A DNA stretch of 64,000 nt, from positions 1-64,000 of the IMG/VR virus record IMGVR_UViG_3300035208_005974; one strand, given 5' to 3'. Source of the DNA: a virus. Taxonomy: Duplodnaviria > Caudoviricetes. The notes below the pieces were generated by a model, which saw only the letters and a list, made by a program, of their open reading frames with translations, did no database searches and was not told the origin of the DNA. How positions within the stretch are numbered: the first letter of the stretch is position 1; every line of letters starts with the position of its first letter. The position numbers were made by a program, and so were the translations under genes. Below, one piece after another: positions 1 to 64,000 of the stretch.

Positions 1-1
1 A

Positions 2-226
2 ACCTGGAAAGACGTTCAAGGCCTATCAAAAGAATTTGAAATAATGGTAAATGATACTGGATCTGAATACGATCGATCCTTAAAAGAACCGACTCAAGTA
101 GCTTCTGGTACCATCGTAACGTACCACAGATGCCTACTAAAAAGCGATTCCATGAACATTGGAGACGTTGGTTCAACAGTATCAACAAGATATAGTTTTT
201 CTGCCTTTAGCAGAGATCCAGCATAA
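2..226 (+). CDS. Tail tube protein, C-terminal part (runs in from the window edge)
   Basis: Frame is open from base 2 (TWKDVQGLSKEFEIMVND...YSFSAFSRDPA). Beta-rich tube-like C-terminus, directly upstream of chaperone and tape measure genes. Confidence 0.65.
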   Translation, partial: TWKDVQGLSKEFEIMVNDTGSEYDRSLKEPTQVASGTIVTYHRCLLKSDSMNIGDVGSTVSTRYSFSAFSRDPA

Positions 227-267
227 ATCAAACAACACAAATATAAAAAAGCAAGGAAAGAACACAC

Positions 268-657
268 ATGATAACAAAAGATTTAATTTTAGAAGGCACT
301 AAATTCCGGAAAAAAGTAAAAGTTTCAGTATATGATGAAGAAATAGAAGTACGCCCACTAACCGATGTTGAAATTGCTAAAATATTCAAAACAGTTGAAG
401 ACTCCGGTTATGATACTTCAGATCCCAAAGTATCTGATAACTTTATTTTGCAGGTAGAAGCTTGCCGTTACGGTATCGTTGATAAATCCCTACATGAGAT
501 CGCTAACCCAGAAGATCTAGTTGAAGACCAAAAAGAGGTTTTCGAACTCATGATAGGTAATGCCCTCATTGAAATTGGTCAAGCCATCATTTCTATATCC
601 ACAGTCGGCAACGAGGAACTGACCGATTTTTTCAGACAGCTGAAGGCCAGCGTCTAA
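268..657 (+). CDS. Tail assembly chaperone (gpG-like)
   Basis: Acidic 129-aa ORF between tube and tape measure. EIEVRPLT motif; slippery T-TTT-TTC at 627-633 near the 3' end. Confidence 0.8.
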   Translation: MITKDLILEGTKFRKKVKVSVYDEEIEVRPLTDVEIAKIFKTVEDSGYDTSDPKVSDNFILQVEACRYGIVDKSLHEIANPEDLVEDQKEVFELMIGNALIEIGQAIISISTVGNEELTDFFRQLKASV

Positions 658-908
658 CTTTTTTACATCATTCTGGTTACAAATTAACAAACGTTCCTAT
701 TCACAAACTAACCAGAATTCAGATAGACGCAATTTGTAAAATGCAAGAAATAATAGATCTAGCTAAAGCCGGTAAATCTCAAAACCGCAAAATGACCCAC
801 CGAGAATTCGTTAACGCAATGAAAGGCAAACGCGACAAAGCCAGCTATGACAAATGTACCGAAACTCAGAAAAGCCGTTGGTTAAGCATTGTGAACAAAA
901 ACAAATAG
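630..908 (+). CDS. -1 frameshift extension of the chaperone (gpGT-like)
   Basis: The -1 frame is open from the slippery heptamer to TAG 906-908 (FQTAEGQRLTFLHHSGYKL...WLSIVNKNK) and fills the gap before the tape measure gene. Confidence 0.75.
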   Translation, partial: FQTAEGQRLTFLHHSGYKLTNVPIHKLTRIQIDAICKMQEIIDLAKAGKSQNRKMTHREFVNAMKGKRDKASYDKCTETQKSRWLSIVNKNK

Positions 909-922
909 GTAGATATTAAATT

Positions 923-3900
923 ATGCTAGACAATTTTGCCAGATCCGTTCAAATTCTAATAACACTATCCGGAAACATCGAAGAACAATTAAAAAATGTT
1001 TCAGTATTACTAGATAATCTAGCCAACAAAAAAATTGTTATAAATATTGAATCAATAAATAACCTAACTGGATCTGCTGACAATGCTGCAAAATCTATAA
1101 ATAAAATTTCAGATAATGCAAAATCTACCGAAAAACACACAACTTCTAGTTTTGATAATATTAAAAAATCTATAGATAACGTAAATGATGGCATTGGAAA
1201 TTTGGTGAATTCACTTGCTGGCATTGCTATTGGTGGATCAATTTCTGGTCTTGCATGGTTGCAAAGTGCTGAAGCCAAACTATACAATGAACAAATTGAG
1301 CGAGCGATAACCAACAACAAAAAACTTGGATTCACGTATGATGACCTAAAAAAGAAAGTTGAAGAACAAGTGGAAGCTGGTGAAGGTACCCGCCAGGACA
1401 CCGAAAAAGAATTTTATGCTATCATAATGTCTGCGAACAAATATATTGGAAAAGGTCCAAAAGCATTAGACGCCGCAGATGCAATTAGTGATTTTTATTT
1501 CAGACAGCAAGAAGCAATGGATGCACAAGGAATTGGCAGCCCTGAACAAATGATAATGCGTTTAACACAAACAGAAGGAAAATTATCTGACAAAGTTATA
1601 CAACGATATGCACTTGCTATGGGTATTGATCCTAACGATAAAAGACTAAGAAGTGCTAAATCTAGGGTAAAGTACATAATAGAACAAGGTACTCCCGAGG
1701 AAGAAGGCGGGTTCACGAATATGAAAAAAGAACTCGAAAAACGTCCGTGGGAACAAGCAAAGGTTGCACTTGATCGTCTAAAAACAGACATAGGTGATAG
1801 CCTTGCAGTACCTCTTGCAAATCTAACGTCGCTTTTTGCTGGACTTGTTGATACGATTCGAAAAATTCCTGGAGGTTCTGCCCTAATCGGTTGGTCAGCA
1901 ATGCTTTTGACCGCCGTATCTGTACTTGGATTATTAAACAGTGTTCTTACGCCAGGTATCAAACTTTTACAAGAAATGGTCTTATTAACAAATGCAAGCA
2001 CTCTTGCAAAATCACGTGAAATCTTAGTATCTAAAGCTCTTATTGTTACAGATTGGCTAGGTCTTACATCAAAAGCGGCTCGTACTAATGCTATTATAGC
2101 TGAAACAATCGCAACTGCCGCAGCTGCGAATGCTACTGCACTCAACACAGGTGCAATTGGAATGGAATCAGTAGCACTAGAAATTGATGCCGTTGCTAAT
2201 TTAAATACAACCGGCGCAATTTTTGGAACAACCGCAGCAAGAACTGCTGCAATAGGTCCAACGATGGGATTAACTGGAGCAACTACTAGTCTAGCCGCAG
2301 CTGAATGGGCGGCGCTTAGCCCGCTATTGCTTTTAGCATTACCACTGATCGCGGTCGCGGGACTATTGTATCTTGCGGAGACCAGGACCCATGTCTTCAG
2401 CAACGCGCTGGACAAGCTTTCTAAAACTGAAATGAGCAAGGACCTCATACAATGGTTGGAAGATGTAGGCTATTGGGCAGGTTATGCGGTAGATCGTCTT
2501 GGTAGTGTAATAGAATCAGATCTTTTTAGCAAAATAGAAAACCTAAACTCCGTATACACCAATGTTAAATCTGGTAACATTTCTGGACTATTAGGATTAG
2601 GCAATGAAACATCATCTGAAAACAATAATGTAACACAACCAACTATAACAAGTCAATTATTGGGTTCTGTTGCCGAATTTCCTGGCACAAATCTCCTTAC
2701 AATGACTAAAATCGTGACACCACTTTCCTTAATGCAAAATCACCTAGAATTCATTGTAAATGTTTTGTCTTGGTTCAAAAACTTCTTTTCTGGTGGAAAT
2801 CCCCTTACTAACATTTACAACGCTATTATACGATTGCCAGCAAACATATATAAGTCAGTTTCTGAATGGGTTTCTAAACAAATCGAAAAAGTAACAACCA
2901 AATTTTCGGAAATAACAAAATTCTTTGGTGACATAAATACCGGACTGAGTACCAAATTTGGTGAAATTACTTCTGATATTTCCACAAAATACAATGAAAT
3001 TACCACAAGTGTTTCTAACTGGTTTAGTGAAATCACGTCTGGTATCACAACTAAATTTGATGAAATTCGTACATCCGTTTCTGATAAGTTCGAAGAAATA
3101 ATAACAACAATCACAACAAAAATAACAGATATCATTTCAACTATAACTACAAAGTTCGAAGGCATAACCACCACCATAACCACTAAATTCAACGATATTA
3201 TTACTAGCATAAAAAATATGCTACCAAGTTGGATGGGTGGAGGAACATCAGAACCATTGGGCGAACAGGAAGCTATTAACATTGTTAAAGAAATGAAATT
3301 CGATGATGGTTCAAGTAAATTTAATTTCAGTGATGAAACATATCACGCTGCTTATACTGAAGCAACAACTGGAACACCACAAGAACATCCTAACTTGGCT
3401 GATCCTGAAAAATATGATAAACTTGTGGATAAAATAGCAGACGTAATCAGAAATCCTTTATTATATAAAAACACTAGTTATGATACCAGTAATAGTAATT
3501 TATCTCCTCATGAAACAGAAATCAATCGACATGAAGGCGACATCGATTACGAAGCTTCCAAACAAAAAGGTATTACAGCAGGATATATTTTACCAGAAGG
3601 ATCCAAAAATACTGGTCCACAAATAGATCTTGCAAGCATTGTCCCTGAAACCAACAAAGAACAAGGATGGACAGAACGCGCTTTAAACATGATTGGTTTT
3701 GCTGATGGTGGTTTTGTACAAAAAACAGGATTTGCTTTAGTCCATGAAGGCGAACCTATTATCCCAGCAGACGTAGCGAATTCTTCGAGGCTGCAAAATA
3801 TTCTTGAAGGCATTGCATACGGTGGTTCTTCCTCAAACACATACGGTGACATAAACGTTCGAATAAATTATACACCTCCGTCATCATCTACTTCTTCCAA

Positions 3901-3985
3901 CATGATTGTTATGGACCGCACATCTTTCGAACATATGGTTTCCGACATTATTGCAAAACGCTTACGACAACTTAATGGTTATTAA
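923..3985 (+). CDS. Tail tape measure protein
   Basis: 1020 aa, helical, Ala-rich and hydrophobic segments, 11-residue repeats, C-terminal FADGGFV...VHEGEPIIP motif, canonical position. Confidence 0.9.
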   Translation: MLDNFARSVQILITLSGNIEEQLKNVSVLLDNLANKKIVINIESINNLTGSADNAAKSINKISDNAKSTEKHTTSSFDNIKKSIDNVNDGIGNLVNSLAGIAIGGSISGLAWLQSAEAKLYNEQIERAITNNKKLGFTYDDLKKKVEEQVEAGEGTRQDTEKEFYAIIMSANKYIGKGPKALDAADAISDFYFRQQEAMDAQGIGSPEQMIMRLTQTEGKLSDKVIQRYALAMGIDPNDKRLRSAKSRVKYIIEQGTPEEEGGFTNMKKELEKRPWEQAKVALDRLKTDIGDSLAVPLANLTSLFAGLVDTIRKIPGGSALIGWSAMLLTAVSVLGLLNSVLTPGIKLLQEMVLLTNASTLAKSREILVSKALIVTDWLGLTSKAARTNAIIAETIATAAAANATALNTGAIGMESVALEIDAVANLNTTGAIFGTTAARTAAIGPTMGLTGATTSLAAAEWAALSPLLLLALPLIAVAGLLYLAETRTHVFSNALDKLSKTEMSKDLIQWLEDVGYWAGYAVDRLGSVIESDLFSKIENLNSVYTNVKSGNISGLLGLGNETSSENNNVTQPTITSQLLGSVAEFPGTNLLTMTKIVTPLSLMQNHLEFIVNVLSWFKNFFSGGNPLTNIYNAIIRLPANIYKSVSEWVSKQIEKVTTKFSEITKFFGDINTGLSTKFGEITSDISTKYNEITTSVSNWFSEITSGITTKFDEIRTSVSDKFEEIITTITTKITDIISTITTKFEGITTTITTKFNDIITSIKNMLPSWMGGGTSEPLGEQEAINIVKEMKFDDGSSKFNFSDETYHAAYTEATTGTPQEHPNLADPEKYDKLVDKIADVIRNPLLYKNTSYDTSNSNLSPHETEINRHEGDIDYEASKQKGITAGYILPEGSKNTGPQIDLASIVPETNKEQGWTERALNMIGFADGGFVQKTGFALVHEGEPIIPADVANSSRLQNILEGIAYGGSSSNTYGDINVRINYTPPSSSTSSNMIVMDRTSFEHMVSDIIAKRLRQLNGY
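2951..3215 (+). repeat. 33-nt / 11-aa tandem repeats in the tape measure gene
   Basis: TKFGEITSDIS TKYNEITTSVS NWFSEITSGIT TKFDEIRTSVS DKFEEIITTIT TKITDIISTIT TKFEGITTTIT TKFNDIITSIK. Confidence 0.85.
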
Positions 3986-4003
3986 AGTTAGAAAGGTAAA
4001 ATT

Positions 4004-4432
4004 ATGGTAGACACAGCACAACGTTCAACATCAGCATTCCCAGTAAAGATTGGCAATTTCGAAATGAACATACCGTCCGGTCCTTATCCCAATGAATACA
4101 ACGAAGATAGTGGACTTGGCCAGCCGAATCCTACAAGAATTTCATGGTCCAAAACATACGATGTTGCAATTCATAAAATTCCAAGTCCTGCTTGGAAAAC
4201 AATGCAAACTTCCAGAAAAACTTTATGGAACCTTGACATCGATTTCACAATTCTCGACAAAGACAAAATGAGTGAAATTATATTCATAGTAAATCAAAAC
4301 GAACCAGTATACATAAGAACTTATTTTCAAGACATGTGGATGTACATACAATCATTTTCCGCTAACGCAGAAGCCGGATACGTGGACTCTCGTTGGTTAT
4401 GCACAATAAAACTTATCGAAGTAAATGACTGA
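4004..4432 (+). CDS. Putative tail tube initiator / baseplate protein
   Basis: Position after the tape measure gene; C-terminal ..CTIKLIEV pattern typical of tube-fold initiators. Confidence 0.5.
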   Translation: MVDTAQRSTSAFPVKIGNFEMNIPSGPYPNEYNEDSGLGQPNPTRISWSKTYDVAIHKIPSPAWKTMQTSRKTLWNLDIDFTILDKDKMSEIIFIVNQNEPVYIRTYFQDMWMYIQSFSANAEAGYVDSRWLCTIKLIEVND

Positions 4433-4444
4433 GTTGATGTTTGA

Positions 4445-5869
4445 ATGCCTATTCGAAATATAACTTTTATTGGTGGACTTGATGTATCTGACGACGTCAT
4501 AAGTATTAACACCCAACATGTTTCCAGTGAAGCCGAAGCAGTAGAACCTTCCACGTGTCAGGTCGTCCTAAACAATCATAACTTGGTTTATGGTCACGCA
4601 ATTGTATCTGGTGAATTTACGCCTGGCATAACAAGGATACAATCCACCATAAAAATAAACCGAAATGAAGCAATTGGTCCGTTGCTATCCAGATATGAAG
4701 ATTCATATTTATTGTTTGTAGGTGTTGTAAACGATGCTGCCTACACCAATGAAACCGCTACCATAGATTGCATTTGTGAATCCGGATTTGGTGCAGGATC
4801 AATGCTAGACTACACCTGGTCTGCCGACACTTTCGTTAGCCAAAAAGCAAATGATTGGGTTGAAACTCTAGATGAAACAGTACCCGCCGCAAATATATAT
4901 ATCGTTGATAGAATTTCAGATAAGGACAAAATAAAAAAATCACAATTCACACCATCTAAATTATCTTTCAATGAAGCACTTCGTGCAATTACATCGGGCG
5001 CTTCCAAAGACTATTATTTCATGACAGACGAACAACTAATACCAGGAGTTGTACTAGCAGACGAAGAAACTTATTATGAAATCGTTGAACTTGATCCTTT
5101 TGTACTAGAACCAGGTGACGCCACATCACTAGTAGGCTACGCCAATGAAGTTACTGTTATTCCAGAAAATATTACTAACATTTATGTTCAAGCCAATGTC
5201 CCAGACGCAGAAAAAGAAAAAATATATGGCTGGGATAATGATGAATACAACATTGCAAAATATGGTAGAATAGTGGCACCTATTGTATACGACCCTGGAA
5301 TCTATACCAAGGAAGATGCAGATGCACGAGCAGAAGCACTAGTAAATTGGTATGAAACGTTCATCGACCGTGGCATAAAAGTAACTGTTTGCAGTAAAAT
5401 ACCAAGAGTAAGATCTCGTGTTATTTTTAATGTTCCTGATGTAAAGGATGGTGTTGGAACCATACGAGTTATGGCTGGCGTTAACAAAAAGCGTGTAGAG
5501 TATTCCGCAAACGGTGTTATTACAGAATTAGAATGCAGATTACTGAAACGTGGTGCGGACCCAGAAGGACCTTCCGAAGATGAACCAGAATTTGTGGAAG
5601 TCAATACTGAAGTTCCGAGAGAATGGCAAGATTATATTATTGATTATTTTCTAGTAAATGGACCATATGGAATATTATTCAATAAAAAATATGTAACCTT
5701 TATGGTATACAAAAACGGCGATGTATTTTTCGCAAATGCTGCAGCACCAAAAAATATATATCCATTAGATCAGGCCCCCGAAGCCGTTAAAAATATGTTT
5801 TACGAAATAGAAAATGACCTTCTTGATAAAGCCGCATATCAATGGGGCTCAGAATTCAGGCAACAATAA
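4445..5869 (+). CDS. Putative baseplate hub protein
   Basis: Size and position between initiator and spike; LFVGVV, DADARAEAL and VEYSANGVITELE patterns of hub proteins. Confidence 0.6.
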   Translation: MPIRNITFIGGLDVSDDVISINTQHVSSEAEAVEPSTCQVVLNNHNLVYGHAIVSGEFTPGITRIQSTIKINRNEAIGPLLSRYEDSYLLFVGVVNDAAYTNETATIDCICESGFGAGSMLDYTWSADTFVSQKANDWVETLDETVPAANIYIVDRISDKDKIKKSQFTPSKLSFNEALRAITSGASKDYYFMTDEQLIPGVVLADEETYYEIVELDPFVLEPGDATSLVGYANEVTVIPENITNIYVQANVPDAEKEKIYGWDNDEYNIAKYGRIVAPIVYDPGIYTKEDADARAEALVNWYETFIDRGIKVTVCSKIPRVRSRVIFNVPDVKDGVGTIRVMAGVNKKRVEYSANGVITELECRLLKRGADPEGPSEDEPEFVEVNTEVPREWQDYIIDYFLVNGPYGILFNKKYVTFMVYKNGDVFFANAAAPKNIYPLDQAPEAVKNMFYEIENDLLDKAAYQWGSEFRQQ

Positions 5870-5898
5870 AACAAATCTAACATAAAGCTAGGTAAATC

Positions 5899-6348
5899 AT
5901 GACCGAATATAGATACGTTGCAAAAGGAAGTGTGCTAGATGGTATATCAATATACCGTGTAGACAAAAACAAAAACTATGCCATATCAACAGATCTACAT
6001 GAAACGTATACGCCACTAATCGATTCATCGGAAATTGATGAACGCGTATTAGAATTGTTGGACGACGCATACGAAAGAAAGTGGGGAGAAAAAACTGAAA
6101 TTCCCGAAAGACCTATAATAACAAAAAATGATGACGATACCGGCATAACAAAAGAAGAATTTCTTGAGAATGTTCTCCGGATATTTGGTCCTTCTGTTGA
6201 ATACAACGAATCGGAAGGTCGTTTATATTCCATACGTTTTGCTGGAAATGGTGAGAAAAAATTAGTTCCTTTTGACTTACTGGTTTTACGAAGATTAGCT
6301 AAGAAGTTACGCTACTTTGGCAGTCTTTACGAGGTATCAAAATGGTAG
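5899..6348 (+). CDS. Hypothetical protein in the tail module
   Basis: Clean ORF, translationally coupled to the spike gene. Confidence 0.6.
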   Translation: MTEYRYVAKGSVLDGISIYRVDKNKNYAISTDLHETYTPLIDSSEIDERVLELLDDAYERKWGEKTEIPERPIITKNDDDTGITKEEFLENVLRIFGPSVEYNESEGRLYSIRFAGNGEKKLVPFDLLVLRRLAKKLRYFGSLYEVSKW

Positions 6349-8696
6349 GCTCTCCACTTGCAGCATTTACAAATTCCACGGAACGTCTAATTGCACGCAA
6401 AAGTTACATAGATTATTGTGTGATCCTGGATATCGACAAAGATGGCACAGACGCCGTAAAATGTCATAGCCCTGATCATCCCGAATATTATAACACTGTA
6501 TCAATAAAAATAAGAAGCACTAAAAAAAATAGCACTAATCCTAATGTACTTCAACACGTCAACGCATTAATTCTTCAACGATACCTTGGAAATTGTTTTG
6601 GCGAACCATACAATCCGAGGGTTGGCGATCTAGTTGCCGTTCTTTTCATGTACAATGAAAAACCACTAATACTAGGTCCAATTGCCAGTATTCAACAACC
6701 TCCTGTAATGCGGGCACCAACATCAGAAGACGCAAAATACGATCACGTAAATAAGTGGTGCCAGTGGCTAAAACCAAAAAAAGACAAGAACTACGATTTT
6801 TTTGACCACCCACAAGGCAAGATGCCAGTTTGTTTTAAACGGTTTCATGGTCCAGTTACCGACGATGATAAAGTTGGTATTGGCCGCGACGAAATGACTG
6901 TATGGGATTGTCAAAAGGGCGACGCTGATCCAACATGTTCTGATTGTTGTAATGTGGATTCTGTGCCACGCTCAGGCGAACAATGGCATAAAATTTATTC
7001 TACCCAAACCGAAAGCGAAGAAGCTTATAACAGCCGCATGGAACTACATGCAAGATGCGGCTCTTATTTCCGAGTAGAATCTGATAACACAAACGAAGCT
7101 AGTAGTTCCTCTTCTGAATATAGCGAAGAAATTGGACACATTCGCTTAGGAAATGCACTAACAGAAAGTGACAAAAGATTCCATTTGAATGTCCAAGGTA
7201 ATCGTTATGGCGATAGTGGCGTAGGCAGCTTCGACCTCCACACTAACCACGAAGAAGTCCAGATAGCCAGTGAATCCACGGGCGTGCGATTCGCAGCAAT
7301 AAGACCCGAAGATTCCCAGGTTACATGGGCCTACGAACTAATGAACTTTCCCACAACGTCATTTATTCGATGCTACAAAGATGGTATTATTGAAATAAAC
7401 AGTCTAGATGGAAATTCCTCAATAACTGTTGATGGAACTGCCAATAAAGTTACAGTAGACGGAACTGTAAACGTCGAACTTATAGCATCCTCGGAAGTCA
7501 CATGCACAACCCCCCTAACTCACGTAACCGGCAATATGCAAATAGATGGAACTTGCACCCACGGATCTTGCAGTTGTTCAGGTGCCTTTGCAACATCGGC
7601 GGGTACTAGTGGAGGACAAACTCTTTGTGGTGGTACTGGCGTCGATGAAGAACTCACACTAAAAGGCACCGCTGATGCATCAAAAGGTACTGTAAATGTC
7701 GATGCGGACTTACAATGTTCAGGAACGTCAATAATGCCATCTGTTTGCGGCAGCAATCAAGTGGACGGCGAACTTACCCTAAAAGGCACCTCTGATGAAT
7801 CCAACGGCACTGTAAACGTCAATGCTGACCTAGCATGTACTGGTAGTTGCCAATTACCTAGCGTTTGCGGTAGTGCCCAGGAAGATGGTGAACTAACACT
7901 TTCTGGTACTTCCGATGAATCCAAAGGCCAGGTAACAGTTGACGCTGATTTAGAATGTAACGGAGCCCTAGGAAGCACAATAAAATCATCGATAAAATCG
8001 TATTGTGATGGATTGTATTCTAGTTCTGGCAGTGGCGTTACTAATGGTGACTCCCACGACCATTCTGGAGGAGACGGTGCGCAAATAGATCATGGTGGAC
8101 TTAGTGGTCTCAGTGACGATGATCACACAATTTACCTTAATTTAGCAGGTCGTACTGGTCACCAGGCAATATCTGGTGTAACAACATTCGAACCTCCGAA
8201 CTTCGATACTTCTGAATTTGGCGACGACTTCTCAGACTGTATTGGAACATATGGATGTTTCGTTGGCTGGAATCGTAGCGCACAACACGGCGAAACAAAT
8301 TTTGTCAACCATAAAGGTGGCGGTTTAATTGGCGGATTTGGATTTTATGAATATAATCAAGTCACTGATGATATCGATATGCTAATGCATGTCAAAGGCG
8401 ACGGAGACGTTTACATAGTCGGAGATCTTACTGCCGATAGTTATGTGGACCACACACCAAGTTATGATGGCGACGCCATAATAGAACTAAAGCAAGTTAC
8501 TTCCATGAAGGGAAAAATTGATCACAATACATTACCACAATTCGCTAGAACAACCAAAATTGATTCCAAAACTGGCAAAGAAATAGAAGGCCGGAACATT
8601 GGCAACATGGTATCAATTTTGACCAAAGCCGTCCAGCAACTCACAGAAAAAATAGAAACATTAGAAAATAAAATAAATCAACTAGAAAATCCATAA
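6342..8696 (+). CDS. Central spike protein (gpV/gp5-like) with repeat extension and C-terminal chaperone-like domain
   Basis: OB-fold motif YNPRVGDLVAVLF..PLILG; beta-helix ITVDG/VTVDG repeats; His-rich SHDH..IDH..DDDH; C-terminal ILTKAVQQLTEKIETLE coiled coil. Confidence 0.65.
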   Translation: MVGSPLAAFTNSTERLIARKSYIDYCVILDIDKDGTDAVKCHSPDHPEYYNTVSIKIRSTKKNSTNPNVLQHVNALILQRYLGNCFGEPYNPRVGDLVAVLFMYNEKPLILGPIASIQQPPVMRAPTSEDAKYDHVNKWCQWLKPKKDKNYDFFDHPQGKMPVCFKRFHGPVTDDDKVGIGRDEMTVWDCQKGDADPTCSDCCNVDSVPRSGEQWHKIYSTQTESEEAYNSRMELHARCGSYFRVESDNTNEASSSSSEYSEEIGHIRLGNALTESDKRFHLNVQGNRYGDSGVGSFDLHTNHEEVQIASESTGVRFAAIRPEDSQVTWAYELMNFPTTSFIRCYKDGIIEINSLDGNSSITVDGTANKVTVDGTVNVELIASSEVTCTTPLTHVTGNMQIDGTCTHGSCSCSGAFATSAGTSGGQTLCGGTGVDEELTLKGTADASKGTVNVDADLQCSGTSIMPSVCGSNQVDGELTLKGTSDESNGTVNVNADLACTGSCQLPSVCGSAQEDGELTLSGTSDESKGQVTVDADLECNGALGSTIKSSIKSYCDGLYSSSGSGVTNGDSHDHSGGDGAQIDHGGLSGLSDDDHTIYLNLAGRTGHQAISGVTTFEPPNFDTSEFGDDFSDCIGTYGCFVGWNRSAQHGETNFVNHKGGGLIGGFGFYEYNQVTDDIDMLMHVKGDGDVYIVGDLTADSYVDHTPSYDGDAIIELKQVTSMKGKIDHNTLPQFARTTKIDSKTGKEIEGRNIGNMVSILTKAVQQLTEKIETLENKINQLENP
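7623..7965 (+). repeat. Three 120-nt (40-aa) Cys-containing repeats in the spike gene
   Basis: xCGxxxxDxELTLxGTxDxSxGxVxVxADLxCxG units start at 7623, 7743 and 7863. Confidence 0.9.
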
Positions 8697-8715
8697 TTTT
8701 TTAAGACGTGATTCA

Positions 8716-9171
8716 ATGACAATAATGTGGGACGTAAGAACTAACCTTGACATATCGCCAGGCTTCTGCCAATGTCACACCGCACTTGACATTCAATTAA
8801 CAGCTACTGGAGACCTTGCAATAATTTCCGGAACAGAAGAAATACAACAACGCTTTTTGCTATATTTGGCAACTCCCAAAGGCGAACGTTTCGATCCAAA
8901 AATCGGGTGTTTTGCCCACGACTACCTCCACGAAAAAAACACAAAAAGCAATATGCGCATGATGGAACAAGACATTCTTGGCGACATGTCATATCAATTC
9001 CCTGAAGTTACTGTAAAATCAGTTTCTTGCATAAAAGACGAAAGCGATCCGTCTAAAATGAGGCTAGACGTTAGAATAGCAGGTAGTGATACCCTAAAAT
9101 TCTTGTATACCCCCCAAGAACTCGTAACTCTCACAAAAGAACTTAGCGAACTAAGCCAAATCACATATTGA
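8716..9171 (+). CDS. Baseplate wedge protein (gp25/gpW-like)
   Basis: GDLAIISGTEEIQQR..LATPKGERF.P.IG motif, immediately before baseplate J. Confidence 0.8.
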   Translation: MTIMWDVRTNLDISPGFCQCHTALDIQLTATGDLAIISGTEEIQQRFLLYLATPKGERFDPKIGCFAHDYLHEKNTKSNMRMMEQDILGDMSYQFPEVTVKSVSCIKDESDPSKMRLDVRIAGSDTLKFLYTPQELVTLTKELSELSQITY

Positions 9172-9179
9172 GGCAAATC

Positions 9180-10601
9180 ATGTACATCCCAACCATTGAG
9201 GAAATCGAAGAGCAAATCAAATACGAAATAACAACACGACATCCACTTATACGAGACTTTTCTCCGGTCTCGATGCTAAGCATACTAACTGGTATCGTAG
9301 CCGGTCAAACATACCTACTTTACGAGCGTATCGATGATTCCACAAAAAGCGTATCAATACTTACCGCAACTGGCACCGATTTAGATGCCCTTGTTGTAGA
9401 TCGATTGCCAGCAGGCCGTCAAGCCGGAACCCAAGCAACAGGCTATCTTACCTTCAAGTGCGGAACTCCAGCAATCGCTGCCATACCGATCCCTATTGGA
9501 TCAAAGGCACTTGCTCTTGGACAAGACGGATCACGAATCTATTTCGAAACCACAGCTTACGGCGAAATTGCTATCGGCGACTATTCTGTAATTGTGGAGG
9601 CCCATGCCGTTGAACCAGGCACAAATGGCAACATAAGTGCATACCTTATAACGCAACTCCCATATAGTATTGAGGGTGTTGCGCGGGTAGAAAATGCAAC
9701 CGCTTTCGCGAATGGTACCGACGAAGAATCCGACGACGAACTAAGAACCCGTTACTACTATGCCGTACTTGTGCCCGGAAAAGCTACCCTTGAAGTCATT
9801 GAAGAACACCTAACTGACCTCGAAGACGTAAACGAATCCCATGTATATCCTCGCGGAAGTGGCGACATCGAAGTCATCGTCGACTACGATGAAGGAACAG
9901 GTTCTGACTCCCAAGAAATAATAGATTCCCTTGAAGAAAATATTGCAGCAGGCATAACGTCTCGTGGCATACTTGGAGCTACTATAACGTCCGGTGTCGT
10001 AGTAACTTCCATTGCAGAATGCTCGGGCGGAAAAATATGGGTTCGCGCCTTAGAAAACGTAATTGCTGGCGATTCAATGACCATCGAATACGTTGATAGC
10101 CTCGGAAGAACACGAACTTCCATTGTAGCAATTCCAATAAATACGTTGCGCGGCGACACCCTAGAAGCAACCTTAGAAGCTCCAACAGACCGTGCCGTCT
10201 CCATATCAAACATTACGTATGGCGACACACATTCCTATGATGTCTTAATCGGAATGGGTGAATATCCGTATCTTTATGTACTACCAAGAACAGTCGTTGT
10301 GGACGTCGCTATAAACATTACCAAAACATCTTATCCCGAAACCGATCTCGAAGACAACATAGAAAACTCCATAGAAACGTTCCTGAACTCGTATCATATC
10401 GGCGAAGACCTTGAATGGTCGGATGTATTTTTATACGTCTATATGGACCACGAAACCAGCCGAATGTTTGAAGGAATTGACACTGTTAATTCGTGTTCAA
10501 TTTCAGGTGCCGGAACCATAATATCTACAACCGGTTCCATAATAAACATTACCGAAGACCAAAGAATTCGACCAGGCACAATAACAGTAACTGTAACATA
10601 A
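9180..10601 (+). CDS. Baseplate J-like protein
   Basis: TATGTDLD, ATGYLTF, GTNGNI and GTDEESDDELRTR motifs of the baseplate J family. Confidence 0.9.
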   Translation: MYIPTIEEIEEQIKYEITTRHPLIRDFSPVSMLSILTGIVAGQTYLLYERIDDSTKSVSILTATGTDLDALVVDRLPAGRQAGTQATGYLTFKCGTPAIAAIPIPIGSKALALGQDGSRIYFETTAYGEIAIGDYSVIVEAHAVEPGTNGNISAYLITQLPYSIEGVARVENATAFANGTDEESDDELRTRYYYAVLVPGKATLEVIEEHLTDLEDVNESHVYPRGSGDIEVIVDYDEGTGSDSQEIIDSLEENIAAGITSRGILGATITSGVVVTSIAECSGGKIWVRALENVIAGDSMTIEYVDSLGRTRTSIVAIPINTLRGDTLEATLEAPTDRAVSISNITYGDTHSYDVLIGMGEYPYLYVLPRTVVVDVAINITKTSYPETDLEDNIENSIETFLNSYHIGEDLEWSDVFLYVYMDHETSRMFEGIDTVNSCSISGAGTIISTTGSIINITEDQRIRPGTITVTVT

Positions 10602-10658
10602 AGTCTACAAAATATGGCGTAGATATTTAAAAAAACAGCAATTTCGTTTATATACTAC

Positions 10659-10839
10659 CACGCGAAATCGCGTGTTTTCAGCCCCTAAAACCCACGATCT
10701 CTTTAGGGAAGTACAAATATTACTCAGAAAAAAGAACCGCGATTTTGCGGTATTATATGCCCATTTTCACCCTCAAACAAAGAAAGGACAAAACAACCAA
10801 AAGTTGTCTTGTCACCCCTCCTTGTCCTTTTGGTGGGCA
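10659..10839. other. Non-coding cluster of GC-richer hairpins
   Basis: cacgcg/cgcgtg (10659-74), ccctaaa/tttaggg (10683-708), accgcg/tgcggt (10736-51), aaaggacaa/ttgtccttt (10783-830), tgccca/tgggca (10758-839). Confidence 0.55.
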
Positions 10840-10899
10840 CATTATAAAACATTGTTTTAGTATATAAAGCTTTTGGTCGAACTTACTTAGCCTTGGCTA

Positions 10900-11105
10900 T
10901 CTTTATATATACTTATAATTTATATACTTATTACTTATATAGTATATACTTATAATATAATATAGTAATATACTAGTAATATAGTAAGTAATATAGTAAA
11001 TATAGTAAGTACATAGTGATTATATAGTAATATAGTAGTTATAGTGTAAAAGTAATTGGTCCGTAAACTTATAGTAATAGAAGTAATTTACTATACTACT
11101 CTATT
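10900..11105. repeat. AT-rich ATAGTA/TACTTA repeat tract; candidate replication origin
   Basis: Near-pure AT tract with repeated tatagtaa units. The + strand is C-rich to the left and G-rich to the right although flanking genes are on + on both sides. Confidence 0.55.
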
Positions 11106-11180
11106 AAACAATCTACGTATATTGGTTTTGCCCTAAATCCTTCTTATGTAGTAGTATGGTACTCTCTGTTTTTAATTTTC

Positions 11181-11200
11181 ATCCAAAACGTTTATATACT
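11181..11200 (+). promoter_or_regulatory. BRE-TATA promoter at the start of the early region
   Basis: atccaaaacgtttatatact matches the recurrent ACCAAAA-N2-4-TATA motif. Confidence 0.65.
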
Positions 11201-11306
11201 TAAACAACGTTTATGTAATTGCCCCAAACACATCAGAGAAAGGAGAAGGAAGCATTTGCTTTCTTTTCTTTTTTTGATGAAGAGGCAAAATTGCATGGTG
11301 ATGAAA

Positions 11307-11747
11307 ATGAAAGTAGAAGATGTAAAGTTAGGCATGGAAGTTCTTGTTACTGATTCATTTCAGACGGTTAATGGATTTACGCCAGCAGGAATTGTTGGAA
11401 AGATCCGAGGAATTATGTACAACGACGGTGATATGTATAATGACTTCAATGAATGTATTGTGTTGAAAATAGGAAGCGATAATCGTATATATGAAGTTCC
11501 GCTTGAAGGCGTACAGCCAATAATTGATTATGTGCCAAGGAAAGGGGATGCTATACTATTTAATTATACAAATGGTGATGAAATTGAGGGCACAATACTG
11601 GATTTTGGTTATCGGAAAGATGATTATGCATTATTTGTAATGATAAAAGAACAACCCGATTATGCGGATTATAGTTTTGATTGTATTTCTAGTAAACGGG
11701 TTTTGAAAGTTGTTTATCGTTATTGTTTACATGAGGAAAGAAATTAA
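11307..11747 (+). CDS. Hypothetical protein (possible SH3/KOW-like beta barrels)
   Basis: RBS GGTGA before ATG 11307; KLGMEVLV and RKGDAILF patterns. Confidence 0.55.
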   Translation: MKVEDVKLGMEVLVTDSFQTVNGFTPAGIVGKIRGIMYNDGDMYNDFNECIVLKIGSDNRIYEVPLEGVQPIIDYVPRKGDAILFNYTNGDEIEGTILDFGYRKDDYALFVMIKEQPDYADYSFDCISSKRVLKVVYRYCLHEERN

Positions 11748-12182
11748 CGTTTGTTGAAAAAACAAGTAGTTGAATCGTATGGGTAAAATATCATGTAACC
11801 AAATTTGTTATATACTAAAAGGTTAGTTATAAAAATATATATTGTATGAGGTAGTGTATATGTGCAAATTCGGGTACTTCAAGAATCGCATATATCGATG
11901 CATTTTGGACCACGGCAATACATGTGATTATGAAACAGCATGTGAACGTACATGTGAGTGTCCGAATTGGCAGGATCATATGGATTCCGAAAAGTTGGAA
12001 GCATTTGTATGAAGAATTACACAGAGATAATATGCCTAATCTGGAATGCACTATATGAATGTAGATATACTCCAGGTTTTATAGAAGAATTAGCATGGAA
12101 ACTTGCTTCTAGTTGTACATGCCATAAGTGTAGTGCTTTTAGAAAATGCTATGCTGAGAAATAATTAATTAACAAATTGTTT

Positions 12183-12264
12183 GCTAGATTACGGAATTGG
12201 AAAACCGAAGGACCTCAAGAGCCTTTGCTGTGGAGCTTTGTGGGTTCGAATCCCTCATCTAGCA
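12183..12264 (+). tRNA. tRNA-Leu(CAA)
   Basis: Acceptor GCTAGAT/ATCTAGC with discriminator A; D stem CGG/CCG; anticodon loop CTCAAGA; long variable arm GCT-GTGG-AGC; T arm GTGGG-TTCGAAT-CCCTC. Confidence 0.85.
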
Positions 12265-12364
12265 TATAGTAATTATGAAAGGTGTTATTATTTAGACGAA
12301 CTATCAAGTTTATTTAAGTGTTATAATGTGTGGCAAAAAATCATTAATAATTGCGGAGGTAATA

Positions 12365-12658
12365 ATGACCAATAATTGTACGTGTAAATCATGTGGCCGC
12401 GAATATCACCATTGTTCTACTTGTGGATATGACGGTGAATGGTATGATCAATATGAATATTGTTGTGAAAGTTGTGCAGAAAAAAGTTCAAGTCATATAA
12501 ATCTTAAGACGAAAATAGTGGAATTTATCGAATCGTTGTCAAAAGAACAAAGAGTAACTTTTATGGATATAATGGAAAGTGACGACGGTGAGGTTTTCGA
12601 TATCATTAATAAGGATTTAATGGGTAGAATTGGAGTGGAGGCGTGGGGATACTGGTAA
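12365..12658 (+). CDS. Cys-rich zinc-binding protein
   Basis: CKSC..HCSTC..CCESC; RBS GGAGGT. Confidence 0.6.
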   Translation: MTNNCTCKSCGREYHHCSTCGYDGEWYDQYEYCCESCAEKSSSHINLKTKIVEFIESLSKEQRVTFMDIMESDDGEVFDIINKDLMGRIGVEAWGYW

Positions 12659-13046
12659 CGGACATTATAACCGGGCAAAATTTTTGGAGACACTAGCAAT
12701 GTATTATGATAATCGTACTAGATTAAATATTGTTCGTTCCTGGAATATTCGGCCCGGTGATTTTGTAAACCTGGTTAGTTGGTCCGGCGATGTTTGGGCT
12801 GAGGTTAAGAAAGTTGTAGGAACGTGGATTGTGGTATATAGACACGATGGAAAGTATGAAACCGACATGGTGGATATTGCCAATGTTCGGAAATTGTGCC
12901 GAAAAGAAAATATTGATAAAATCGCTACTTGTCAGTTGATAACGGAAGGTGGCATAATTCCTGCAACCTTTCCAATGAATACGGATGCGAGAACATTTGC
13001 TGGTGACAAGAATATTTATGTAAAAGATAACGAAGATATTCATTAA
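12630..13046 (+). CDS. Hypothetical protein
   Basis: ORF overlaps the previous gene; start uncertain. Confidence 0.5.
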   Translation: MEWRRGDTGNGHYNRAKFLETLAMYYDNRTRLNIVRSWNIRPGDFVNLVSWSGDVWAEVKKVVGTWIVVYRHDGKYETDMVDIANVRKLCRKENIDKIATCQLITEGGIIPATFPMNTDARTFAGDKNIYVKDNEDIH

Positions 13047-13263
13047 CCAAAACCTTTATATACTGGGAAAATAATTTAGTTGATGTTAACATGTGCTATG
13101 TTATTAGGTTTTTGATATCGTAGTCTATTGTTAACCAAAAGTCATAAATACTAGAATACCAAAATGTATTTATATTAGAACAATGTAGTTGTAATTATTG
13201 TGTCAAATGACACATAATATTTGAACGCGAAAAAATATTGGAAAATGATGGAGAATTAAAAAT

Positions 13264-14034
13264 ATGAGCAATTCAGCATGGGACGAGCAGATCGTCGTAA
13301 AGGGAGCAGGAGTACCGACTGGCGTATATGAGACCGTTTTCAAGGACGTTGTTCGAGAGAATAAGGTTGTGCAGTATCGAAGTGGTCTTTCTGGTCAGAA
13401 GGTTATCGGAAAAGAGTATGATAGTCTGGATGCCGACCAGAAAGCTATCGTCGACGGAATTCCTGACGAATATTGGCCACAGAGACCAAATGATGATGCG
13501 CCTCGTATGAAGGCAGCTTTCGTTGATCAGTATAGATTTATTTTCACTGATCCAAAAACCGGAACAGATCTGAAGTTTGGTGCAGTATTTCCAGTGGTTC
13601 AGTATTCTAAAGATGGTACTGTAATTTCTGCAAGCAATAAGGGTTTAGTGGATTTCATTACCCAGGCAACCGGAGCACCTATTGTACCTGGTGATACATT
13701 TACCGTCCGGGATTACATTAAGCCTGGGGATGAATTCAGACTAGAGCTTGTAAAGAACGGCAATTTCACGGAGATCGACAAGACCAGTGTGGTTAAGAAG
13801 GAGCTAGCAAAGCCCATTGTAAAGGGAGTTGAAGCACTTTCGCCGAAAGCAAAGGAACTACTTGAGTTTCTGAAGGCAAACTACCAAGGAAGACCTAAGA
13901 GAGACGTTGTCGACCTATATGGTACCGGACAGTTTGGTACTCTCCAGGAAACAATGTCAGCTTGGCAGGAAATCATGAAGAATGTGCCATATTCTTCTGA
14001 TGGAAAGACACTAGACTTTTCTGAGGCAGTTTAG
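13264..14034 (+). CDS. Hypothetical protein, possibly ssDNA-binding/recombination
   Basis: Own promoter (13133) and RBS; VPTGVYETVFKDV N-terminus resembles viral SSB-like proteins; upstream of the ATPase and ERCC4 nuclease; ends at hairpin gaggcag/ctgcctc. Confidence 0.45.
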   Translation: MSNSAWDEQIVVKGAGVPTGVYETVFKDVVRENKVVQYRSGLSGQKVIGKEYDSLDADQKAIVDGIPDEYWPQRPNDDAPRMKAAFVDQYRFIFTDPKTGTDLKFGAVFPVVQYSKDGTVISASNKGLVDFITQATGAPIVPGDTFTVRDYIKPGDEFRLELVKNGNFTEIDKTSVVKKELAKPIVKGVEALSPKAKELLEFLKANYQGRPKRDVVDLYGTGQFGTLQETMSAWQEIMKNVPYSSDGKTLDFSEAV

Positions 14035-14073
14035 GGCTGCCTCCCTCCCTTTATGTTTTTGGAGGTCTAGAAA

Positions 14074-14235
14074 ATGTCGAGAATATGTGTAGATCTTTCT
14101 GACATGGATGAAGAATATTTCAGAACAATGTGTTGCCGGGAAGGAGAATCAACGACATTGGCTCTTGCCAGAATCGTGCAATGTGAAATAAAGAATAAAC
14201 GTTTGCAGGTTGATCTGCGAGATGGTGGAAGGTAA
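14074..14235 (+). CDS. Ribbon-helix-helix DNA-binding protein (53 aa, not in ORF track)
   Basis: RBS GGAGGT; MSRICVDLSDMDEEYFRTMCCREGESTTLALARIVQCEI fits a beta-alpha-alpha RHH pattern. Confidence 0.5.
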   Translation: MSRICVDLSDMDEEYFRTMCCREGESTTLALARIVQCEIKNKRLQVDLRDGGR

Positions 14236-14316
14236 CAATTGTATAAATTATAATAATAATAATAGTGTAGTATAAAAAATAAAAATAACATTTATATTCT
14301 TTTTAGGTTGTTTACT

Positions 14317-15132
14317 ATGACTGATGTAATTAATGGAGACGTTGTTGGCATACCAGAAGGGGAGGTAGAATATCCTCTTTTGGGTAGTTTGTGGGCTGGT
14401 ACCAAAAAAGGAAAAACGTGGTTTGGAGCCAGCATGCCCAATGCAGTTTTGATTGATTTTCCGCCAGCAAAGTTGTCGTTTGGTAAGGTAGAAATTGATC
14501 AAATTGCTTTGAAAAGAACGGTGGGCGAAGGTTTCCGAAGTTTGTTTAGTCCAATTCGGCAAGCAGACGGCACCCTTATTTGGAGACCAAAAATTAAGGG
14601 ATTTGACTACAAGAACCAGTATCACTTTGTGAAATCCTGGGAGGAATTTCAGGTTGCTATCGAGAAGGCATCTTATTATGCTGATGATATTTCTACACTG
14701 AATTCTGGGAAAGTCTGGGTAGTTCTGGATGACACTTATAGGTGGCGCGCACTAGAAATCCTGCATTACATTACCAAAAATAAAAGAAAATGGCCATCAC
14801 AGCAAGAATTTGGACTCATAACGCAAGCAATGTCTAGCCAAATAACAACTATCCAAAACTTCGCGAATGTTTTGTTGGTTCACAGGGCAGGTAAAGACTT
14901 CGATACTGGTGAAGTGATTCCATTAATTTATCCCTCTTCAGCAGATTTTAATTCCGATATTGTAGTCGAACTGGAACATCGTCAAATGACAGACGGCAAA
15001 CATCAAGTTGCTATAATTCATAGTACTGGTCACGATTTTCCGTGCAACAACCCAAATTATAAAAATGAAGTAATTGATCCTACACCGGATATGGTGTTAG
15101 CTACTGCTAAGATACCGTCTTGCTTGTGGTGA
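14317..15132 (+). CDS. P-loop ATPase (AAA_24/Sak4-like recombination ATPase)
   Basis: Walker A-like AGTKKGKT, Walker B VVLDD, LLVH; next to a nuclease. Confidence 0.6.
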   Translation: MTDVINGDVVGIPEGEVEYPLLGSLWAGTKKGKTWFGASMPNAVLIDFPPAKLSFGKVEIDQIALKRTVGEGFRSLFSPIRQADGTLIWRPKIKGFDYKNQYHFVKSWEEFQVAIEKASYYADDISTLNSGKVWVVLDDTYRWRALEILHYITKNKRKWPSQQEFGLITQAMSSQITTIQNFANVLLVHRAGKDFDTGEVIPLIYPSSADFNSDIVVELEHRQMTDGKHQVAIIHSTGHDFPCNNPNYKNEVIDPTPDMVLATAKIPSCLW

Positions 15133-15137
15133 CTAAA

Positions 15138-15530
15138 ATGGAACTACGATATACTTGTGATTGTGGTCATGAAAATTTGTGGCCAGTACTTGAAGGAAAA
15201 ATTTCCAACTTTGTTTGTGAGGGCTGTGGGGAGTTTATAGGGGCATACGGAAATGATGGTCTAAAGTTTGCCGATGGAAAGGGTATTGGATTATATAAAA
15301 AATATGACTATCTTGCAAAAGAACTTGTTTTGGTTAGATATAATGACCAGCCGCTTGGTTCTATTGAACCGATAAATATTGTTTGGTCGGTTGGAACTCC
15401 GTTTCATACTACAAATTGGGATGGTCAACTAATTAATGGTAACGCAACGTATACCATAACTCCCAATACAAATTATCATGTGCACAATAATTATTATCCA
15501 ACTGTTACTTATCAGTGGCACCAAGTATGA
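15138..15530 (+). CDS. Zinc-ribbon protein
   Basis: CDCG...CEGCG; RBS GGTGA. Confidence 0.55.
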   Translation: MELRYTCDCGHENLWPVLEGKISNFVCEGCGEFIGAYGNDGLKFADGKGIGLYKKYDYLAKELVLVRYNDQPLGSIEPINIVWSVGTPFHTTNWDGQLINGNATYTITPNTNYHVHNNYYPTVTYQWHQV

Positions 15531-16147
15531 CGATTCAAGTAGATACTCGGGAACATTTGATACCCCAAATCAAGGATCATCTTGTAACTTCAATAATTGG
15601 GCCAGAAGTTCCCGAATTTATTTTTAAGTGTTTGCCACTTGCAGATTATTTATTGGACAACAGTGGTCACACCATTTTAATCGAAAGAAAAAGCGTTAGC
15701 GACTTTTCAAGTTCTTTCAAGGAGTTAAAAGGGCGACTTGCAAAAATGCGTCTTCTTGATTATGATAGAACTGGTTTGTTGTTGGAAGGTACTTATAGTG
15801 TAGCACAAGGTTATATTTGGTTTTATAGAAGCAGTGAATTAGTTCCAGGTATAAAATATAGCACAATGTGCAATTTTCTAACTCACCAACAAGAACTTGG
15901 AACACGCATGTATCGGACACTTTCTCTCGAAGAAACCATCTGGAAGCTAATACACATACATAATTATTTACCGAAGTTGGATGAACCAGCACCCGCCTTG
16001 AAGTGCGGGTCTGCTACAGAATTATTTGTACAGTTGCCAGGTATTGGTCCAAAGTCCGTAAAAAAACTCAAAGATACTTATATTACCCCGTATGATGCGT
16101 TGCTGAATTTGTCCGGAAAGTCTAAGAAAGTTTTGGAGAAGTGGTGA
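15527..16147 (+). CDS. ERCC4 (XPF/Hef-like) nuclease with HhH tail
   Basis: VDTRE, ADY and IERKS motifs; LPGIGPK helix-hairpin-helix. Confidence 0.85.
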   Translation: MTIQVDTREHLIPQIKDHLVTSIIGPEVPEFIFKCLPLADYLLDNSGHTILIERKSVSDFSSSFKELKGRLAKMRLLDYDRTGLLLEGTYSVAQGYIWFYRSSELVPGIKYSTMCNFLTHQQELGTRMYRTLSLEETIWKLIHIHNYLPKLDEPAPALKCGSATELFVQLPGIGPKSVKKLKDTYITPYDALLNLSGKSKKVLEKW

Positions 16148-16148
16148 A

Positions 16149-16643
16149 ATGATTTTAACAGGTAAACAAATTTTAGAAGGAAAGATAGTTTCTGATGTTA
16201 TTGATACAACATTACAAGAACAGTCATGTGGCGTTGATTTAACAATTTCGAAAATTGAAACTTACATGAGTGCTGGTGTTATAGATTTCGATAATTCTAA
16301 GAGAGAAAAGCCCAGAATGTCAGAAATTTCTTTTATTGACGGTGAATGTGACTTAAATCCAGGTGCTTATCTTGCAACGTTCAATGAAACTATATCTGTT
16401 CCCATAGACAAAGTCGGTATTGCAATGCCTAGGTCCACTATGCTGAGGTGCGGTGCTACCATGGAAACTTCCATTTGGGATCCAGGATACATTGGTAAGT
16501 CTCAATCTATGCTGGTTGTTTATAATAAACAAGGCATCAGACTATGTAAGAATGCTAGAATCATGCAAATAATGTTCATGGATGCTGGGCAGGTCGCCGA
16601 CGCATATTCCGGTATCTATAATGGCGAAGGATTAAAACAATAA
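16149..16643 (+). CDS. dut: Trimeric dUTPase / dCTP deaminase family, archaeal type
   Basis: GVDLT, PRSTMLRCG, WDPGYIG, ARIMQ and YSGIYNG motifs. Confidence 0.85.
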   Translation: MILTGKQILEGKIVSDVIDTTLQEQSCGVDLTISKIETYMSAGVIDFDNSKREKPRMSEISFIDGECDLNPGAYLATFNETISVPIDKVGIAMPRSTMLRCGATMETSIWDPGYIGKSQSMLVVYNKQGIRLCKNARIMQIMFMDAGQVADAYSGIYNGEGLKQ

Positions 16644-16679
16644 AATTACTTTTTTGTATTATTTTTTGGGAGCATCACT

Positions 16680-17030
16680 TTGAAAATATATGTGACGTCT
16701 TCTATAGCAAACATAGAACATATTAAAAATGCTGTAGCAATGCTTCAGAAACATAATCACGTCGTTTATAAGTGTACTGATTCTTTTCAAACCAACAAAG
16801 GGTTGATAGAACTTTCTGACGTAATGATAATGATCGTGCCTTGCGGAATTTGGTCACATTTTGAAATGGGTTATGCACAAGGAATTAATAAACGAGCCAT
16901 AATATATTGTATTGATAGTAAAAGTGATTTGGACATATATAGATTTACTGATTTTGTTACAACTTCAATATATGACGTTCTTTATATTTTAATGCGCTGG
17001 GAAAAGGATATAAATGATAAGAATAATTAA
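16680..17030 (+). CDS. Nucleoside 2-deoxyribosyltransferase-like protein
   Basis: MKIYV..., IELSDVMI and SHFEMGYAQGINK match the NDT-family E-x-G-Y-A motif. Confidence 0.6.
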   Translation: MKIYVTSSIANIEHIKNAVAMLQKHNHVVYKCTDSFQTNKGLIELSDVMIMIVPCGIWSHFEMGYAQGINKRAIIYCIDSKSDLDIYRFTDFVTTSIYDVLYILMRWEKDINDKNN

Positions 17031-17301
17031 TAATTTTATAGTAAATATATTTGATATATTGTCTTGTCCATTTAATAATAATATCAAACAAAATGTTTAT
17101 TGTTACTTACAGAGTATGCAAGACGACGGTTTTATTAAGTCATTTGATTTACAAGTATCAGAAAACTCGATATTGATTACAGTTCCGGAAATGTTTAAAA
17201 TGAATGTTGATAGATCGGAAAAAATTTTTAGTATCGAGAAATATGGTCATATTGAAAGTATTTGTACGGATTTTAATATGGATATAGTTCAAAAACAGTA
17301 A
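17014..17301 (+). CDS. Hypothetical protein
   Basis: ORF coupled to both neighbours. Confidence 0.45.
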   Translation: MIRIINNFIVNIFDILSCPFNNNIKQNVYCYLQSMQDDGFIKSFDLQVSENSILITVPEMFKMNVDRSEKIFSIEKYGHIESICTDFNMDIVQKQ

Positions 17302-17765
17302 TGGATATTTTTATGTTGTTTAGGTGTGCTGGAATTCAATCTGGTACCGTAAATGGTATCGGAATTTCTTTGGAAGTATGGTTCCAGGGGTGCAAGTTTG
17401 GTTGTCCAGGATGTCAGAATACGGATTTACAAAATTTGGACGGTGGTCAACTTATTGATACTGATATGGTTTTGGAACATTTAAATAATTATGATGGTTT
17501 TTATAATAGTATTGTTTTTTTAGGAGGAGAGCCTGTTTTACAACCAAAAGCTTTATATAGTATAGCAACTAAATGTAATATTCAGTCTATTTTATATACA
17601 GGATTTTTATATGAAGAACTTCCAGAAGATATACAAGATGTTATTGATTTTGTCGTAGACGGTACTTATAAGCAAGAACTACAAACAAGTGGTTTTCCAG
17701 CATCGAGCAATCAACGAATTTGGCACAATGGTAAAATAATACACAAAGATTTCAGGAAGTTATAA
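17301..17765 (+). CDS. nrdG: Anaerobic ribonucleotide reductase activase (radical SAM)
   Basis: WFQGCKFGCPGCQN, LGGEP, YTG, VDG and SSNQRI motifs. Confidence 0.9.
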   Translation: MDIFMLFRCAGIQSGTVNGIGISLEVWFQGCKFGCPGCQNTDLQNLDGGQLIDTDMVLEHLNNYDGFYNSIVFLGGEPVLQPKALYSIATKCNIQSILYTGFLYEELPEDIQDVIDFVVDGTYKQELQTSGFPASSNQRIWHNGKIIHKDFRKL

Positions 17766-18524
17766 ATGACATTAACAGTAGGTTCTTTATTTTCTGGTAT
17801 AGGTGGTTTTGATTTAGGTTTTGAGAAAGCTGGTATGGAAATTCGGTGGCAAGTAGAAATTGATGAATTTTGTCAAAAAGTATTAGAACAGCATTGGCCA
17901 AATGTTGAAAGATTTGATGACATAAAAAATATACAAGAATTACCATATGTTGATCTTATATGCGGAGGATTTCCATGCCAGCCTGTATCCACATGTGGTA
18001 GGCATAAAGGTGATGAAGATGAAAGATGGTTATGGCCAGAATTTTATAGAATTGTTTGCATGGTTAAGCCAAAGTGGATTGTGGTTGAAAATGTCGTTGG
18101 GTTACTTTCTGCAAAAAATGGACAACTTTTCGGAGGAATACTTAGAGACTTGGCCCAAAGCGGGTACAATGCGGAATGGCAAGTGTTTTCGGCATCCCAA
18201 TTTGGATTACCCCACGTTAGAAAAAGGATATTCTTGGTTGCCTACACCAATAGCAAGCGATTACATAAGAATATATTTTCGAAAGAAAGTTATTTACAAT
18301 ATGACAAGAAAAGGCAAATTGCTTCAAATAACACTTCCATATATATTGATGTTTTTAAACGTTTCTATCCAAACATATCCGATTATATACGAGAGGATAA
18401 TGGGATATCCAGCGAATTGGACGAATTTAGAAAAGAAAGAATAAAATCAATCGGCAATTCTATTGTTCCGACAATTGCTGAATATATAGGAAAATCTATA
18501 ATAAATTCCACTAATGATTACTAA
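17766..18524 (+). CDS. dcm: C5-cytosine DNA methyltransferase, alpha chain (lacks motif IX)
   Basis: SLFSGIGG (I), GGFPCQ (IV), ENV (VI), HVRKRIF (VIII), IGNSIVP (X). Confidence 0.9.
   Translation: MTLTVGSLFSGIGGFDLGFEKAGMEIRWQVEIDEFCQKVLEQHWPNVERFDDIKNIQELPYVDLICGGFPCQPVSTCGRHKGDEDERWLWPEFYRIVCMVKPKWIVVENVVGLLSAKNGQLFGGILRDLAQSGYNAEWQVFSASQFGLPHVRKRIFLVAYTNSKRLHKNIFSKESYLQYDKKRQIASNNTSIYIDVFKRFYPNISDYIREDNGISSELDEFRKERIKSIGNSIVPTIAEYIGKSIINSTNDY
17947..18444 (+). CDS. C5 methyltransferase beta chain, nested in the +1 frame (TRD plus motif IX)
   Basis: WPKAGTMRNG, WLPTPIASD and C-terminal YERIMGYPANWT (motif IX) lie wholly inside dcm; true start uncertain. Confidence 0.75.
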   Translation: MLILYAEDFHASLYPHVVGIKVMKMKDGYGQNFIELFAWLSQSGLWLKMSLGYFLQKMDNFSEEYLETWPKAGTMRNGKCFRHPNLDYPTLEKGYSWLPTPIASDYIRIYFRKKVIYNMTRKGKLLQITLPYILMFLNVSIQTYPIIYERIMGYPANWTNLEKKE

Positions 18525-18563
18525 ATAATTTATTATTTTTAATAAATATCAGGAAGAATTACA

Positions 18564-20438
18564 ATGCGAATACAAACAACTTTTGATCCGGATTTTGAAG
18601 AACTATACAATTATTATAATGTTACTGAAAAAGGCAAGGCATTACTAGACATCGAAGGTATATCCAGGAATGCTTTAGACATTGGAGTAATGAGCCAAAA
18701 ATATTTTACTAACAAAGTTTCTGATATTAGTTTAGATGCTAATTCAAATTCAAACGATGAAATTTCTCATAATAATTATTCTGCGGAAATTGTAAAAGGA
18801 TTAGCAAAATTAAATTCATATTATCTTTTACATGAATATTCTAGAAAGCGTTTTGGACTAGAACGAGCAAATGAACTTCTAAAAGCAATTTTTAATTCCA
18901 GTGTTTATTTTCACGATGCTGCATCAACCCAGATACCATATTGTATGGCATATTCTACATCATTTATAATGAATGAAGGTAGGAAATATGGCCAACTTCA
19001 TAGTATGCCGCCAAAGCGTGCTCATTCGTTTGTTGCCCAAGTAATCGAAACAACAATGGATTTGTCACAATCGTTTGCAGGTGCTATTGCGATATCAGAC
19101 CTAATTGTAAATCTTTGTTATTATACTAAGAAAGAAAATCTATCTGATTATCAAATAATTAATTTGTTACAGGGTTTTGTTCATGTAATGAGCAATAAGT
19201 TCAGGGTCGGCGGACAAAGCCCATTTACTAACGTTAGCATATTTGATAAGCCGAACTTAGAAAAACTTTTTGAACATTATACTTATCCCGATGGTACCGG
19301 CGTTGATTATGATTATGTGATACGGATTCAGAAGTTGTTTGCGGAGTGGTTTGCGGAAGGAGATCCAGTTAGCGGTATGCCATATCGCTTTCCGATAGTG
19401 ACCTTTAACATTGCTTGCCGAGAAGATAGATCTATTATTGATCAAGATTTTCTTGATTGGGTTTCGTGTGTTAATATAAAAAATGGTACGTTTAATTTAT
19501 ATATAAATACTGGAAATAAAATAGCTAGTTGTTGTAGACTAATTAATGATGAATCTCGTATGGAAGCAAGAGGAGATTCTTTTGGCAATGGTGGCCTGAA
19601 TTTAGGTTCTCATAGAGTTGTTACCGTAAACTTACCTAGAATTGCTTTGAAAGCTAATGGTAATCATGAAAAGTTCTTTGTTGATCTTACCAAGCAGTTA
19701 GAAATTTGCAGGGATCTTCTCATTGTGCATCGGGAAGAAATATTACAACGCAGGATCGATCAGGGGTTTTTGAAGTTCTTTAAGCCTTTGGGTTGGTTCA
19801 CGTTAAAACGATTATTTTCTACTATAGGCATAATTGGTATATATGAATGCTGTTGCTTCATGGGAATTGATATCAAGTCTGATGAAGGCATAAGTTTTGT
19901 AACAGAAGTATTGAACTTTATTGAGGATTTTGCTAAAGTTGCTAGTGAAGAAACAGGAAATTCTTTCAATGTTGAAGAAATTCCAGGTGAGTCGGTTGCT
20001 GTAAAACTTGTAGAAAAAGACAAGATATTATTTGGTGAAGATAAAATACCATTCAAACTATATAGCAATCAATACATACCATTGATTGTAGATGCACCTC
20101 TTCCCGAAAGAATATGCCTTACTGGAAAGTTCCAGGATATTTTGTCTGGCGGTGGAATACTTCATCTTAATGTTAGTGACCGAATAGAAGATCCAGTTGT
20201 TATGAAACATCTTATAGAATATTCTGTAAAGCACGGTGTTTCCCATATGGCTGTGAATTATTCTTTTGGCGAGTGCGAAGATGGTCATGTTACAGTTTGC
20301 GGAAATTCTGAAACTTGTCCAATTTGCAACAAGAAAATAATATCCCATATGACACGAGTTGTTGGCTACTTCACGACCACAACGTCATGGTCAAAAACTA
20401 GGCGTGAATACGAATTTCCGAGAAGAGTATTTTCTTAA
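18564..20438 (+). CDS. nrdD: Anaerobic (class III) ribonucleoside-triphosphate reductase
   Basis: YFHD, PYC, SCCRL, VNLPRIA, EEIPGES, C-terminal C..H/CPIC and glycyl-radical loop RVVGYF. Confidence 0.93.
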   Translation: MRIQTTFDPDFEELYNYYNVTEKGKALLDIEGISRNALDIGVMSQKYFTNKVSDISLDANSNSNDEISHNNYSAEIVKGLAKLNSYYLLHEYSRKRFGLERANELLKAIFNSSVYFHDAASTQIPYCMAYSTSFIMNEGRKYGQLHSMPPKRAHSFVAQVIETTMDLSQSFAGAIAISDLIVNLCYYTKKENLSDYQIINLLQGFVHVMSNKFRVGGQSPFTNVSIFDKPNLEKLFEHYTYPDGTGVDYDYVIRIQKLFAEWFAEGDPVSGMPYRFPIVTFNIACREDRSIIDQDFLDWVSCVNIKNGTFNLYINTGNKIASCCRLINDESRMEARGDSFGNGGLNLGSHRVVTVNLPRIALKANGNHEKFFVDLTKQLEICRDLLIVHREEILQRRIDQGFLKFFKPLGWFTLKRLFSTIGIIGIYECCCFMGIDIKSDEGISFVTEVLNFIEDFAKVASEETGNSFNVEEIPGESVAVKLVEKDKILFGEDKIPFKLYSNQYIPLIVDAPLPERICLTGKFQDILSGGGILHLNVSDRIEDPVVMKHLIEYSVKHGVSHMAVNYSFGECEDGHVTVCGNSETCPICNKKIISHMTRVVGYFTTTTSWSKTRREYEFPRRVFS

Positions 20439-20505
20439 TTTTTTCCCAACCAAAAAGTATATAACTATGATATGCCAAATACGTAGTTATGTTGGAAGGT
20501 CTAGA

Positions 20506-20775
20506 ATGATATCAGTTGATGAAATGTATGGTGCTGGCTTTACCATGATAGTGGAAGACATGGCTGCCTTGAATGACCTGGAACCACAAAGCCAAGAAGA
20601 AATAAATACAATGTTTGAAGAAATTCGCGAAGTTTTGAATAGACATAATTTGGATATTTGTATAGTTGCGTCTCAAGAAGACGCGAAACGATTCCAGGGT
20701 CGTTTATTAATTACGGACATGATTAATGCTGTTGACAAACTATGTAAGGAAGGTTCGGAGATGACCCATGAATGA
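20506..20775 (+). CDS. Hypothetical protein
   Basis: Promoter motif at 20448; RBS before ATG 20506. Confidence 0.55.
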   Translation: MISVDEMYGAGFTMIVEDMAALNDLEPQSQEEINTMFEEIREVLNRHNLDICIVASQEDAKRFQGRLLITDMINAVDKLCKEGSEMTHE

Positions 20776-21091
20776 AGAAAGATTACTAGAAAAAATAAAG
20801 AATCAATGTAAAAGACAATTAGTTACCGTCGACATGTTACTTGAAGGAAAATCCTTTCAAAGTAGCGAAAAAGTTATAAACGATATACAAAAACTCGTGT
20901 CGGATGGTAAACTATACACAAAATCGTGTTGTAACGGAGGTCGATTTGAAACACGTTTGCTAGTTACTGGCGAGGAAGTAATTGAATTTGCACCTAACCA
21001 AAAAAAGGTTCGGAAAACCTCTAAAAGTAATCACAAGAAAACAAAAAGAATAATATCTAAAACCAAAAGGAAAAGGAGCTTAGTACAATAA
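20768..21091 (+). CDS. Putative winged-helix DNA-binding protein with basic tail
   Basis: VINDIQKLVSDGKL helix-wing pattern; Lys/Arg-rich C-terminus. Confidence 0.45.
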   Translation: MNEERLLEKIKNQCKRQLVTVDMLLEGKSFQSSEKVINDIQKLVSDGKLYTKSCCNGGRFETRLLVTGEEVIEFAPNQKKVRKTSKSNHKKTKRIISKTKRKRSLVQ

Positions 21092-21179
21092 TATCTAGAA
21101 AATAGCTTCATGGTTAGCCGCATAGACATATAGATTTATAATTTTTTATTTTATTTTTTAAACGTTTCGTGGTGTTACA

Positions 21180-22577
21180 ATGAGTATGCAAGATTTTACA
21201 GAAACAGATCTCGAAGAATGTTTTGAACGTAATCCTAAAAGCAAAGGGATTACTGCAATTAATTATCACAACTTGGCAAAATTAATCATAAAAAATGTTC
21301 CAGTTGCCACAATAATAGAAACAAAAACGATGATGACCTACGTCAAAGGACATTACGTGGAAAATGGTGAAGAAGTAATTCATAAAATTTTAGTTGAATT
21401 GCTTGGACCGCGTGTAAAAGAAAATGGGCAAACTTGCTATAATGCCCACGTCCTAAAAGAAGTTCTTGGTATAATACAAGGCTTAACATATGTGGAATCA
21501 AAAAAGTTTGATAATAACTTAGATATTATAAATTGTCTGAATGGTTACCTCAATTGGCGAACTGGCGTATTAGAACCACATAGATCAACTTATTATTCTA
21601 GAATTCAAATCAACGTTAAATATGATCCAAATGCCCAGTGTCCAAACATAATTAAGATGTTTCAGACGGTTCTTCGTGAAGAAGATTTCAGGAAGGCCCT
21701 GGAATTCATTGGATATTGTTTGTACCGGGCGTATCCTATCCAGAAAGCATTTATATTGCTGGGACCAGGCGGTACTGGTAAATCTCACTTTATTGATACG
21801 GTTTGTAAAATGCTAGGCGAAGATAACATATCTTCTGTTTCAATGCATGATTTGGAAAAAGATAGATTCGCGACGTCCGACTTATACTGCAAACTATTGA
21901 ATTCCTTTGGCGACATGGAACAATCAACGCTTCCAAATGTAAATATTCTTAAAATGCTAACCTCTAACAAAGATGTGATACGTGCACAAAGAAAGGGCGA
22001 AAGAGCCTTCGATTTTATATCGTTTGCAAAACAAATTTTTGGATCTAATAAATTGCCGAGAGTTCGCGATGATACTACTGGGTTTTATAGACGTATAGAA
22101 ATAATTCCGTTTGAGCATGTTTTTACCCAGCAGGAAATAGAAGAAAGCGAAAATGAAAATTTGCTAGAAAAAGTAATGAGCCCAGGCGAATTGTCGGGAC
22201 TTCTTAATCTGGTTTTACCTCACTTGGATGCATTGTTGGACAGAGGCTACTTCCATAATAGCTTTACTACCACTACTGCAAAAGATAGGTATAAAAAAGC
22301 AAGTGAACCTGTTTCAACGTTCATTGAATTGCATTTAGAAGAAGTCGCTGATGTTTATGTCTCGAAGCAAACCATCTATAATGAGTTTGTGAAGTTTTGT
22401 AAGTTAAATGAAATCGAGCCAATGCATCACGTGCCGTTCGGGAAAGTTCTGAAAAAGTTGTTGCCTTGGTATCAAACAGCGATACGTGGACCGGACGATT
22501 CTATGGCATGTATGTGGCCTGATAATTATAGACATCCAGTAATATTGAATACTATTTTAAAACCAGTAAAAGTATAA
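21180..22577 (+). CDS. D5-like / P4-family SF3 helicase (no N-terminal primase domain recognised)
   Basis: D5_N INCLNGYLNW, Walker A GPGGTGKS, FGSNKLP, GFYRRIEIIPF, C-terminal wHTH. Confidence 0.88.
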   Translation: MSMQDFTETDLEECFERNPKSKGITAINYHNLAKLIIKNVPVATIIETKTMMTYVKGHYVENGEEVIHKILVELLGPRVKENGQTCYNAHVLKEVLGIIQGLTYVESKKFDNNLDIINCLNGYLNWRTGVLEPHRSTYYSRIQINVKYDPNAQCPNIIKMFQTVLREEDFRKALEFIGYCLYRAYPIQKAFILLGPGGTGKSHFIDTVCKMLGEDNISSVSMHDLEKDRFATSDLYCKLLNSFGDMEQSTLPNVNILKMLTSNKDVIRAQRKGERAFDFISFAKQIFGSNKLPRVRDDTTGFYRRIEIIPFEHVFTQQEIEESENENLLEKVMSPGELSGLLNLVLPHLDALLDRGYFHNSFTTTTAKDRYKKASEPVSTFIELHLEEVADVYVSKQTIYNEFVKFCKLNEIEPMHHVPFGKVLKKLLPWYQTAIRGPDDSMACMWPDNYRHPVILNTILKPVKV

Positions 22578-22834
22578 GTATAGTATTATTTTTTATTTTT
22601 TTTATTTTTTTCTTCTTGTTTTCAACCAAAACTATTTTATAGTATAATCAACTATGTATTAGTTGGTGAAATCAAATGAATCTAAATTATAGATTAGTTA
22701 CGCTAGAAAAAGATGGTACTGTTGTCAGGTCGCCTAATTTTAATACCATCGAAGATGTTGAATTTGGTCAATTATTTTTGTCAGAAGGGTTGTATGACAG
22801 TGTTTGGATTGAAGTACTTAGATGAGGAACAAGT

Positions 22835-23176
22835 ATGCGAGAAGTAAAAGTTGGTAAGGATGGTGTTGTGCCAATTCTAGATACAAAAAAGTTGTATATC
22901 CTGGAAGTACATTTTCGGGATGTATATAATGGAAATTTACGGTTAGAACCTCATTATTATATATGCATTACTGGTTGGGATGGTTTTACACGTTTTGTGA
23001 ACAATAGTATTATACATAGTGATAGTGGATTTGTTAGTGATTCTATTCAAAAATGTGTGAAAAAGGCGTTGGTAGAAAGTCATTCACATTATTCATCAAA
23101 AGTCTACGAATTCAATGACGTACAAGAATTTGAAAAAGAGAAAAACGTTAAGTTGTGTATTGATATTAAAAGATAA
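22835..23176 (+). CDS. Hypothetical protein
   Basis: RBS GAGG; followed by an oligo-T tract. Confidence 0.55.
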   Translation: MREVKVGKDGVVPILDTKKLYILEVHFRDVYNGNLRLEPHYYICITGWDGFTRFVNNSIIHSDSGFVSDSIQKCVKKALVESHSHYSSKVYEFNDVQEFEKEKNVKLCIDIKR

Positions 23177-23192
23177 TAATATTTTTTTGCTT

Positions 23193-23486
23193 TTATTTTT
23201 TTGCCCAAAATATTTTTTTGAATCCAAACTGTTCTAGAACATGTTGACACTTTGGGCATGGTTTAGCAAGCATACCGCCCTTTCTATGAATGTATATGTA
23301 GTTTCCGATGGTGTCACTGAAGTTTAGACCAGCCAGACAATCTACTTCCGCATGTACGCTAATGTACGGTATCCTGTACTTGTAGATTGTAGTCGGATTT
23401 CGGGATTTAATGATTCTTCTATTATAGCCAATATTTATAACTCGTCCACTATTATTGAAAATGATTGCTGACATTTGTTGGTTCAT
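23193..23486 (-). CDS. Zinc-dependent cytidine/dCMP deaminase family protein
   Basis: GYN, HAE and PCPKC motifs; frame extends upstream to 23543. Confidence 0.8.
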   Translation of the reverse strand: MNQQMSAIIFNNSGRVINIGYNRRIIKSRNPTTIYKYRIPYISVHAEVDCLAGLNFSDTIGNYIYIHRKGGMLAKPCPKCQHVLEQFGFKKIFWAKK

Positions 23487-23547
23487 TTCTGACTTGAGAC
23501 ATATTTTTTCCGCGAGTTTTACAATGTGGTCAGGAACGGTCTTCTAT

Positions 23548-23655
23548 CTAGATTCCTCCAAGAAGTTCGAATTTATGTTTACTTTTAGTACATTCCTTTA
23601 TTATGGGGGCTATGTTATATGTCAGGATTTCTATGAATTCTTTATCTATTTCCAT
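23548..23655 (-). pseudogene. Truncated third copy of the tandem paralog family
   Basis: MEIDKEFIEILTYNIAPIIKECTKSKHK aligns with the N-termini of the next two ORFs; RBS AGGAGGT. Confidence 0.55.
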
Positions 23656-23667
23656 GTTAACCTCCTT

Positions 23668-24003
23668 TTATATGTATGTCACAATTTCATATTTTATACA
23701 GTCTAGATTTAATGAATCATTTATGATATATTCTGATTTATTTATTCTAATTTGATTCTGTTCAGTTATGGAAATTACGTATGTATAATATCGTTTTTCA
23801 TTGTCAACTTCATAATATTTTGATCGAATACACAATATATCAAGATCTTGATATAGATCACAAGTTCTTATAATACCAATCCTAATTGAATGTAAGGCGT
23901 GGGCTAGCTTTATGTTTTTCATGCCTTGTGAACTATTTGCAACTTCTTGGATAACTGGTATTATTTCTTTTAATATTATATCATCAAATTCATTATTAGA
24001 CAT
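23668..24003 (-). CDS. Hypothetical protein, tandem paralog B (111 aa)
   Basis: RBS GGAGGT; shares F..IL..I...I.E..NS...NIKL..L and DN..YY with paralog A. Confidence 0.6.
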   Translation of the reverse strand: MSNNEFDDIILKEIIPVIQEVANSSQGMKNIKLAHALHSIRIGIIRTCDLYQDLDILCIRSKYYEVDNEKRYYTYVISITEQNQIRINKSEYIINDSLNLDCIKYEIVTYI

Positions 24004-24047
24004 TCATACCTCCTTCATAATTTTTATTATCATGCAGTTATATTTCT

Positions 24048-24383
24048 TCATTCTGTGTTTATTAATAATTCATATTCAAATGTATTACGAGATCTCAATG
24101 AAGCTTCTTGAATCCTAAATAATATATTTTGGTTTCTTGATGTATAAAATTTAGCAGAATAATAATATTTGTTATCTTTTTCTTTGTATATATTAGAAAG
24201 TATAGATATTGATCCCCATATACTTTCTATGTGGTAATCAAGAATTTCATTATTTCTCAATAATGTTTGAAGAGTTTCATGTAATTTTATATTATTTAGT
24301 TTATGTTTACTATTACTTGATTCTCTTATAGCAATTCCAACATTTTCTAATATTTCTTTGAAATGGTCATTTAGTTTTTTCAT
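24048..24383 (-). CDS. Hypothetical protein, tandem paralog A (111 aa)
   Basis: RBS GGAGG; same pattern as paralog B. Confidence 0.6.
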   Translation of the reverse strand: MKKLNDHFKEILENVGIAIRESSNSKHKLNNIKLHETLQTLLRNNEILDYHIESIWGSISILSNIYKEKDNKYYYSAKFYTSRNQNILFRIQEASLRSRNTFEYELLINTE

Positions 24384-24478
24384 ATCTATCCTCCTTTATA
24401 ATTGTTATTAGAAGAAGAAAAAAGATGATTTTCCTTCCTCCTTTGTGTTGGGCAGAGTACTAAATACGTGATCAATAT

Positions 24479-24928
24479 TTATAGTTTTTGGTTAACGTTA
24501 GTTAGGTATTGTAGTGCTTTATCGTATTTTTCTTTTAGTCTTGCTTGAACCTCTTCCGGCAAGCAATTCATTCTACTTTCAGATGTATTATCTTCTATAT
24601 CTACTAGTTTAACTAGTCTTGCATCACCGCTCGATTCATCTAAGATGCGTTGCCAATATGTTTCATTGGGTTCATTTTTTAGGTGAGTCAATGCTACAAC
24701 AGCGGTTATCATATCATCAGGCATTCCAATGTCATGAAGGTCCTTAATGGTTGTATCCGTATCTTCTAGTAGGTCGTGGCAAATTGCGATGCATTTTTGG
24801 TTTTCTGTTGTCAGGTTTTTATTAAGCATAATTCTTAGTGGATGATAAATATACGGCAATCCTGCTTTGTCTAGTTGTCCGGAGTGCTTATATGTCGCAA
24901 ATATTATGCAATGGTCGAGTAATTTCAT
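24479..24928 (-). CDS. HD-domain phosphohydrolase (SpoT/Mesh1-like small alarmone hydrolase fold)
   Basis: HSGQLDKAGLPYIYHP, HDLLEDT and VKLVDIEDN motifs; TATA promoter just upstream (leaderless). Confidence 0.85.
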   Translation of the reverse strand: MKLLDHCIIFATYKHSGQLDKAGLPYIYHPLRIMLNKNLTTENQKCIAICHDLLEDTDTTIKDLHDIGMPDDMITAVVALTHLKNEPNETYWQRILDESSGDARLVKLVDIEDNTSESRMNCLPEEVQARLKEKYDKALQYLTNVNQKL

Positions 24929-25025
24929 AAAAACGTATTGTAATTAATAGTATTTAAAATTTTTGGTACACAAAAGGTTGCTATAAAAAAGTTTTAGTAG
25001 TAATAAATTTACTACTATTTTTTGT

Positions 25026-25406
25026 TTATTCGGCAGCAATTGTTACTTTTATAAATTTTTCTGGTTTATGAATAACAATGTTAATCCATTCATAAATATC
25101 GCATATGCTTTTACCATTACCAATATAGCGTGGTGTTGGATCTTCATATGCATATTTTTTTTCCTGTGTGTGTGGATGGTTTGGTTTATCGAGTTCATCG
25201 ATTTGATAGCCGCAATCATTACAAAATGCTTGATAGACGGTTTTGTTTGTTTTATATAGACCACTTGTTTCAATCCCTAGTTCTTTTCTTGGAAGTAGTC
25301 TTCTAACAATAAGTTCGTCCATGCAACATTCTATATATTCTGCAAAATTTTTTGGCTCAGTACTTTGTGTATAACTCATTTTTGTATTCTCCTTATTTTT
25401 ATTCAA
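25026..25406 (-). CDS. Hypothetical protein
   Basis: ORF with CxxC, coupled to the upstream minus-strand gene. Confidence 0.5.
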   Translation of the reverse strand: MNKNKENTKMSYTQSTEPKNFAEYIECCMDELIVRRLLPRKELGIETSGLYKTNKTVYQAFCNDCGYQIDELDKPNHPHTQEKKYAYEDPTPRYIGNGKSICDIYEWINIVIHKPEKFIKVTIAAE

Positions 25407-26061
25407 CGATTATTTTCATAATACTATTTCGTTCATGTACTTCAATACATACATATTCCATTAATTTTAAAAATTTTGATTTTGTTAATATTAGTGCTGG
25501 CTGTTGTGATATTACAAATTCTACATTATACATATTATTTGATATTAAATAATACGTATTTTCTGGTATATTAATATTATCATATAAATCAAATTCTGTT
25601 ATTTCATTTTTCATGCTTGTAACGTTTTGTCCAATAATAGTATTTGGTTTAATAGAACTTTGTGAAAACATAGAAAAGTATTTATTTATGTTATTTATAC
25701 TATCTAGTAAATTGTTTGTTTTGATTGTGTTTCTTGAAGAATTTTCGATGGTATTTATAAATAGTTTTTCTTCATCATTTTTAATATGTTCAATGCAAGT
25801 CATTAAGTCTTTTGAAAAATTACTTGATAATGGTTCAAAAAAGTATTGTAATGCATGCATTGTATAATAGTTTCTTTGTTCTTTATTTGTTTTTATATTT
25901 ATCGAAGTTACAATATCGTCTTTATTTGATACAGTTTTTGGATCTAATGAAATGTTTTTAACATTTCCAATATTTCTAATATATAATATTTTTCTCGGTA
26001 ATGATTCAATGGTGTTTATATGTCCGATAACAATTTCATTATTCATTATTATTTCTCCCAT
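25399..26061 (-). CDS. Hypothetical protein (very AT-rich)
   Basis: 220-aa ORF. Confidence 0.5.
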   Translation of the reverse strand: MGEIIMNNEIVIGHINTIESLPRKILYIRNIGNVKNISLDPKTVSNKDDIVTSINIKTNKEQRNYYTMHALQYFFEPLSSNFSKDLMTCIEHIKNDEEKLFINTIENSSRNTIKTNNLLDSINNINKYFSMFSQSSIKPNTIIGQNVTSMKNEITEFDLYDNINIPENTYYLISNNMYNVEFVISQQPALILTKSKFLKLMEYVCIEVHERNSIMKIIVE

Positions 26062-26134
26062 ATGTTCTTAATGATTAGAATTCATTATAAAATAGTGGTG
26101 TTATTTTCTAGTCAAGTTTTAACTATATAGTTTT

Positions 26135-26806
26135 TTACTTATTACTATATATAGTTTTTGGTTGTTCATTGCTATCATAAAGGGTAGCATTACCGTTTTC
26201 TATTGCCACGTACCGATAGCGATCTGGGCCGAATCCTTTTGTGCAATATGGATCAACACTAACTAGGTTTTGGGAATCAAAACCACTTTTTTCTATCCAT
26301 TCGGGTGGTGTATGTCCAACTATTTGCATGATAGGTAGTGGTGGATTTTTGTTGGTTGGTCTATACCATAATGGACTATTATCGCACCACAAGTCTTCTA
26401 GTTTCAATCTATTTAGATATTGCACTAACTGCGGTATTCTATAATTTGTATTTATGTCCATATCCTGTATGAATTTTTCTGATAGCCCTGCGTGTGTTAT
26501 CAATATGTTGTCAACGTTTGTGGATATTTTAAAAAAACTACTATGATTTGCAATAACGTGTTTTGCTTCTTGTTCCCATGAATTTTGTGGCCATATTGTG
26601 CGGTTAATGGCCGCGGCTGCATCATGATTTCCCCATAATAGTTCGGCGTTATTTTCTTTTAGAATATCGAAACACATTATTGGATCTGGACCGATGTCCA
26701 AAATATCTCCGGAAAAAATCAGGCTGTCCCAATTTTTTGCGTGATTCAACGCATTGGTTATAAGGTGTGGTTGTCCATGACAATCCGCTATTATTATTGT
26801 TTTCAC
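26135..26806 (-). CDS. Calcineurin-like metallophosphoesterase
   Basis: ADCHG, GDILDIG, GNHD, THAG and VGHTP motifs. GTG start at 26806 chosen because it lies downstream of the minus-strand promoter. Confidence 0.88.
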   Translation of the reverse strand: MKTIIIADCHGQPHLITNALNHAKNWDSLIFSGDILDIGPDPIMCFDILKENNAELLWGNHDAAAAINRTIWPQNSWEQEAKHVIANHSSFFKISTNVDNILITHAGLSEKFIQDMDINTNYRIPQLVQYLNRLKLEDLWCDNSPLWYRPTNKNPPLPIMQIVGHTPPEWIEKSGFDSQNLVSVDPYCTKGFGPDRYRYVAIENGNATLYDSNEQPKTIYSNK

Positions 26807-26829
26807 AAAGTTTATATGGGATGTTTTGG

Positions 26830-26875
26830 TATAAGTACTTTTTGGTTTATACAAGAACCAAAAACTATAAATAAC
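26830..26875. promoter_or_regulatory. Back-to-back divergent BRE-TATA promoters
   Basis: tataagtactttttggtt (minus) and aaccaaaaactataaata (plus). Confidence 0.65.
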
Positions 26876-27030
26876 ATTATGGTTAATATGTATTTATGAC
26901 AAGTACTCCCTTGAGTGAAGCAATCAATAATACGTTGTTTGCTTATAATAGTGAAATTAAGGCAAACTATTCAGGATTTGCTGGTATTTGGAGTCCAAAA
27001 AATTTAGTAAAAGTCTGGAGGACGATATAA

Positions 27031-27312
27031 GTGGTAGATGAATATAATACTATAAAAGTATATATAAACAACGAAATGTATGTTATTAACATGGATGCTG
27101 ATTTTGTATCAGAAAAAAGCACGTGGGAAGAATTCATAAAAGAAATACAAGAAGAAAATGAAATAATAAAAGCTACATTAGATTTAATAGATGAAAAATA
27201 TATAACTTGTGTGATTGACGGGAATACAAAAGAATCGTCTGAAAGTTTGCTGAAGACACAGTGCAAGGATAACGAAAAAGCAATTGAATACATAAAAAGT
27301 AAATTGGAGTGA
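27031..27312 (+). CDS. Hypothetical acidic protein
   Basis: RBS GGAGG. Confidence 0.5.
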   Translation: MVDEYNTIKVYINNEMYVINMDADFVSEKSTWEEFIKEIQEENEIIKATLDLIDEKYITCVIDGNTKESSESLLKTQCKDNEKAIEYIKSKLE

Positions 27313-27519
27313 TGATTAGTATGGAAATTTTTAATCCTATATTCTGTGTAGTAATGGTGGTGTTTATTTTAACAGGGTTGCGTGGATATAATAAGTACGA
27401 TAGTAGTTGGTATCGCCTTTTAAATGATCTTTTGTTTATGATTGGACTATTGGGATTCGTGACGTATTTGCAATGGTGACCAAAAACTATTTAAATAGAA
27501 AATCATAAAGGAGTAAACC

Positions 27520-27924
27520 ATGATTATTCTAGAAAATGGAAAACCTGTTGGATGCACGCAAAATGTATATGACCTGCCAGTGTATTGCAAGGATTGTGAA
27601 TTGAGAAATACAGTATCTTGTACCGTAAATGGATATGATGCGGAACAAAAACTAGATCCTATTTACGAGAACACCGCTAAAGCTATTGGAAACCTTGTTG
27701 CTGAAAAGCAACTACAATACGGCAATTCATTTGGAAATGCTGGAAAGGTCTTAAAGGTTTTGTATCCAAATGGAATTTCCGTTGACCAAATGGAAGATGC
27801 TTTGGTGGTTGTACGTATCGTTGACAAACTTTTTCGAGTAGCAAATAATAATATGGGCGAGGAAGACGCCTTTCAAGACATAACTGGATATGGGTTGTTG
27901 GCGGTAGTTCGGAACAAACGGTGA
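27520..27924 (+). CDS. DUF1599 / nucleotide-modification-associated domain 1 (Nmad1)-like protein
   Basis: EKQLQYGNSF ... DKLFR ... DAFQDITGYGLL all-helical motif set. Confidence 0.6.
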   Translation: MIILENGKPVGCTQNVYDLPVYCKDCELRNTVSCTVNGYDAEQKLDPIYENTAKAIGNLVAEKQLQYGNSFGNAGKVLKVLYPNGISVDQMEDALVVVRIVDKLFRVANNNMGEEDAFQDITGYGLLAVVRNKR

Positions 27925-27996
27925 TGATATGTATAGGTTAACAGAATCAAATATCGTCCAAAAAGTATAAATAGATAGAAGTCATAATAACATAAC

Positions 27997-29064
27997 ATGA
28001 CTCGAATTCTTGCGTCAATCGAAACAATCAGCGAATTAAATCCAATTAGTGGAGCAGACAAAATAGAAGTTGCTCGTATAAAAGGCTGGAATGTGGTTGT
28101 AAAAAAGGGACAATTTGAAGTTGGAGACAAAGTCGTTTATTGTGAAGTTGATTCTATTTTGCCAGAACGTCCGGAATTTGAATTCTTAAAAGATAAACAT
28201 TATAGAATCAGAACTGTAAAGCTTAGAGGCCAGGTTTCACAAGGAATATGCTTTCCACTAGATGTTTTAAATAATGGCAATTGGAATCTAAATTATAGTA
28301 TGGATTCTGTTCCATTTGGGTTTGATGAACTAGAAAATGGGTTCGACGTAACAAATGTTCTTGGCATCACGAAATATGAGAAACCGATTCCAGTTAGTCT
28401 TAGAGGTAGAATACGATGTCCAATATTTCGGTTAGCCGTTCCCAAAACAGACGAGACGCGAGTTCAAAACATTCCTGATGTCTTGGAAAGACACAAAGGT
28501 GTTGTATTTCATGTCACAGAAAAACTAGATGGCACGTCGATGTCTTGCTATATAGATCCAGAAACAGGGCTACATGTCTGTTCAAGAAACGTGGATTTGG
28601 CTCCGGATGTCGAGCATAAATGGAATGGAGATTCCTATTGGAAATATGCAATTGATCACAACATAGAAGAAATCCTAAAACAATTGGGCAGCACAATCGC
28701 TATACAAGGTGAATTGTTTGGCAACGGTATTCAAGGCAATCCATATAAGTTAACGGATATTTGTTATCGCGTATTTAACTTCTGGGACATGACCAATCAC
28801 CAATATATTGACGTTGCTACTATGTGGGATACTGTTGATTCGTTTGGTCTGGGAAAAGATTTCTTGGTTCCATATTTGGGTCAAATAACATTGGACCATA
28901 GCGTGGATGATCTTCTTGAGATGGCAACAGGAAAATCGGTATTATCAGATACGTTGCGAGAAGGTTTAGTGTTTCGACCAGAAACTGAAAGTACAGATTA
29001 CAAAATCGGGAGGTTATCGTTTAAGGCAATTTCGACAAAGTACTTATTAGAACGAGGTGAATAA
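27997..29064 (+). CDS. RNA ligase, Rnl2 / DRB0094 family
   Basis: GADKIEVA, YCEVDS, KLRGQVSQG, KTDETRVQN, motif I TEKLDGTS, QGELFG, REGLVFR and SFKAIS. Confidence 0.92.
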   Translation: MTRILASIETISELNPISGADKIEVARIKGWNVVVKKGQFEVGDKVVYCEVDSILPERPEFEFLKDKHYRIRTVKLRGQVSQGICFPLDVLNNGNWNLNYSMDSVPFGFDELENGFDVTNVLGITKYEKPIPVSLRGRIRCPIFRLAVPKTDETRVQNIPDVLERHKGVVFHVTEKLDGTSMSCYIDPETGLHVCSRNVDLAPDVEHKWNGDSYWKYAIDHNIEEILKQLGSTIAIQGELFGNGIQGNPYKLTDICYRVFNFWDMTNHQYIDVATMWDTVDSFGLGKDFLVPYLGQITLDHSVDDLLEMATGKSVLSDTLREGLVFRPETESTDYKIGRLSFKAISTKYLLERGE

Positions 29065-29119
29065 TCAGAAACTATACTATAAACACATTTTTTTATTTTA
29101 TTTTATCGAGGTGCATATT

Positions 29120-30724
29120 TTGTCAAAAATGAATTTACAAAAATATAATGTTTATCCTTCTTTTAGGCCTGGTCAGGAAAAAGCAATAACCCAAATGCTA
29201 AAATCTTGGGAATCAGGAAATAAAATAATTAATTTAAATGCGCCAACAGCTGCGGGAAAAACTCTTGATTTATTTATATTTGGAAAAATATTAGAAAAAG
29301 AATATTTTGTTAGTAATATTTTGTTCACGTCGCCGCAAGTGTCGTTAATTCAGGAAGGCAACCTTTTCGACCTTCCGAAAATAGTTGGCAAACAGAATTA
29401 TGAATGTCTCGGAATTTCTGGATATACTGCGGAAGATTGTCCATTTGGTTCACGAGAACCTGGGTTTGCCCGGTGTTCTGAGTGTCCATATAGGATAGCA
29501 AAAGCTGCCTTCAAAAAGGCAAATTTCCGCGCAACTACTTTCGCTCGGTATCAAGTAGACCCCAGTCTTTACCTTGAAACAAAAGTCCTAGAAGTCGATG
29601 AATCCACAAATTTGCCAAACGCTCTATTGGATTCTGCAACAATAAAGTTAAACATTACTGTTAAGAAAACCAACTTGGCAGAAAGAAAAGAACTCCTAAA
29701 AAAAGAATTATCAAAATTAGACATAAAGGATTACCTCAATGAATATTCACAAGTGTTGCAAAAAAAATTAAAAGAAGTTACCATAAACTGCAAGGACGTT
29801 CGAAAAGACATTATAGGTGCTAATAGAAAATTAACTGCTCGCGAAACAAAAATGCTATCGAAGGTTCGAAAAGAATATAGCTATTATAGAAATAATTTGG
29901 ATTCCTGCAATCAAGCGTTACGATATCTGAGCCTGGAAGTTCCTTATGTACTTACAACAGACAATGAAGAAGTATTTAATGTTAGTACTCGCAGAAAAGA
30001 ATTAACTGTTAGTCCTTATTTTAAATTGCTAGATTGCAAGGTTCCATTTGCTGACCTTGTTGCGAAATTGGATTGCGTGGTTCTGGCATCAGGAACGCCA
30101 ACAACTGAACTTCTAACCAACAAAGCAATTTCTGTTGACGTTATGCATCCAATACCAATTGATCGTCGAACCATATATTACGATCCAGTTGGCGCCATGA
30201 CAAAAGATGGACGTTTCCGATTTGCAAAACCAATGGCTGAAAAAATATCCCAGCTCCATGACATGTTTTCAGAAAAATCAATTGTTCATTGTGGAAACTA
30301 TCAAATAGCAAACCTCATTAATGAACATTTATGTAGGTTACAGCCTAATGTTTTGGTGCAGTTTCCTGGTGAGCGAAATGAAGTATTAAAACATTGGATG
30401 CGATTAGATAATGCGATTTTTCTAAGTGTTGCATTTGAACAAGGGCTAAACCTGGAAGGTCCAGAATATCCTATGAATATTGTAGCCAAAGTTCCTTTTC
30501 CGAATCTTGGAGACGACTGGATACAAGCTCGAAACAAATATGACAATTATATGTGGTATTCCAAAACTGTTGCTATTCAAGTCCAACAAGCTTGCGGTAG
30601 AACAACCAGGACGCCAAAAGACAATTCCATGACATATATTTTAGATGGAAGTTTTGGACCATTGCTCGCAAGGAACAAAAATCTTTTCCAGAAATGGTTT
30701 TTGGATGCACTGGTAATTTGTTAA
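29120..30724 (+). CDS. DinG/XPD-like SF2 helicase
   Basis: FRPGQ, APTAAGKT, Cys cluster (C..CP..C..CPY), VDES, SGT, KVPFPNLGD and QACGRTTR; RBS GAGGTG before TTG 29120. Confidence 0.88.
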   Translation: MSKMNLQKYNVYPSFRPGQEKAITQMLKSWESGNKIINLNAPTAAGKTLDLFIFGKILEKEYFVSNILFTSPQVSLIQEGNLFDLPKIVGKQNYECLGISGYTAEDCPFGSREPGFARCSECPYRIAKAAFKKANFRATTFARYQVDPSLYLETKVLEVDESTNLPNALLDSATIKLNITVKKTNLAERKELLKKELSKLDIKDYLNEYSQVLQKKLKEVTINCKDVRKDIIGANRKLTARETKMLSKVRKEYSYYRNNLDSCNQALRYLSLEVPYVLTTDNEEVFNVSTRRKELTVSPYFKLLDCKVPFADLVAKLDCVVLASGTPTTELLTNKAISVDVMHPIPIDRRTIYYDPVGAMTKDGRFRFAKPMAEKISQLHDMFSEKSIVHCGNYQIANLINEHLCRLQPNVLVQFPGERNEVLKHWMRLDNAIFLSVAFEQGLNLEGPEYPMNIVAKVPFPNLGDDWIQARNKYDNYMWYSKTVAIQVQQACGRTTRTPKDNSMTYILDGSFGPLLARNKNLFQKWFLDALVIC

Positions 30725-31090
30725 CCAAAAGTTATTAATACTATGGAGTATAATATTTGTTGGTGGTTTGATTGGATTCAGATGGAATTTGGATAATCAT
30801 TATTCTAGTGGTAATAATATTCGTAATACCAATAGTCTTGCATAATGTATTAGCATAAGAAATAAAAAAGTATATGAGGAATTTATGTCGATTTCAATTA
30901 GTATAATTGGTTATATGCAATTCATTTTATTTGTATTCTGCATTTTCATGATGCTGTCAATGAATTCATTTGCTGCGATAATCGGTATGTTTGCATTATT
31001 CGTATTGATAGCATTGGAATTTTATATAAAAAATAAAGAAAATAAAGAATAAAAAAAATTAGTATTTTTTATTATTTTTATTTATTTTTA

Positions 31091-31348
31091 CTATTTAGTT
31101 TTGCTATACCAGTGCTTTATTGGAGTTGCTCCCAAATTTGCTATAATTTGATCTAACGTTTCTTCGGTTACATTGTCTTCTTGTGCCCATAAAAATGGTA
31201 TTAATTGTGATCCTCTATAGTCAAATGGAAATAATTGATTGAATCTGATTTCGTTTTCAAGTAGCTGGCCAAATCTCTGGTCTGGCATTGATTCCCAGAT
31301 AATGCATAACTTTTCGCACATTCGTTTGATACGACGTGGATCTCTCAT
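31091..31348 (-). CDS. Hypothetical protein (MRDPxRI...PDxRFGQL phage family)
   Basis: Recognisable small viral protein motif; coupled to the upstream ORF. Confidence 0.65.
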   Translation of the reverse strand: MRDPRRIKRMCEKLCIIWESMPDQRFGQLLENEIRFNQLFPFDYRGSQLIPFLWAQEDNVTEETLDQIIANLGATPIKHWYSKTK

Positions 31349-31521
31349 AGTTCCTCGACGTTTATAATTTCGATGTCTGTTGGATTCATCTCATCGATTT
31401 CAAAATCATCGACGTTGCATGAAGTTGTTGCAATTTCTTCTGCATCTTCTTTGCTTATTGCATCTACAAATACCGTGGCAGATATTGTTGCCACCGAAAA
31501 TAGCGTTACTTTGTATTTCAT
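31345..31521 (-). CDS. Small acidic hypothetical protein
   Basis: Leaderless ATG about 30 nt below the minus-strand TATA; VDAISKEDAEEIA motif. Confidence 0.55.
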   Translation of the reverse strand: MKYKVTLFSVATISATVFVDAISKEDAEEIATTSCNVDDFEIDEMNPTDIEIINVEEL

Positions 31522-31549
31522 AGTTATCAAGTTAGTGTTAGTATAGACG

Positions 31550-31592
31550 TATAAGTAGTTTTTGGTTATTATGACCAAAAAGTATAAATACT
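31550..31592. promoter_or_regulatory. Back-to-back divergent BRE-TATA promoters
   Basis: tataagtagtttttggtt / gaccaaaaagtataaatact. Confidence 0.65.
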
Positions 31593-31626
31593 ATATTGGT
31601 TAATATACGTGTTAGGGATGATTATT

Positions 31627-31878
31627 ATGTCTGAAAAATTATCGGAACTTGTGGAAAAACTAGAGAAGGAAAATGACGCATATAACAAAATAATAACAAA
31701 TTGCATGTTAATTGATTACAAATATTTTACTGAGCATATAGAATATTTCAAAACTATTGGATTAAATCAGACATTATCATATTGTCCATTTCCTTATGGT
31801 TGTAATTATTTCAAAACGTGTTCAGAAACCAAATGTGATTGTGATGTATGTGATAATGGATATCCAAGAAGATTTTAA
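31627..31878 (+). CDS. Cys-rich hypothetical protein; its stop codon forms the IS target
   Basis: ORF ends ...TTTTAA immediately before the IS left end. Confidence 0.55.
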   Translation: MSEKLSELVEKLEKENDAYNKIITNCMLIDYKYFTEHIEYFKTIGLNQTLSYCPFPYGCNYFKTCSETKCDCDVCDNGYPRRF

Positions 31879-32016
31879 CCTTGTAGGATTGCGAAGGACG
31901 AAGCGGGAAGTCCCCATCCTTCAGGGTGGGGATGAAAGCGGAGTCCTTTGCCCACGTTTCTGCCTACCAATAACTATTTAAGGAAATAATGTGATACACA
32001 TGTTTTGGTAAAACCA

Positions 32017-32427
32017 ATGGAATACAAGCTCGATAAGTCTGCGCACTCCGTGTACTCACTTCACTATCACTTAGTGGTAGTCATCAAGTACAGGAGGAAA
32101 GCACTCTATGATGAAGAGATTCGAGAGAGGCTAAAGCAGATCATTTGGAGCTTGACAGATGAACTTGGAATAGAAATACTAGCACAGGAACCCGCCGAAG
32201 ATCATCTTCATATACTGTTCACCGCGACACCTACAACCAACTTATCCAACGTCGTGAATGTAATCAAGGGCGTCACAGCCAGACGACTCAGACAAGAATT
32301 TCCGCAGACTAAGGAATTCCTTTGGGGTGACTCGTTTTGGTCCAACTCATATTTCATTGCCAGCACAGGGCAGGTATCTCTTGATGTCTTGATGCAGTAT
32401 GTAGAGTCTCAGATGGAGAAAGTATGA
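32017..32427 (+). CDS. tnpA: Y1 HUH transposase
   Basis: HSVYSLHYHLV, DHLH, IKGVTAR, FWSNSYF and YVESQ. Confidence 0.95.
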   Translation: MEYKLDKSAHSVYSLHYHLVVVIKYRRKALYDEEIRERLKQIIWSLTDELGIEILAQEPAEDHLHILFTATPTTNLSNVVNVIKGVTARRLRQEFPQTKEFLWGDSFWSNSYFIASTGQVSLDVLMQYVESQMEKV

Positions 32428-33611
32428 TTGTAAGCTACAAATATCCTATCTTCCCGAACAAGATCACACAATGGATGTTAGCGGAGAATTTGGATGCTTG
32501 TAGGTGGCTCTATAATCGGCTTCTCCAAGACCTGAATGAAGCAAAAGAAAAAGGCATCAAGCTCAAGACCTATGATACTCAGAGCATGATCCCATCCCTG
32601 AAGCTTGAGAATCCTAAGCTGAATCTGGTCTATTCCAAAGTCCTCCAGATGGTGAATTACACTCTTTGGTCTAACATTAAAGGCCTCTTTGCATCAAAGA
32701 AGAACGGTCGGAAGGTCGGTCATATTCGCTTCAAAGGGTATGGTTGGTACAATACCCTGAATTACAACCAGTCCGGATTCAAAATCGATCTAGATCATAA
32801 CATATTGCATCTCTCCAAGATCGGAGAAATGCGGATCAAGATCTATCGAAAGATCGAAGGTTCCATCAAAGCTATCATAATCAAGAGAGAAGGCGAGAGA
32901 TGGTTTGCCATAGTCCAGGCTGATCAAGAACCACAGCAGTTACCAGAAACCGAGGAAGCAGTAGGTCTGGATGTCGGTTTGACTTCCTTCGTGGTTGACT
33001 CCGTTGGCAATGAGATAGAGAATCCAAGATGTGCCAAGCAATCTGCTGATAAACTGGCAAGACTGCAACGAAGACTAGCCAGAGCGGTGCGGGGATCGAA
33101 TAACTATAGAGCGATCAAGGATAAGATTGCCAAATTGCATAGGAGAATCAACTGCCAACGAGATGATTTCCTGCATAAGCTCTCCCGGATGTATGTCAAT
33201 AACTTCGATATTATTTGCGTCGAGGATCTTGATGTCAAAGGTCTAATAGAGAAAGGCCATAATAACGGTATACATCGCAGCATTCATGATGCATCCTGGT
33301 CTAAGTTCATATTCATGCTTTCGTACAAGGCTCAAAGTGCTGGTCGAGAGTTGATAAAAGTAGATCCCAGGAACACCACTCAAAGGTGTTCTGCTTGTGG
33401 AAGCATTGTAAAGAAAGATCTGTCGGTACGAGTACATGAGTGCCCCTATTGCGGATTCTCATGTGATCGAGACTACAATGCTTCCAGGAACATACTCATC
33501 ACAGGGATGGAACAGCCCGTAGCGCCCATAGAACCAAAACCACTACATCACATATCCGTGGTGCAAGTTTTGGCGATGAAGTGGGAAGCCGCGCCCTTCA
33601 GGACGCGGTAG
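32424..33611 (+). CDS. tnpB: RNA-guided endonuclease TnpB
   Basis: RuvC residues intact (GLDVG, VEDL, DRDYNAS); Zn ribbon CSAC/CPYC. Confidence 0.95.
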   Translation: MIVSYKYPIFPNKITQWMLAENLDACRWLYNRLLQDLNEAKEKGIKLKTYDTQSMIPSLKLENPKLNLVYSKVLQMVNYTLWSNIKGLFASKKNGRKVGHIRFKGYGWYNTLNYNQSGFKIDLDHNILHLSKIGEMRIKIYRKIEGSIKAIIIKREGERWFAIVQADQEPQQLPETEEAVGLDVGLTSFVVDSVGNEIENPRCAKQSADKLARLQRRLARAVRGSNNYRAIKDKIAKLHRRINCQRDDFLHKLSRMYVNNFDIICVEDLDVKGLIEKGHNNGIHRSIHDASWSKFIFMLSYKAQSAGRELIKVDPRNTTQRCSACGSIVKKDLSVRVHECPYCGFSCDRDYNASRNILITGMEQPVAPIEPKPLHHISVVQVLAMKWEAAPFRTR

Positions 33612-33664
33612 TTCACTCATAATACGAAAGGCGAACTTGTGACAATCTACTAAAAGGAATTATA

Positions 33665-34672
33665 ATGATAATAAAAAAGAAAAAGTTGTATGAAAATAAG
33701 TTTTATCTAGAAGAGCAATATATAAAAAATAAAAAATCTATGCAAATAATTAGTGAAGAAATTGGATGTTCAATAGATACTGTATATAGATGGTTGCTTA
33801 GGCATGGTATACCAGTTCGTAGTAAATCCGAAGCATTAAAAGGAAAAATAACTTGGTCAACTGGATTAACAAAAGAAACTGATCCTAGACTTATGAAAAT
33901 ATCAATGGATGCAAAACAGCGTTATATTGATCATCCAGAAATAATAGATATTCAATCTAAGAAAATGAAATTAAAATGGGAAGATGTTGATTGGCGAAAC
34001 GAAATGATATCAAAATTAAATATTGCTGCTCAACGTTCTGATGTAGTAGAAAAGAGACGTATAAATGGTATAAAGTTTTCCAAAAATTTTGAAGCACATG
34101 AAAAGATATCAAAATCTGTTTTAAAATTATGGGAAGACCCTGAATGGAGAGCTAGAAATATTGCTTCTATAAGAACGCCTGAAATTAGATATGCTAGATC
34201 TGTTCGTATGACAAACATGTGGAAAGATCCAGAAAAAAGAAAATTGGTTTCTGAAAAAATAAGTAAAACTATTGGAAGCATAGAATACCAAGAAAAGGTT
34301 TGTTACGATTTTAGTAGAAGACCAAATAGCATAGAACAATTATTATTTAATTATCTAATAATTTATCAAGGTTGGGAATATTCAGGTGATGGTTCATTTT
34401 GGGTTAATTTAGAAAATGGACATATGAAAAATCCTGATTTTATAAATGAACACGAAAGTAAAGTAATTGAAGTATTTGGAGATTATTGGCATGATGAATC
34501 TGAAGTTAAACCTTTAATAGCAGCATATCAACGAGTATGTTTAGACTGCTTTATAATATGGGAACATGAAATGAAAAACATGGAAAGTTTGCATGAAAAT
34601 AAAGCACTTGAGGATTTTTTGGCTACGGAAGCATATTTTATAGACAATTATGATGAGTGGCATGAAAGATGA
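33665..34672 (+). CDS. Free-standing putative homing endonuclease (HTH + helical repeats + Vsr/DUF559-like nuclease)
   Basis: N-terminal HTH, repeated WxDPEWR units, PDF..VIEVFGDYWH..IIWEHE; overlaps the polB start. Confidence 0.75.
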   Translation: MIIKKKKLYENKFYLEEQYIKNKKSMQIISEEIGCSIDTVYRWLLRHGIPVRSKSEALKGKITWSTGLTKETDPRLMKISMDAKQRYIDHPEIIDIQSKKMKLKWEDVDWRNEMISKLNIAAQRSDVVEKRRINGIKFSKNFEAHEKISKSVLKLWEDPEWRARNIASIRTPEIRYARSVRMTNMWKDPEKRKLVSEKISKTIGSIEYQEKVCYDFSRRPNSIEQLLFNYLIIYQGWEYSGDGSFWVNLENGHMKNPDFINEHESKVIEVFGDYWHDESEVKPLIAAYQRVCLDCFIIWEHEMKNMESLHENKALEDFLATEAYFIDNYDEWHER

Positions 34673-37239
34673 AACTACAAGTATTTGACATAAATTATAT
34701 AAGCGACACTGAAAGAAATCCAATTATTCAATTATTTTGCATAGATGAATTTGGAATGAGTAAAGTAATTAGAGTTTATGGTTTTAGACCATATTTTTAT
34801 GCAACATCATCAAACATTGAAAAAACAAAAGAAGACTTATCAAAAGTTAATTTAGAGTTTGAAGACGTTAGTTTTTTCAAACCCATTGGATATCAATCAG
34901 AACCAACAAAAATGCTTAAAATATATACAATATCCCCGCGAGATGTTCGAGAAACAAGGGAAATTATACGATCATATCCTAACGTGACTAACATCTATGA
35001 AGCAGATATTTTATTTCATGAACGATTTGCAGCAGATACAGGAATACAAAGTTTTAAGTGGATAGAAGTTAATTCAGATGATGTATATTATAAAAACATT
35101 GAAGTAATACAAAATATTGAAGATGTACCATTGCGTATATTATCCTTGGATATAGAATGCATGATACCTGAAGATGGTACAATACCTAAGCCTGAAAAAG
35201 ATTCTATAACTTTGGTTAGTTTAGCATTCAATACAAATTACAATAATGTAGATAATATTGTACTTATTGCAAAAAAAATTGATTGTACTAGAAATGATAC
35301 AATTTCTTGTGAAAATGAAAAAGATTTACTGAACAAATTAATAAAAATAATAAAAAATTATGATCCAGACATAATAACTGGTTATAATATTGGACCATTT
35401 GATCTAAATTATATTGACGTTAGATCAAAAGTAAACAATATAAGATTTAATATTGGTCGAGATAATAGTTTATTATATATAAAACAATTTGGGTTAGAAA
35501 AAGAAGCTATTGTACCAGGTAGAGTTATTATCGATACATTACCAATGGTTCGAAGAAATTATAGCCTAAAGCAATATACTTTAAAAAACGTAGCCAACGA
35601 ATTGTTACATTTACAAAAGCTAGATGTTCCTGCTAAAAAAATGCGAGAATACTGGTTATCAAATGGAGAAGAATTCATAAAATTTATAAAATATTCTCGC
35701 AGGGACGCAGTTCTTGGATTATCATTATTACAAGACCTTGGAATGCTTCAAAAATATATAGCTTTATCAAAAGTTACTGGAGTACTATTACAAACAGTTG
35801 TTAATAGTGGGCAAACATCAATATTAGAATTCATGATCTTACAGCGATTTAATGCAAAAAATCGTGTTGTAAATATGAAACCACATATTGAAGGCAATAA
35901 AGAAGATCGAGAATCAGAATTTCAAGGTGCTTATGTTTCAAAACCCAAGAAATCGTTGTGTGAAAACATAATATTAACTGATATGCAAAGTCTATATCCA
36001 TCCATTATTATTAGATATAATTTATGTCCTACGACTGTAATAAAGGATGAAGAACACAACGATATTATAACAAGCCCAGACGGAACAAGATTCATTACTT
36101 CAGTTCGTGGAATATTACCTGAAATGCTCGATGAATTACTAAAGAAGCGTTTGGAAACAAAAGCTAAAATGAAAATCACAAAAGATAAACACGAATATGA
36201 TATATTAGATAGTATTCAATATAGTTATAAAATATTGCTTAATTCAGCATACGGCTTATGTGGATATCCTAGATCAAGAACATTTGCTATGTCAGTTGCT
36301 AGTTCTGTTACAGCATATGGACGTGAAACAATTAAAAAAGTTAGGAATGATATTGAAAACATTAAAGACCTTGAAATAAATAATAAAAAATTTAATTTTG
36401 AAGTAATATATACTGATACCGATTCAGCTTATATTGAATTAATTTGTTCCGATAATATAACATATAATGATGCAAACGTAGTTGGAAATGAAGTTACTCA
36501 AATGGTTTCCAAACCAATGTCTTATCCAATGAAACTTAATTATGAAGGATATGCTTCTAGGGCTTTATTTTTAACCAAAAAACGTTATGCAATGAATATG
36601 ATAACCCAAAAAGAAGGAAAAATAAACCAAACCATAAAAGTAAAAGGTATAGAAGTTGTGAGAAGAGATTGGTGTCAATTAATTGGAGAAACATTAACAA
36701 AAGTTCTTGAATTGATATTACAAGACGGAGATCCATATAAAGCATGGCAATATGCAAATAGTATCATAGAACGTTTATTATCATTACGAGATATTCGTGA
36801 TGATGTAGAATTTGCTGATAAATTGATATTGAGTCGAAAAATAGGAAATTTGTCAGGATATAAAAATATTCAGCCCCATACAACAGTTTATAAGAAAATT
36901 GTTGCACGTGGCGAAGAGCCGCCTGGCTTGGGAGACCGTATCCAGTACTATGCCTTACCAGGAGCTTCTTCTGCAAATTATGGTGGCATAAGTCAATGCG
37001 TCGATACACCAGAATTTGTAAGGAATACAGACGGTCGTATAGACAACAATTGGTATGTCACCCATCAAATTATACCACCACTAGAACGCATATTTGAATG
37101 TATCGGTATTTCAATCCAGACCGGTAAAAAACTAGAAAAAGAATCAAGTTTATTTGAATTTTCCGAAACAGACGATCAGAAACCAAAAACCGTATTAACC
37201 CCAAAACAGACCAAAACTGGATTGTTTGCATTCACTTGA
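34669..37239 (+). CDS. polB: Family B DNA polymerase with proofreading exonuclease
   Basis: DIEC, GYNIGPFD, YSRRDA, DMQSLYPSII, KILLNSAYG, YTDTDS, KKRY and VRRDW; no intein seen. Confidence 0.97.
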   Translation: MKLQVFDINYISDTERNPIIQLFCIDEFGMSKVIRVYGFRPYFYATSSNIEKTKEDLSKVNLEFEDVSFFKPIGYQSEPTKMLKIYTISPRDVRETREIIRSYPNVTNIYEADILFHERFAADTGIQSFKWIEVNSDDVYYKNIEVIQNIEDVPLRILSLDIECMIPEDGTIPKPEKDSITLVSLAFNTNYNNVDNIVLIAKKIDCTRNDTISCENEKDLLNKLIKIIKNYDPDIITGYNIGPFDLNYIDVRSKVNNIRFNIGRDNSLLYIKQFGLEKEAIVPGRVIIDTLPMVRRNYSLKQYTLKNVANELLHLQKLDVPAKKMREYWLSNGEEFIKFIKYSRRDAVLGLSLLQDLGMLQKYIALSKVTGVLLQTVVNSGQTSILEFMILQRFNAKNRVVNMKPHIEGNKEDRESEFQGAYVSKPKKSLCENIILTDMQSLYPSIIIRYNLCPTTVIKDEEHNDIITSPDGTRFITSVRGILPEMLDELLKKRLETKAKMKITKDKHEYDILDSIQYSYKILLNSAYGLCGYPRSRTFAMSVASSVTAYGRETIKKVRNDIENIKDLEINNKKFNFEVIYTDTDSAYIELICSDNITYNDANVVGNEVTQMVSKPMSYPMKLNYEGYASRALFLTKKRYAMNMITQKEGKINQTIKVKGIEVVRRDWCQLIGETLTKVLELILQDGDPYKAWQYANSIIERLLSLRDIRDDVEFADKLILSRKIGNLSGYKNIQPHTTVYKKIVARGEEPPGLGDRIQYYALPGASSANYGGISQCVDTPEFVRNTDGRIDNNWYVTHQIIPPLERIFECIGISIQTGKKLEKESSLFEFSETDDQKPKTVLTPKQTKTGLFAFT

Positions 37240-37252
37240 ATGAGGACCTTAT

Positions 37253-37480
37253 ATGACTAATTGGATCAATGTTAACAAAGAATTACCGGAATCTAGAACA
37301 CTTGTCTGGATTCACGTAACCTATAATAAATGTTTGTATGATGATGTAACAGAAAGGATTAGCATTGGAACATACCAAGAAGGTTATTGGCATGATTGGC
37401 TAGACGTTCATTTTGCTGACGACTATGATGTAACTCACTGGATGTCGTTAGAATGGCCAGAAAAACCTGAAGGTGCTTAA
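37253..37480 (+). CDS. DUF551 family protein
   Basis: WINVNKELPE ... VTHWMSL..PE. Confidence 0.75.
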   Translation: MTNWINVNKELPESRTLVWIHVTYNKCLYDDVTERISIGTYQEGYWHDWLDVHFADDYDVTHWMSLEWPEKPEGA

Positions 37481-37723
37481 TTTGTCAGAACGAACAGATA
37501 GCCTATTGGTTTGCCGAGCTGACAAAAGCTCTTTAACCGAAATCATGGACACTACTAATGATACAATAGAAAAAATAATAATAAAATATAAATCTGGTCA
37601 TACTATAATCATAAAAACATGAACCAAAAAGTTTAAATACTAAGTAATTTAAAGTAGTTTTATAATATCGCCCTAAGATAAATGTAGCAAATCTATTTTT
37701 TATAAATTTTTTTGGAGAAGCTT

Positions 37724-37984
37724 ATGTCAGAAACTGGAGATCAAATAAGGCAATTTAATAAAATTGCAATTTCGTATCGAACGGATATAAAAACACTAAA
37801 CGACATACTGGATTCCTGGAAGTTGGAAAAGACTTCCGTTGATGACCTCGCAGAACAAATAAAAAGTTCTGTTAAAAATGCTGCAGAAATTTCTATCAAA
37901 GTCAATGAAAACAACCAATATCTTGTGGAATTCACATTCAAGCCAATAATGGTGTCATTGATCATTGACAAACACAATCATTAA
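37724..37984 (+). CDS. Hypothetical protein
   Basis: Promoter motif at 37622; RBS GGAG. Confidence 0.5.
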   Translation: MSETGDQIRQFNKIAISYRTDIKTLNDILDSWKLEKTSVDDLAEQIKSSVKNAAEISIKVNENNQYLVEFTFKPIMVSLIIDKHNH

Positions 37985-38000
37985 ATTGAGGATAAATAAC

Positions 38001-39059
38001 ATGAATAAAAAACTTTCGGAATGGACAATAGAAGAAATGGAAAGTTTGTATATACAATTAGGATCTTTTAGAAAATGTGCCAAAGAATTATGTTGCGATC
38101 CAAAGACATTTAGAAAATATTATTATGGTAAGAAAAATGAAATAAACAATCATGACGCGGATATGCTATGTAATGATATGAATAATACACTAAATAATAT
38201 TCTAAAACCAATTACTAATAATAGCATAACACCAGATTTGGATACTGCTATTCAAACCATTCAAAATGCTGGGTGGTTTGTTACTAAGAAACCGTTACAA
38301 CGCAATTATACGTTTGACTTAGATATTGAACCTACGGAAACCAACATTTATAAAGTTGGAATCGTTTCGGATACACATTTGGGATCTAAGTACCAACAAA
38401 TGGAATCTCTTTGGAAATTCTATGAAAAATGCGCACGCGAAGGTATAACCACCATCTTTCACGCAGGAGATTTATCAGATGGCGTTAATATGTATAACGG
38501 TCAGCAATTCGAAATTTTCCTACATGGCGAACGAGCACAAGCCCAATACATTATAGAAAACTATCCGAAAATTGATGACATAACCACAGAAATGATCGGA
38601 GGAAACCACGACGAAAGTTTCTACAAACGTTATGGTAGTGACATTTGTTATGATGTATCTATTCAACGAACGGACATGAAATACAAGGGATTTTATTTAG
38701 CCAACTTCAACATCGGCAATATAAATATTTGTATACATCATGGAGATGGCGGTGTAGCGTATGCCAGAAGTTATAAACCACAAAAACTAGCATTAAGTAA
38801 AATTGAAAACAAAGATACTCCTACGCCAGACATACTTGCTATAGGTCACTACCACGCAACATGTATATTACCAGACTATGTTGGTATATATACCATTCAA
38901 ATGCCAGCGTTTCAAAGTTCAACGCCTTCATATATGGGTAGAAAAGGTCTGAATCCGGATATTGGTGGTATTATACTTGAATTTGAAGAATCAGAAGGAA
39001 AATTAGTTTCCACAAAAACACAATATGTGAATTATCGTACTGTGGAAAATGATTATTAA
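38001..39059 (+). CDS. HTH + calcineurin-like phosphoesterase (PolD DP1/Mre11-like)
   Basis: N-terminal HTH (GSFRKCAKELCCDPKTF); SDTHLGS, AGDLSDG, GNHD, HHG, GHYH and PAFQ. Confidence 0.8.
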   Translation: MNKKLSEWTIEEMESLYIQLGSFRKCAKELCCDPKTFRKYYYGKKNEINNHDADMLCNDMNNTLNNILKPITNNSITPDLDTAIQTIQNAGWFVTKKPLQRNYTFDLDIEPTETNIYKVGIVSDTHLGSKYQQMESLWKFYEKCAREGITTIFHAGDLSDGVNMYNGQQFEIFLHGERAQAQYIIENYPKIDDITTEMIGGNHDESFYKRYGSDICYDVSIQRTDMKYKGFYLANFNIGNINICIHHGDGGVAYARSYKPQKLALSKIENKDTPTPDILAIGHYHATCILPDYVGIYTIQMPAFQSSTPSYMGRKGLNPDIGGIILEFEESEGKLVSTKTQYVNYRTVENDY

Positions 39060-39093
39060 TTTATTTTTATTTTTACAGTTTTGAGGTGTTTTC

Positions 39094-40032
39094 ATACGAA
39101 AGAGGGAAGTCGTTGACCTTAACACTTACAACAAATTTGACTTGCTTAGGATTTTTTCAAAGCACAAAACGTTCACAGATTCCGCAAAAGCCATTAAAGT
39201 TTCGGCAAAACGCTTCAGTAAATATTGGATAGATATTGGCTTAGAAAAACCAAACAAAACTCTTGCCTGGAAATTAATTCCAGATACACCTTATAACGAA
39301 ATTGCAATCGTTAGTGACCTACATTTCGGAAACATGTGTCAACAAAAAACCATATTAAACAACTTCATAAAGATTTGTAAAGAACGATCCATTGACGTTT
39401 TGTTGTGCGCCGGAGATTTAGTAGATGGCACAATGACATTTCCAGAACATTACAAGGAACGTTTTTTGCATTGCGCTGACAGTTATATAGAATATTGTGA
39501 AGAAAATTACCCAGCGGACTTTAACACAAATGGTATTATAATGGGTAACCACGACAAAAGTCTAACCCTATATGAAAATCCTAGCTATGACTTTTGTAAG
39601 GAATTTTGCAAAGTTCGTAAAGATGTAACTTATCATATTGGCAATGACAACGTTACAAAACCATTTACAATACCAGGCAACATAAAACTAACCATGTATC
39701 ATGGAAGTAACTGCACAAATTCTAGTTTAGGACAACGTCGCGAACCTAAATTACAACAAAAAACAGCAGAACTCCTAAGTTCTAAAAACACTAGCAACAT
39801 CTACATATATGGCCATTGTCATAAAAAGTGTCTAACGAACTTCATGGACAAGTATATTTTGGGGGTTGGCTGTTTTGTGGCAGACACACCATTTCAGGTA
39901 AATCGAGGAACGTTCGGTGACGTATGTGGACTCATTATAAAGTATAATACAGAAAATGGAAATATTGTGGCACTAGAACCAGAATTTTTCACAGCCGAAC
40001 AATTAGGAGGACTAAAAATTAAGGATTTTTGA
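39094..40032 (+). CDS. HTH + calcineurin-like phosphoesterase, paralog (probable ATA start)
   Basis: SDLHFG, AGDLVDG, GNHD, YHG and GHCH; RBS GAGGTG followed by in-frame ATA at 39094. Confidence 0.8.
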   Translation: MRKREVVDLNTYNKFDLLRIFSKHKTFTDSAKAIKVSAKRFSKYWIDIGLEKPNKTLAWKLIPDTPYNEIAIVSDLHFGNMCQQKTILNNFIKICKERSIDVLLCAGDLVDGTMTFPEHYKERFLHCADSYIEYCEENYPADFNTNGIIMGNHDKSLTLYENPSYDFCKEFCKVRKDVTYHIGNDNVTKPFTIPGNIKLTMYHGSNCTNSSLGQRREPKLQQKTAELLSSKNTSNIYIYGHCHKKCLTNFMDKYILGVGCFVADTPFQVNRGTFGDVCGLIIKYNTENGNIVALEPEFFTAEQLGGLKIKDF

Positions 40033-40117
40033 CGTTTCTTTTTTGTGTAATCAAAAAGCTTAAATATCATGAATACGTATTAAACGTATATATGTAATCG
40101 TAAGGAAGTGATTTAAA

Positions 40118-40366
40118 ATGGGAAAAGGAAAAACGCATAGGGTCAGAAAGAAGTCACCTCCTCCAGAAACAGAAAGGTGGTGTATCGCATGCAAAAAAAT
40201 GACCATCTGGAAATACAATAAGTTGGTTGGTCATTCCAGATGTACGGAATGCGGTAGTATATTTTCTGCGCGGACAGAAGTGCCAGAAGAAAGGCTACAG
40301 GAAGTCGCAGAACGTCTAATGCCGTGGTGCAACAACATCAATAATAATAAAAATATTATAGCATGA
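40118..40366 (+). CDS. Small basic zinc-ribbon protein
   Basis: CIAC...CTECG; own promoter near 40050. Confidence 0.6.
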   Translation: MGKGKTHRVRKKSPPPETERWCIACKKMTIWKYNKLVGHSRCTECGSIFSARTEVPEERLQEVAERLMPWCNNINNNKNIIA

Positions 40367-40406
40367 ACAATAAAAAAATATTTTTTTTTGAAAAAAATTA
40401 TTGTTG

Positions 40407-40538
40407 TTAGTGCATGCTATTTTTTATGTGCGGTTCAATAAACGGATACTTTGGTTGAAGCGCTGGTGGTGCATTTGGTATTCCATCCACGATATGGATT
40501 TCAAAATAATCCATTTGGATATTCGTTGTGTTGTACAT
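40407..40538 (-). CDS. 43-aa leaderless peptide (not in ORF track)
   Basis: MYNTTNIQMDYFEIHIVDGIPNAPPALQPKYPFIEPHIKNSMH lies below a minus-strand TATA at about 40563-40577. Confidence 0.4.
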   Translation of the reverse strand: MYNTTNIQMDYFEIHIVDGIPNAPPALQPKYPFIEPHIKNSMH

Positions 40539-40638
40539 CAAATAATAGTAATATAATGCTTGTTTATAAAGCTTTTTGTACGACAAACCAAAAAGTATTT
40601 ATACAAAAACATATAACACGTAAGTGAAGTGAATTTAC

Positions 40639-41007
40639 ATGACAAACAAGGAAAAGACGACCGTGGGTAGCATGATAAGTGTACCGGTAATTTCAATATT
40701 ACTCGGAATTGCAGCAACAGCCATCACGCAAAACATGTATACTGGATTAGCAATATTCATAATATCAATGGTGTATATGTTAACTGATGTAATTGGATTG
40801 ATTCCATTTGTTGGGGTATTTGTACAATATCATGTACTAACCAATTATATAATACCATTCATGACAAGTACTTTCATGGTACCTCAAGAAGTAATGGTGT
40901 TGTTGAGCATTGCTTTCTACTTAAGCATAATATTTGGTGGAATTGTTACTATCTTTACCACCCTGATAACATTAGTAGGTGCCTATGCAATAATAACTAA
41001 TAACTAA
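40639..41007 (+). CDS. Integral membrane protein
   Basis: Several hydrophobic segments; own promoter at about 40586. Confidence 0.65.
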   Translation: MTNKEKTTVGSMISVPVISILLGIAATAITQNMYTGLAIFIISMVYMLTDVIGLIPFVGVFVQYHVLTNYIIPFMTSTFMVPQEVMVLLSIAFYLSIIFGGIVTIFTTLITLVGAYAIITNN

Positions 41008-41044
41008 TAGTAATCACAATTATTTTTTTATTAGGAGTTGTATA

Positions 41045-41518
41045 ATGTTATATTGGGATTTAGATGGCGTTCTTAGGATACTTGGCAGTCATGTACTTGG
41101 TTATGAACCCGAAAATTGGCATGATACTTATAATGGTAAAACAATAATAGAAATCGTCAATGAACATCCGGAATTATGCATGACGTGCCCAGAAAGCGAA
41201 TATCTATCAATTGTAAATAATAAATTACAGGAAATAACAATATTGACCAATCAATTGGATAGTTGGATTCCCTTTACGGAAATTTGGCTACGTCGTCACA
41301 TGAAAATTCCATATGATGTGGTGTATACTAAAAGCAGTGAACACAAATTAAGCTTCCTCAAAAATAGCGATATTCTCGTGGAGGATTTTCCGGGTTTTCA
41401 GAATTACAATAACATTGCATTAATCACAAGGCGCTATAACGAGCACTTAAATGTACCCTGTAGAATATCATCACTAATCGATCTTCGGAGATTAATAGAT
41501 TCCCATGAAACCTCTTGA
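41045..41518 (+). CDS. HAD-superfamily 5'(3')-deoxyribonucleotidase-like protein
   Basis: YWDLDGVL, ILTN, K, ILVED and YN motifs. Confidence 0.75.
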   Translation: MLYWDLDGVLRILGSHVLGYEPENWHDTYNGKTIIEIVNEHPELCMTCPESEYLSIVNNKLQEITILTNQLDSWIPFTEIWLRRHMKIPYDVVYTKSSEHKLSFLKNSDILVEDFPGFQNYNNIALITRRYNEHLNVPCRISSLIDLRRLIDSHETS

Positions 41519-41735
41519 TTTTTTTATGACCATGACAAAAGGCAAAGAAGTCTTTTGTTGCCAAAAAATAAATGACGACGGTAACCTTATTGGAATATCA
41601 GGAACCATAATTACCGGCGACGAAAACTACATAATTGTTCGTGGTAAGGATTCGGTACACCTCATTAGTTTGAAGGACATTATCGAAATCGAACATATAC
41701 CAAGCCTGGAAATTGCTTTTCCTGAAGGAACATAA
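41505..41735 (+). CDS. Small beta-barrel protein, possible Sm/Hfq-like fold
   Basis: MKPLDF..KGKEV...ISGTIITGDENYIIV...HLISLKDIIEIE. Confidence 0.4.
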   Translation: MKPLDFFMTMTKGKEVFCCQKINDDGNLIGISGTIITGDENYIIVRGKDSVHLISLKDIIEIEHIPSLEIAFPEGT

Positions 41736-41891
41736 ATGAATGAACAAAAATTTTTAAAATGCAAAAGATGTGGACGTCGCTTATCTTCCCCAGAAAGTCA
41801 GATGGTAGGATATGGTCCCATTTGTTTCCAGAAGGTCCAGGAAGAAGAAAGTATTCAATGTGATTTATTTGACTTTGAGGTGACTGAATGA
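41736..41891 (+). CDS. DUF6011-like zinc protein with PIP-like tail (51 aa, not in ORF track)
   Basis: CKRCGRRLSSPES..VGYGPIC ... QCDLFDF; coupled to both neighbours. Confidence 0.7.
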   Translation: MNEQKFLKCKRCGRRLSSPESQMVGYGPICFQKVQEEESIQCDLFDFEVTE

Positions 41892-42151
41892 ACGTGGATA
41901 TAAATAAATTATTCAGTGACTTGAAGTCACATCCATTGGAATACATTACATTAGTATTAGCGATTTTGGGTGCAACTTTTGCTTCTGATTTAGATGCAGG
42001 AATAAGAGGTTTAGGATTCTTCTTGTGGATTTTTTCAAATGGTTATATGTTGATTGGATTTTTAAAATTAAAAAATATTCCATATTCCCTGCTTTTCCTT
42101 GGTTATGAAATAATGAATGTCCGGGGTATGTTGAATGCATGGTACTGGTGA
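41888..42151 (+). CDS. Small three-helix membrane protein
   Basis: LEYITLVLAILGA, GFFLWIFSN and NVRGMLNAW. Confidence 0.6.
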   Translation: MNVDINKLFSDLKSHPLEYITLVLAILGATFASDLDAGIRGLGFFLWIFSNGYMLIGFLKLKNIPYSLLFLGYEIMNVRGMLNAWYW

Positions 42152-42503
42152 GGGAGGCAAAACATTGACCAATATAGTAAGAACGCCCAAAGAAAATCTT
42201 TTGTTATATGACCAAATATCCAAATTGGATAGGTGGCATGTATTATCACCTATGGTACAATCAGTAATTGTTGTTAATATATTTGAAAAGGTAAGTTTTG
42301 CTGATATGCGAAGTATTACTCATATAGATAGATTAATAATTCGTGATAATTTACAAAAACTATTAGATTTAGGTAGTCTAGCTGGCGAATGGAAAAAATC
42401 AGAAAAGACAAAAGTATGGGAAATGTATTATTCCGTAAGTTATAATTCAAGAAGATTTGCTGATAATTTATTGATTGAATTAGTAAAAGGACTTGATGAA
42501 TAA
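42135..42503 (+). CDS. Winged-helix (ArsR/MarR-like) protein
   Basis: SFADMRSITHIDRLIIRDNLQKLLDLG ... YYSVS. Confidence 0.5.
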   Translation: MHGTGEGGKTLTNIVRTPKENLLLYDQISKLDRWHVLSPMVQSVIVVNIFEKVSFADMRSITHIDRLIIRDNLQKLLDLGSLAGEWKKSEKTKVWEMYYSVSYNSRRFADNLLIELVKGLDE

Positions 42504-42595
42504 TGCTAGACTTCATACAACCTTTTTCTGACCAACTACCATGATTTTATGGTCAATTATGGCTATACAAAAATACAAATACAGAAGATGATAAT

Positions 42596-43336
42596 ATGTT
42601 AGAAATAGATAAAATATATCAAGGGGATTGTTTAGAATTAATGCCCTTGATTCCTGATAAAACAATTGATATGATTTTATGTGATTTGCCTTATGGTATA
42701 ACTGATTGTAAGTGGGATAATATAATTAATATTGAATTGATGTGGAAAGAATATACTAGAATAATTAAAGATAGAGGTGCAATTGTTTTGACAAGTAGTC
42801 AGCCATTCACGTCAATGCTAGTAATGAGTAATTTGTCATTATTCAAATATGAATGGATATGGAAAAAAACAAAAGCAAGTAATTTTCAATTGGCTAAATA
42901 CAATCCAATGAAAATACATGAAAACGTTCTAGTTTTCTATAAAAAAACACCTATATTTAATCAACAAAATTTAGTTACCGGAAATTTTTATAATAGTAGA
43001 AAAGGCGGTAAACAAATGACACATCTAGCACATTTTAATCCTGAATATGTATCAAAAGGTAAAAATTATAATAAATCTATATTAGAATTTAATTCTGTTC
43101 ATAAACCATTTCATCCGACACAAAAACCAGTAGAATTATTTGAATATTTAATTAAAACATATACTAATGAAAATGATTTAGTTCTTGATAATTGTATTGG
43201 TTCTGGAACAACCGCAATAGCTTGCATAAACACAAATAGGCATTTTATAGGTATTGAAAAAGAACAAAAATATGTGGATATAGCAAATAAAAGAATAAAG
43301 GAAACGCCGATACCATTAGAAAAATTTATAGGATGA
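42596..43336 (+). CDS. Amino-DNA methyltransferase (N6/N4, beta class)
   Basis: GDCLELM, CDLPY, HPTQKPV and VLDNCIGSGTT. Confidence 0.92.
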   Translation: MLEIDKIYQGDCLELMPLIPDKTIDMILCDLPYGITDCKWDNIINIELMWKEYTRIIKDRGAIVLTSSQPFTSMLVMSNLSLFKYEWIWKKTKASNFQLAKYNPMKIHENVLVFYKKTPIFNQQNLVTGNFYNSRKGGKQMTHLAHFNPEYVSKGKNYNKSILEFNSVHKPFHPTQKPVELFEYLIKTYTNENDLVLDNCIGSGTTAIACINTNRHFIGIEKEQKYVDIANKRIKETPIPLEKFIG

Positions 43337-43483
43337 TACCATGATCATTATAAACATTCTTGGATATTCTATAATAATAGTAAAAAGAACAAAACCCGTA
43401 TATTTTAATGAAAATGATTATATTCACAACGATCGCGGTTTCTATGACAAAAAAACAAATACTTTCCTGGACTAGATGATACA

Positions 43484-44140
43484 ATGCTTGTTAATGATAA
43501 ATCTGCTTATTATAGAAAGCAAACACCCAATGGTCGTTTCTATTTTAAAGATGAAATACCTTATCCGTCTGTAACTACAATTATTGGACACAAAAAGAAT
43601 CCCGGTAAATCAAGGGGACCTGGACCTAGTGCCCACATAGGAACCATTGTCCACAAAAAAATACTTGGTCGTTATTCCAAGAACGTATTACCAGTGTCGT
43701 GTAATCCCATCTGGAATATACCCAGGGAAGAAGTTTATGGCAGAATAAATCGCTGCATAAAAATGTGGAATGACTTGCATTTAAGTATTCAGCCGTTTTT
43801 TGTGGAAACATCGTTGTTTAATAAAAATCCACCGTATGCAGGTACTCTCGATATGCTAGCGAAAATTAGCTGCAATAACGACCTACTTGATATACACTTC
43901 AAAAAGGAATTATTTCTAATGGACCTGAAAACAGGCCTTCAATACTATGATAGCCATGTTGCCCAGGCAGCGGCTTATTGGCAAGCATTAAGAAGAAAAC
44001 CCAAAGTAATGTTTATTTATTTAGATAGCATTATAGACCGGAATCCAGAACAATTACCGGTGGTTAAAATATTCAGCCAAGAAGAACTAGAAAATGGTTA
44101 TGACTTATTTATGGACGACTATATAGATTTTGAATATTAA
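43484..44140 (+). CDS. PD-(D/E)xK exonuclease (Cas4/RecB-like)
   Basis: YPSVTTII, GTIVH, YAGTLD, DLKTG and QAAAY. Confidence 0.85.
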   Translation: MLVNDKSAYYRKQTPNGRFYFKDEIPYPSVTTIIGHKKNPGKSRGPGPSAHIGTIVHKKILGRYSKNVLPVSCNPIWNIPREEVYGRINRCIKMWNDLHLSIQPFFVETSLFNKNPPYAGTLDMLAKISCNNDLLDIHFKKELFLMDLKTGLQYYDSHVAQAAAYWQALRRKPKVMFIYLDSIIDRNPEQLPVVKIFSQEELENGYDLFMDDYIDFEY

Positions 44141-44148
44141 AAATAAAG

Positions 44149-44256
44149 TTAGAAAAATACTTTTATGCCAATTACCTTGTTGGCAATTTCTTTGGCTTTT
44201 TGATCCTTATTCTTAATCTTTTTTGCTTCAGTTTTCACTATTTCATTATACTTCAT
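44149..44256 (-). CDS. 35-aa basic peptide (not in ORF track)
   Basis: RBS GAGGTGA; MKYNEIVKTEAKKIKNKDQKAKEIANKVIGIKVFF. Confidence 0.45.
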   Translation of the reverse strand: MKYNEIVKTEAKKIKNKDQKAKEIANKVIGIKVFF

Positions 44257-44259
44257 GTA

Positions 44260-44387
44260 ATGTCACCTCAATTTCTACTAAGTACATATAGTACTTACTA
44301 TAATATATAACTTACGGTTGAACAACCAACCAAAAACTATTTATTCTCGGAAGTACTATATGTACTTGTTAAAAAGTGAGGTGACAT
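44260..44387. promoter_or_regulatory. Mirror-symmetric divergent promoter with two palindromic operator-like sites
   Basis: aagtacatatagtactt (44280-96) and its exact reverse complement (44351-67); atgtcacctca / tgaggtgacat RBS pair; two back-to-back TATA boxes between them. Confidence 0.75.
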
Positions 44388-44699
44388 AAGTTGGAAAGAG
44401 TTTGGGCACAATATGGCCGGAAATCTAGAATTCCTGCTCATATCAAAGAAGAGTTACGACTCGCTGGATTCAAGATTAGGTCCAGAAGGACGTGGCTTAA
44501 CAGAACCCAGATTAGTGAAGGTTGCGAACACATAACAATCAGAGGTGATTAAACATGGTACTCGGAAATAGAAAAGACATAATAGAATTGGATGAGCTGT
44601 CAGACGACTGCTTGAAAGCCAATTTCGGCTATACTAATGCTGGAATTGAGAATCTGAGAGACCAAGCGAATGAGGTTAGAAAAGAAGAGGCGATCTGAA

Positions 44700-45263
44700 A
44701 TGGAAACCTTTGAGGCATTCGCAGCAAAACGGGAATTTAACCCTCCATCACATAGCACCGAGATGCTCATGCTGGCCATCATGCGGTGTTTCCACCGCAA
44801 AGAAGAGATCCCGGAAAAGGCGCTTACTCGCCTCTGCACTCCGGAAGCATGGCAGAGGTTGAGGGCATGTGAGTTCATATCCTCATCCAACGGGATATGC
44901 ACTATCACGGGGGAGGGGCGCCAGGCACTAATCCGAATGGAACGGACGGAGATGCATCTGGCATCGCTAAATGCACTCCGTCACCGGGACAGGGAGTTGT
45001 ACGAAAAATACAGAAACAGCTTAATGTCGAGGAGGTGGCCTGGGATGATCGCTGATATCCGTGTCGTCCGTGATTGCGGGCAATACGCGGAAGGACCGAG
45101 TGGCCTCTCAGTGAGGGTGTGGGACTATGGCGAAGAAATAAATGAAATCTTCGTTTATGATCAAGAGGTACCAGTCTTCTTGGCGGAGATATACCATGCT
45201 CTGACCACGGAGCAACGAGCATCTCTGAATCAGATCATCGACGCGGAGGAGGTCGCTCCCTGA
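44700..45263 (+). CDS. Hypothetical protein, markedly GC-richer than the genome
   Basis: ATG 44700 follows the stop of a short upstream ORF; GC-ending codons; wHTH-like N-terminal half. Confidence 0.6.
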   Translation: METFEAFAAKREFNPPSHSTEMLMLAIMRCFHRKEEIPEKALTRLCTPEAWQRLRACEFISSSNGICTITGEGRQALIRMERTEMHLASLNALRHRDRELYEKYRNSLMSRRWPGMIADIRVVRDCGQYAEGPSGLSVRVWDYGEEINEIFVYDQEVPVFLAEIYHALTTEQRASLNQIIDAEEVAP

Positions 45264-45344
45264 TGCCCACTTGATCCGTCGTTTCCATCCACCTTTTTTA
45301 TGTTAACCAAAAAGTATTTAAACTCCTAAAACTAAACTATAACT

Positions 45345-46022
45345 ATGAAAACAATAATGAACCTAAGCGAAATATTTTATAGCCTACAAGGAGAAGGCCC
45401 TGCTGTAGGAAGGCCAGCTATATTCGTTCGACTCTCAAAATGTAATAGATCCTGCAAGGGATGCGATTCTCCACAGAAAGATAGGGTCGAAGAAGTTGAA
45501 ACATCTTCTGTGATAAGTCGTATCCAAAACTACCTGAAAACTTATCCGAACAGCCGAATAATTTTTACTGGCGGCGAGCCGTTGCTACAACCCACTGCCA
45601 TTTCTGAAATCATGAACGGTTTACCCGGTCAACTATTCGACATCGAAACCAACGGTACCATAAACAACCAGGAAGAACTATTTAAACGCTTCAATATTAT
45701 GGTTATTAGTCCCAAGAAGGATTGTTTTACTTCCTCCAAGGACCGCAATGAGTTTATAACCAATTGGTTAAAAATTTCGGATAGTGGCCGCAAAAACATT
45801 TACTTTAAGTTTGTTGTTGGTAATTTACCGTGGGCCTTCTTGGAAGCTGAAATCAAGGACATGTTTGAGAACACGGATCTAAATCCTTCTAGGACCTGGT
45901 TAATGCCTGCTGGCGATAACAACCAGAAATTATCAATATCCGGCAAGAATACCTGGAAGGTAGCATGTCGTCTTGGATGCAATTATTCCGACCGTCTCCA
46001 CATCAGATGTAATGGAAAATAA
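45345..46022 (+). CDS. queE: 7-carboxy-7-deazaguanine synthase (radical SAM)
   Basis: EIFYSLQGEG, CNRSCKGCD, TGGEPLLQ, ETNGT, ISPK and SDRLH. Confidence 0.9.
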   Translation: MKTIMNLSEIFYSLQGEGPAVGRPAIFVRLSKCNRSCKGCDSPQKDRVEEVETSSVISRIQNYLKTYPNSRIIFTGGEPLLQPTAISEIMNGLPGQLFDIETNGTINNQEELFKRFNIMVISPKKDCFTSSKDRNEFITNWLKISDSGRKNIYFKFVVGNLPWAFLEAEIKDMFENTDLNPSRTWLMPAGDNNQKLSISGKNTWKVACRLGCNYSDRLHIRCNGK

Positions 46023-46096
46023 GCAGTGTTACCAAAACCTTTAAATACTATCAACGTTAACTTGTTTTAATAACATTTTTAGAAGGTTGTGATACT

Positions 46097-46801
46097 ATAA
46101 AGACAAGTGCAAAAACTCTAGCAGATTTTATAAAAAAAGTTAGCATAAATGGTGCCATACCCGAAGGCATACTTAAGTTTGGTCCCGAAGGCCTAACCCT
46201 GACCGTAAAAGATATAAGCAATTGCGGTGCAGTAACCGGCCTACTCCGGAAAAACGTTTTCTTGGATTATACACCAATGAACGTGCCAATAGGAAACATT
46301 CCAAGGTTGCTTTCTGTTCTAAATGCAATGTCCGGTAACGTTGAACTATCCATTAAGGAAAATGCATTTTTAATAAATTCCGACGATAATGACGCAAAAA
46401 TTATTATGGTAGACGAAAAATACATTAAATGTGATCTAGAAACTCTACCTACGTTGGCACACGACGGTGGTTTTGAATTTGATAGTAATATTTTTGTAAC
46501 CATCAAAAAGAATACAGCTACCTTGAAGTCAGAAAAAACTGGCATTATTGCAGAAGTCAAGGACAATGTTTTCTATGTTAAGACCGGCGAAAAAGAATCT
46601 GATGAACTAACCACCAAAACAAAAGTTGACTACAAAAACGTTAGAACCAAATATGGCATAACATTCCTGGAGTTTATTTCCGTGATAACTGGCAAAGTAA
46701 TTGTATCCTTTAATGAAGAATATCCGATACTTATTACTAGTACAGAACCTGATTCTACTATTAAGTGGATGGTTTCTCCGTTAGTTACTGAGGAAACCTA
46801 A
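46097..46801 (+). CDS. pcn: PCNA-type DNA sliding clamp (ATA start)
   Basis: Extended frame IKTSAKTLADFIKKVS...LKFGPEGLTLTVKDISN...VFLDY plus C-terminal EEYPILI..IKWMVSPLV; directly upstream of RFC. Confidence 0.75.
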   Translation: MKTSAKTLADFIKKVSINGAIPEGILKFGPEGLTLTVKDISNCGAVTGLLRKNVFLDYTPMNVPIGNIPRLLSVLNAMSGNVELSIKENAFLINSDDNDAKIIMVDEKYIKCDLETLPTLAHDGGFEFDSNIFVTIKKNTATLKSEKTGIIAEVKDNVFYVKTGEKESDELTTKTKVDYKNVRTKYGITFLEFISVITGKVIVSFNEEYPILITSTEPDSTIKWMVSPLVTEET

Positions 46802-46825
46802 ATAAACTTTTTTGGAGGATATTAG

Positions 46826-47692
46826 ATGACATTGTTAGTAGAAAAATATAGACCACAAGATCTGGAAAGTATGGTTGGCTTACACCTTAACTTTGACATA
46901 GATGATGCCATGCCACACCTTTTGCTTTTCGGGCCACCCGGAACCGGAAAAACCACGTTAGCACGAGTCATTGTAAAAAAATTAAATTGTGATTATATAA
47001 TTTTAAATAGTTCAGATGAAAGAGGAATTGATACTATAAGAGAAAAAGTTAAAACTTTTGCATCGACTCGTAGTAAAGATTCTAATATTAAGATTTGTAT
47101 TCTCGATGAGTGCGATGCACTTACCTCATCAGCACAGGATTCTTTGCGAAACCTTATGGAACAGTATTCTAGTAATTGTCGTTTTGTACTTACGTGCAAT
47201 TACGTGAGTCGGGTTATTGATCCATTACAAAGCAGGTGTATTAAAATAGATTTTTCCAACATCAAAAAAGAAGATATTATAAAACGTTTAGAATTTATTT
47301 GTGAACAAGAAAAAATACCTTTTGAACACGCCGCAATAGAAAAAATTGTAGAACATAATAGTTCTGATTTACGTGCATCGATTAACAAAATTCAGGAACT
47401 AAAAGACGGTGTAACATTATCCAAGTTAACTAATGAAACCGTATTTGCTCAAACAATCTTTGATCTTCTAAAAAAGAAAGACTTTGTAAGTGCTCGGCAA
47501 GCCTATTTGGACAAGAATCCCGATGGAGAACAATTCTTACGGGACCTGGAAACTATTATCTTTGCCAGTACAGAATCAAATACCTACAAGAAACTAGCCA
47601 TCCTTGAAATTTGTGAAGCCTACAAACACCTAAAGGATGGTTCCTGGCCACAAATCATAATTGAAGCTATGTTCTACAAGTTAGTGGTGTAA
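46826..47692 (+). CDS. rfcS: Replication factor C small subunit / clamp loader ATPase
   Basis: VEKYRP, GPPGTGKTT, NSSDERGID, LDECD, LQSRC and DLRASIN. Confidence 0.93.
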   Translation: MTLLVEKYRPQDLESMVGLHLNFDIDDAMPHLLLFGPPGTGKTTLARVIVKKLNCDYIILNSSDERGIDTIREKVKTFASTRSKDSNIKICILDECDALTSSAQDSLRNLMEQYSSNCRFVLTCNYVSRVIDPLQSRCIKIDFSNIKKEDIIKRLEFICEQEKIPFEHAAIEKIVEHNSSDLRASINKIQELKDGVTLSKLTNETVFAQTIFDLLKKKDFVSARQAYLDKNPDGEQFLRDLETIIFASTESNTYKKLAILEICEAYKHLKDGSWPQIIIEAMFYKLVV

Positions 47693-47694
47693 AC

Positions 47695-48153
47695 ATGCTT
47701 AACTCCATGAAAGCACTAAAGTCTAATCACCCAGAAAATGTAGATCCAAAACTCATTTATCCATTGGTTCGATGGTGTTCGGGCTCTTTAAAAGACTTAC
47801 TTTGGTGCAACACGGTTAACCAATACCTATTTACTTGTGACCAAAAAATACTAACTGACTTGCTTTATCTTGGTATAAATGACAAGAATGCTTTCATTAA
47901 ATACCCTAAAGCCACAAAAGAAAAAGAATCCAAGGTTTTTGAACTCCAAAAAGACCTAGCAAAACGTTTTTATTTCTGGTCTGAACAAGAATGCCAACGT
48001 AACCTATGCAACTTTGCTTACATAGATTGGAATGAAGTTGCAATTGCTTTAGGTTGTGATACAAAGGAACGAAAGTTACTAGGCTTAACCGAAATTAAGA
48101 TTAAAAAAGAAGTCAAACAACCCAAAAAAGCAAAGACCTTGTTTGAATTTTGA
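47695..48153 (+). CDS. Putative second clamp-loader subunit (T4 gp62-like) with PIP-like tail
   Basis: Position after RFC; FIKYPK motif; C-terminal KTLFEF. Confidence 0.6.
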   Translation: MLNSMKALKSNHPENVDPKLIYPLVRWCSGSLKDLLWCNTVNQYLFTCDQKILTDLLYLGINDKNAFIKYPKATKEKESKVFELQKDLAKRFYFWSEQECQRNLCNFAYIDWNEVAIALGCDTKERKLLGLTEIKIKKEVKQPKKAKTLFEF

Positions 48154-48159
48154 GGTAAA

Positions 48160-49362
48160 ATGAGTTTTTTACATACAATAATAAATGGTGATGCTTTGCT
48201 CGAGCTGCAAAAGCTGCCTTCGGAGTCGGTCGATTGCTGCATCACCAGCCCGCCATACTACGGCCTCCGGGATTACGGTGTAGCCGGTCAGATCGGACTG
48301 GAGGAAAGCCCGGAAGCCTATGTAAGCAAGCTTGTAGAGGTTTTCAGAGAAGTACGAAGAGTACTGAAGAAAGATGGCACGCTTTGGCTTAACCTGGGAG
48401 ATTCGTATTGTGGCGGAAAAGGCCAAAGCAATTATGCCTATCAGGAAAGGCGCACAAGTCCTTCATTCGAAGGTGATCAGCATAATATAACTGGAATGGG
48501 TCAGACCCGGCCAACGGATGGCAAGCATTCCGAAATCAAGCCTAAAGACCTGATTGGCATTCCTTGGATGGTTGCCTTTGCGCTCCGGGCCGATGGGTGG
48601 TATCTCAGGTCAGATATCATCTGGCACAAGCCCAACTGTATGCCAGAATCTGTGACTGATCGTCCAACAAAGGCGCATGAATACATCTTTTTGCTATCGA
48701 AATCTAAAGGATATTATTATGATATGGAGGCGATTAAGGAACCATTGCAAACCAACGCACCGAGGACCACAAAAAACGGTGAAGGAAATGGCGAACTTGC
48801 ACATGGCCATTTCGGGCAATCTAAAAATGGTCGCAATAAGCGCACCATTTGGACCGTCAACACATCACCATACCGCGAGGCACACTTTGCCACATTTCCA
48901 GAAGCATTAATCGAGCCATGCATCCTAGCAGGCACAAGCGAGAAAGGCTATTGCTCGGCCTGTGGTGCGCCTTGGACCAGGCATATTGAGAAATGTGCGA
49001 GTGTGAAGAAGATCAGAAATGAACCTTATGCGATTGCAAGTGGTAAAGGAAAACATGCTCAACTATTCACTAGGAGGTCATCATGTGCACAAACAATCGG
49101 TTGGCGTCCTTCATGTTCCTGCATCCTCGATTGTGCGTGGCCTGGCCCGCTTCCAGGGGTGGTCCTAGATCCATTCTTCGGAGCTGGTACAACAGGAGTT
49201 GTAGCAAAGAAATTAAATCGAAATTTTATTGGAATCGAACTTAACCTCGAATATTTTGCAATGTCCAAAAAACGCATCGCTATGATTTCGAAAAAATTAG
49301 ATAAATACCAAGAAAATAAAGTCAAACAAACCAAAAAATCAAAGACTTTATTTGACTTCTAA
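48160..49362 (+). CDS. Amino-DNA methyltransferase (beta class) with Cys insert and PIP-like tail
   Basis: ITSPPY, IIWHKPN, HFATFPE, CSAC..CSC and VLDPFFGAGTT; ends KTLFDF. Confidence 0.93.
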   Translation: MSFLHTIINGDALLELQKLPSESVDCCITSPPYYGLRDYGVAGQIGLEESPEAYVSKLVEVFREVRRVLKKDGTLWLNLGDSYCGGKGQSNYAYQERRTSPSFEGDQHNITGMGQTRPTDGKHSEIKPKDLIGIPWMVAFALRADGWYLRSDIIWHKPNCMPESVTDRPTKAHEYIFLLSKSKGYYYDMEAIKEPLQTNAPRTTKNGEGNGELAHGHFGQSKNGRNKRTIWTVNTSPYREAHFATFPEALIEPCILAGTSEKGYCSACGAPWTRHIEKCASVKKIRNEPYAIASGKGKHAQLFTRRSSCAQTIGWRPSCSCILDCAWPGPLPGVVLDPFFGAGTTGVVAKKLNRNFIGIELNLEYFAMSKKRIAMISKKLDKYQENKVKQTKKSKTLFDF

Positions 49363-49400
49363 TACATAACTATTTATACCATAACGTTATTTATGCATAT

Positions 49401-49517
49401 ATGCGTATGTGGATGGTAGACCCGAGATTCATGTGCAGAGCCCATATTCTGGGAGAACATCGCGAATGTCACGCCCTAATTGGTACTATATTACAATCAA
49501 TCAATAAAAAATTATAG
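49401..49517 (+). pseudogene. Truncated pyrimidine-dimer DNA glycosylase (DenV / endonuclease V family)
   Basis: MRMWMVDPRFMCRAHILGEHRECHAL matches the family N-terminus; stops after 38 aa. Confidence 0.7.
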
Positions 49518-49554
49518 TGTATTTATTATTTTTAAAAACAATGTTGGTGATACT

Positions 49555-49761
49555 ATGTCGCAAGGTGTAAAAGAACTAGAGCAATATCGTAAGGATTTTC
49601 AACCATTATCACGAAAAGCCGCGATGTTAGCTTTTTGTGCTGACTGTATGAATTTATTCCAAGATGGTAACATTGATTGCGAAAACAAAAGATGCCCACT
49701 GTTTCCATTTAGGCCATATAAAAAGAATAAGTCCAAAAAAGAAATCCATTTGATGGAATAA
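49555..49761 (+). CDS. Small Cys-rich protein (CxxC...CxxxxCPLxPxR)
   Basis: RBS GGTGA; FCADC..DCENKRCPLFPFRP. Confidence 0.6.
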   Translation: MSQGVKELEQYRKDFQPLSRKAAMLAFCADCMNLFQDGNIDCENKRCPLFPFRPYKKNKSKKEIHLME

Positions 49762-49762
49762 C

Positions 49763-50305
49763 ATGAAATACATTAAAATATCAAACAAAAATATGAAACT
49801 TAGATTTCATGGTTGTGATCCAGACTATATTCAAAGCGTATGTCATTCTTCATGTTGCAATAGTTCTAAGTATGGAACTATGATTACGATACATCCATCT
49901 GAAGAATGCAAAATTCGCGAACTTGGTTACGAGGTATCGAATGGATTGCTGGTATGCAAAGATTGTTGTGTATTCAAAAAAGAATTCTTGTGTTCATTGC
50001 ATAATACCGAATATAAGCCGTTTGGATGCATCGTATCACCATTTACTTTGAATAGCAACGATACATTAATTGTTCGAAATAGATACAAATTACTTAAATG
50101 TTATGAAAAATCATCAGGGATACCTGCATATATCGCATTCAAGGCATCGCTAGAATTATTATTTGAACAAGAATATTATAAAACATTATGTGATCATTTA
50201 GATATACGTAATAGTGATATAGTTTTACCAATAAAAAACAAAATTTATCAGATGCTTCACGACAATGATACAATCAAAAAGTTGAGGATACATGGGAAAA
50301 CTTAG
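49763..50305 (+). CDS. Cys-cluster (YkgJ-like) metal-binding protein
   Basis: C..CHSSCC ... CVF..CSLH..KPFGC..SPF. Confidence 0.6.
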   Translation: MKYIKISNKNMKLRFHGCDPDYIQSVCHSSCCNSSKYGTMITIHPSEECKIRELGYEVSNGLLVCKDCCVFKKEFLCSLHNTEYKPFGCIVSPFTLNSNDTLIVRNRYKLLKCYEKSSGIPAYIAFKASLELLFEQEYYKTLCDHLDIRNSDIVLPIKNKIYQMLHDNDTIKKLRIHGKT

Positions 50306-51509
50306 TGAAAAATTTGGATTACCTCCATTTTCTGTTTTTGATGCTAGACAAGGCGTATGGCAAGATAGGAAAAGGTGGTGGATAAGTCTTGGCATACAAA
50401 GTGAACTAGGTAGGGGTGAAAACTGCATGGACATGTCGATCCATGTAGCAGAAGATGGATTAAATTATTATAGAAAACGTCCGGAACTTAAAAATGGATT
50501 GCTCGGGATCTCAGAGCAAGCAAGAAGTCACTATAAAGGTGGCAATCCTCAAAAAAACTGTGCACCAGGTGGTTCATTACGTCCAGCCGCCAACTATAGC
50601 AATCGAGAACGCGGTGATGGAACAGGTAAACCAATCAAACATTACGCTAGGTGCTTTGGTCAAGACCTAATGAAAGGCGAAAACGACAAATTTGGAAATA
50701 GGCTTACATGGGTTGCTGGAAGTAGACCGCTTGATGCGCTGGACGATGTGAGCAGCAAGATTCTTGATGTTCAACCACAATCTGGCACTAGCATATTTGA
50801 TCCCGTTCTATGTGAATTACTATATAAATGGTTTACACCCATCAACGGTACAATTCTTGATCCATTTGCTGGTGGAAGTGTTCGCGGCATTGTAGCAAAC
50901 TATCTAGGATATCATTATACCGGTATTGATTTACGACCGGAACAAATTGCTGCCAATAATATCCAAGCAGATAATATCCTAAAAGACCAAGAAAAACCCA
51001 CTTGGATTATTGGAGATAGTAAAAATATAGACAATCTTATTCCTGAAACAACATTTGAAGGATTTCTGACATGCCCACCTTATTTTAATTTAGAATTATA
51101 TAGTGACGACGAAAACGACATCAGTAATTGTGACACATATGATTCATTTATCGATAACTATAATGAAATAATACAAAAATCAGTTGCAAAACTAAACAAT
51201 AATAGATTTGCTTGCATCGTAGTTGGTGACATTCGCGACAAGGCTGGATTCTACCATGGATTTGTTTGTGATACCATTGATGCTTTTGAAAATGCAGGCA
51301 TGAAACTATACAATGATGCTATACTAGTAACGGCAGTTGGATCGCTTCCGATTCGAGTTGGTCGCCAGTTTGGTTCATATAGGAAGCTTGGGAAAACACA
51401 TCAGAATGTATTAATTTTCTTCAAGGGTAATCCAAAACAAATACCAATTGATTTTGCAATGCCAGAATCTGTAACAAACGAAGAACAAGATTTGTTTTCG
51501 TTCACATGA
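50292..51509 (+). CDS. Amino-DNA methyltransferase (SAM motif before catalytic motif) with PIP-like tail
   Basis: PPFSVFDAR, SIFDPVLCE, LDPFAGGSVRG, TCPPY and KTHQNVLIF; ends EQDLFSFT. Confidence 0.88.
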   Translation: MGKLSEKFGLPPFSVFDARQGVWQDRKRWWISLGIQSELGRGENCMDMSIHVAEDGLNYYRKRPELKNGLLGISEQARSHYKGGNPQKNCAPGGSLRPAANYSNRERGDGTGKPIKHYARCFGQDLMKGENDKFGNRLTWVAGSRPLDALDDVSSKILDVQPQSGTSIFDPVLCELLYKWFTPINGTILDPFAGGSVRGIVANYLGYHYTGIDLRPEQIAANNIQADNILKDQEKPTWIIGDSKNIDNLIPETTFEGFLTCPPYFNLELYSDDENDISNCDTYDSFIDNYNEIIQKSVAKLNNNRFACIVVGDIRDKAGFYHGFVCDTIDAFENAGMKLYNDAILVTAVGSLPIRVGRQFGSYRKLGKTHQNVLIFFKGNPKQIPIDFAMPESVTNEEQDLFSFT

Positions 51510-52078
51510 GCAAGGATCGGGTCATTAATATGCGCGAAAATTACGATGTACAACGAAATTGGAGCAACCAATTTAATGCTGCAATAAAAGCGGTATTAAA
51601 ATCGTGCGTACCTTATTTGACTACAGTAAACACGTCATCTTTCGAGGATGATACCAAAAATTCCTTTGATTTTTATTTTGATACTGGTGGCGGAATTGCT
51701 GGACGAGTCAGACAAACCAAATACCTATCAAGATACGAAGATCTAACAATTCGTTCGTATGTGCCATATAACGGACGAAATACCGAATATCACAAAATCT
51801 TCGAACAAGGAAAATGTCGATACTACTTTTATGGATGGGGAGAAAATGGAATTCTATCGAAGTGGTATTTATTAGATTTGAACATTATACGAAAATATGA
51901 ATTATTCAAAAATATAAAAGACATTAAAAACTATGATGGAACGTATTTTCGTAGTGTGTCATTTGATGATTTGTTTATGTACAACGCTGTAATAGCATCA
52001 TCACATCAATTGCCATATCACAAAAGCATGGTAGATACACTTGACAATATTTATTTTTTGAATATTAAAAATGCATAA
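51506..52078 (+). CDS. Putative PD-(D/E)xK-like nuclease
   Basis: EDD...D, RVR, LTIR, TEYHKI and YYFYGW; coupled to the MTase. Confidence 0.45.
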   Translation: MSKDRVINMRENYDVQRNWSNQFNAAIKAVLKSCVPYLTTVNTSSFEDDTKNSFDFYFDTGGGIAGRVRQTKYLSRYEDLTIRSYVPYNGRNTEYHKIFEQGKCRYYFYGWGENGILSKWYLLDLNIIRKYELFKNIKDIKNYDGTYFRSVSFDDLFMYNAVIASSHQLPYHKSMVDTLDNIYFLNIKNA

Positions 52079-52098
52079 AATACCATGATTGTTTGCGT

Positions 52099-52213
52099 CG
52101 CGCAAGGAATATCCGCACCCTCGGACTGAGGGGAAGAGCCTATCGAGAGATTGGATTAACCGACTCGATGAAGTAGGAAGCCCTGCCCCTTTAGGGGCAA
52201 GGGAGGAAGTCAC
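52099..52213 (+). mobile_element. Orphan IS605 right end: tnpB C-terminal remnant plus omega-RNA scaffold
   Basis: Encodes RARNIRTLGLRGRAYREIGLTDSMK*, then GAAG-ccctgcccc-ttta-ggggcaaggg and GTCAC; no tnpB body or left end. Confidence 0.8.
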
Positions 52214-52309
52214 ATAAAAATAACTTGCCAAGAAAACCCCACTATCGTATGCTCCAACCAAAAAACATATATACCAGCAAGTACATGTTATATATTGGAG
52301 ATGACACAT

Positions 52310-52915
52310 ATGATAGTACTGACAAGAAACAATGAAAGCCGAAACTGGATAGCAACAAGTGAAAATCACGGCCACACAACCAAGGGTTCTACACCAGAAT
52401 CCGCCGTTCGAAGAATGCATATCGCTGATCCAACCACCAGCGATCACGAAATCAGATTTGTAATGAATGAAACAGCACGTACTCACATCAAAAGAAACTA
52501 TGATGTATGTGCGATCTGCCAGAAGCCGTTAACCTGGGTCAGAGCACGCGATGGAAACAGAGTTTTGATCCAAGCAATACATGAAGGCGATCCAATTCCC
52601 GATGATGCAGTATTTGGGACCTTCATTGCTAACAGTACCAAGAAGAGAGTACTCGGCAAGACGCCATGCACAACACCAACTACAACAACACCTCCAGTAA
52701 TTGACGTTATACCTACGTTGCCGATGGTTGACATAACTTGCCTTAAAAGAAATAGATTTGTGATCGTTGGCAAGATCATCGAAAAGATGGTAGAAAATGG
52801 TGCAACAAAAGAACAAACAGATGCGGCCAGAACCGACATGCTAACTGGTGGAATGAATTTCGAGCATTTCGTGAATGTAGCATCCAAGTATGCTGCACTT
52901 CATGACATGCATTAA
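52310..52915 (+). CDS. Hypothetical protein
   Basis: Promoter at 52256; CAIC motif; Thr/Pro linker. Confidence 0.6.
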   Translation: MIVLTRNNESRNWIATSENHGHTTKGSTPESAVRRMHIADPTTSDHEIRFVMNETARTHIKRNYDVCAICQKPLTWVRARDGNRVLIQAIHEGDPIPDDAVFGTFIANSTKKRVLGKTPCTTPTTTTPPVIDVIPTLPMVDITCLKRNRFVIVGKIIEKMVENGATKEQTDAARTDMLTGGMNFEHFVNVASKYAALHDMH

Positions 52916-52934
52916 ACTTTTTTGAGGTATTAAT

Positions 52935-53120
52935 ATGTATATAATGACATTAGATTCTATATCAGAGAAATATGATGACTTGGATCAAGCCATGCATGAT
53001 TGTTTTAACATATTTCCAAACGCTAGTTTTTCAGAATGGCAGGAAACTGCGACAGAAACATGGATGGATATTATAAATAATGGCACTGTCGTTGGCAAGA
53101 TTTTTGAGGTACCCACATGA
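52935..53120 (+). CDS. Hypothetical protein
   Basis: RBS GAGGT. Confidence 0.5.
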   Translation: MYIMTLDSISEKYDDLDQAMHDCFNIFPNASFSEWQETATETWMDIINNGTVVGKIFEVPT

Positions 53121-53635
53121 TTTCTGTTAAATTTCCAACCATCGATGTAATGCTCGCCAATATGGACAAGGCACGATCACGCAAAATAGACAAAATCAAT
53201 CATCGTCATGAATCCAGAACGAAACGTTTTGATGTTGCTACGCGAACAATCGACTTCCAGAATGCAATCAATAAACTAAACCAAAAATACAACAAAGAAT
53301 TTTATATGGAACACACGGGTTTGTCATTTGTCATTCAGGGCCATCGCGAATATGGACACATGTCACGTCGAAATGGTATCCTTGGTCAAGATATTGATCT
53401 TACCCTCGGTCTGCATGAAATGGAAAAAGCGGGTATTCAAAATACTATCAAAATGGTCGTAGATAACAACAACAACTATATGATGGCATCATTGAGTAAA
53501 TTGCGTACCAACAATGAATTCAGAGATCGTATGTTAAAGGATAGATTTAATATGATGCATGACAACACAATACCATATTATTCTTGGACACTGGAAGAAT
53601 TGCGAGCAATTGATGCAATAATGTACTTTGGTTAA
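53117..53635 (+). CDS. Hypothetical protein
   Basis: RBS GAGGT; coupled to the upstream ORF. Confidence 0.55.
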   Translation: MISVKFPTIDVMLANMDKARSRKIDKINHRHESRTKRFDVATRTIDFQNAINKLNQKYNKEFYMEHTGLSFVIQGHREYGHMSRRNGILGQDIDLTLGLHEMEKAGIQNTIKMVVDNNNNYMMASLSKLRTNNEFRDRMLKDRFNMMHDNTIPYYSWTLEELRAIDAIMYFG

Positions 53636-53667
53636 TATAAATTTTATCATTGTTTTTGGTTATTATT

Positions 53668-54252
53668 ATGACTACTTTTAAGGAATTTAGTAATAGTTCA
53701 GAAGCATGGAATTATGCAATAAATCACATAAAACGTGCCGGAAATAATATAATCACCGAAGACCACAATATGACTCGCGAGGTTCAAAACCTTGTTGTAG
53801 AAATTAAAAATCCACTAGAAGGTTTTCCAATCAAAAATTCCGGTTGGAGTATAAGTGCCCTCAATACATATGCCGAACAATTATTGGATTTTTCCTATGA
53901 TTGTAAGGGCTTTGACTATACCTACAACGAACGCATGTCTCGTCAAATATACTACATCACAAAAATCCTGAAAAAACATCCGACCACCCGTCGAGCAACA
54001 GCCTACCTATGGCTACCAGAAAAGGACCTAGAAACCAATATGCACCACCCATGCCAGATTGTCGCAGACTACAAACTACGATTAGGTAAACTATATGTCA
54101 CCCATTTTTTCAGAAGTCACGACATATTACAAGCCTGGCCCACAAACGTATATGGTCTAGCTAAACTCCAGGAAAAAATAGCAAATGATCTTAATGTTTT
54201 GCCTGGTAGTTTAACGACGTTTTCTGCTAGTGCCCACATTTACATTGACTAA
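53668..54252 (+). CDS. thyA: Thymidylate synthase, archaeal ThyA-like
   Basis: FDYTYNER, PTTRRA, catalytic HPC, FRSHDI, WPTN and SAHIY. Confidence 0.88.
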   Translation: MTTFKEFSNSSEAWNYAINHIKRAGNNIITEDHNMTREVQNLVVEIKNPLEGFPIKNSGWSISALNTYAEQLLDFSYDCKGFDYTYNERMSRQIYYITKILKKHPTTRRATAYLWLPEKDLETNMHHPCQIVADYKLRLGKLYVTHFFRSHDILQAWPTNVYGLAKLQEKIANDLNVLPGSLTTFSASAHIYID

Positions 54253-54289
54253 CCAAAACTATAAATACAAAAACACCTAACTACATAGT

Positions 54290-54682
54290 ATGGATATTCA
54301 AATACTTGGACCTGATTCCAGAGGTATGTGTTACTTCTATGTACCAGAATTACCGGATGTTTTGGTAATTGCAAATGATTGCACAAAAAGGGCACTAAAT
54401 GAAAAAGATGAACATTATCATGTAATTTTGTATTGTATTAGGCACAATGAAAATTACCGTGTGCCAAAATACTTCCGAACAACAGAAATTAGATTTCTAA
54501 ATGGAGACATACCTCCGAACTGGGGATGGGTAGGCAGAGGAAATTACCGTGAAGACCTTCGCATTATGCAACCACGCGGTTACAACTGCTGGTACAAAAA
54601 TGGACCATTATCTGACATCCCTAAAAACCTATCCATATTAATGGAAATATACGAAAAGAACACAACGTCTAATAGCAAATGA
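54290..54682 (+). CDS. Hypothetical protein
   Basis: Leaderless ATG below the promoter at 54251. Confidence 0.55.
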   Translation: MDIQILGPDSRGMCYFYVPELPDVLVIANDCTKRALNEKDEHYHVILYCIRHNENYRVPKYFRTTEIRFLNGDIPPNWGWVGRGNYREDLRIMQPRGYNCWYKNGPLSDIPKNLSILMEIYEKNTTSNSK

Positions 54683-55008
54683 AATACAATAAGACGGATA
54701 TTCCAATGATAAACTTCGATAACTGGCCAATCATTTACCAAGTAAACTACCCTAAATTTCTAGCCACCTATATAATGCCACCAATAGCCATCTACATGAA
54801 GTACATTAAAACAATCCGTCGTTATGGCAAAGTCCATATGAACATAATAGATTTTGACACAAACCAAATTTCCGAGTACTTCGATTTTATAAAAACACCA
54901 AATAACATAAAGGTAGTAACTAGTAATAATATCGTTCTAGAATTCCCCAATATTTATGTGGCCTGGGACTTCTATCAAAACCTTCTAGAAACCCAACTTC
55001 AACAATAG
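54679..55008 (+). CDS. Hypothetical protein
   Basis: Coupled ORF. Confidence 0.5.
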   Translation: MKYNKTDIPMINFDNWPIIYQVNYPKFLATYIMPPIAIYMKYIKTIRRYGKVHMNIIDFDTNQISEYFDFIKTPNNIKVVTSNNIVLEFPNIYVAWDFYQNLLETQLQQ

Positions 55009-55089
55009 TTTCAATAGTTTTCAACCAAAAGCTTTATATACTAGAAAAGTATTAAATATATTTTAATAATATTGTTTTGGTGACTCTTT

Positions 55090-55677
55090 TTGAAATCCGA
55101 TCGTAATCATTGTTATATATGTGGTATAGAATTATCTGAGGATAATGCATATGGCCGTAAGGATACAGCGAACAAGTTACACTCCTTATGCAAGTATCAC
55201 TATATAGAGCAACAGAAAATACGCAACCGCCAATGCGTAAAACCCAAAAAACCCATCTTTTTAGTGATAAGTATTTGCGGCAAAAAAACCAAAATATTTT
55301 TTAAAACAAAAGAAGACAAAGAAACATACCTTCGCGAACGGAAAACCATACAAAAGTTCGGAATTCATCCGATAACAACAAGTTCTTGCGTGGGATGTAC
55401 AGAAGATTTCGGAACCGGAGTAGACCTATGTTGCGATGAATGTAGTAGTTTGCTCCGGTACAATGTTCGCGGCGAATTACAATGCGAAAATTGTGACCTT
55501 GTTTCCACCGAAATTTTATTACCCGAAATAACCGATCGCGAATTCTATTACGACAAAAAAATGCTATACGACAAAAGAACCGTTTCACAACAAGACTGGT
55601 TCTGGCTAGACCAAATATCCGGATCATCATTTGACGTATTTTATCAGAAAGCATATTCAAAAAAACTAAAACAATAA
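55090..55677 (+). CDS. Zinc-finger protein containing a TFB/TFIIB-type zinc ribbon
   Basis: CDECSSLLRYNVRGELQCENCDLV; N-terminal CYIC..CKYH; promoter at 55023, RBS GGTGA. Confidence 0.55.
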   Translation: MKSDRNHCYICGIELSEDNAYGRKDTANKLHSLCKYHYIEQQKIRNRQCVKPKKPIFLVISICGKKTKIFFKTKEDKETYLRERKTIQKFGIHPITTSSCVGCTEDFGTGVDLCCDECSSLLRYNVRGELQCENCDLVSTEILLPEITDREFYYDKKMLYDKRTVSQQDWFWLDQISGSSFDVFYQKAYSKKLKQ

Positions 55678-55698
55678 AATAGTTTCGAGGACAAGAAA

Positions 55699-56205
55699 AT
55701 GACTGAAGTTACACAAGAAGATTTGGAAACCCTGAAATCCGAACTAAATGAAATAATTGAAACTCGTCTTGATTCCTTCATCGATGAATTTGTAGCTACC
55801 TGGAACGAACTAGAAAATAAAGAAAGCGAAGGCGAAAATTGTTGTTCCTGTGAAAGCGAAAATGCCGATACCGAAAATCCTGCTAGATATTTAATTTTTG
55901 CAGGCGGTAACAAGTTTTTCGCAACCGACATAAAACCTAATGCTATGGTCGGTATTGATTTTTATCTCCACGAAGTTGACCCCACTACCGGAAAAGAATA
56001 TAATTCCCAGGGAACCATTACAAACGCAGACGTCGTTGTACTAGACCTGCAACCCGAAATGGACCTAGAAACGTTTTCATCGATCAAACGCAATACCCTA
56101 GATTACGTTATTAAGCAAGCTCAGGAAGCACAGGCGAAAGAAAAAGCCATGAAAGCAGAGAATTCTAAAATACATCCTGACGTTAGTCATATCTCGTATG
56201 GCTAA
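55699..56205 (+). CDS. Hypothetical acidic protein
   Basis: RBS GAGG; 168 aa. Confidence 0.6.
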   Translation: MTEVTQEDLETLKSELNEIIETRLDSFIDEFVATWNELENKESEGENCCSCESENADTENPARYLIFAGGNKFFATDIKPNAMVGIDFYLHEVDPTTGKEYNSQGTITNADVVVLDLQPEMDLETFSSIKRNTLDYVIKQAQEAQAKEKAMKAENSKIHPDVSHISYG

Positions 56206-56230
56206 TCAATCCCATTGGTGATATTATTAA

Positions 56231-56596
56231 ATGACTAATAATTTTTTTAGTCGATCCCAGTTAGACAGATATGCCTTGGACGACGATACACGATTTTGGG
56301 TAGAACTATATGAAACAATAGAACTTAATCCAATTAGAGAATTCAAAAACGTAATAATCGAAATCCCATATGAAAACAAAGTTTCACTAGACCTTGATAC
56401 CCGAATAAGCGCAATCATTGAATTACTGGGTTCGAAAAAGTCCAACATCTTTTATGTAATGGGAATGGCAGCAAAACTCCGAGATAAATGTATTAAGGAA
56501 AACCGACATGACTTAATAGAAACGTTAGACAACGAAATTATACGAAGGCGAAAAGAATATGAGAATTGTCACCCTGGAACTTTATTTGTGTGGTGA
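56231..56596 (+). CDS. Hypothetical protein
   Basis: RBS GGTGA. Confidence 0.55.
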   Translation: MTNNFFSRSQLDRYALDDDTRFWVELYETIELNPIREFKNVIIEIPYENKVSLDLDTRISAIIELLGSKKSNIFYVMGMAAKLRDKCIKENRHDLIETLDNEIIRRRKEYENCHPGTLFVW

Positions 56597-56807
56597 ATGT
56601 GTGAAAGAAAAAAAGCTAACGGACTTAGAAAGTTCCGTTGCTTTTTTAAATCGCGCAATTCCAGAAAAGTGTTTTTTTGATTTATATGTAGACGTCAATG
56701 ATGAAAATGTACCTTGCTGGCAAGAATCTTTTGTACTCCAAGGCTGCCAAAACAAACAAGAAGCACTACAACTAGTAACACAATTATATGAAAACAAATT
56801 TTTATGA
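56559..56807 (+). CDS. Hypothetical protein (start uncertain)
   Basis: ORF overlapping the previous gene end. Confidence 0.4.
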   Translation: MRIVTLELYLCGECVKEKKLTDLESSVAFLNRAIPEKCFFDLYVDVNDENVPCWQESFVLQGCQNKQEALQLVTQLYENKFL

Positions 56808-56883
56808 TGATAAACATTAAAATAATTAATAAAATATTACTATTTTTATAATTATACACACTTTAAAGGAGATTAAATTGATT

Positions 56884-58014
56884 ATGGCCAAAACGACTCC
56901 AAACATAATACCAACAAACGTTCGTCAATATATCATTGATAATTGTTCACTTACACTCATTGAAATAAAAACTGTTTTATCGAAAAAGTTTGGCGTTGAC
57001 GTAAGTGAACAAGATATAGATAAATTTATAAAACGTTCTATTGCTGCACGAAAACGGTGGGAAAATATTGAATACCGAAATAAACAAATAACAAAACATC
57101 GAGAATGGCTTGATAAAAACCCTGGTTATATAAGTGGTCCTAATAATCCAAATTATGGTAAACCTAGATCTGACGAAACAAAGCGAAAAATATCAGAAAC
57201 TTTGCTAGAAAAAAATATCCAAGTTAGCGAAGAAACGCGTACAAAAATATCGATTGCAAATAAAGGAAAGCAACCGTTTTTGGGTCATCATCATACAGAA
57301 GAAACTAAACAACGTATGTCAAAAACAAAAAAAGAATTTTGGACAGAAGAACATAAACAAGAACATTCTAAAAAAGTAAAAACGTACTGGATAGAAAATA
57401 GAGAAATTATAATGGAAAAACGAAGTACTCCTGAATACAAAGAAAAACAATCAAAATGCCATTTAGGACACAAACGTAGTAAAGAATCGTGTGCTAAACA
57501 ATCACTTGCAACAAAAGGAAAACCGGGACATCCAAACTCAGAAACAACTAAACAAAAAATATCAACTAGTGTAAAACTAAAATGGGAAACAGACGAAGAT
57601 TATGCTAAACGTGTTTCTGAATCAGTACGCAAACTTTGGTCAGATAGTGAATATCGTAAATTGCATACAGGGGAAAATAGCCCTCTCTGGCGTGGAGGAA
57701 TGCATAAATACTGTTCAAAATTCAATGAACCTTTACGAGAATCAATACGAAATGCATTTGATAGAGTTTGCTTTTTGTGTGGTAAACCAGAATATGAAAA
57801 TTGTGTACGAGAAGACGGTCGATATTTTAGGTTATCAGTACATCACACAGATTTTGATAAAATGCAAGGATGCGGAGGCAAAAAATGGAGATTACTTCCA
57901 TTATGCAGCGCATGTAACACCAAAGTAAATTTTAATCGTTGGTATTGGTTTTTATTATTATATAATTATTGGGCAATGAACCCAGAAATAATTTTATATG
58001 ATACATTGTTTTAA
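56884..58014 (+). CDS. HNH endonuclease with NUMOD3-like repeats and a TerS-like N-terminus
   Basis: GKPRSDETKRKIS and HTEETKQRMS repeats; CFLC..VHH..LCSACN. Confidence 0.85.
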   Translation: MAKTTPNIIPTNVRQYIIDNCSLTLIEIKTVLSKKFGVDVSEQDIDKFIKRSIAARKRWENIEYRNKQITKHREWLDKNPGYISGPNNPNYGKPRSDETKRKISETLLEKNIQVSEETRTKISIANKGKQPFLGHHHTEETKQRMSKTKKEFWTEEHKQEHSKKVKTYWIENREIIMEKRSTPEYKEKQSKCHLGHKRSKESCAKQSLATKGKPGHPNSETTKQKISTSVKLKWETDEDYAKRVSESVRKLWSDSEYRKLHTGENSPLWRGGMHKYCSKFNEPLRESIRNAFDRVCFLCGKPEYENCVREDGRYFRLSVHHTDFDKMQGCGGKKWRLLPLCSACNTKVNFNRWYWFLLLYNYWAMNPEIILYDTLF

Positions 58015-58026
58015 GGACGTTTTAAT

Positions 58027-58575
58027 ATGGCACAAGCAAATATAATTACGAAGGAAGCAAGACAATTCATTATTGATAATTGCTCTATGACTGGTGAAAA
58101 ATTAAAACAACTAATCAAAGAAAAATATGACGTAGATGTTAGTGTTCAGGGTGTATTAGAACACGTTAAAGTGGCACGCAAAAATGCAGAAGAAGTCACG
58201 CAATGTGCTGATGCTCACATCGCAAAAACAATTTCTGAGCGCATAGAAAAGTTCTTGCCTAATATAATTAATTTTTACGAACAAGATTTATTGCGATTGC
58301 AAAAAATCATCAATGGCGAAGATCCGTTGTTTGACATGATAGATTACAAAGATGAATCAAAGACACATTTTGACAAATATTGGCAAGAAAAATATAGAAA
58401 ACTTTTCTGCGAAGAAGCCGAAGCATATTTACGAATGAGGCCCCCCATCCAAACGATTCGGATAGAAAGTGCAATTGACCCCGATGTAGCTGCAATAGAA
58501 TCATGGACAGACGAACAAATAGAAGCATTTGAAGAATTCAAGAAAACTCTTAAAAACAATTCGGAGTCTTTATGA
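58027..58575 (+). CDS. Putative terminase small subunit
   Basis: N-terminal HTH, helical middle and C-terminal ..IESWTDEQI motif typical of TerS; no TerL in the window. Confidence 0.45.
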   Translation: MAQANIITKEARQFIIDNCSMTGEKLKQLIKEKYDVDVSVQGVLEHVKVARKNAEEVTQCADAHIAKTISERIEKFLPNIINFYEQDLLRLQKIINGEDPLFDMIDYKDESKTHFDKYWQEKYRKLFCEEAEAYLRMRPPIQTIRIESAIDPDVAAIESWTDEQIEAFEEFKKTLKNNSESL

Positions 58576-59930
58576 AAAAATTAATACTATCCACAATTAT
58601 TTTACTAATGCTAACTACACTAACTGTCTTTAGCATGAACGACGACCTTCTGAACATGTATGAACCTTCCACAAACGAAAATATTGAACCCGATGAAAAT
58701 GTACCATTAGGTAGTGTACTTATTCGTAATTCAAGTCCGACTTACGACATTATAGCATTATCCAATTACGACGTATTCATCTATACTGAAGACGATTTCA
58801 TTATCGCAAAAACGTCTAGCCGACAATTAAGCAAGGTTTCTGTTGGTTCCGATGCTGTTGACCTATTCAAAAAAGCCATTGATGCGGTACCAGATGGCGG
58901 CAGCCTGCATATTGGTGAAGGCCATTACCTTGTATCAGCTCCTTACTCATTTGCACTCAACCCGGACGGCTCCAACATATTCTATTCTGCTATCCAGGTA
59001 CTCGACAAAGACATGTACATTACCGGGGATGGGATGGGCAAGACCATCATCCAGCTGCTTCCCGGCCAACGCAGCCCTTCGCGGCACGTTGCCATGATGC
59101 TCATCAGGGGCACCATGAGCTATGATCCGGGGTACGAGAGTTTCACCATCCAGCACCTCACCCTGGACGGCAATCGAGCCGCCCAGATAGACGGCCAGCC
59201 CCACGACGGTGAAGGCCTGATCCTGGTGGGGTCCGAGCGGAAGAACGGCCTATACTACCAGCTCAACCTGAAGAACTCTTGGGGATCCGGCCTTTACCTG
59301 GGGAACAACGGAGCCGGAGATAGCGGCACCAACGAGATAGTCTCCGTTGTGGTAGCCCATAACTGTGGTGCTGAAGGCATCATACTCGATACCTGCCACA
59401 ACAGCACGGTGATGGATTGCGCGGCCTGGCAGTGCAGGGAGGGCTTTGTTCTCTATGGGAACGACGACTGGCAGACAAGAAGCCCCGATAACGTTAGCAT
59501 CGATTTCTGTTCCACCGACAGCCAGGTGACCGTTTGGCAGGTCAACGACTTCACCATAAGCGATCTAAATATGGATTGTAGCCAGACCACGGGATCTTAC
59601 GGCCTGATGATCCGGGATGGAACTGGCACTGTGAAATATTCCTTCTTGACGAACGCCCAGACCAGGGAGGACTCGACTGGCGGGGCAACGCACATCATCG
59701 AGGGCTCAAAAGTCGTATTCGAAGACTGCACACTGGAAGGCTATTTTGGTATCCATGCAATAGGCCGGTCCTATGTAGAAGTCAAGAACTGTAAGTCGGT
59801 TACCACTGGTGGCTGTTATGTTACAGTGGATCCATTCAATCCAGTATCAAGCACGATAAAAGTATCCAATAGCGAGTGTTCCGGAAAAAAGTCAGATATT
59901 CAAGCAGAATCGAATCTAATTGAAATTTGA
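58572..59930 (+). CDS. Secreted right-handed beta-helix (pectin-lyase-like) protein
   Basis: Signal peptide MKKLILSTIILLML; FKKAIDAVPDGGSLHIGEGHY, ITGDGMGKTII and LTLDGN. Confidence 0.75.
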   Translation: MKKLILSTIILLMLTTLTVFSMNDDLLNMYEPSTNENIEPDENVPLGSVLIRNSSPTYDIIALSNYDVFIYTEDDFIIAKTSSRQLSKVSVGSDAVDLFKKAIDAVPDGGSLHIGEGHYLVSAPYSFALNPDGSNIFYSAIQVLDKDMYITGDGMGKTIIQLLPGQRSPSRHVAMMLIRGTMSYDPGYESFTIQHLTLDGNRAAQIDGQPHDGEGLILVGSERKNGLYYQLNLKNSWGSGLYLGNNGAGDSGTNEIVSVVVAHNCGAEGIILDTCHNSTVMDCAAWQCREGFVLYGNDDWQTRSPDNVSIDFCSTDSQVTVWQVNDFTISDLNMDCSQTTGSYGLMIRDGTGTVKYSFLTNAQTREDSTGGATHIIEGSKVVFEDCTLEGYFGIHAIGRSYVEVKNCKSVTTGGCYVTVDPFNPVSSTIKVSNSECSGKKSDIQAESNLIEI

Positions 59931-60034
59931 TCCATATATTTTTTAATACATTGTTGGGAGGTGACAATTTTGTGGTCCCATAATGGACCTTACTCCGATT
60001 GCATTGAAAATGCTTTCGAATGGAGGAAACAACA

Positions 60035-62018
60035 ATGAGTACCCTAAATGGATTTAGGACGAAATCAGGGCTAATCCCCGCTTTTTCAAAGGCAGGATAC
60101 AGCCCGTGCCTACCAAAAGGTATATTAACTAATGGTGACTATAGATGACTAAACATCGGTCTGGGATCACATACCGTTGGTTTAACCCATAAATGTTCAT
60201 CGATACAAGATGGAAATGATCACTCATCTTAAGATATATTCAAGATAATGGAGTAAGCCAATGAGAGTGTTTCGATATAGACTCAAGCCAACAAAAGCTC
60301 AGGTAACCAAGCTGAATGAGCAGCTAGAGCTTTGCCGATGGGTCTATAACGAGACTCTTGCCCTGCGAAAGAACTCCTTTGAACAAGAAGGCAAATCAAT
60401 AAGCTACTTCGCATCTAAGAAGATGCTGCCTATATGGAAAGAGTTCAAACCAGAGCTAAAATCGGTCCATTCACAGGTATTGCAGGATGTAGTTCTCAGG
60501 GTCAATCTTGCATTCAGTGCTTTCTTCCGAAGAGTTCAATCCGGTGAAGAAAAAGTTGGTTATCCTCGCTTCAAGGGGAAGAACAGATATGACAGCCTCA
60601 GTTACCCTCAAAGCGGTTTTTCCATAGACGGTGATAAACTCTGGTTATCTAAGATAGGTGATATCAAATTCAAGTTGCATCGACCTATCGAGGGTGATGT
60701 TAAGAGACTAACTATCCGAAGATCTTCAACTAAGAAATGGTATGTGTCATTCCTAATTGAAGATGCACCAAATCACATTCTTGGACCCTCGGATGAAATA
60801 GTAGGCGTAGATATGGGGATCAAGAACTTCGCTGTACTTTCCAACGGTGAGTTCATCGAGAATCCTAGATTCCTTCTAGCTGATGAAGAACAGCTTAAGA
60901 AGGCTCAAAGCAAACGTGATAAGCTGCCTAAAGGATCACCTCGAAGAAGGAAGGCAAGCAAAGCGGTAAGTCATCTATACGAGAGAGTAACCAATCGAAG
61001 AGAGGATTTTGCCCAACAACTAAGTAGGCAGTGGATCAACAAATACGGAATAATTGTATTTGAAGATCTTAATATAACTAAGATGGTTCATAATCACAAC
61101 CTAGCGAAGAGTATCTTGGATGCAAGTTGGAATAAACTGGTGCAATATACTTCATACAAAGCGGAAGACGCTGGTAGAAAAGTAGTGCTAGTTAATCCTG
61201 CTTATACATCTCAAATGTGCTCAAGCTGTGGTCAAATAGTCAAAAAGGACCTGTCTATCAGAGTACACGATTGTCCTTATTGTGGATTATCGATAGACAG
61301 AGACCTTAATGCATCTCTGAACATTGCGAGACTGGGGCTACAGTCTGTGGCGAAAGCCTAGATGCCCGCCAATTTATTGGTGGGAGTGGTCACTGTGAGT
61401 GTCCCTGAGGCACAAGAAGAAACGTCAGATGGCTATGTAATCCTGAAACATGACCAACATTTCAGAATACGACTACATAACAGCCATAAAGACAATGGTA
61501 TCGGAAAAGCCGCAGATTGTGAAATATACCTGCAAGGAAAATACATTGGAACTTACAGGATATCGTTTGGTCAAACAATTTTACTCGAACACCCAATAAA
61601 TGACTTCGGAAAATTTACCGCATATCGCAACGGAACTCCTGAAGCCAACCAAGCCGAAATTGATTCCAACGATCCTGATAATGGCCTAATAAAAGTTGTC
61701 TGGAAACCTGGAACCAAGAAATGTCATTATGAAGTAATTGATCCTTATATAGGCACGGGTAATCACTATCCAAGAACATGTATAGGTTCGACTTCGTGTT
61801 GTGTAAAATCGCACGCCACAAGATCTTGTAATGATTTAACAGGCGGCGGTATCGGACTATCTGACCACAGTAACCAGAAATTTACTGAAACAGAACCCCT
61901 TGACTACTGTGAATGCGATACAACAATATACTTAAGGATAGCATTCAGAAAACCATCTTGTGAACCACGACCAATAAAAACTGTATATAAGACAAGTGTT
62001 CCAAGGCCACTTAAATAA
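60035..62018 (+). CDS. Viral gene split by IS insertion (60035-60057 + 61394-62018)
   Basis: Removing 60058-61393 restores MSTLNGF-S-VSVPEAQEETSDGYVILKH...; RBS GGAGG before 60035. Confidence 0.8.
60145..60258 (+). pseudogene. tnpA: Internally deleted tnpA remnant
   Basis: MTKHRSG/SHTV N-terminal piece and LRYIQD C-terminal piece within about 110 nt. Confidence 0.5.
60261..61361 (+). CDS. tnpB: RNA-guided endonuclease TnpB
   Basis: YRLKPT, GVDMG, FEDL, TSQMCSSC, CPYC and DRDLNAS. Confidence 0.95.
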   Translation: MRVFRYRLKPTKAQVTKLNEQLELCRWVYNETLALRKNSFEQEGKSISYFASKKMLPIWKEFKPELKSVHSQVLQDVVLRVNLAFSAFFRRVQSGEEKVGYPRFKGKNRYDSLSYPQSGFSIDGDKLWLSKIGDIKFKLHRPIEGDVKRLTIRRSSTKKWYVSFLIEDAPNHILGPSDEIVGVDMGIKNFAVLSNGEFIENPRFLLADEEQLKKAQSKRDKLPKGSPRRRKASKAVSHLYERVTNRREDFAQQLSRQWINKYGIIVFEDLNITKMVHNHNLAKSILDASWNKLVQYTSYKAEDAGRKVVLVNPAYTSQMCSSCGQIVKKDLSIRVHDCPYCGLSIDRDLNASLNIARLGLQSVAKA

Positions 62019-62088
62019 AAACAAACTTCAAATACTTTATTTTTTTACAACCAAAAACTATAAATACAAACAGCAATAATACTTCGTT

Positions 62089-62445
62089 ATGCAAGAAATT
62101 AGTGTTTCTTCTGAGAAGGACATCATACGGGCATTCAATGCAATAAATCCACGAGACATTATTATGGTGGAAATAGACGCGAATAACGAATGTCACTGGC
62201 TAGGTATGGTAATAAAATACGGTGATAATTTTGTGCTATCAGAAACTAGTGTATCGGTTCATAACCAACATTTGTGTTACGACACTAAAATCAATGTCAC
62301 AATCGCCGATCTTTTATATTACATAAACAAAAGCAATTGCAATGATTATAGCAATAGGCAATGTAAATTCTATTTATTAAAAAATCTACTAGAACTCCGA
62401 GATTTCTTAGTGGAAAAAACTAACGGCATAACGTTTAAAGCGTAA
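62089..62445 (+). CDS. Hypothetical protein
   Basis: Leaderless ATG below the promoter at 62049. Confidence 0.6.
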   Translation: MQEISVSSEKDIIRAFNAINPRDIIMVEIDANNECHWLGMVIKYGDNFVLSETSVSVHNQHLCYDTKINVTIADLLYYINKSNCNDYSNRQCKFYLLKNLLELRDFLVEKTNGITFKA

Positions 62446-62470
62446 AGTTTATATACTAGAAAGTCTATAG

Positions 62471-62580
62471 TATGATATTGCAAAGTAAGGATACAACAAA
62501 CCAAACTCAGAACTTGTATGGGTTTAAGCAAATACCTCCTCATTTGACTTAAGGTATCCTTATTTTCCTCCTAATCATAT
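62471..62580 (+). ncRNA. Candidate small structured RNA with anti-Shine-Dalgarno loop
   Basis: TATA at 62448; closing stem taaggatac/gtatcctta; inner stem ttaagcaaat/atttg(a)cttaa with loop ACCTCCTC. Confidence 0.45.
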
Positions 62581-62592
62581 AAAAAATAAAAT

Positions 62593-62655
62593 GGGAATCG
62601 GAACCCTGTAACGCGGATGACAGCCGCAAATTCTAGGCCATTGAATTACCCGCCC
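62593..62655 (-). pseudogene. tRNA-Asp(GTC) lacking its 3' acceptor strand
   Basis: GGGCGGG-TA-ATTC-AATGGCCTA-GAAT-T-TGCGG-CTGTCAT-CCGCG-TTAC, then a degenerate T arm and a T tract. Confidence 0.65.
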
Positions 62656-62669
62656 CACTTAGGCAATGA

Positions 62670-62716
62670 CGCGGCGGGTGGGATTTGAACCCACGTGGAC
62701 CTGCCCGGACCACATA
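62670..62716 (-). pseudogene. 3' half of a class II tRNA (Ser-like)
   Basis: Long variable arm TGGTCC-GGGCA-GGTCCA, T arm GTGGG-TTCAAAT-CCCAC, acceptor strand CCGCCGC and discriminator G; no 5' half in the window. Confidence 0.7.
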
Positions 62717-62767
62717 AATTCCCTGTACCCTTGAAAAACTCGGATAAGCTCAGCAGGGAAGGACGAA

Positions 62768-62947
62768 ATAAAAGGGTATGAGAATAAGTCCATAAAACAC
62801 CCTTGGGCAAAGGGGAAGAGCTTGTGGAGATGCCTTAAAAGGATTAATGAAGCAAGAACCAGGTACCATACTGGATGTCACATTGGTATCGCAAGAATAG
62901 ACGATGGAAGACTACATAAAGCACTAAACTTGGAAGATCTGTCATGA
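62768..62947 (+). CDS. Small basic protein with probable ATA start (not in ORF track)
   Basis: GGAAGG then ATA; (M)KGYENKSIKHPWAKGKSLWRCLKRINEAR...; stop overlaps the next ATG (ATGA). Confidence 0.4.
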   Translation: MKGYENKSIKHPWAKGKSLWRCLKRINEARTRYHTGCHIGIARIDDGRLHKALNLEDLS

Positions 62948-63045
62948 AAAAATGCACTAAATGTAAAAAAGTAAAAATAAAAGAACGTGGTCCCAATTTA
63001 TGTCCGGCATGTTTAAAAAAAATAGATGAAGAAAATAAAAAATAA
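62944..63045 (+). CDS. 33-aa zinc-finger peptide
   Basis: MKKCTKCKK...NLCPACLKKI. Confidence 0.5.
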   Translation: MKKCTKCKKVKIKERGPNLCPACLKKIDEENKK

Positions 63046-63059
63046 ATATATATATTATT

Positions 63060-63935
63060 ATGAGTCCAACATGCAAGGAATGTGGAAAACAATATGCAAG
63101 AATAAATAATTCTCATATAGTTCATACACACCATATGACAACTGATGAATACTATGAAAAGTATAATTTGTTACCAAGTAAAGAATATTTAGAAGAATTA
63201 TACATCGATAAGTGTTTATCTATTGTATCAATTTCCAAAATTACTGGATGTAATAATAGTAGTATATATAGATTGTTATTAAAATACGATATTCCAAGAC
63301 GAACACTTTCAGATGCAAGCAAGGTAAAAATACCTATTGTACATAAAGAAGATTATGTTTGTGCTTTATCACGTCCAGATGTTATAGAAAAAAATCGACT
63401 TCGGATGATAACAACCAACCCAATGAAAAATCCTGATGTAGTTAATAAATGTATACAAACTCGATCAGACCCAGAATATCGAAAAGCACATAGTGGTATT
63501 AATAGTCCATGCCATGGAAGAAAACCACCAAAAGGTTCTGGAATAGGAAATGGTAGTTATTATATTGATCCAGTGTCAGGAAAAAGAATATGGATGTATT
63601 CTACTTATGAAATAAAATTTGCAAATTATTTATCAAGAACTGGTATTATATGGGAATATGCTCCAAAAGCGTTTGAATTATCACTTATAAATTCATTTTA
63701 TAGACCCGACTTTTATTTGCCTGATTTAAATATGTGGATTGAAGTAAAAGGATTTTGGTGGTTTGTTTCTATAGAAAAAATGAAGTTATTTAATAAAATA
63801 TACTCTACTGAGAATCTTAGAATATTTTATAAAAATGATATAAAACAAATAGAAAATAGTTATAATATTAACGACATATTAAAATTTGGAATATCAGTAT
63901 ATGATCAATGTAACTTATGGAATTCGGGCTATTAA
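63060..63935 (+). CDS. Free-standing putative endonuclease (C2H2-like + HTH + PD-(D/E)xK)
   Basis: CKEC..H..H; HTH similar to the 33665 gene; STYE, YRPDFYL and IEVKG. Confidence 0.75.
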   Translation: MSPTCKECGKQYARINNSHIVHTHHMTTDEYYEKYNLLPSKEYLEELYIDKCLSIVSISKITGCNNSSIYRLLLKYDIPRRTLSDASKVKIPIVHKEDYVCALSRPDVIEKNRLRMITTNPMKNPDVVNKCIQTRSDPEYRKAHSGINSPCHGRKPPKGSGIGNGSYYIDPVSGKRIWMYSTYEIKFANYLSRTGIIWEYAPKAFELSLINSFYRPDFYLPDLNMWIEVKGFWWFVSIEKMKLFNKIYSTENLRIFYKNDIKQIENSYNINDILKFGISVYDQCNLWNSGY

Positions 63936-64000
63936 CAATAATCAACCAAACCGAGGGCCCGCGATGTGCCCAAGTTGCATCAAAAAGGAACTTGCTGCCA

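Follow-up and report, generated by a model that had tools for sequence, protein, structure and literature searches.

C-terminal LFxF tails as probable docking peptides for a PCNA-like sliding clamp on DNA methyltransferases of an uncultured tailed virus

The virus and its replication genes

The DNA described here is a window of 64,000 nucleotides (positions 1 to 64,000 of IMG/VR record IMGVR_UViG_3300035208_005974; Duplodnaviria, Caudoviricetes) from a virus genome of 124.6-kb in which 197 open reading frames (ORFs) were called. All coordinates refer to this window, and all features lie on its + strand. The genome belongs to an uncultured tailed virus whose host is probably archaeal. To judge from their sequences, the promoters look archaeal (BRE/TATA): about 35 genome copies of a BRE/TATA-like motif are found versus about 1.6 expected, typically 22-25 nt before the next start codon, a leaderless spacing, and one of them, CCAAAACCTTTAAATA (46032..46047), lies upstream of the clamp gene. 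The first-pass annotation had spoken of an archaeal virus; these promoters and a contig binned as a Nanoarchaeia MAG agree with it, whereas other near-identical pieces carry the labels Paceibacterota or Minisyncoccales.

The sliding clamp (234 aa, 46097..46801) was recognized by its predicted fold. Its gene probably starts at an ATA codon at 46097, from which the homologues align; the first ATG, GTG or TTG does not occur before 46262. The ORF sequence gave no Pfam or PHROG match at E<=0.01, PCNA_N and PCNA_C included. The AF2 model (pLDDT 92, pTM 0.89) consists of two beta-alpha-beta-beta-beta domains of identical topology and an interdomain loop. Its top Foldseek matches are archaeal PCNAs (TM 0.81-0.82, E 5e-14), with TM 0.81 to the proteins of A. 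fulgidus and P. furiosus, and many archaeal and eukaryotic PCNAs match it with TM 0.78-0.82 and E about 1e-13, at 11-20% identity to the solved PCNAs. The "viral PCNA" proposed earlier for this ORF thus stands as a predicted fold, with a shifted start codon and without a family match. Every one of the 37 homologues of the clamp is found on a viral or metagenomic contig; in their alignment P118 and Y209 are nearly invariant, and P210, P228 and W224 invariant. Since the gene of a gp44/RFC-like ATPase is adjacent, the clamp likely forms a homotrimeric ring that an AAA+ clamp loader places on DNA.

This ATPase (288 aa, 46826..47692; gp44 / RFC small-subunit-like) matches phrog_168, "clamp loader of DNA polymerase" (4.4e-66), as well as the Pfam AAA, DNA_pol3_delta2 and RFC lid domains. 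It is followed by a putative small clamp-loader subunit (152 aa, 47695..48153) that ends in KKAKTLFEF (LFEF at 48139-48150); the gene stands directly after the ATPase gene in all relatives. Its nine homologues, down to 51% identity, all end in K[TS]L[FL][DE]F-COOH, with a conserved body, a variable and basic linker and, in the model, a tail of low pLDDT. This ending is taken as the reference clamp-docking tail of the virus group. No Pfam, PHROG or PDB sequence match was found for the small subunit, and the T4 gp62 chains that account for four of its top eight Foldseek matches are insignificant (E>=1.3, TM 0.29). What speaks for the earlier label "second clamp-loader subunit" is its position after the ATPase together with these insignificant gp62 matches, not a family match.

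The family-B DNA polymerase (PolB, 856 aa, 34669..37239; Pfam DNA_pol_B 6.5e-87) carries two such motifs in a C-terminal extension, beyond the DNA_pol_B domain, which stops at aa 812. These are ESSLFEF (LFEF at 37150-37161) and the terminal KTGLFAFT (LFAF at 37222-37233), and homologues 40-49% identical retain both, separated by a variable basic linker.

A shared C-terminal motif

An LFxF motif within the last eight residues is found in four of the 197 ORFs of the whole genome, all of them encoding DNA enzymes: PolB, the small clamp-loader subunit and two of the three DNA methyltransferases (MTases) of this virus. The mean in 2000 per-protein shuffles was 0.28 (Poisson P about 2e-4); likewise, three of 544 discarded overlapping ORFs end in LFxF. 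An additional carrier is a DUF6011 zinc-ribbon-like peptide of 51 aa (41736..41891; Pfam DUF6011 3.1e-9), in which DLFDF (41865-41876) precedes a short acidic end (QCDLFDFEVTE). Small peptides of several relatives, matched to it by position and motif alone (blastp to the window gave none), end in NLFEFGR (L004/L005), DLFDFETEVSN (L007/L008), DLFQYEVKDDT (L011), DLFDFEVTA (L013) and DLFAFETERD (L015). All the tails quoted in the first-pass annotation on PolB, the loader subunit, MTases 48160 and 50292 and this peptide were found at their genes, and their sharing exceeds chance.

A canonical PIP box (QxxhxxAA) has glutamine at position 1, an aliphatic residue at position 4 and aromatics at positions 7 and 8. 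Most of the tails have K, T, G or S instead of the glutamine, and in MTase 50292 a Q stands one residue out of register (EQDLFSF). The L of position 4 and the F of position 7 never vary, an extra F stands at position 5, and position 8 is either missing or filled by a non-aromatic residue. The motif stands on a disordered end of the protein, beyond the catalytic domain; the matches to Pfam and PHROG stop 10-45 residues ahead of it. The preceding linkers differ in length and sequence; across the relatives, sequence comparison indicates that the motif is conserved while they diverge. The tail of MTase 50292 is acidic and those of the polymerase and the clamp loader are basic, so that their affinities for the clamp may differ greatly.

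The methyltransferases

MTase 50292 is a fusion of a ParB-N domain with a DNA methyltransferase (405 aa, 50292..51509; phrog_498 3e-77, phrog_12517 9e-100) that ends in NEEQDLFSFT (LFSF at 51492-51503). Its orthologue in the relative L009 (P0045, 59% identity), whose gene adjoins the clamp-loader gene pair, has a longer, unrelated linker and ends in KTLFDF; the next-closest homologues carry other PIP flavours, QTGIDAWA and QISLNGFF. Of the 120 best homologues of the ParB-MTase, only 19 show a PIP-like motif within their final 30 residues; they include the 12 most similar and mostly rank among the closest. The density of such motifs inside the homologue bodies is 0.0025 per 30 residues. The flavours observed are QDLFSFT, KTLFDF, QTGI[DE]AW[AG], QISLNGFF and QESLFSF, and sister MTases with QTGIDAWA, QISLNGFF or QESLFSF have the position-1 glutamine. 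A C-terminal LFxF is missing from all of 46 homologous MTase loci of other viruses, in whose retrieved flanks (up to 10 kb) no homologue of this clamp occurs. The tether may nevertheless be independent of a virus-encoded PCNA, because the closest ParB-MTase homologues outside the virus group carry PIP-type motifs, on short contigs.

MTase 48160 (400 aa, 48160..49362; Pfam N6_N4_Mtase 3.4e-53) ends in KVKQTKKSKTLFDF, with KSKTLFDF at its C-terminus (LFDF at 49348-49359), and follows the small-subunit gene. A C-terminal LFxF is absent from 150 of 150 representatives of its family. The protein continues in frame into a duplicate of the clamp-loader tail; in the relative L001, which lacks the MTase gene, the end of the clamp-loader gene and the sequence after it match the final ~45 nt of the MTase gene and its 3' flank. 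These alignments identify the tail as the original end of the clamp-loader gene, displaced and captured as the MTase cassette was inserted, and its presence alone is thus no proof of selection; an insertion or duplication event explains it fully, and it could be a passenger. The fusion joins a complete native C-terminus in frame to exactly the linker and the motif. The enzyme is dispensable, since its gene is absent from L001 and deleted in L002, two of the closest relatives. A few bacterial and phage homologues end in QLTLF or QLKLF, which suggests, by analogy, a like idea with the bacterial clamp.

The third enzyme, MTase 42596 (246 aa, 42596..43336; Pfam N6_N4_Mtase 1.8e-30), ends in PIPLEKFIG. 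The "weaker PLEKF" tail earlier ascribed to it was rejected: P-x-[PR]-L-x-x-[FW] is the usual C-terminus of the family, found in several unrelated homologues, and differs from the LFxF tails. In L009 a C5 MTase also lacks a clamp tail; together, the two enzymes indicate that tethering is not obligatory. In the relative L011, a fusion of SNF2 with an N6_N4 MTase ends in SLFDFCDQKL. Past the clamp-loader genes lies a hot spot of interchangeable DNA-modification cassettes, including N6/N4 MTases, C5 MTases and DpdA paralogues.

Predicted docking on the clamp

When the clamp was modelled with residues 376-405 of MTase 50292, the three runs gave ipSAE values of 0.65, 0.64 and 0.02 (median 0.64); the best of three controls reached 0.02 and the control with a replaced clamp 0.00. 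As a rough guide, obtained with own alignments, 58 of 80 solved complexes attained this mark, as did two of 110 mismatched pairs. Agreement of contacts between the runs was at least 0% and partner pLDDT at least 35, which is low. Contacts were predicted between MTase residues 395-402 and 404-405 and clamp residues 38, 41-45, 118, 120, 186-189, 209-210 and 225-230. This site includes P118, Y209, P210 and P228 and adjoins W224. We take the contacted positions to be the equivalents of residues 40-47, 126-128 of the interdomain connecting loop (IDCL), P234 and 250-254 in human PCNA-p21. The model predicts residues 395-405 of the MTase in the canonical PIP pocket, touching the IDCL and the C-terminal strand of the clamp. 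Since PCNA-PIP complexes are abundant among solved structures, the pass may reflect likeness to known structures rather than real binding.

Alternative explanations

That the tails arose by chance, or from the composition of a genome rich in AT and Phe, is hardly credible. The motif is short, and discarded overlapping ORFs may end in it too, but its excess among real genes falls entirely on DNA enzymes and is kept in relatives at 40-60% identity. That the MTase tails are non-functional by-products of recombination, copied from neighbouring gene ends, seems very unlikely, even though the captured end of MTase 48160 and the loss of this accessory gene in L002 fit such an origin. It leaves MTase 50292 unexplained, whose orthologue keeps the motif in a different flavour on a wholly different linker and whose sister clades carry still other PIP flavours; even in MTase 48160, a complete native C-terminus joined in frame to just the linker and motif argues against it.

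The tails might instead dock on another hub, such as the host PCNA, the viral polymerase, the primase-helicase or SSB. T7 gp4 and gp2.5 have acidic tails ending in Phe that bind the polymerase; the tails of MTase 50292 and the DUF6011 peptide are similarly acidic and aromatic, and the canonical PIP boxes of the out-group ParB-MTase homologues would suit a host PCNA. Such a partner is nonetheless quite unlikely, given that the motif occurs twice on the polymerase and invariably on the clamp-loader subunit, two classical clamp clients, and that the tail is predicted in a PIP pocket with conserved residues, the signal vanishing when the clamp is replaced.

Another possibility is that the tails do bind the clamp, for a purpose different from protection against restriction. 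They could mark replicated viral DNA for packaging, for late transcription, or as self ahead of the breakdown of host DNA; or they could regulate replication, with the MTases and the DUF6011 peptide competing with PolB for the clamp. Clamps reportedly act as transcription and repair hubs, as for T4 gp45 with gp33/gp55 and for MuC of phage Mu, and the DUF6011 peptide, with the same motif in all relatives and no catalytic domain, suggests a regulator or adaptor. We consider this unlikely, as orphan MTases of phages mostly serve to escape restriction, and the cassette hot spot downstream of the clamp loader is what an arms race predicts.

Comparison with known systems

The C-terminal PIP boxes of archaeal PolB, the RFC large subunit, Fen1, RNase HII, NucS and NreA are known PCNA binders. 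The core of the RFC-L peptide of P. furiosus, QATLFDF, is almost the same as KTLFDF. These boxes are hydrophobic or aromatic peptides after a flexible, often basic linker; DNA methyltransferases are not listed as PIP clients in two reviews (PMC3504372, PMC4929162), and the sole MTase mentioned in the latter (PMC4929162) is a putative adenine enzyme that co-purifies with NucS. The virus shares with them the C-terminal position, the polymerase and clamp-loader clients and the predicted pocket between the IDCL and the C-terminus of PCNA. Unlike them, its tails lack the conserved glutamine, have aromatics at positions 5 and 7, after which the chain usually stops, serve a clamp too divergent for Pfam and include DNA methyltransferases among their carriers.

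In eukaryotes, a PIP box brings DNMT1 (5mC) and the Tetrahymena AMT6 complex (6mA) to PCNA, and methylation follows right after replication (PMC11761967). The likeness, an MTase linked by a PIP motif to a PCNA-type clamp, is for the virus an inferred one. The cellular enzymes serve epigenetic maintenance through internal or N-terminal PIP boxes, while the virus uses beta-class and ParB-fused MTases, unrelated to them in sequence and domain organisation, with C-terminal tails, its own clamp and a presumed anti-restriction role.

The order clamp, AAA+ loader, small subunit recalls genes 45-44-62 of phages T4 and RB69, as do the phrog_168 match of the loader and the (insignificant) gp62 matches of the small subunit; the viral clamp is nearer to archaeal PCNA, with gp45 not among the 40-odd fold matches listed. 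In these phages, a C-terminal hydrophobic tail is said to be reused by the gp43 polymerase, gp33 and gp55 for binding gp45; to our knowledge, T4 MTases are not clamp clients. The bacterial beta-clamp motif QL[SD]LF has a similar terminal L-F core in a different register and for a different clamp family. No published account of clamp-docking tails on viral DNA methyltransferases was found in the literature.

Proposed mechanism and significance

Taken together, the LFxF tails probably dock their proteins on the PCNA-like clamp that the virus itself encodes, through which the MTases would methylate new viral DNA just behind the replication fork. This reading is supported by the modelled clamp fold, the conservation of the motif on divergent linkers, its absence from MTase homologues of other viruses and the predicted complex. 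The PIP-like tether put forward in the first-pass annotation thus survives in part, MTase 42596 having no tail and that of MTase 48160 a captured one. The x-L-F-x-F peptide, at the end of a flexible linker, would be a Q-less variant of the PIP box whose leucine and two phenylalanines fill a hydrophobic pocket of the homotrimeric clamp, beneath its interdomain connecting loop. It would serve the polymerase and the small clamp-loader subunit in their usual work. The two accessory MTases would bear the same address tag, as would, in relatives, the SNF2-MTase fusion and perhaps also certain DpdA-type DNA transglycosylases. The tagged enzymes would concentrate on clamps on fresh viral DNA and modify it immediately. 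We infer that modification is coupled to replication and serves against restriction, the likeliest benefit being that no unmodified site lies open to host restriction. New MTase cassettes can acquire the tag ready-made: MTase 48160 entered the clamp-loader gene at its 3' end, supplied a replacement tail for it and reads in frame into the displaced original one.

More tentatively, and with the balance of our judgement against it for the moment, clamp tethering of DNA-modifying enzymes could be a general rule in archaeal viruses, perhaps also in bacterial ones via QLxLF, with MTases and DpdA as regular clients, a flavour of motif specific to the polymerase of each lineage, and tags obtained by "tail capture". 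If this were true, incoming cassettes would insert into the 3' end of the gene of a clamp client, bringing a replacement end with them.

Conserved tails on replication proteins and methyltransferases

An LFxF peptide within the last eight residues is found in four of the 197 ORFs called in the whole genome, against a mean of 0.28 in per-protein shuffles. These are the family-B polymerase PolB (34669-37239), the ORF after the clamp-loader ATPase (47695-48153) and two of the three PF01555 methyltransferases of the genome (48160-49362, here MTase 48160, and the ParB-MTase, 50292-51509). The polymerase bears a second motif, SLFEF, about 20 residues upstream of its terminal GLFAFT, and a 51-aa DUF6011 peptide (41736-41891) has DLFDF five residues from its end. 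The first-pass annotation had quoted such tails as candidate tethers of the methyltransferases to a viral PCNA, and every one of them is present in the sequence.

Conservation was followed in 13 related viral loci and one metagenome contig. The putative small clamp-loader subunit (47695-48153 in the window) follows the loader in the related loci, excepting L004-L006, in which no homologue adjoining the loader was found. Its ending, K-[TS]-L-[FL]-[DE]-F-COOH, is kept in nine homologues, down to 51% identity, behind a basic linker of variable length and sequence. Both PolB motifs, [SD]LF[EG][FY] and GLF[AS]F-x-stop, are kept in four divergent relatives (38-49% identity), also within a basic and variable linker, and the peptides at the DUF6011 position of relatives end in DLFDFE, DLFQYE, DLFAFE or NLFEFG. 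Kept motifs amid changing linkers are, as judged from these alignments, the mark of selection acting on a short linear motif.

Further features of the polymerases and of other C-termini were noted. The PolB of the related locus L020 (4001-6535) is about 35-45% identical to that of the window over the first ~700 residues and about 98% identical over the last ~105, both LFxF motifs included, and its clamp is 100% identical; the jump in identity therefore places a recombination breakpoint inside the gene. In this mosaic polymerase the predicted clamp-binding end appears to stay with the clamp across recombination. In another relative (L056/L057, record G006, 22235-25945) the open frame that contains PolB is 1243 aa long and the match to it is split into two separate halves, which suggests that an element, for instance an intein, has been inserted. 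Conserved C-terminal peptides are also found across relatives on two more proteins of the replication region, a calcineurin-like phosphoesterase (window 39142-40032; GG[IL]xxxD[YF] before the stop) and on a 218-aa protein of unknown function (43484-44140; F[LM]DxYx[ED]Fx[YW]); these peptides may be docking tails of another type.

The viral clamp and its loader

Neither Pfam nor PHROG gave a match for the clamp ORF (46097-46801). Its AlphaFold model, built on the homologue alignment, reached pLDDT 92 and pTM 0.89 and falls, by Foldseek, among the PCNAs of archaea and eukaryotes; against those of A. fulgidus, P. furiosus and T. gammatolerans, TM is 0.81-0.82, E ~5e-14 and identity 14-20%. The region 46058-46262 offers no ATG, GTG or TTG before 46262; the alignment with its 37 homologues begins at the ATA at 46097, a position at which the homologues have Met, and a second in-frame ATA at 46070 stands exactly 22 nt past a TATA-like box. 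Since this arrangement is kept in the near-identical relatives L001, L002, L003 and L010, the gene likely uses a non-canonical start codon.

The clamp is followed by an AAA+ loader (46826-47692, phrog_168) and a 152-aa protein (47695-48153), the order of T4 genes 45-44-62. The 152-aa protein had no family match and an equally empty PDB profile search; its best Foldseek matches are gp62 chains, not at a significant level, and it is regarded as a putative small clamp-loader subunit.

Predicted binding of a tail to the clamp

Complex prediction, one of the checks proposed by the first-pass annotation, was run for the ParB-MTase tail, pairing the clamp (26-row alignment) with residues 376-405 of the methyltransferase (7-row alignment). 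Two of the three runs gave ipSAE 0.65 and 0.64, and the third failed (0.02); the median was 0.64 and the best of three controls 0.02. Of 80 solved complexes 58 pass the ipSAE mark applied, as do 2 of 110 mismatched pairs, counts that are rough because the analysis's own alignments were used. Between-run contact agreement was at least 0%, and partner pLDDT at least 35. The best run joins MTase residues 395-402 and 404-405 to clamp residues 38, 41-45, 118, 120, 147-149, 186-189, 209-210 and 225-230. In the clamp model, residues 118 and 120 belong to the long interdomain loop and 225-230 to the C-terminal strand, both of which we take, from the PCNA-p21 complex, to be counterparts of the classical PIP pocket. 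Across the clamp family the contacted residues P118, Y209, P210 and P228, next to W224, vary little or not at all. The model supports binding of tail to clamp without demonstrating it, and the pass may reflect recognition of a likeness to known complexes, because PCNA-peptide complexes are abundant among solved structures.

The ParB-MTase and its homologues

The ending EEQDLFSFT is kept in close variants of the ParB-MTase (80-100% identity). An orthologue of 59% identity (P0045) is encoded on a contig of 144 kb, where its gene comes directly after a clamp fragment, a pair of clamp-loader genes and a C5 MTase. Its linker is unrelated and much longer, yet it ends in KTLFDF, the same as the adjoining small clamp-loader subunit. 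A PIP-like motif is found in the last 30 residues of 19 of the 120 best homologues, where the same patterns have a background of 0.0025 per 30 residues in the bodies of these proteins. Those 19 take in all 12 of the most similar proteins, rank mostly among the closest of the 120, and display at least five flavours of the motif, for example the canonical QISLNGFF and the terminal QTGI[DE]AW[AG]. For co-variation of the PolB flavour with the methyltransferase ending QTGIEAWA, a search of viral contigs with the homologue P0048 gave only relatives of at most 56% identity, lacking the motif and nearby replication genes.

Carriage of the motif regardless of a clamp was named by the first-pass annotation as the pattern that would count against tethering. 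It was not seen among 46 loci of other viruses with ParB-MTase homologues: none of these methyltransferases has a C-terminal LFxF, and the flanks fetched around them (up to 10 kb) contain no relative of the window clamp. The other PIP flavours are carried on short contigs.

Probable capture of a tail by MTase 48160

In L001, a relative without this methyltransferase, the clamp-loader gene has a 3′ end and a downstream flank that almost equal the last ~45 nt of the MTase 48160 gene and the non-coding bases after it. The clamp-loader gene of the window has a tail copy of its own that differs slightly. The comparison indicates, therefore, that the end of the clamp-loader gene was the insertion site of the methyltransferase cassette, which brought a replacement end with it. 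The reading frame still contains a complete native C-terminus (...LDKYQEN, compared with ...LDRWAEA in homologues), after which come the displaced linker and motif, and an LFxF ending occurs in none of 150 representatives of the family. In L002 (3200-3260, against window 48154-49560), a clean deletion between two GGTGAT repeats has since removed all but the first 30 nt of MTase 48160; gain and loss of the cassette are therefore rapid. The tail duplication is both confirmed and oriented by these two relatives.

Taken alone, the MTase 48160 tail could be a passenger of the insertion; beside the other cases, it looks like the capture of an address tag. The footprint at 48110-49362 is that of a short linear motif caught moving to a new protein, and how this one client obtained its motif is clear from the comparison of loci.

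Some homologues of MTase 48160 (P0207 and P0213), presumably of bacterial or phage source, have the consensus motif for beta-clamp binding, QLTLF or QLKLF, as their exact ending, and other endings in the family are QLTPLFG and RLPLFR. Judging by such endings, clamp-tethered methyltransferases may exist in bacteria too.

Other modification genes

Genes for DNA modification gather in a hot spot downstream of the clamp loader, which takes in N6/N4 and C5 MTases as well as DpdA/TGT paralogues, one to three in number. Tails are absent from the C5 MTase of L009 and from MTase 42596, a 246-aa N6/N4 enzyme; the weaker tail (PLEKF) attributed to the latter by the earlier reading was rejected, as the ending P-x-[PR]-L-x-x-[FW] is common in its family. 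In L011, a 759-aa SNF2-helicase/N6_N4-MTase fusion ends in SLFDFCDQKL. DpdA/TGT-like DNA transglycosylase paralogues are found in relatives (L004:13387-16867, L003:6642-7814, L010:8132-9256, L011:14062-15195 and L012:14781-15929). Two of these paralogues end in NLFRSW and NLFGWQNL, and others, without an LF ending, in NLSAIL or NLNGIK; the endings are too irregular to serve as evidence and are therefore kept as a lead. No TGT homologue was found anywhere in the 124.6 kb of the window virus, which encodes QueE at 45345-46022.

An unrelated tailed virus of 58% GC (L026:6390-9478) has a ParB-MTase next to an N6_N4 MTase, each with PATLE[GD]F as its ending; the ParB-MTase also bears QESLFSF 14 residues from its end. 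By its sequence, this pair is another case of a PIP-like tail shared between methyltransferases. The sister-clade flavours, L026 and the QLxLF endings suggest that such tails extend beyond the window virus.

The virus and its host

The virus record is linear and 124.6 kb long, the window being its first 64 kb. The presence of baseplate J, the anaerobic ribonucleotide reductase NrdD, a D5-type primase-helicase, an RNA ligase, an XPD-like helicase and two TnpB, besides the family-B polymerase and the T4-type clamp-loader ATPase, therefore indicates a tailed virus of an anoxic habitat. The replication region includes two full TnpB (IS605 OrfB/Cas12f-like) genes (32424-33611 and 60261-61361) and a NUMOD3-motif protein of homing-endonuclease type (56878-58014); the genome is rich in mobile insertions.

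The element CCAAAA-N(0-3)-T[AT]T[AT][AT]A[AT]A, for example TATAAATA, has about 35 copies genome-wide against about 1.6 expected (among them window 27958, 45307, 46032, 54253 and 62051), mostly 22-25 nt upstream of an ATG. This spacing points to an archaeal BRE/TATA promoter layout with leaderless or short-leader mRNAs. Other genes have ribosome-binding sites of the GGAGGTGA type. A clamp-profile scan of genome contigs gave a single match, a 13-kb near-identical viral piece with an identical clamp, binned as a Nanoarchaeia MAG, and no provirus or cellular relative. Other near-identical fragments are labelled Paceibacterota or Minisyncoccales. Pieces of the virus inside MAGs under these three labels include L010 (JAQUYS010000025.1), P0004 and P0044, and at least some of the labels are binning errors. 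An archaeal host is likely but not settled, since the promoter layout and the Nanoarchaeia-binned contig stand against the Paceibacterota and Minisyncoccales labels. A 125-kb virus of a DPANN archaeon, if true, would be notable.

Relation to known systems and significance

C-terminal PIP boxes are textbook features of archaeal PolB, RFC-L, Fen1, RNase HII, NucS and NreA (PMC3504372, PMC4929162), and clamp-binding motifs at the C-termini of viral polymerases have been surveyed (PMC3201878). DNMT1 is an established case of methylation recruited by PCNA, and the Tetrahymena AMT6 6mA complex a recent one (PMC11761967). In the literature searched, no paper was found that describes methyltransferases of phages or archaeal viruses with tails that bind a clamp, the nearest hint being a putative adenine MTase that co-purifies with NucS in P. 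abyssi (PMC4929162). The mechanism is of a known kind, a clamp-client motif; what had no earlier description for prokaryotic viruses is the client class. Tethering of the methyltransferases to the viral clamp, as proposed in the first-pass annotation, is well supported in silico by conservation, the clamp fold and the predicted complex, although binding itself is a prediction; for the tether we infer an anti-restriction purpose. The clamp, the tail peptides and the methyltransferases are small and soluble, so the idea is directly testable in vitro.

If the tails bind the clamp, modification of the viral DNA would be physically coupled to its replication. This would solve the timing problem of every modified-DNA virus, whose nascent strands are unprotected until modified, and would extend the archaeal PCNA 'tool belt' to anti-restriction enzymes. 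It would also provide a prokaryotic-virus counterpart of maintenance methylation of the DNMT1/AMT6 type, and a sequence rule, the sharing of a terminal peptide with the virus's own polymerase, would predict which orphan enzymes act at the fork.
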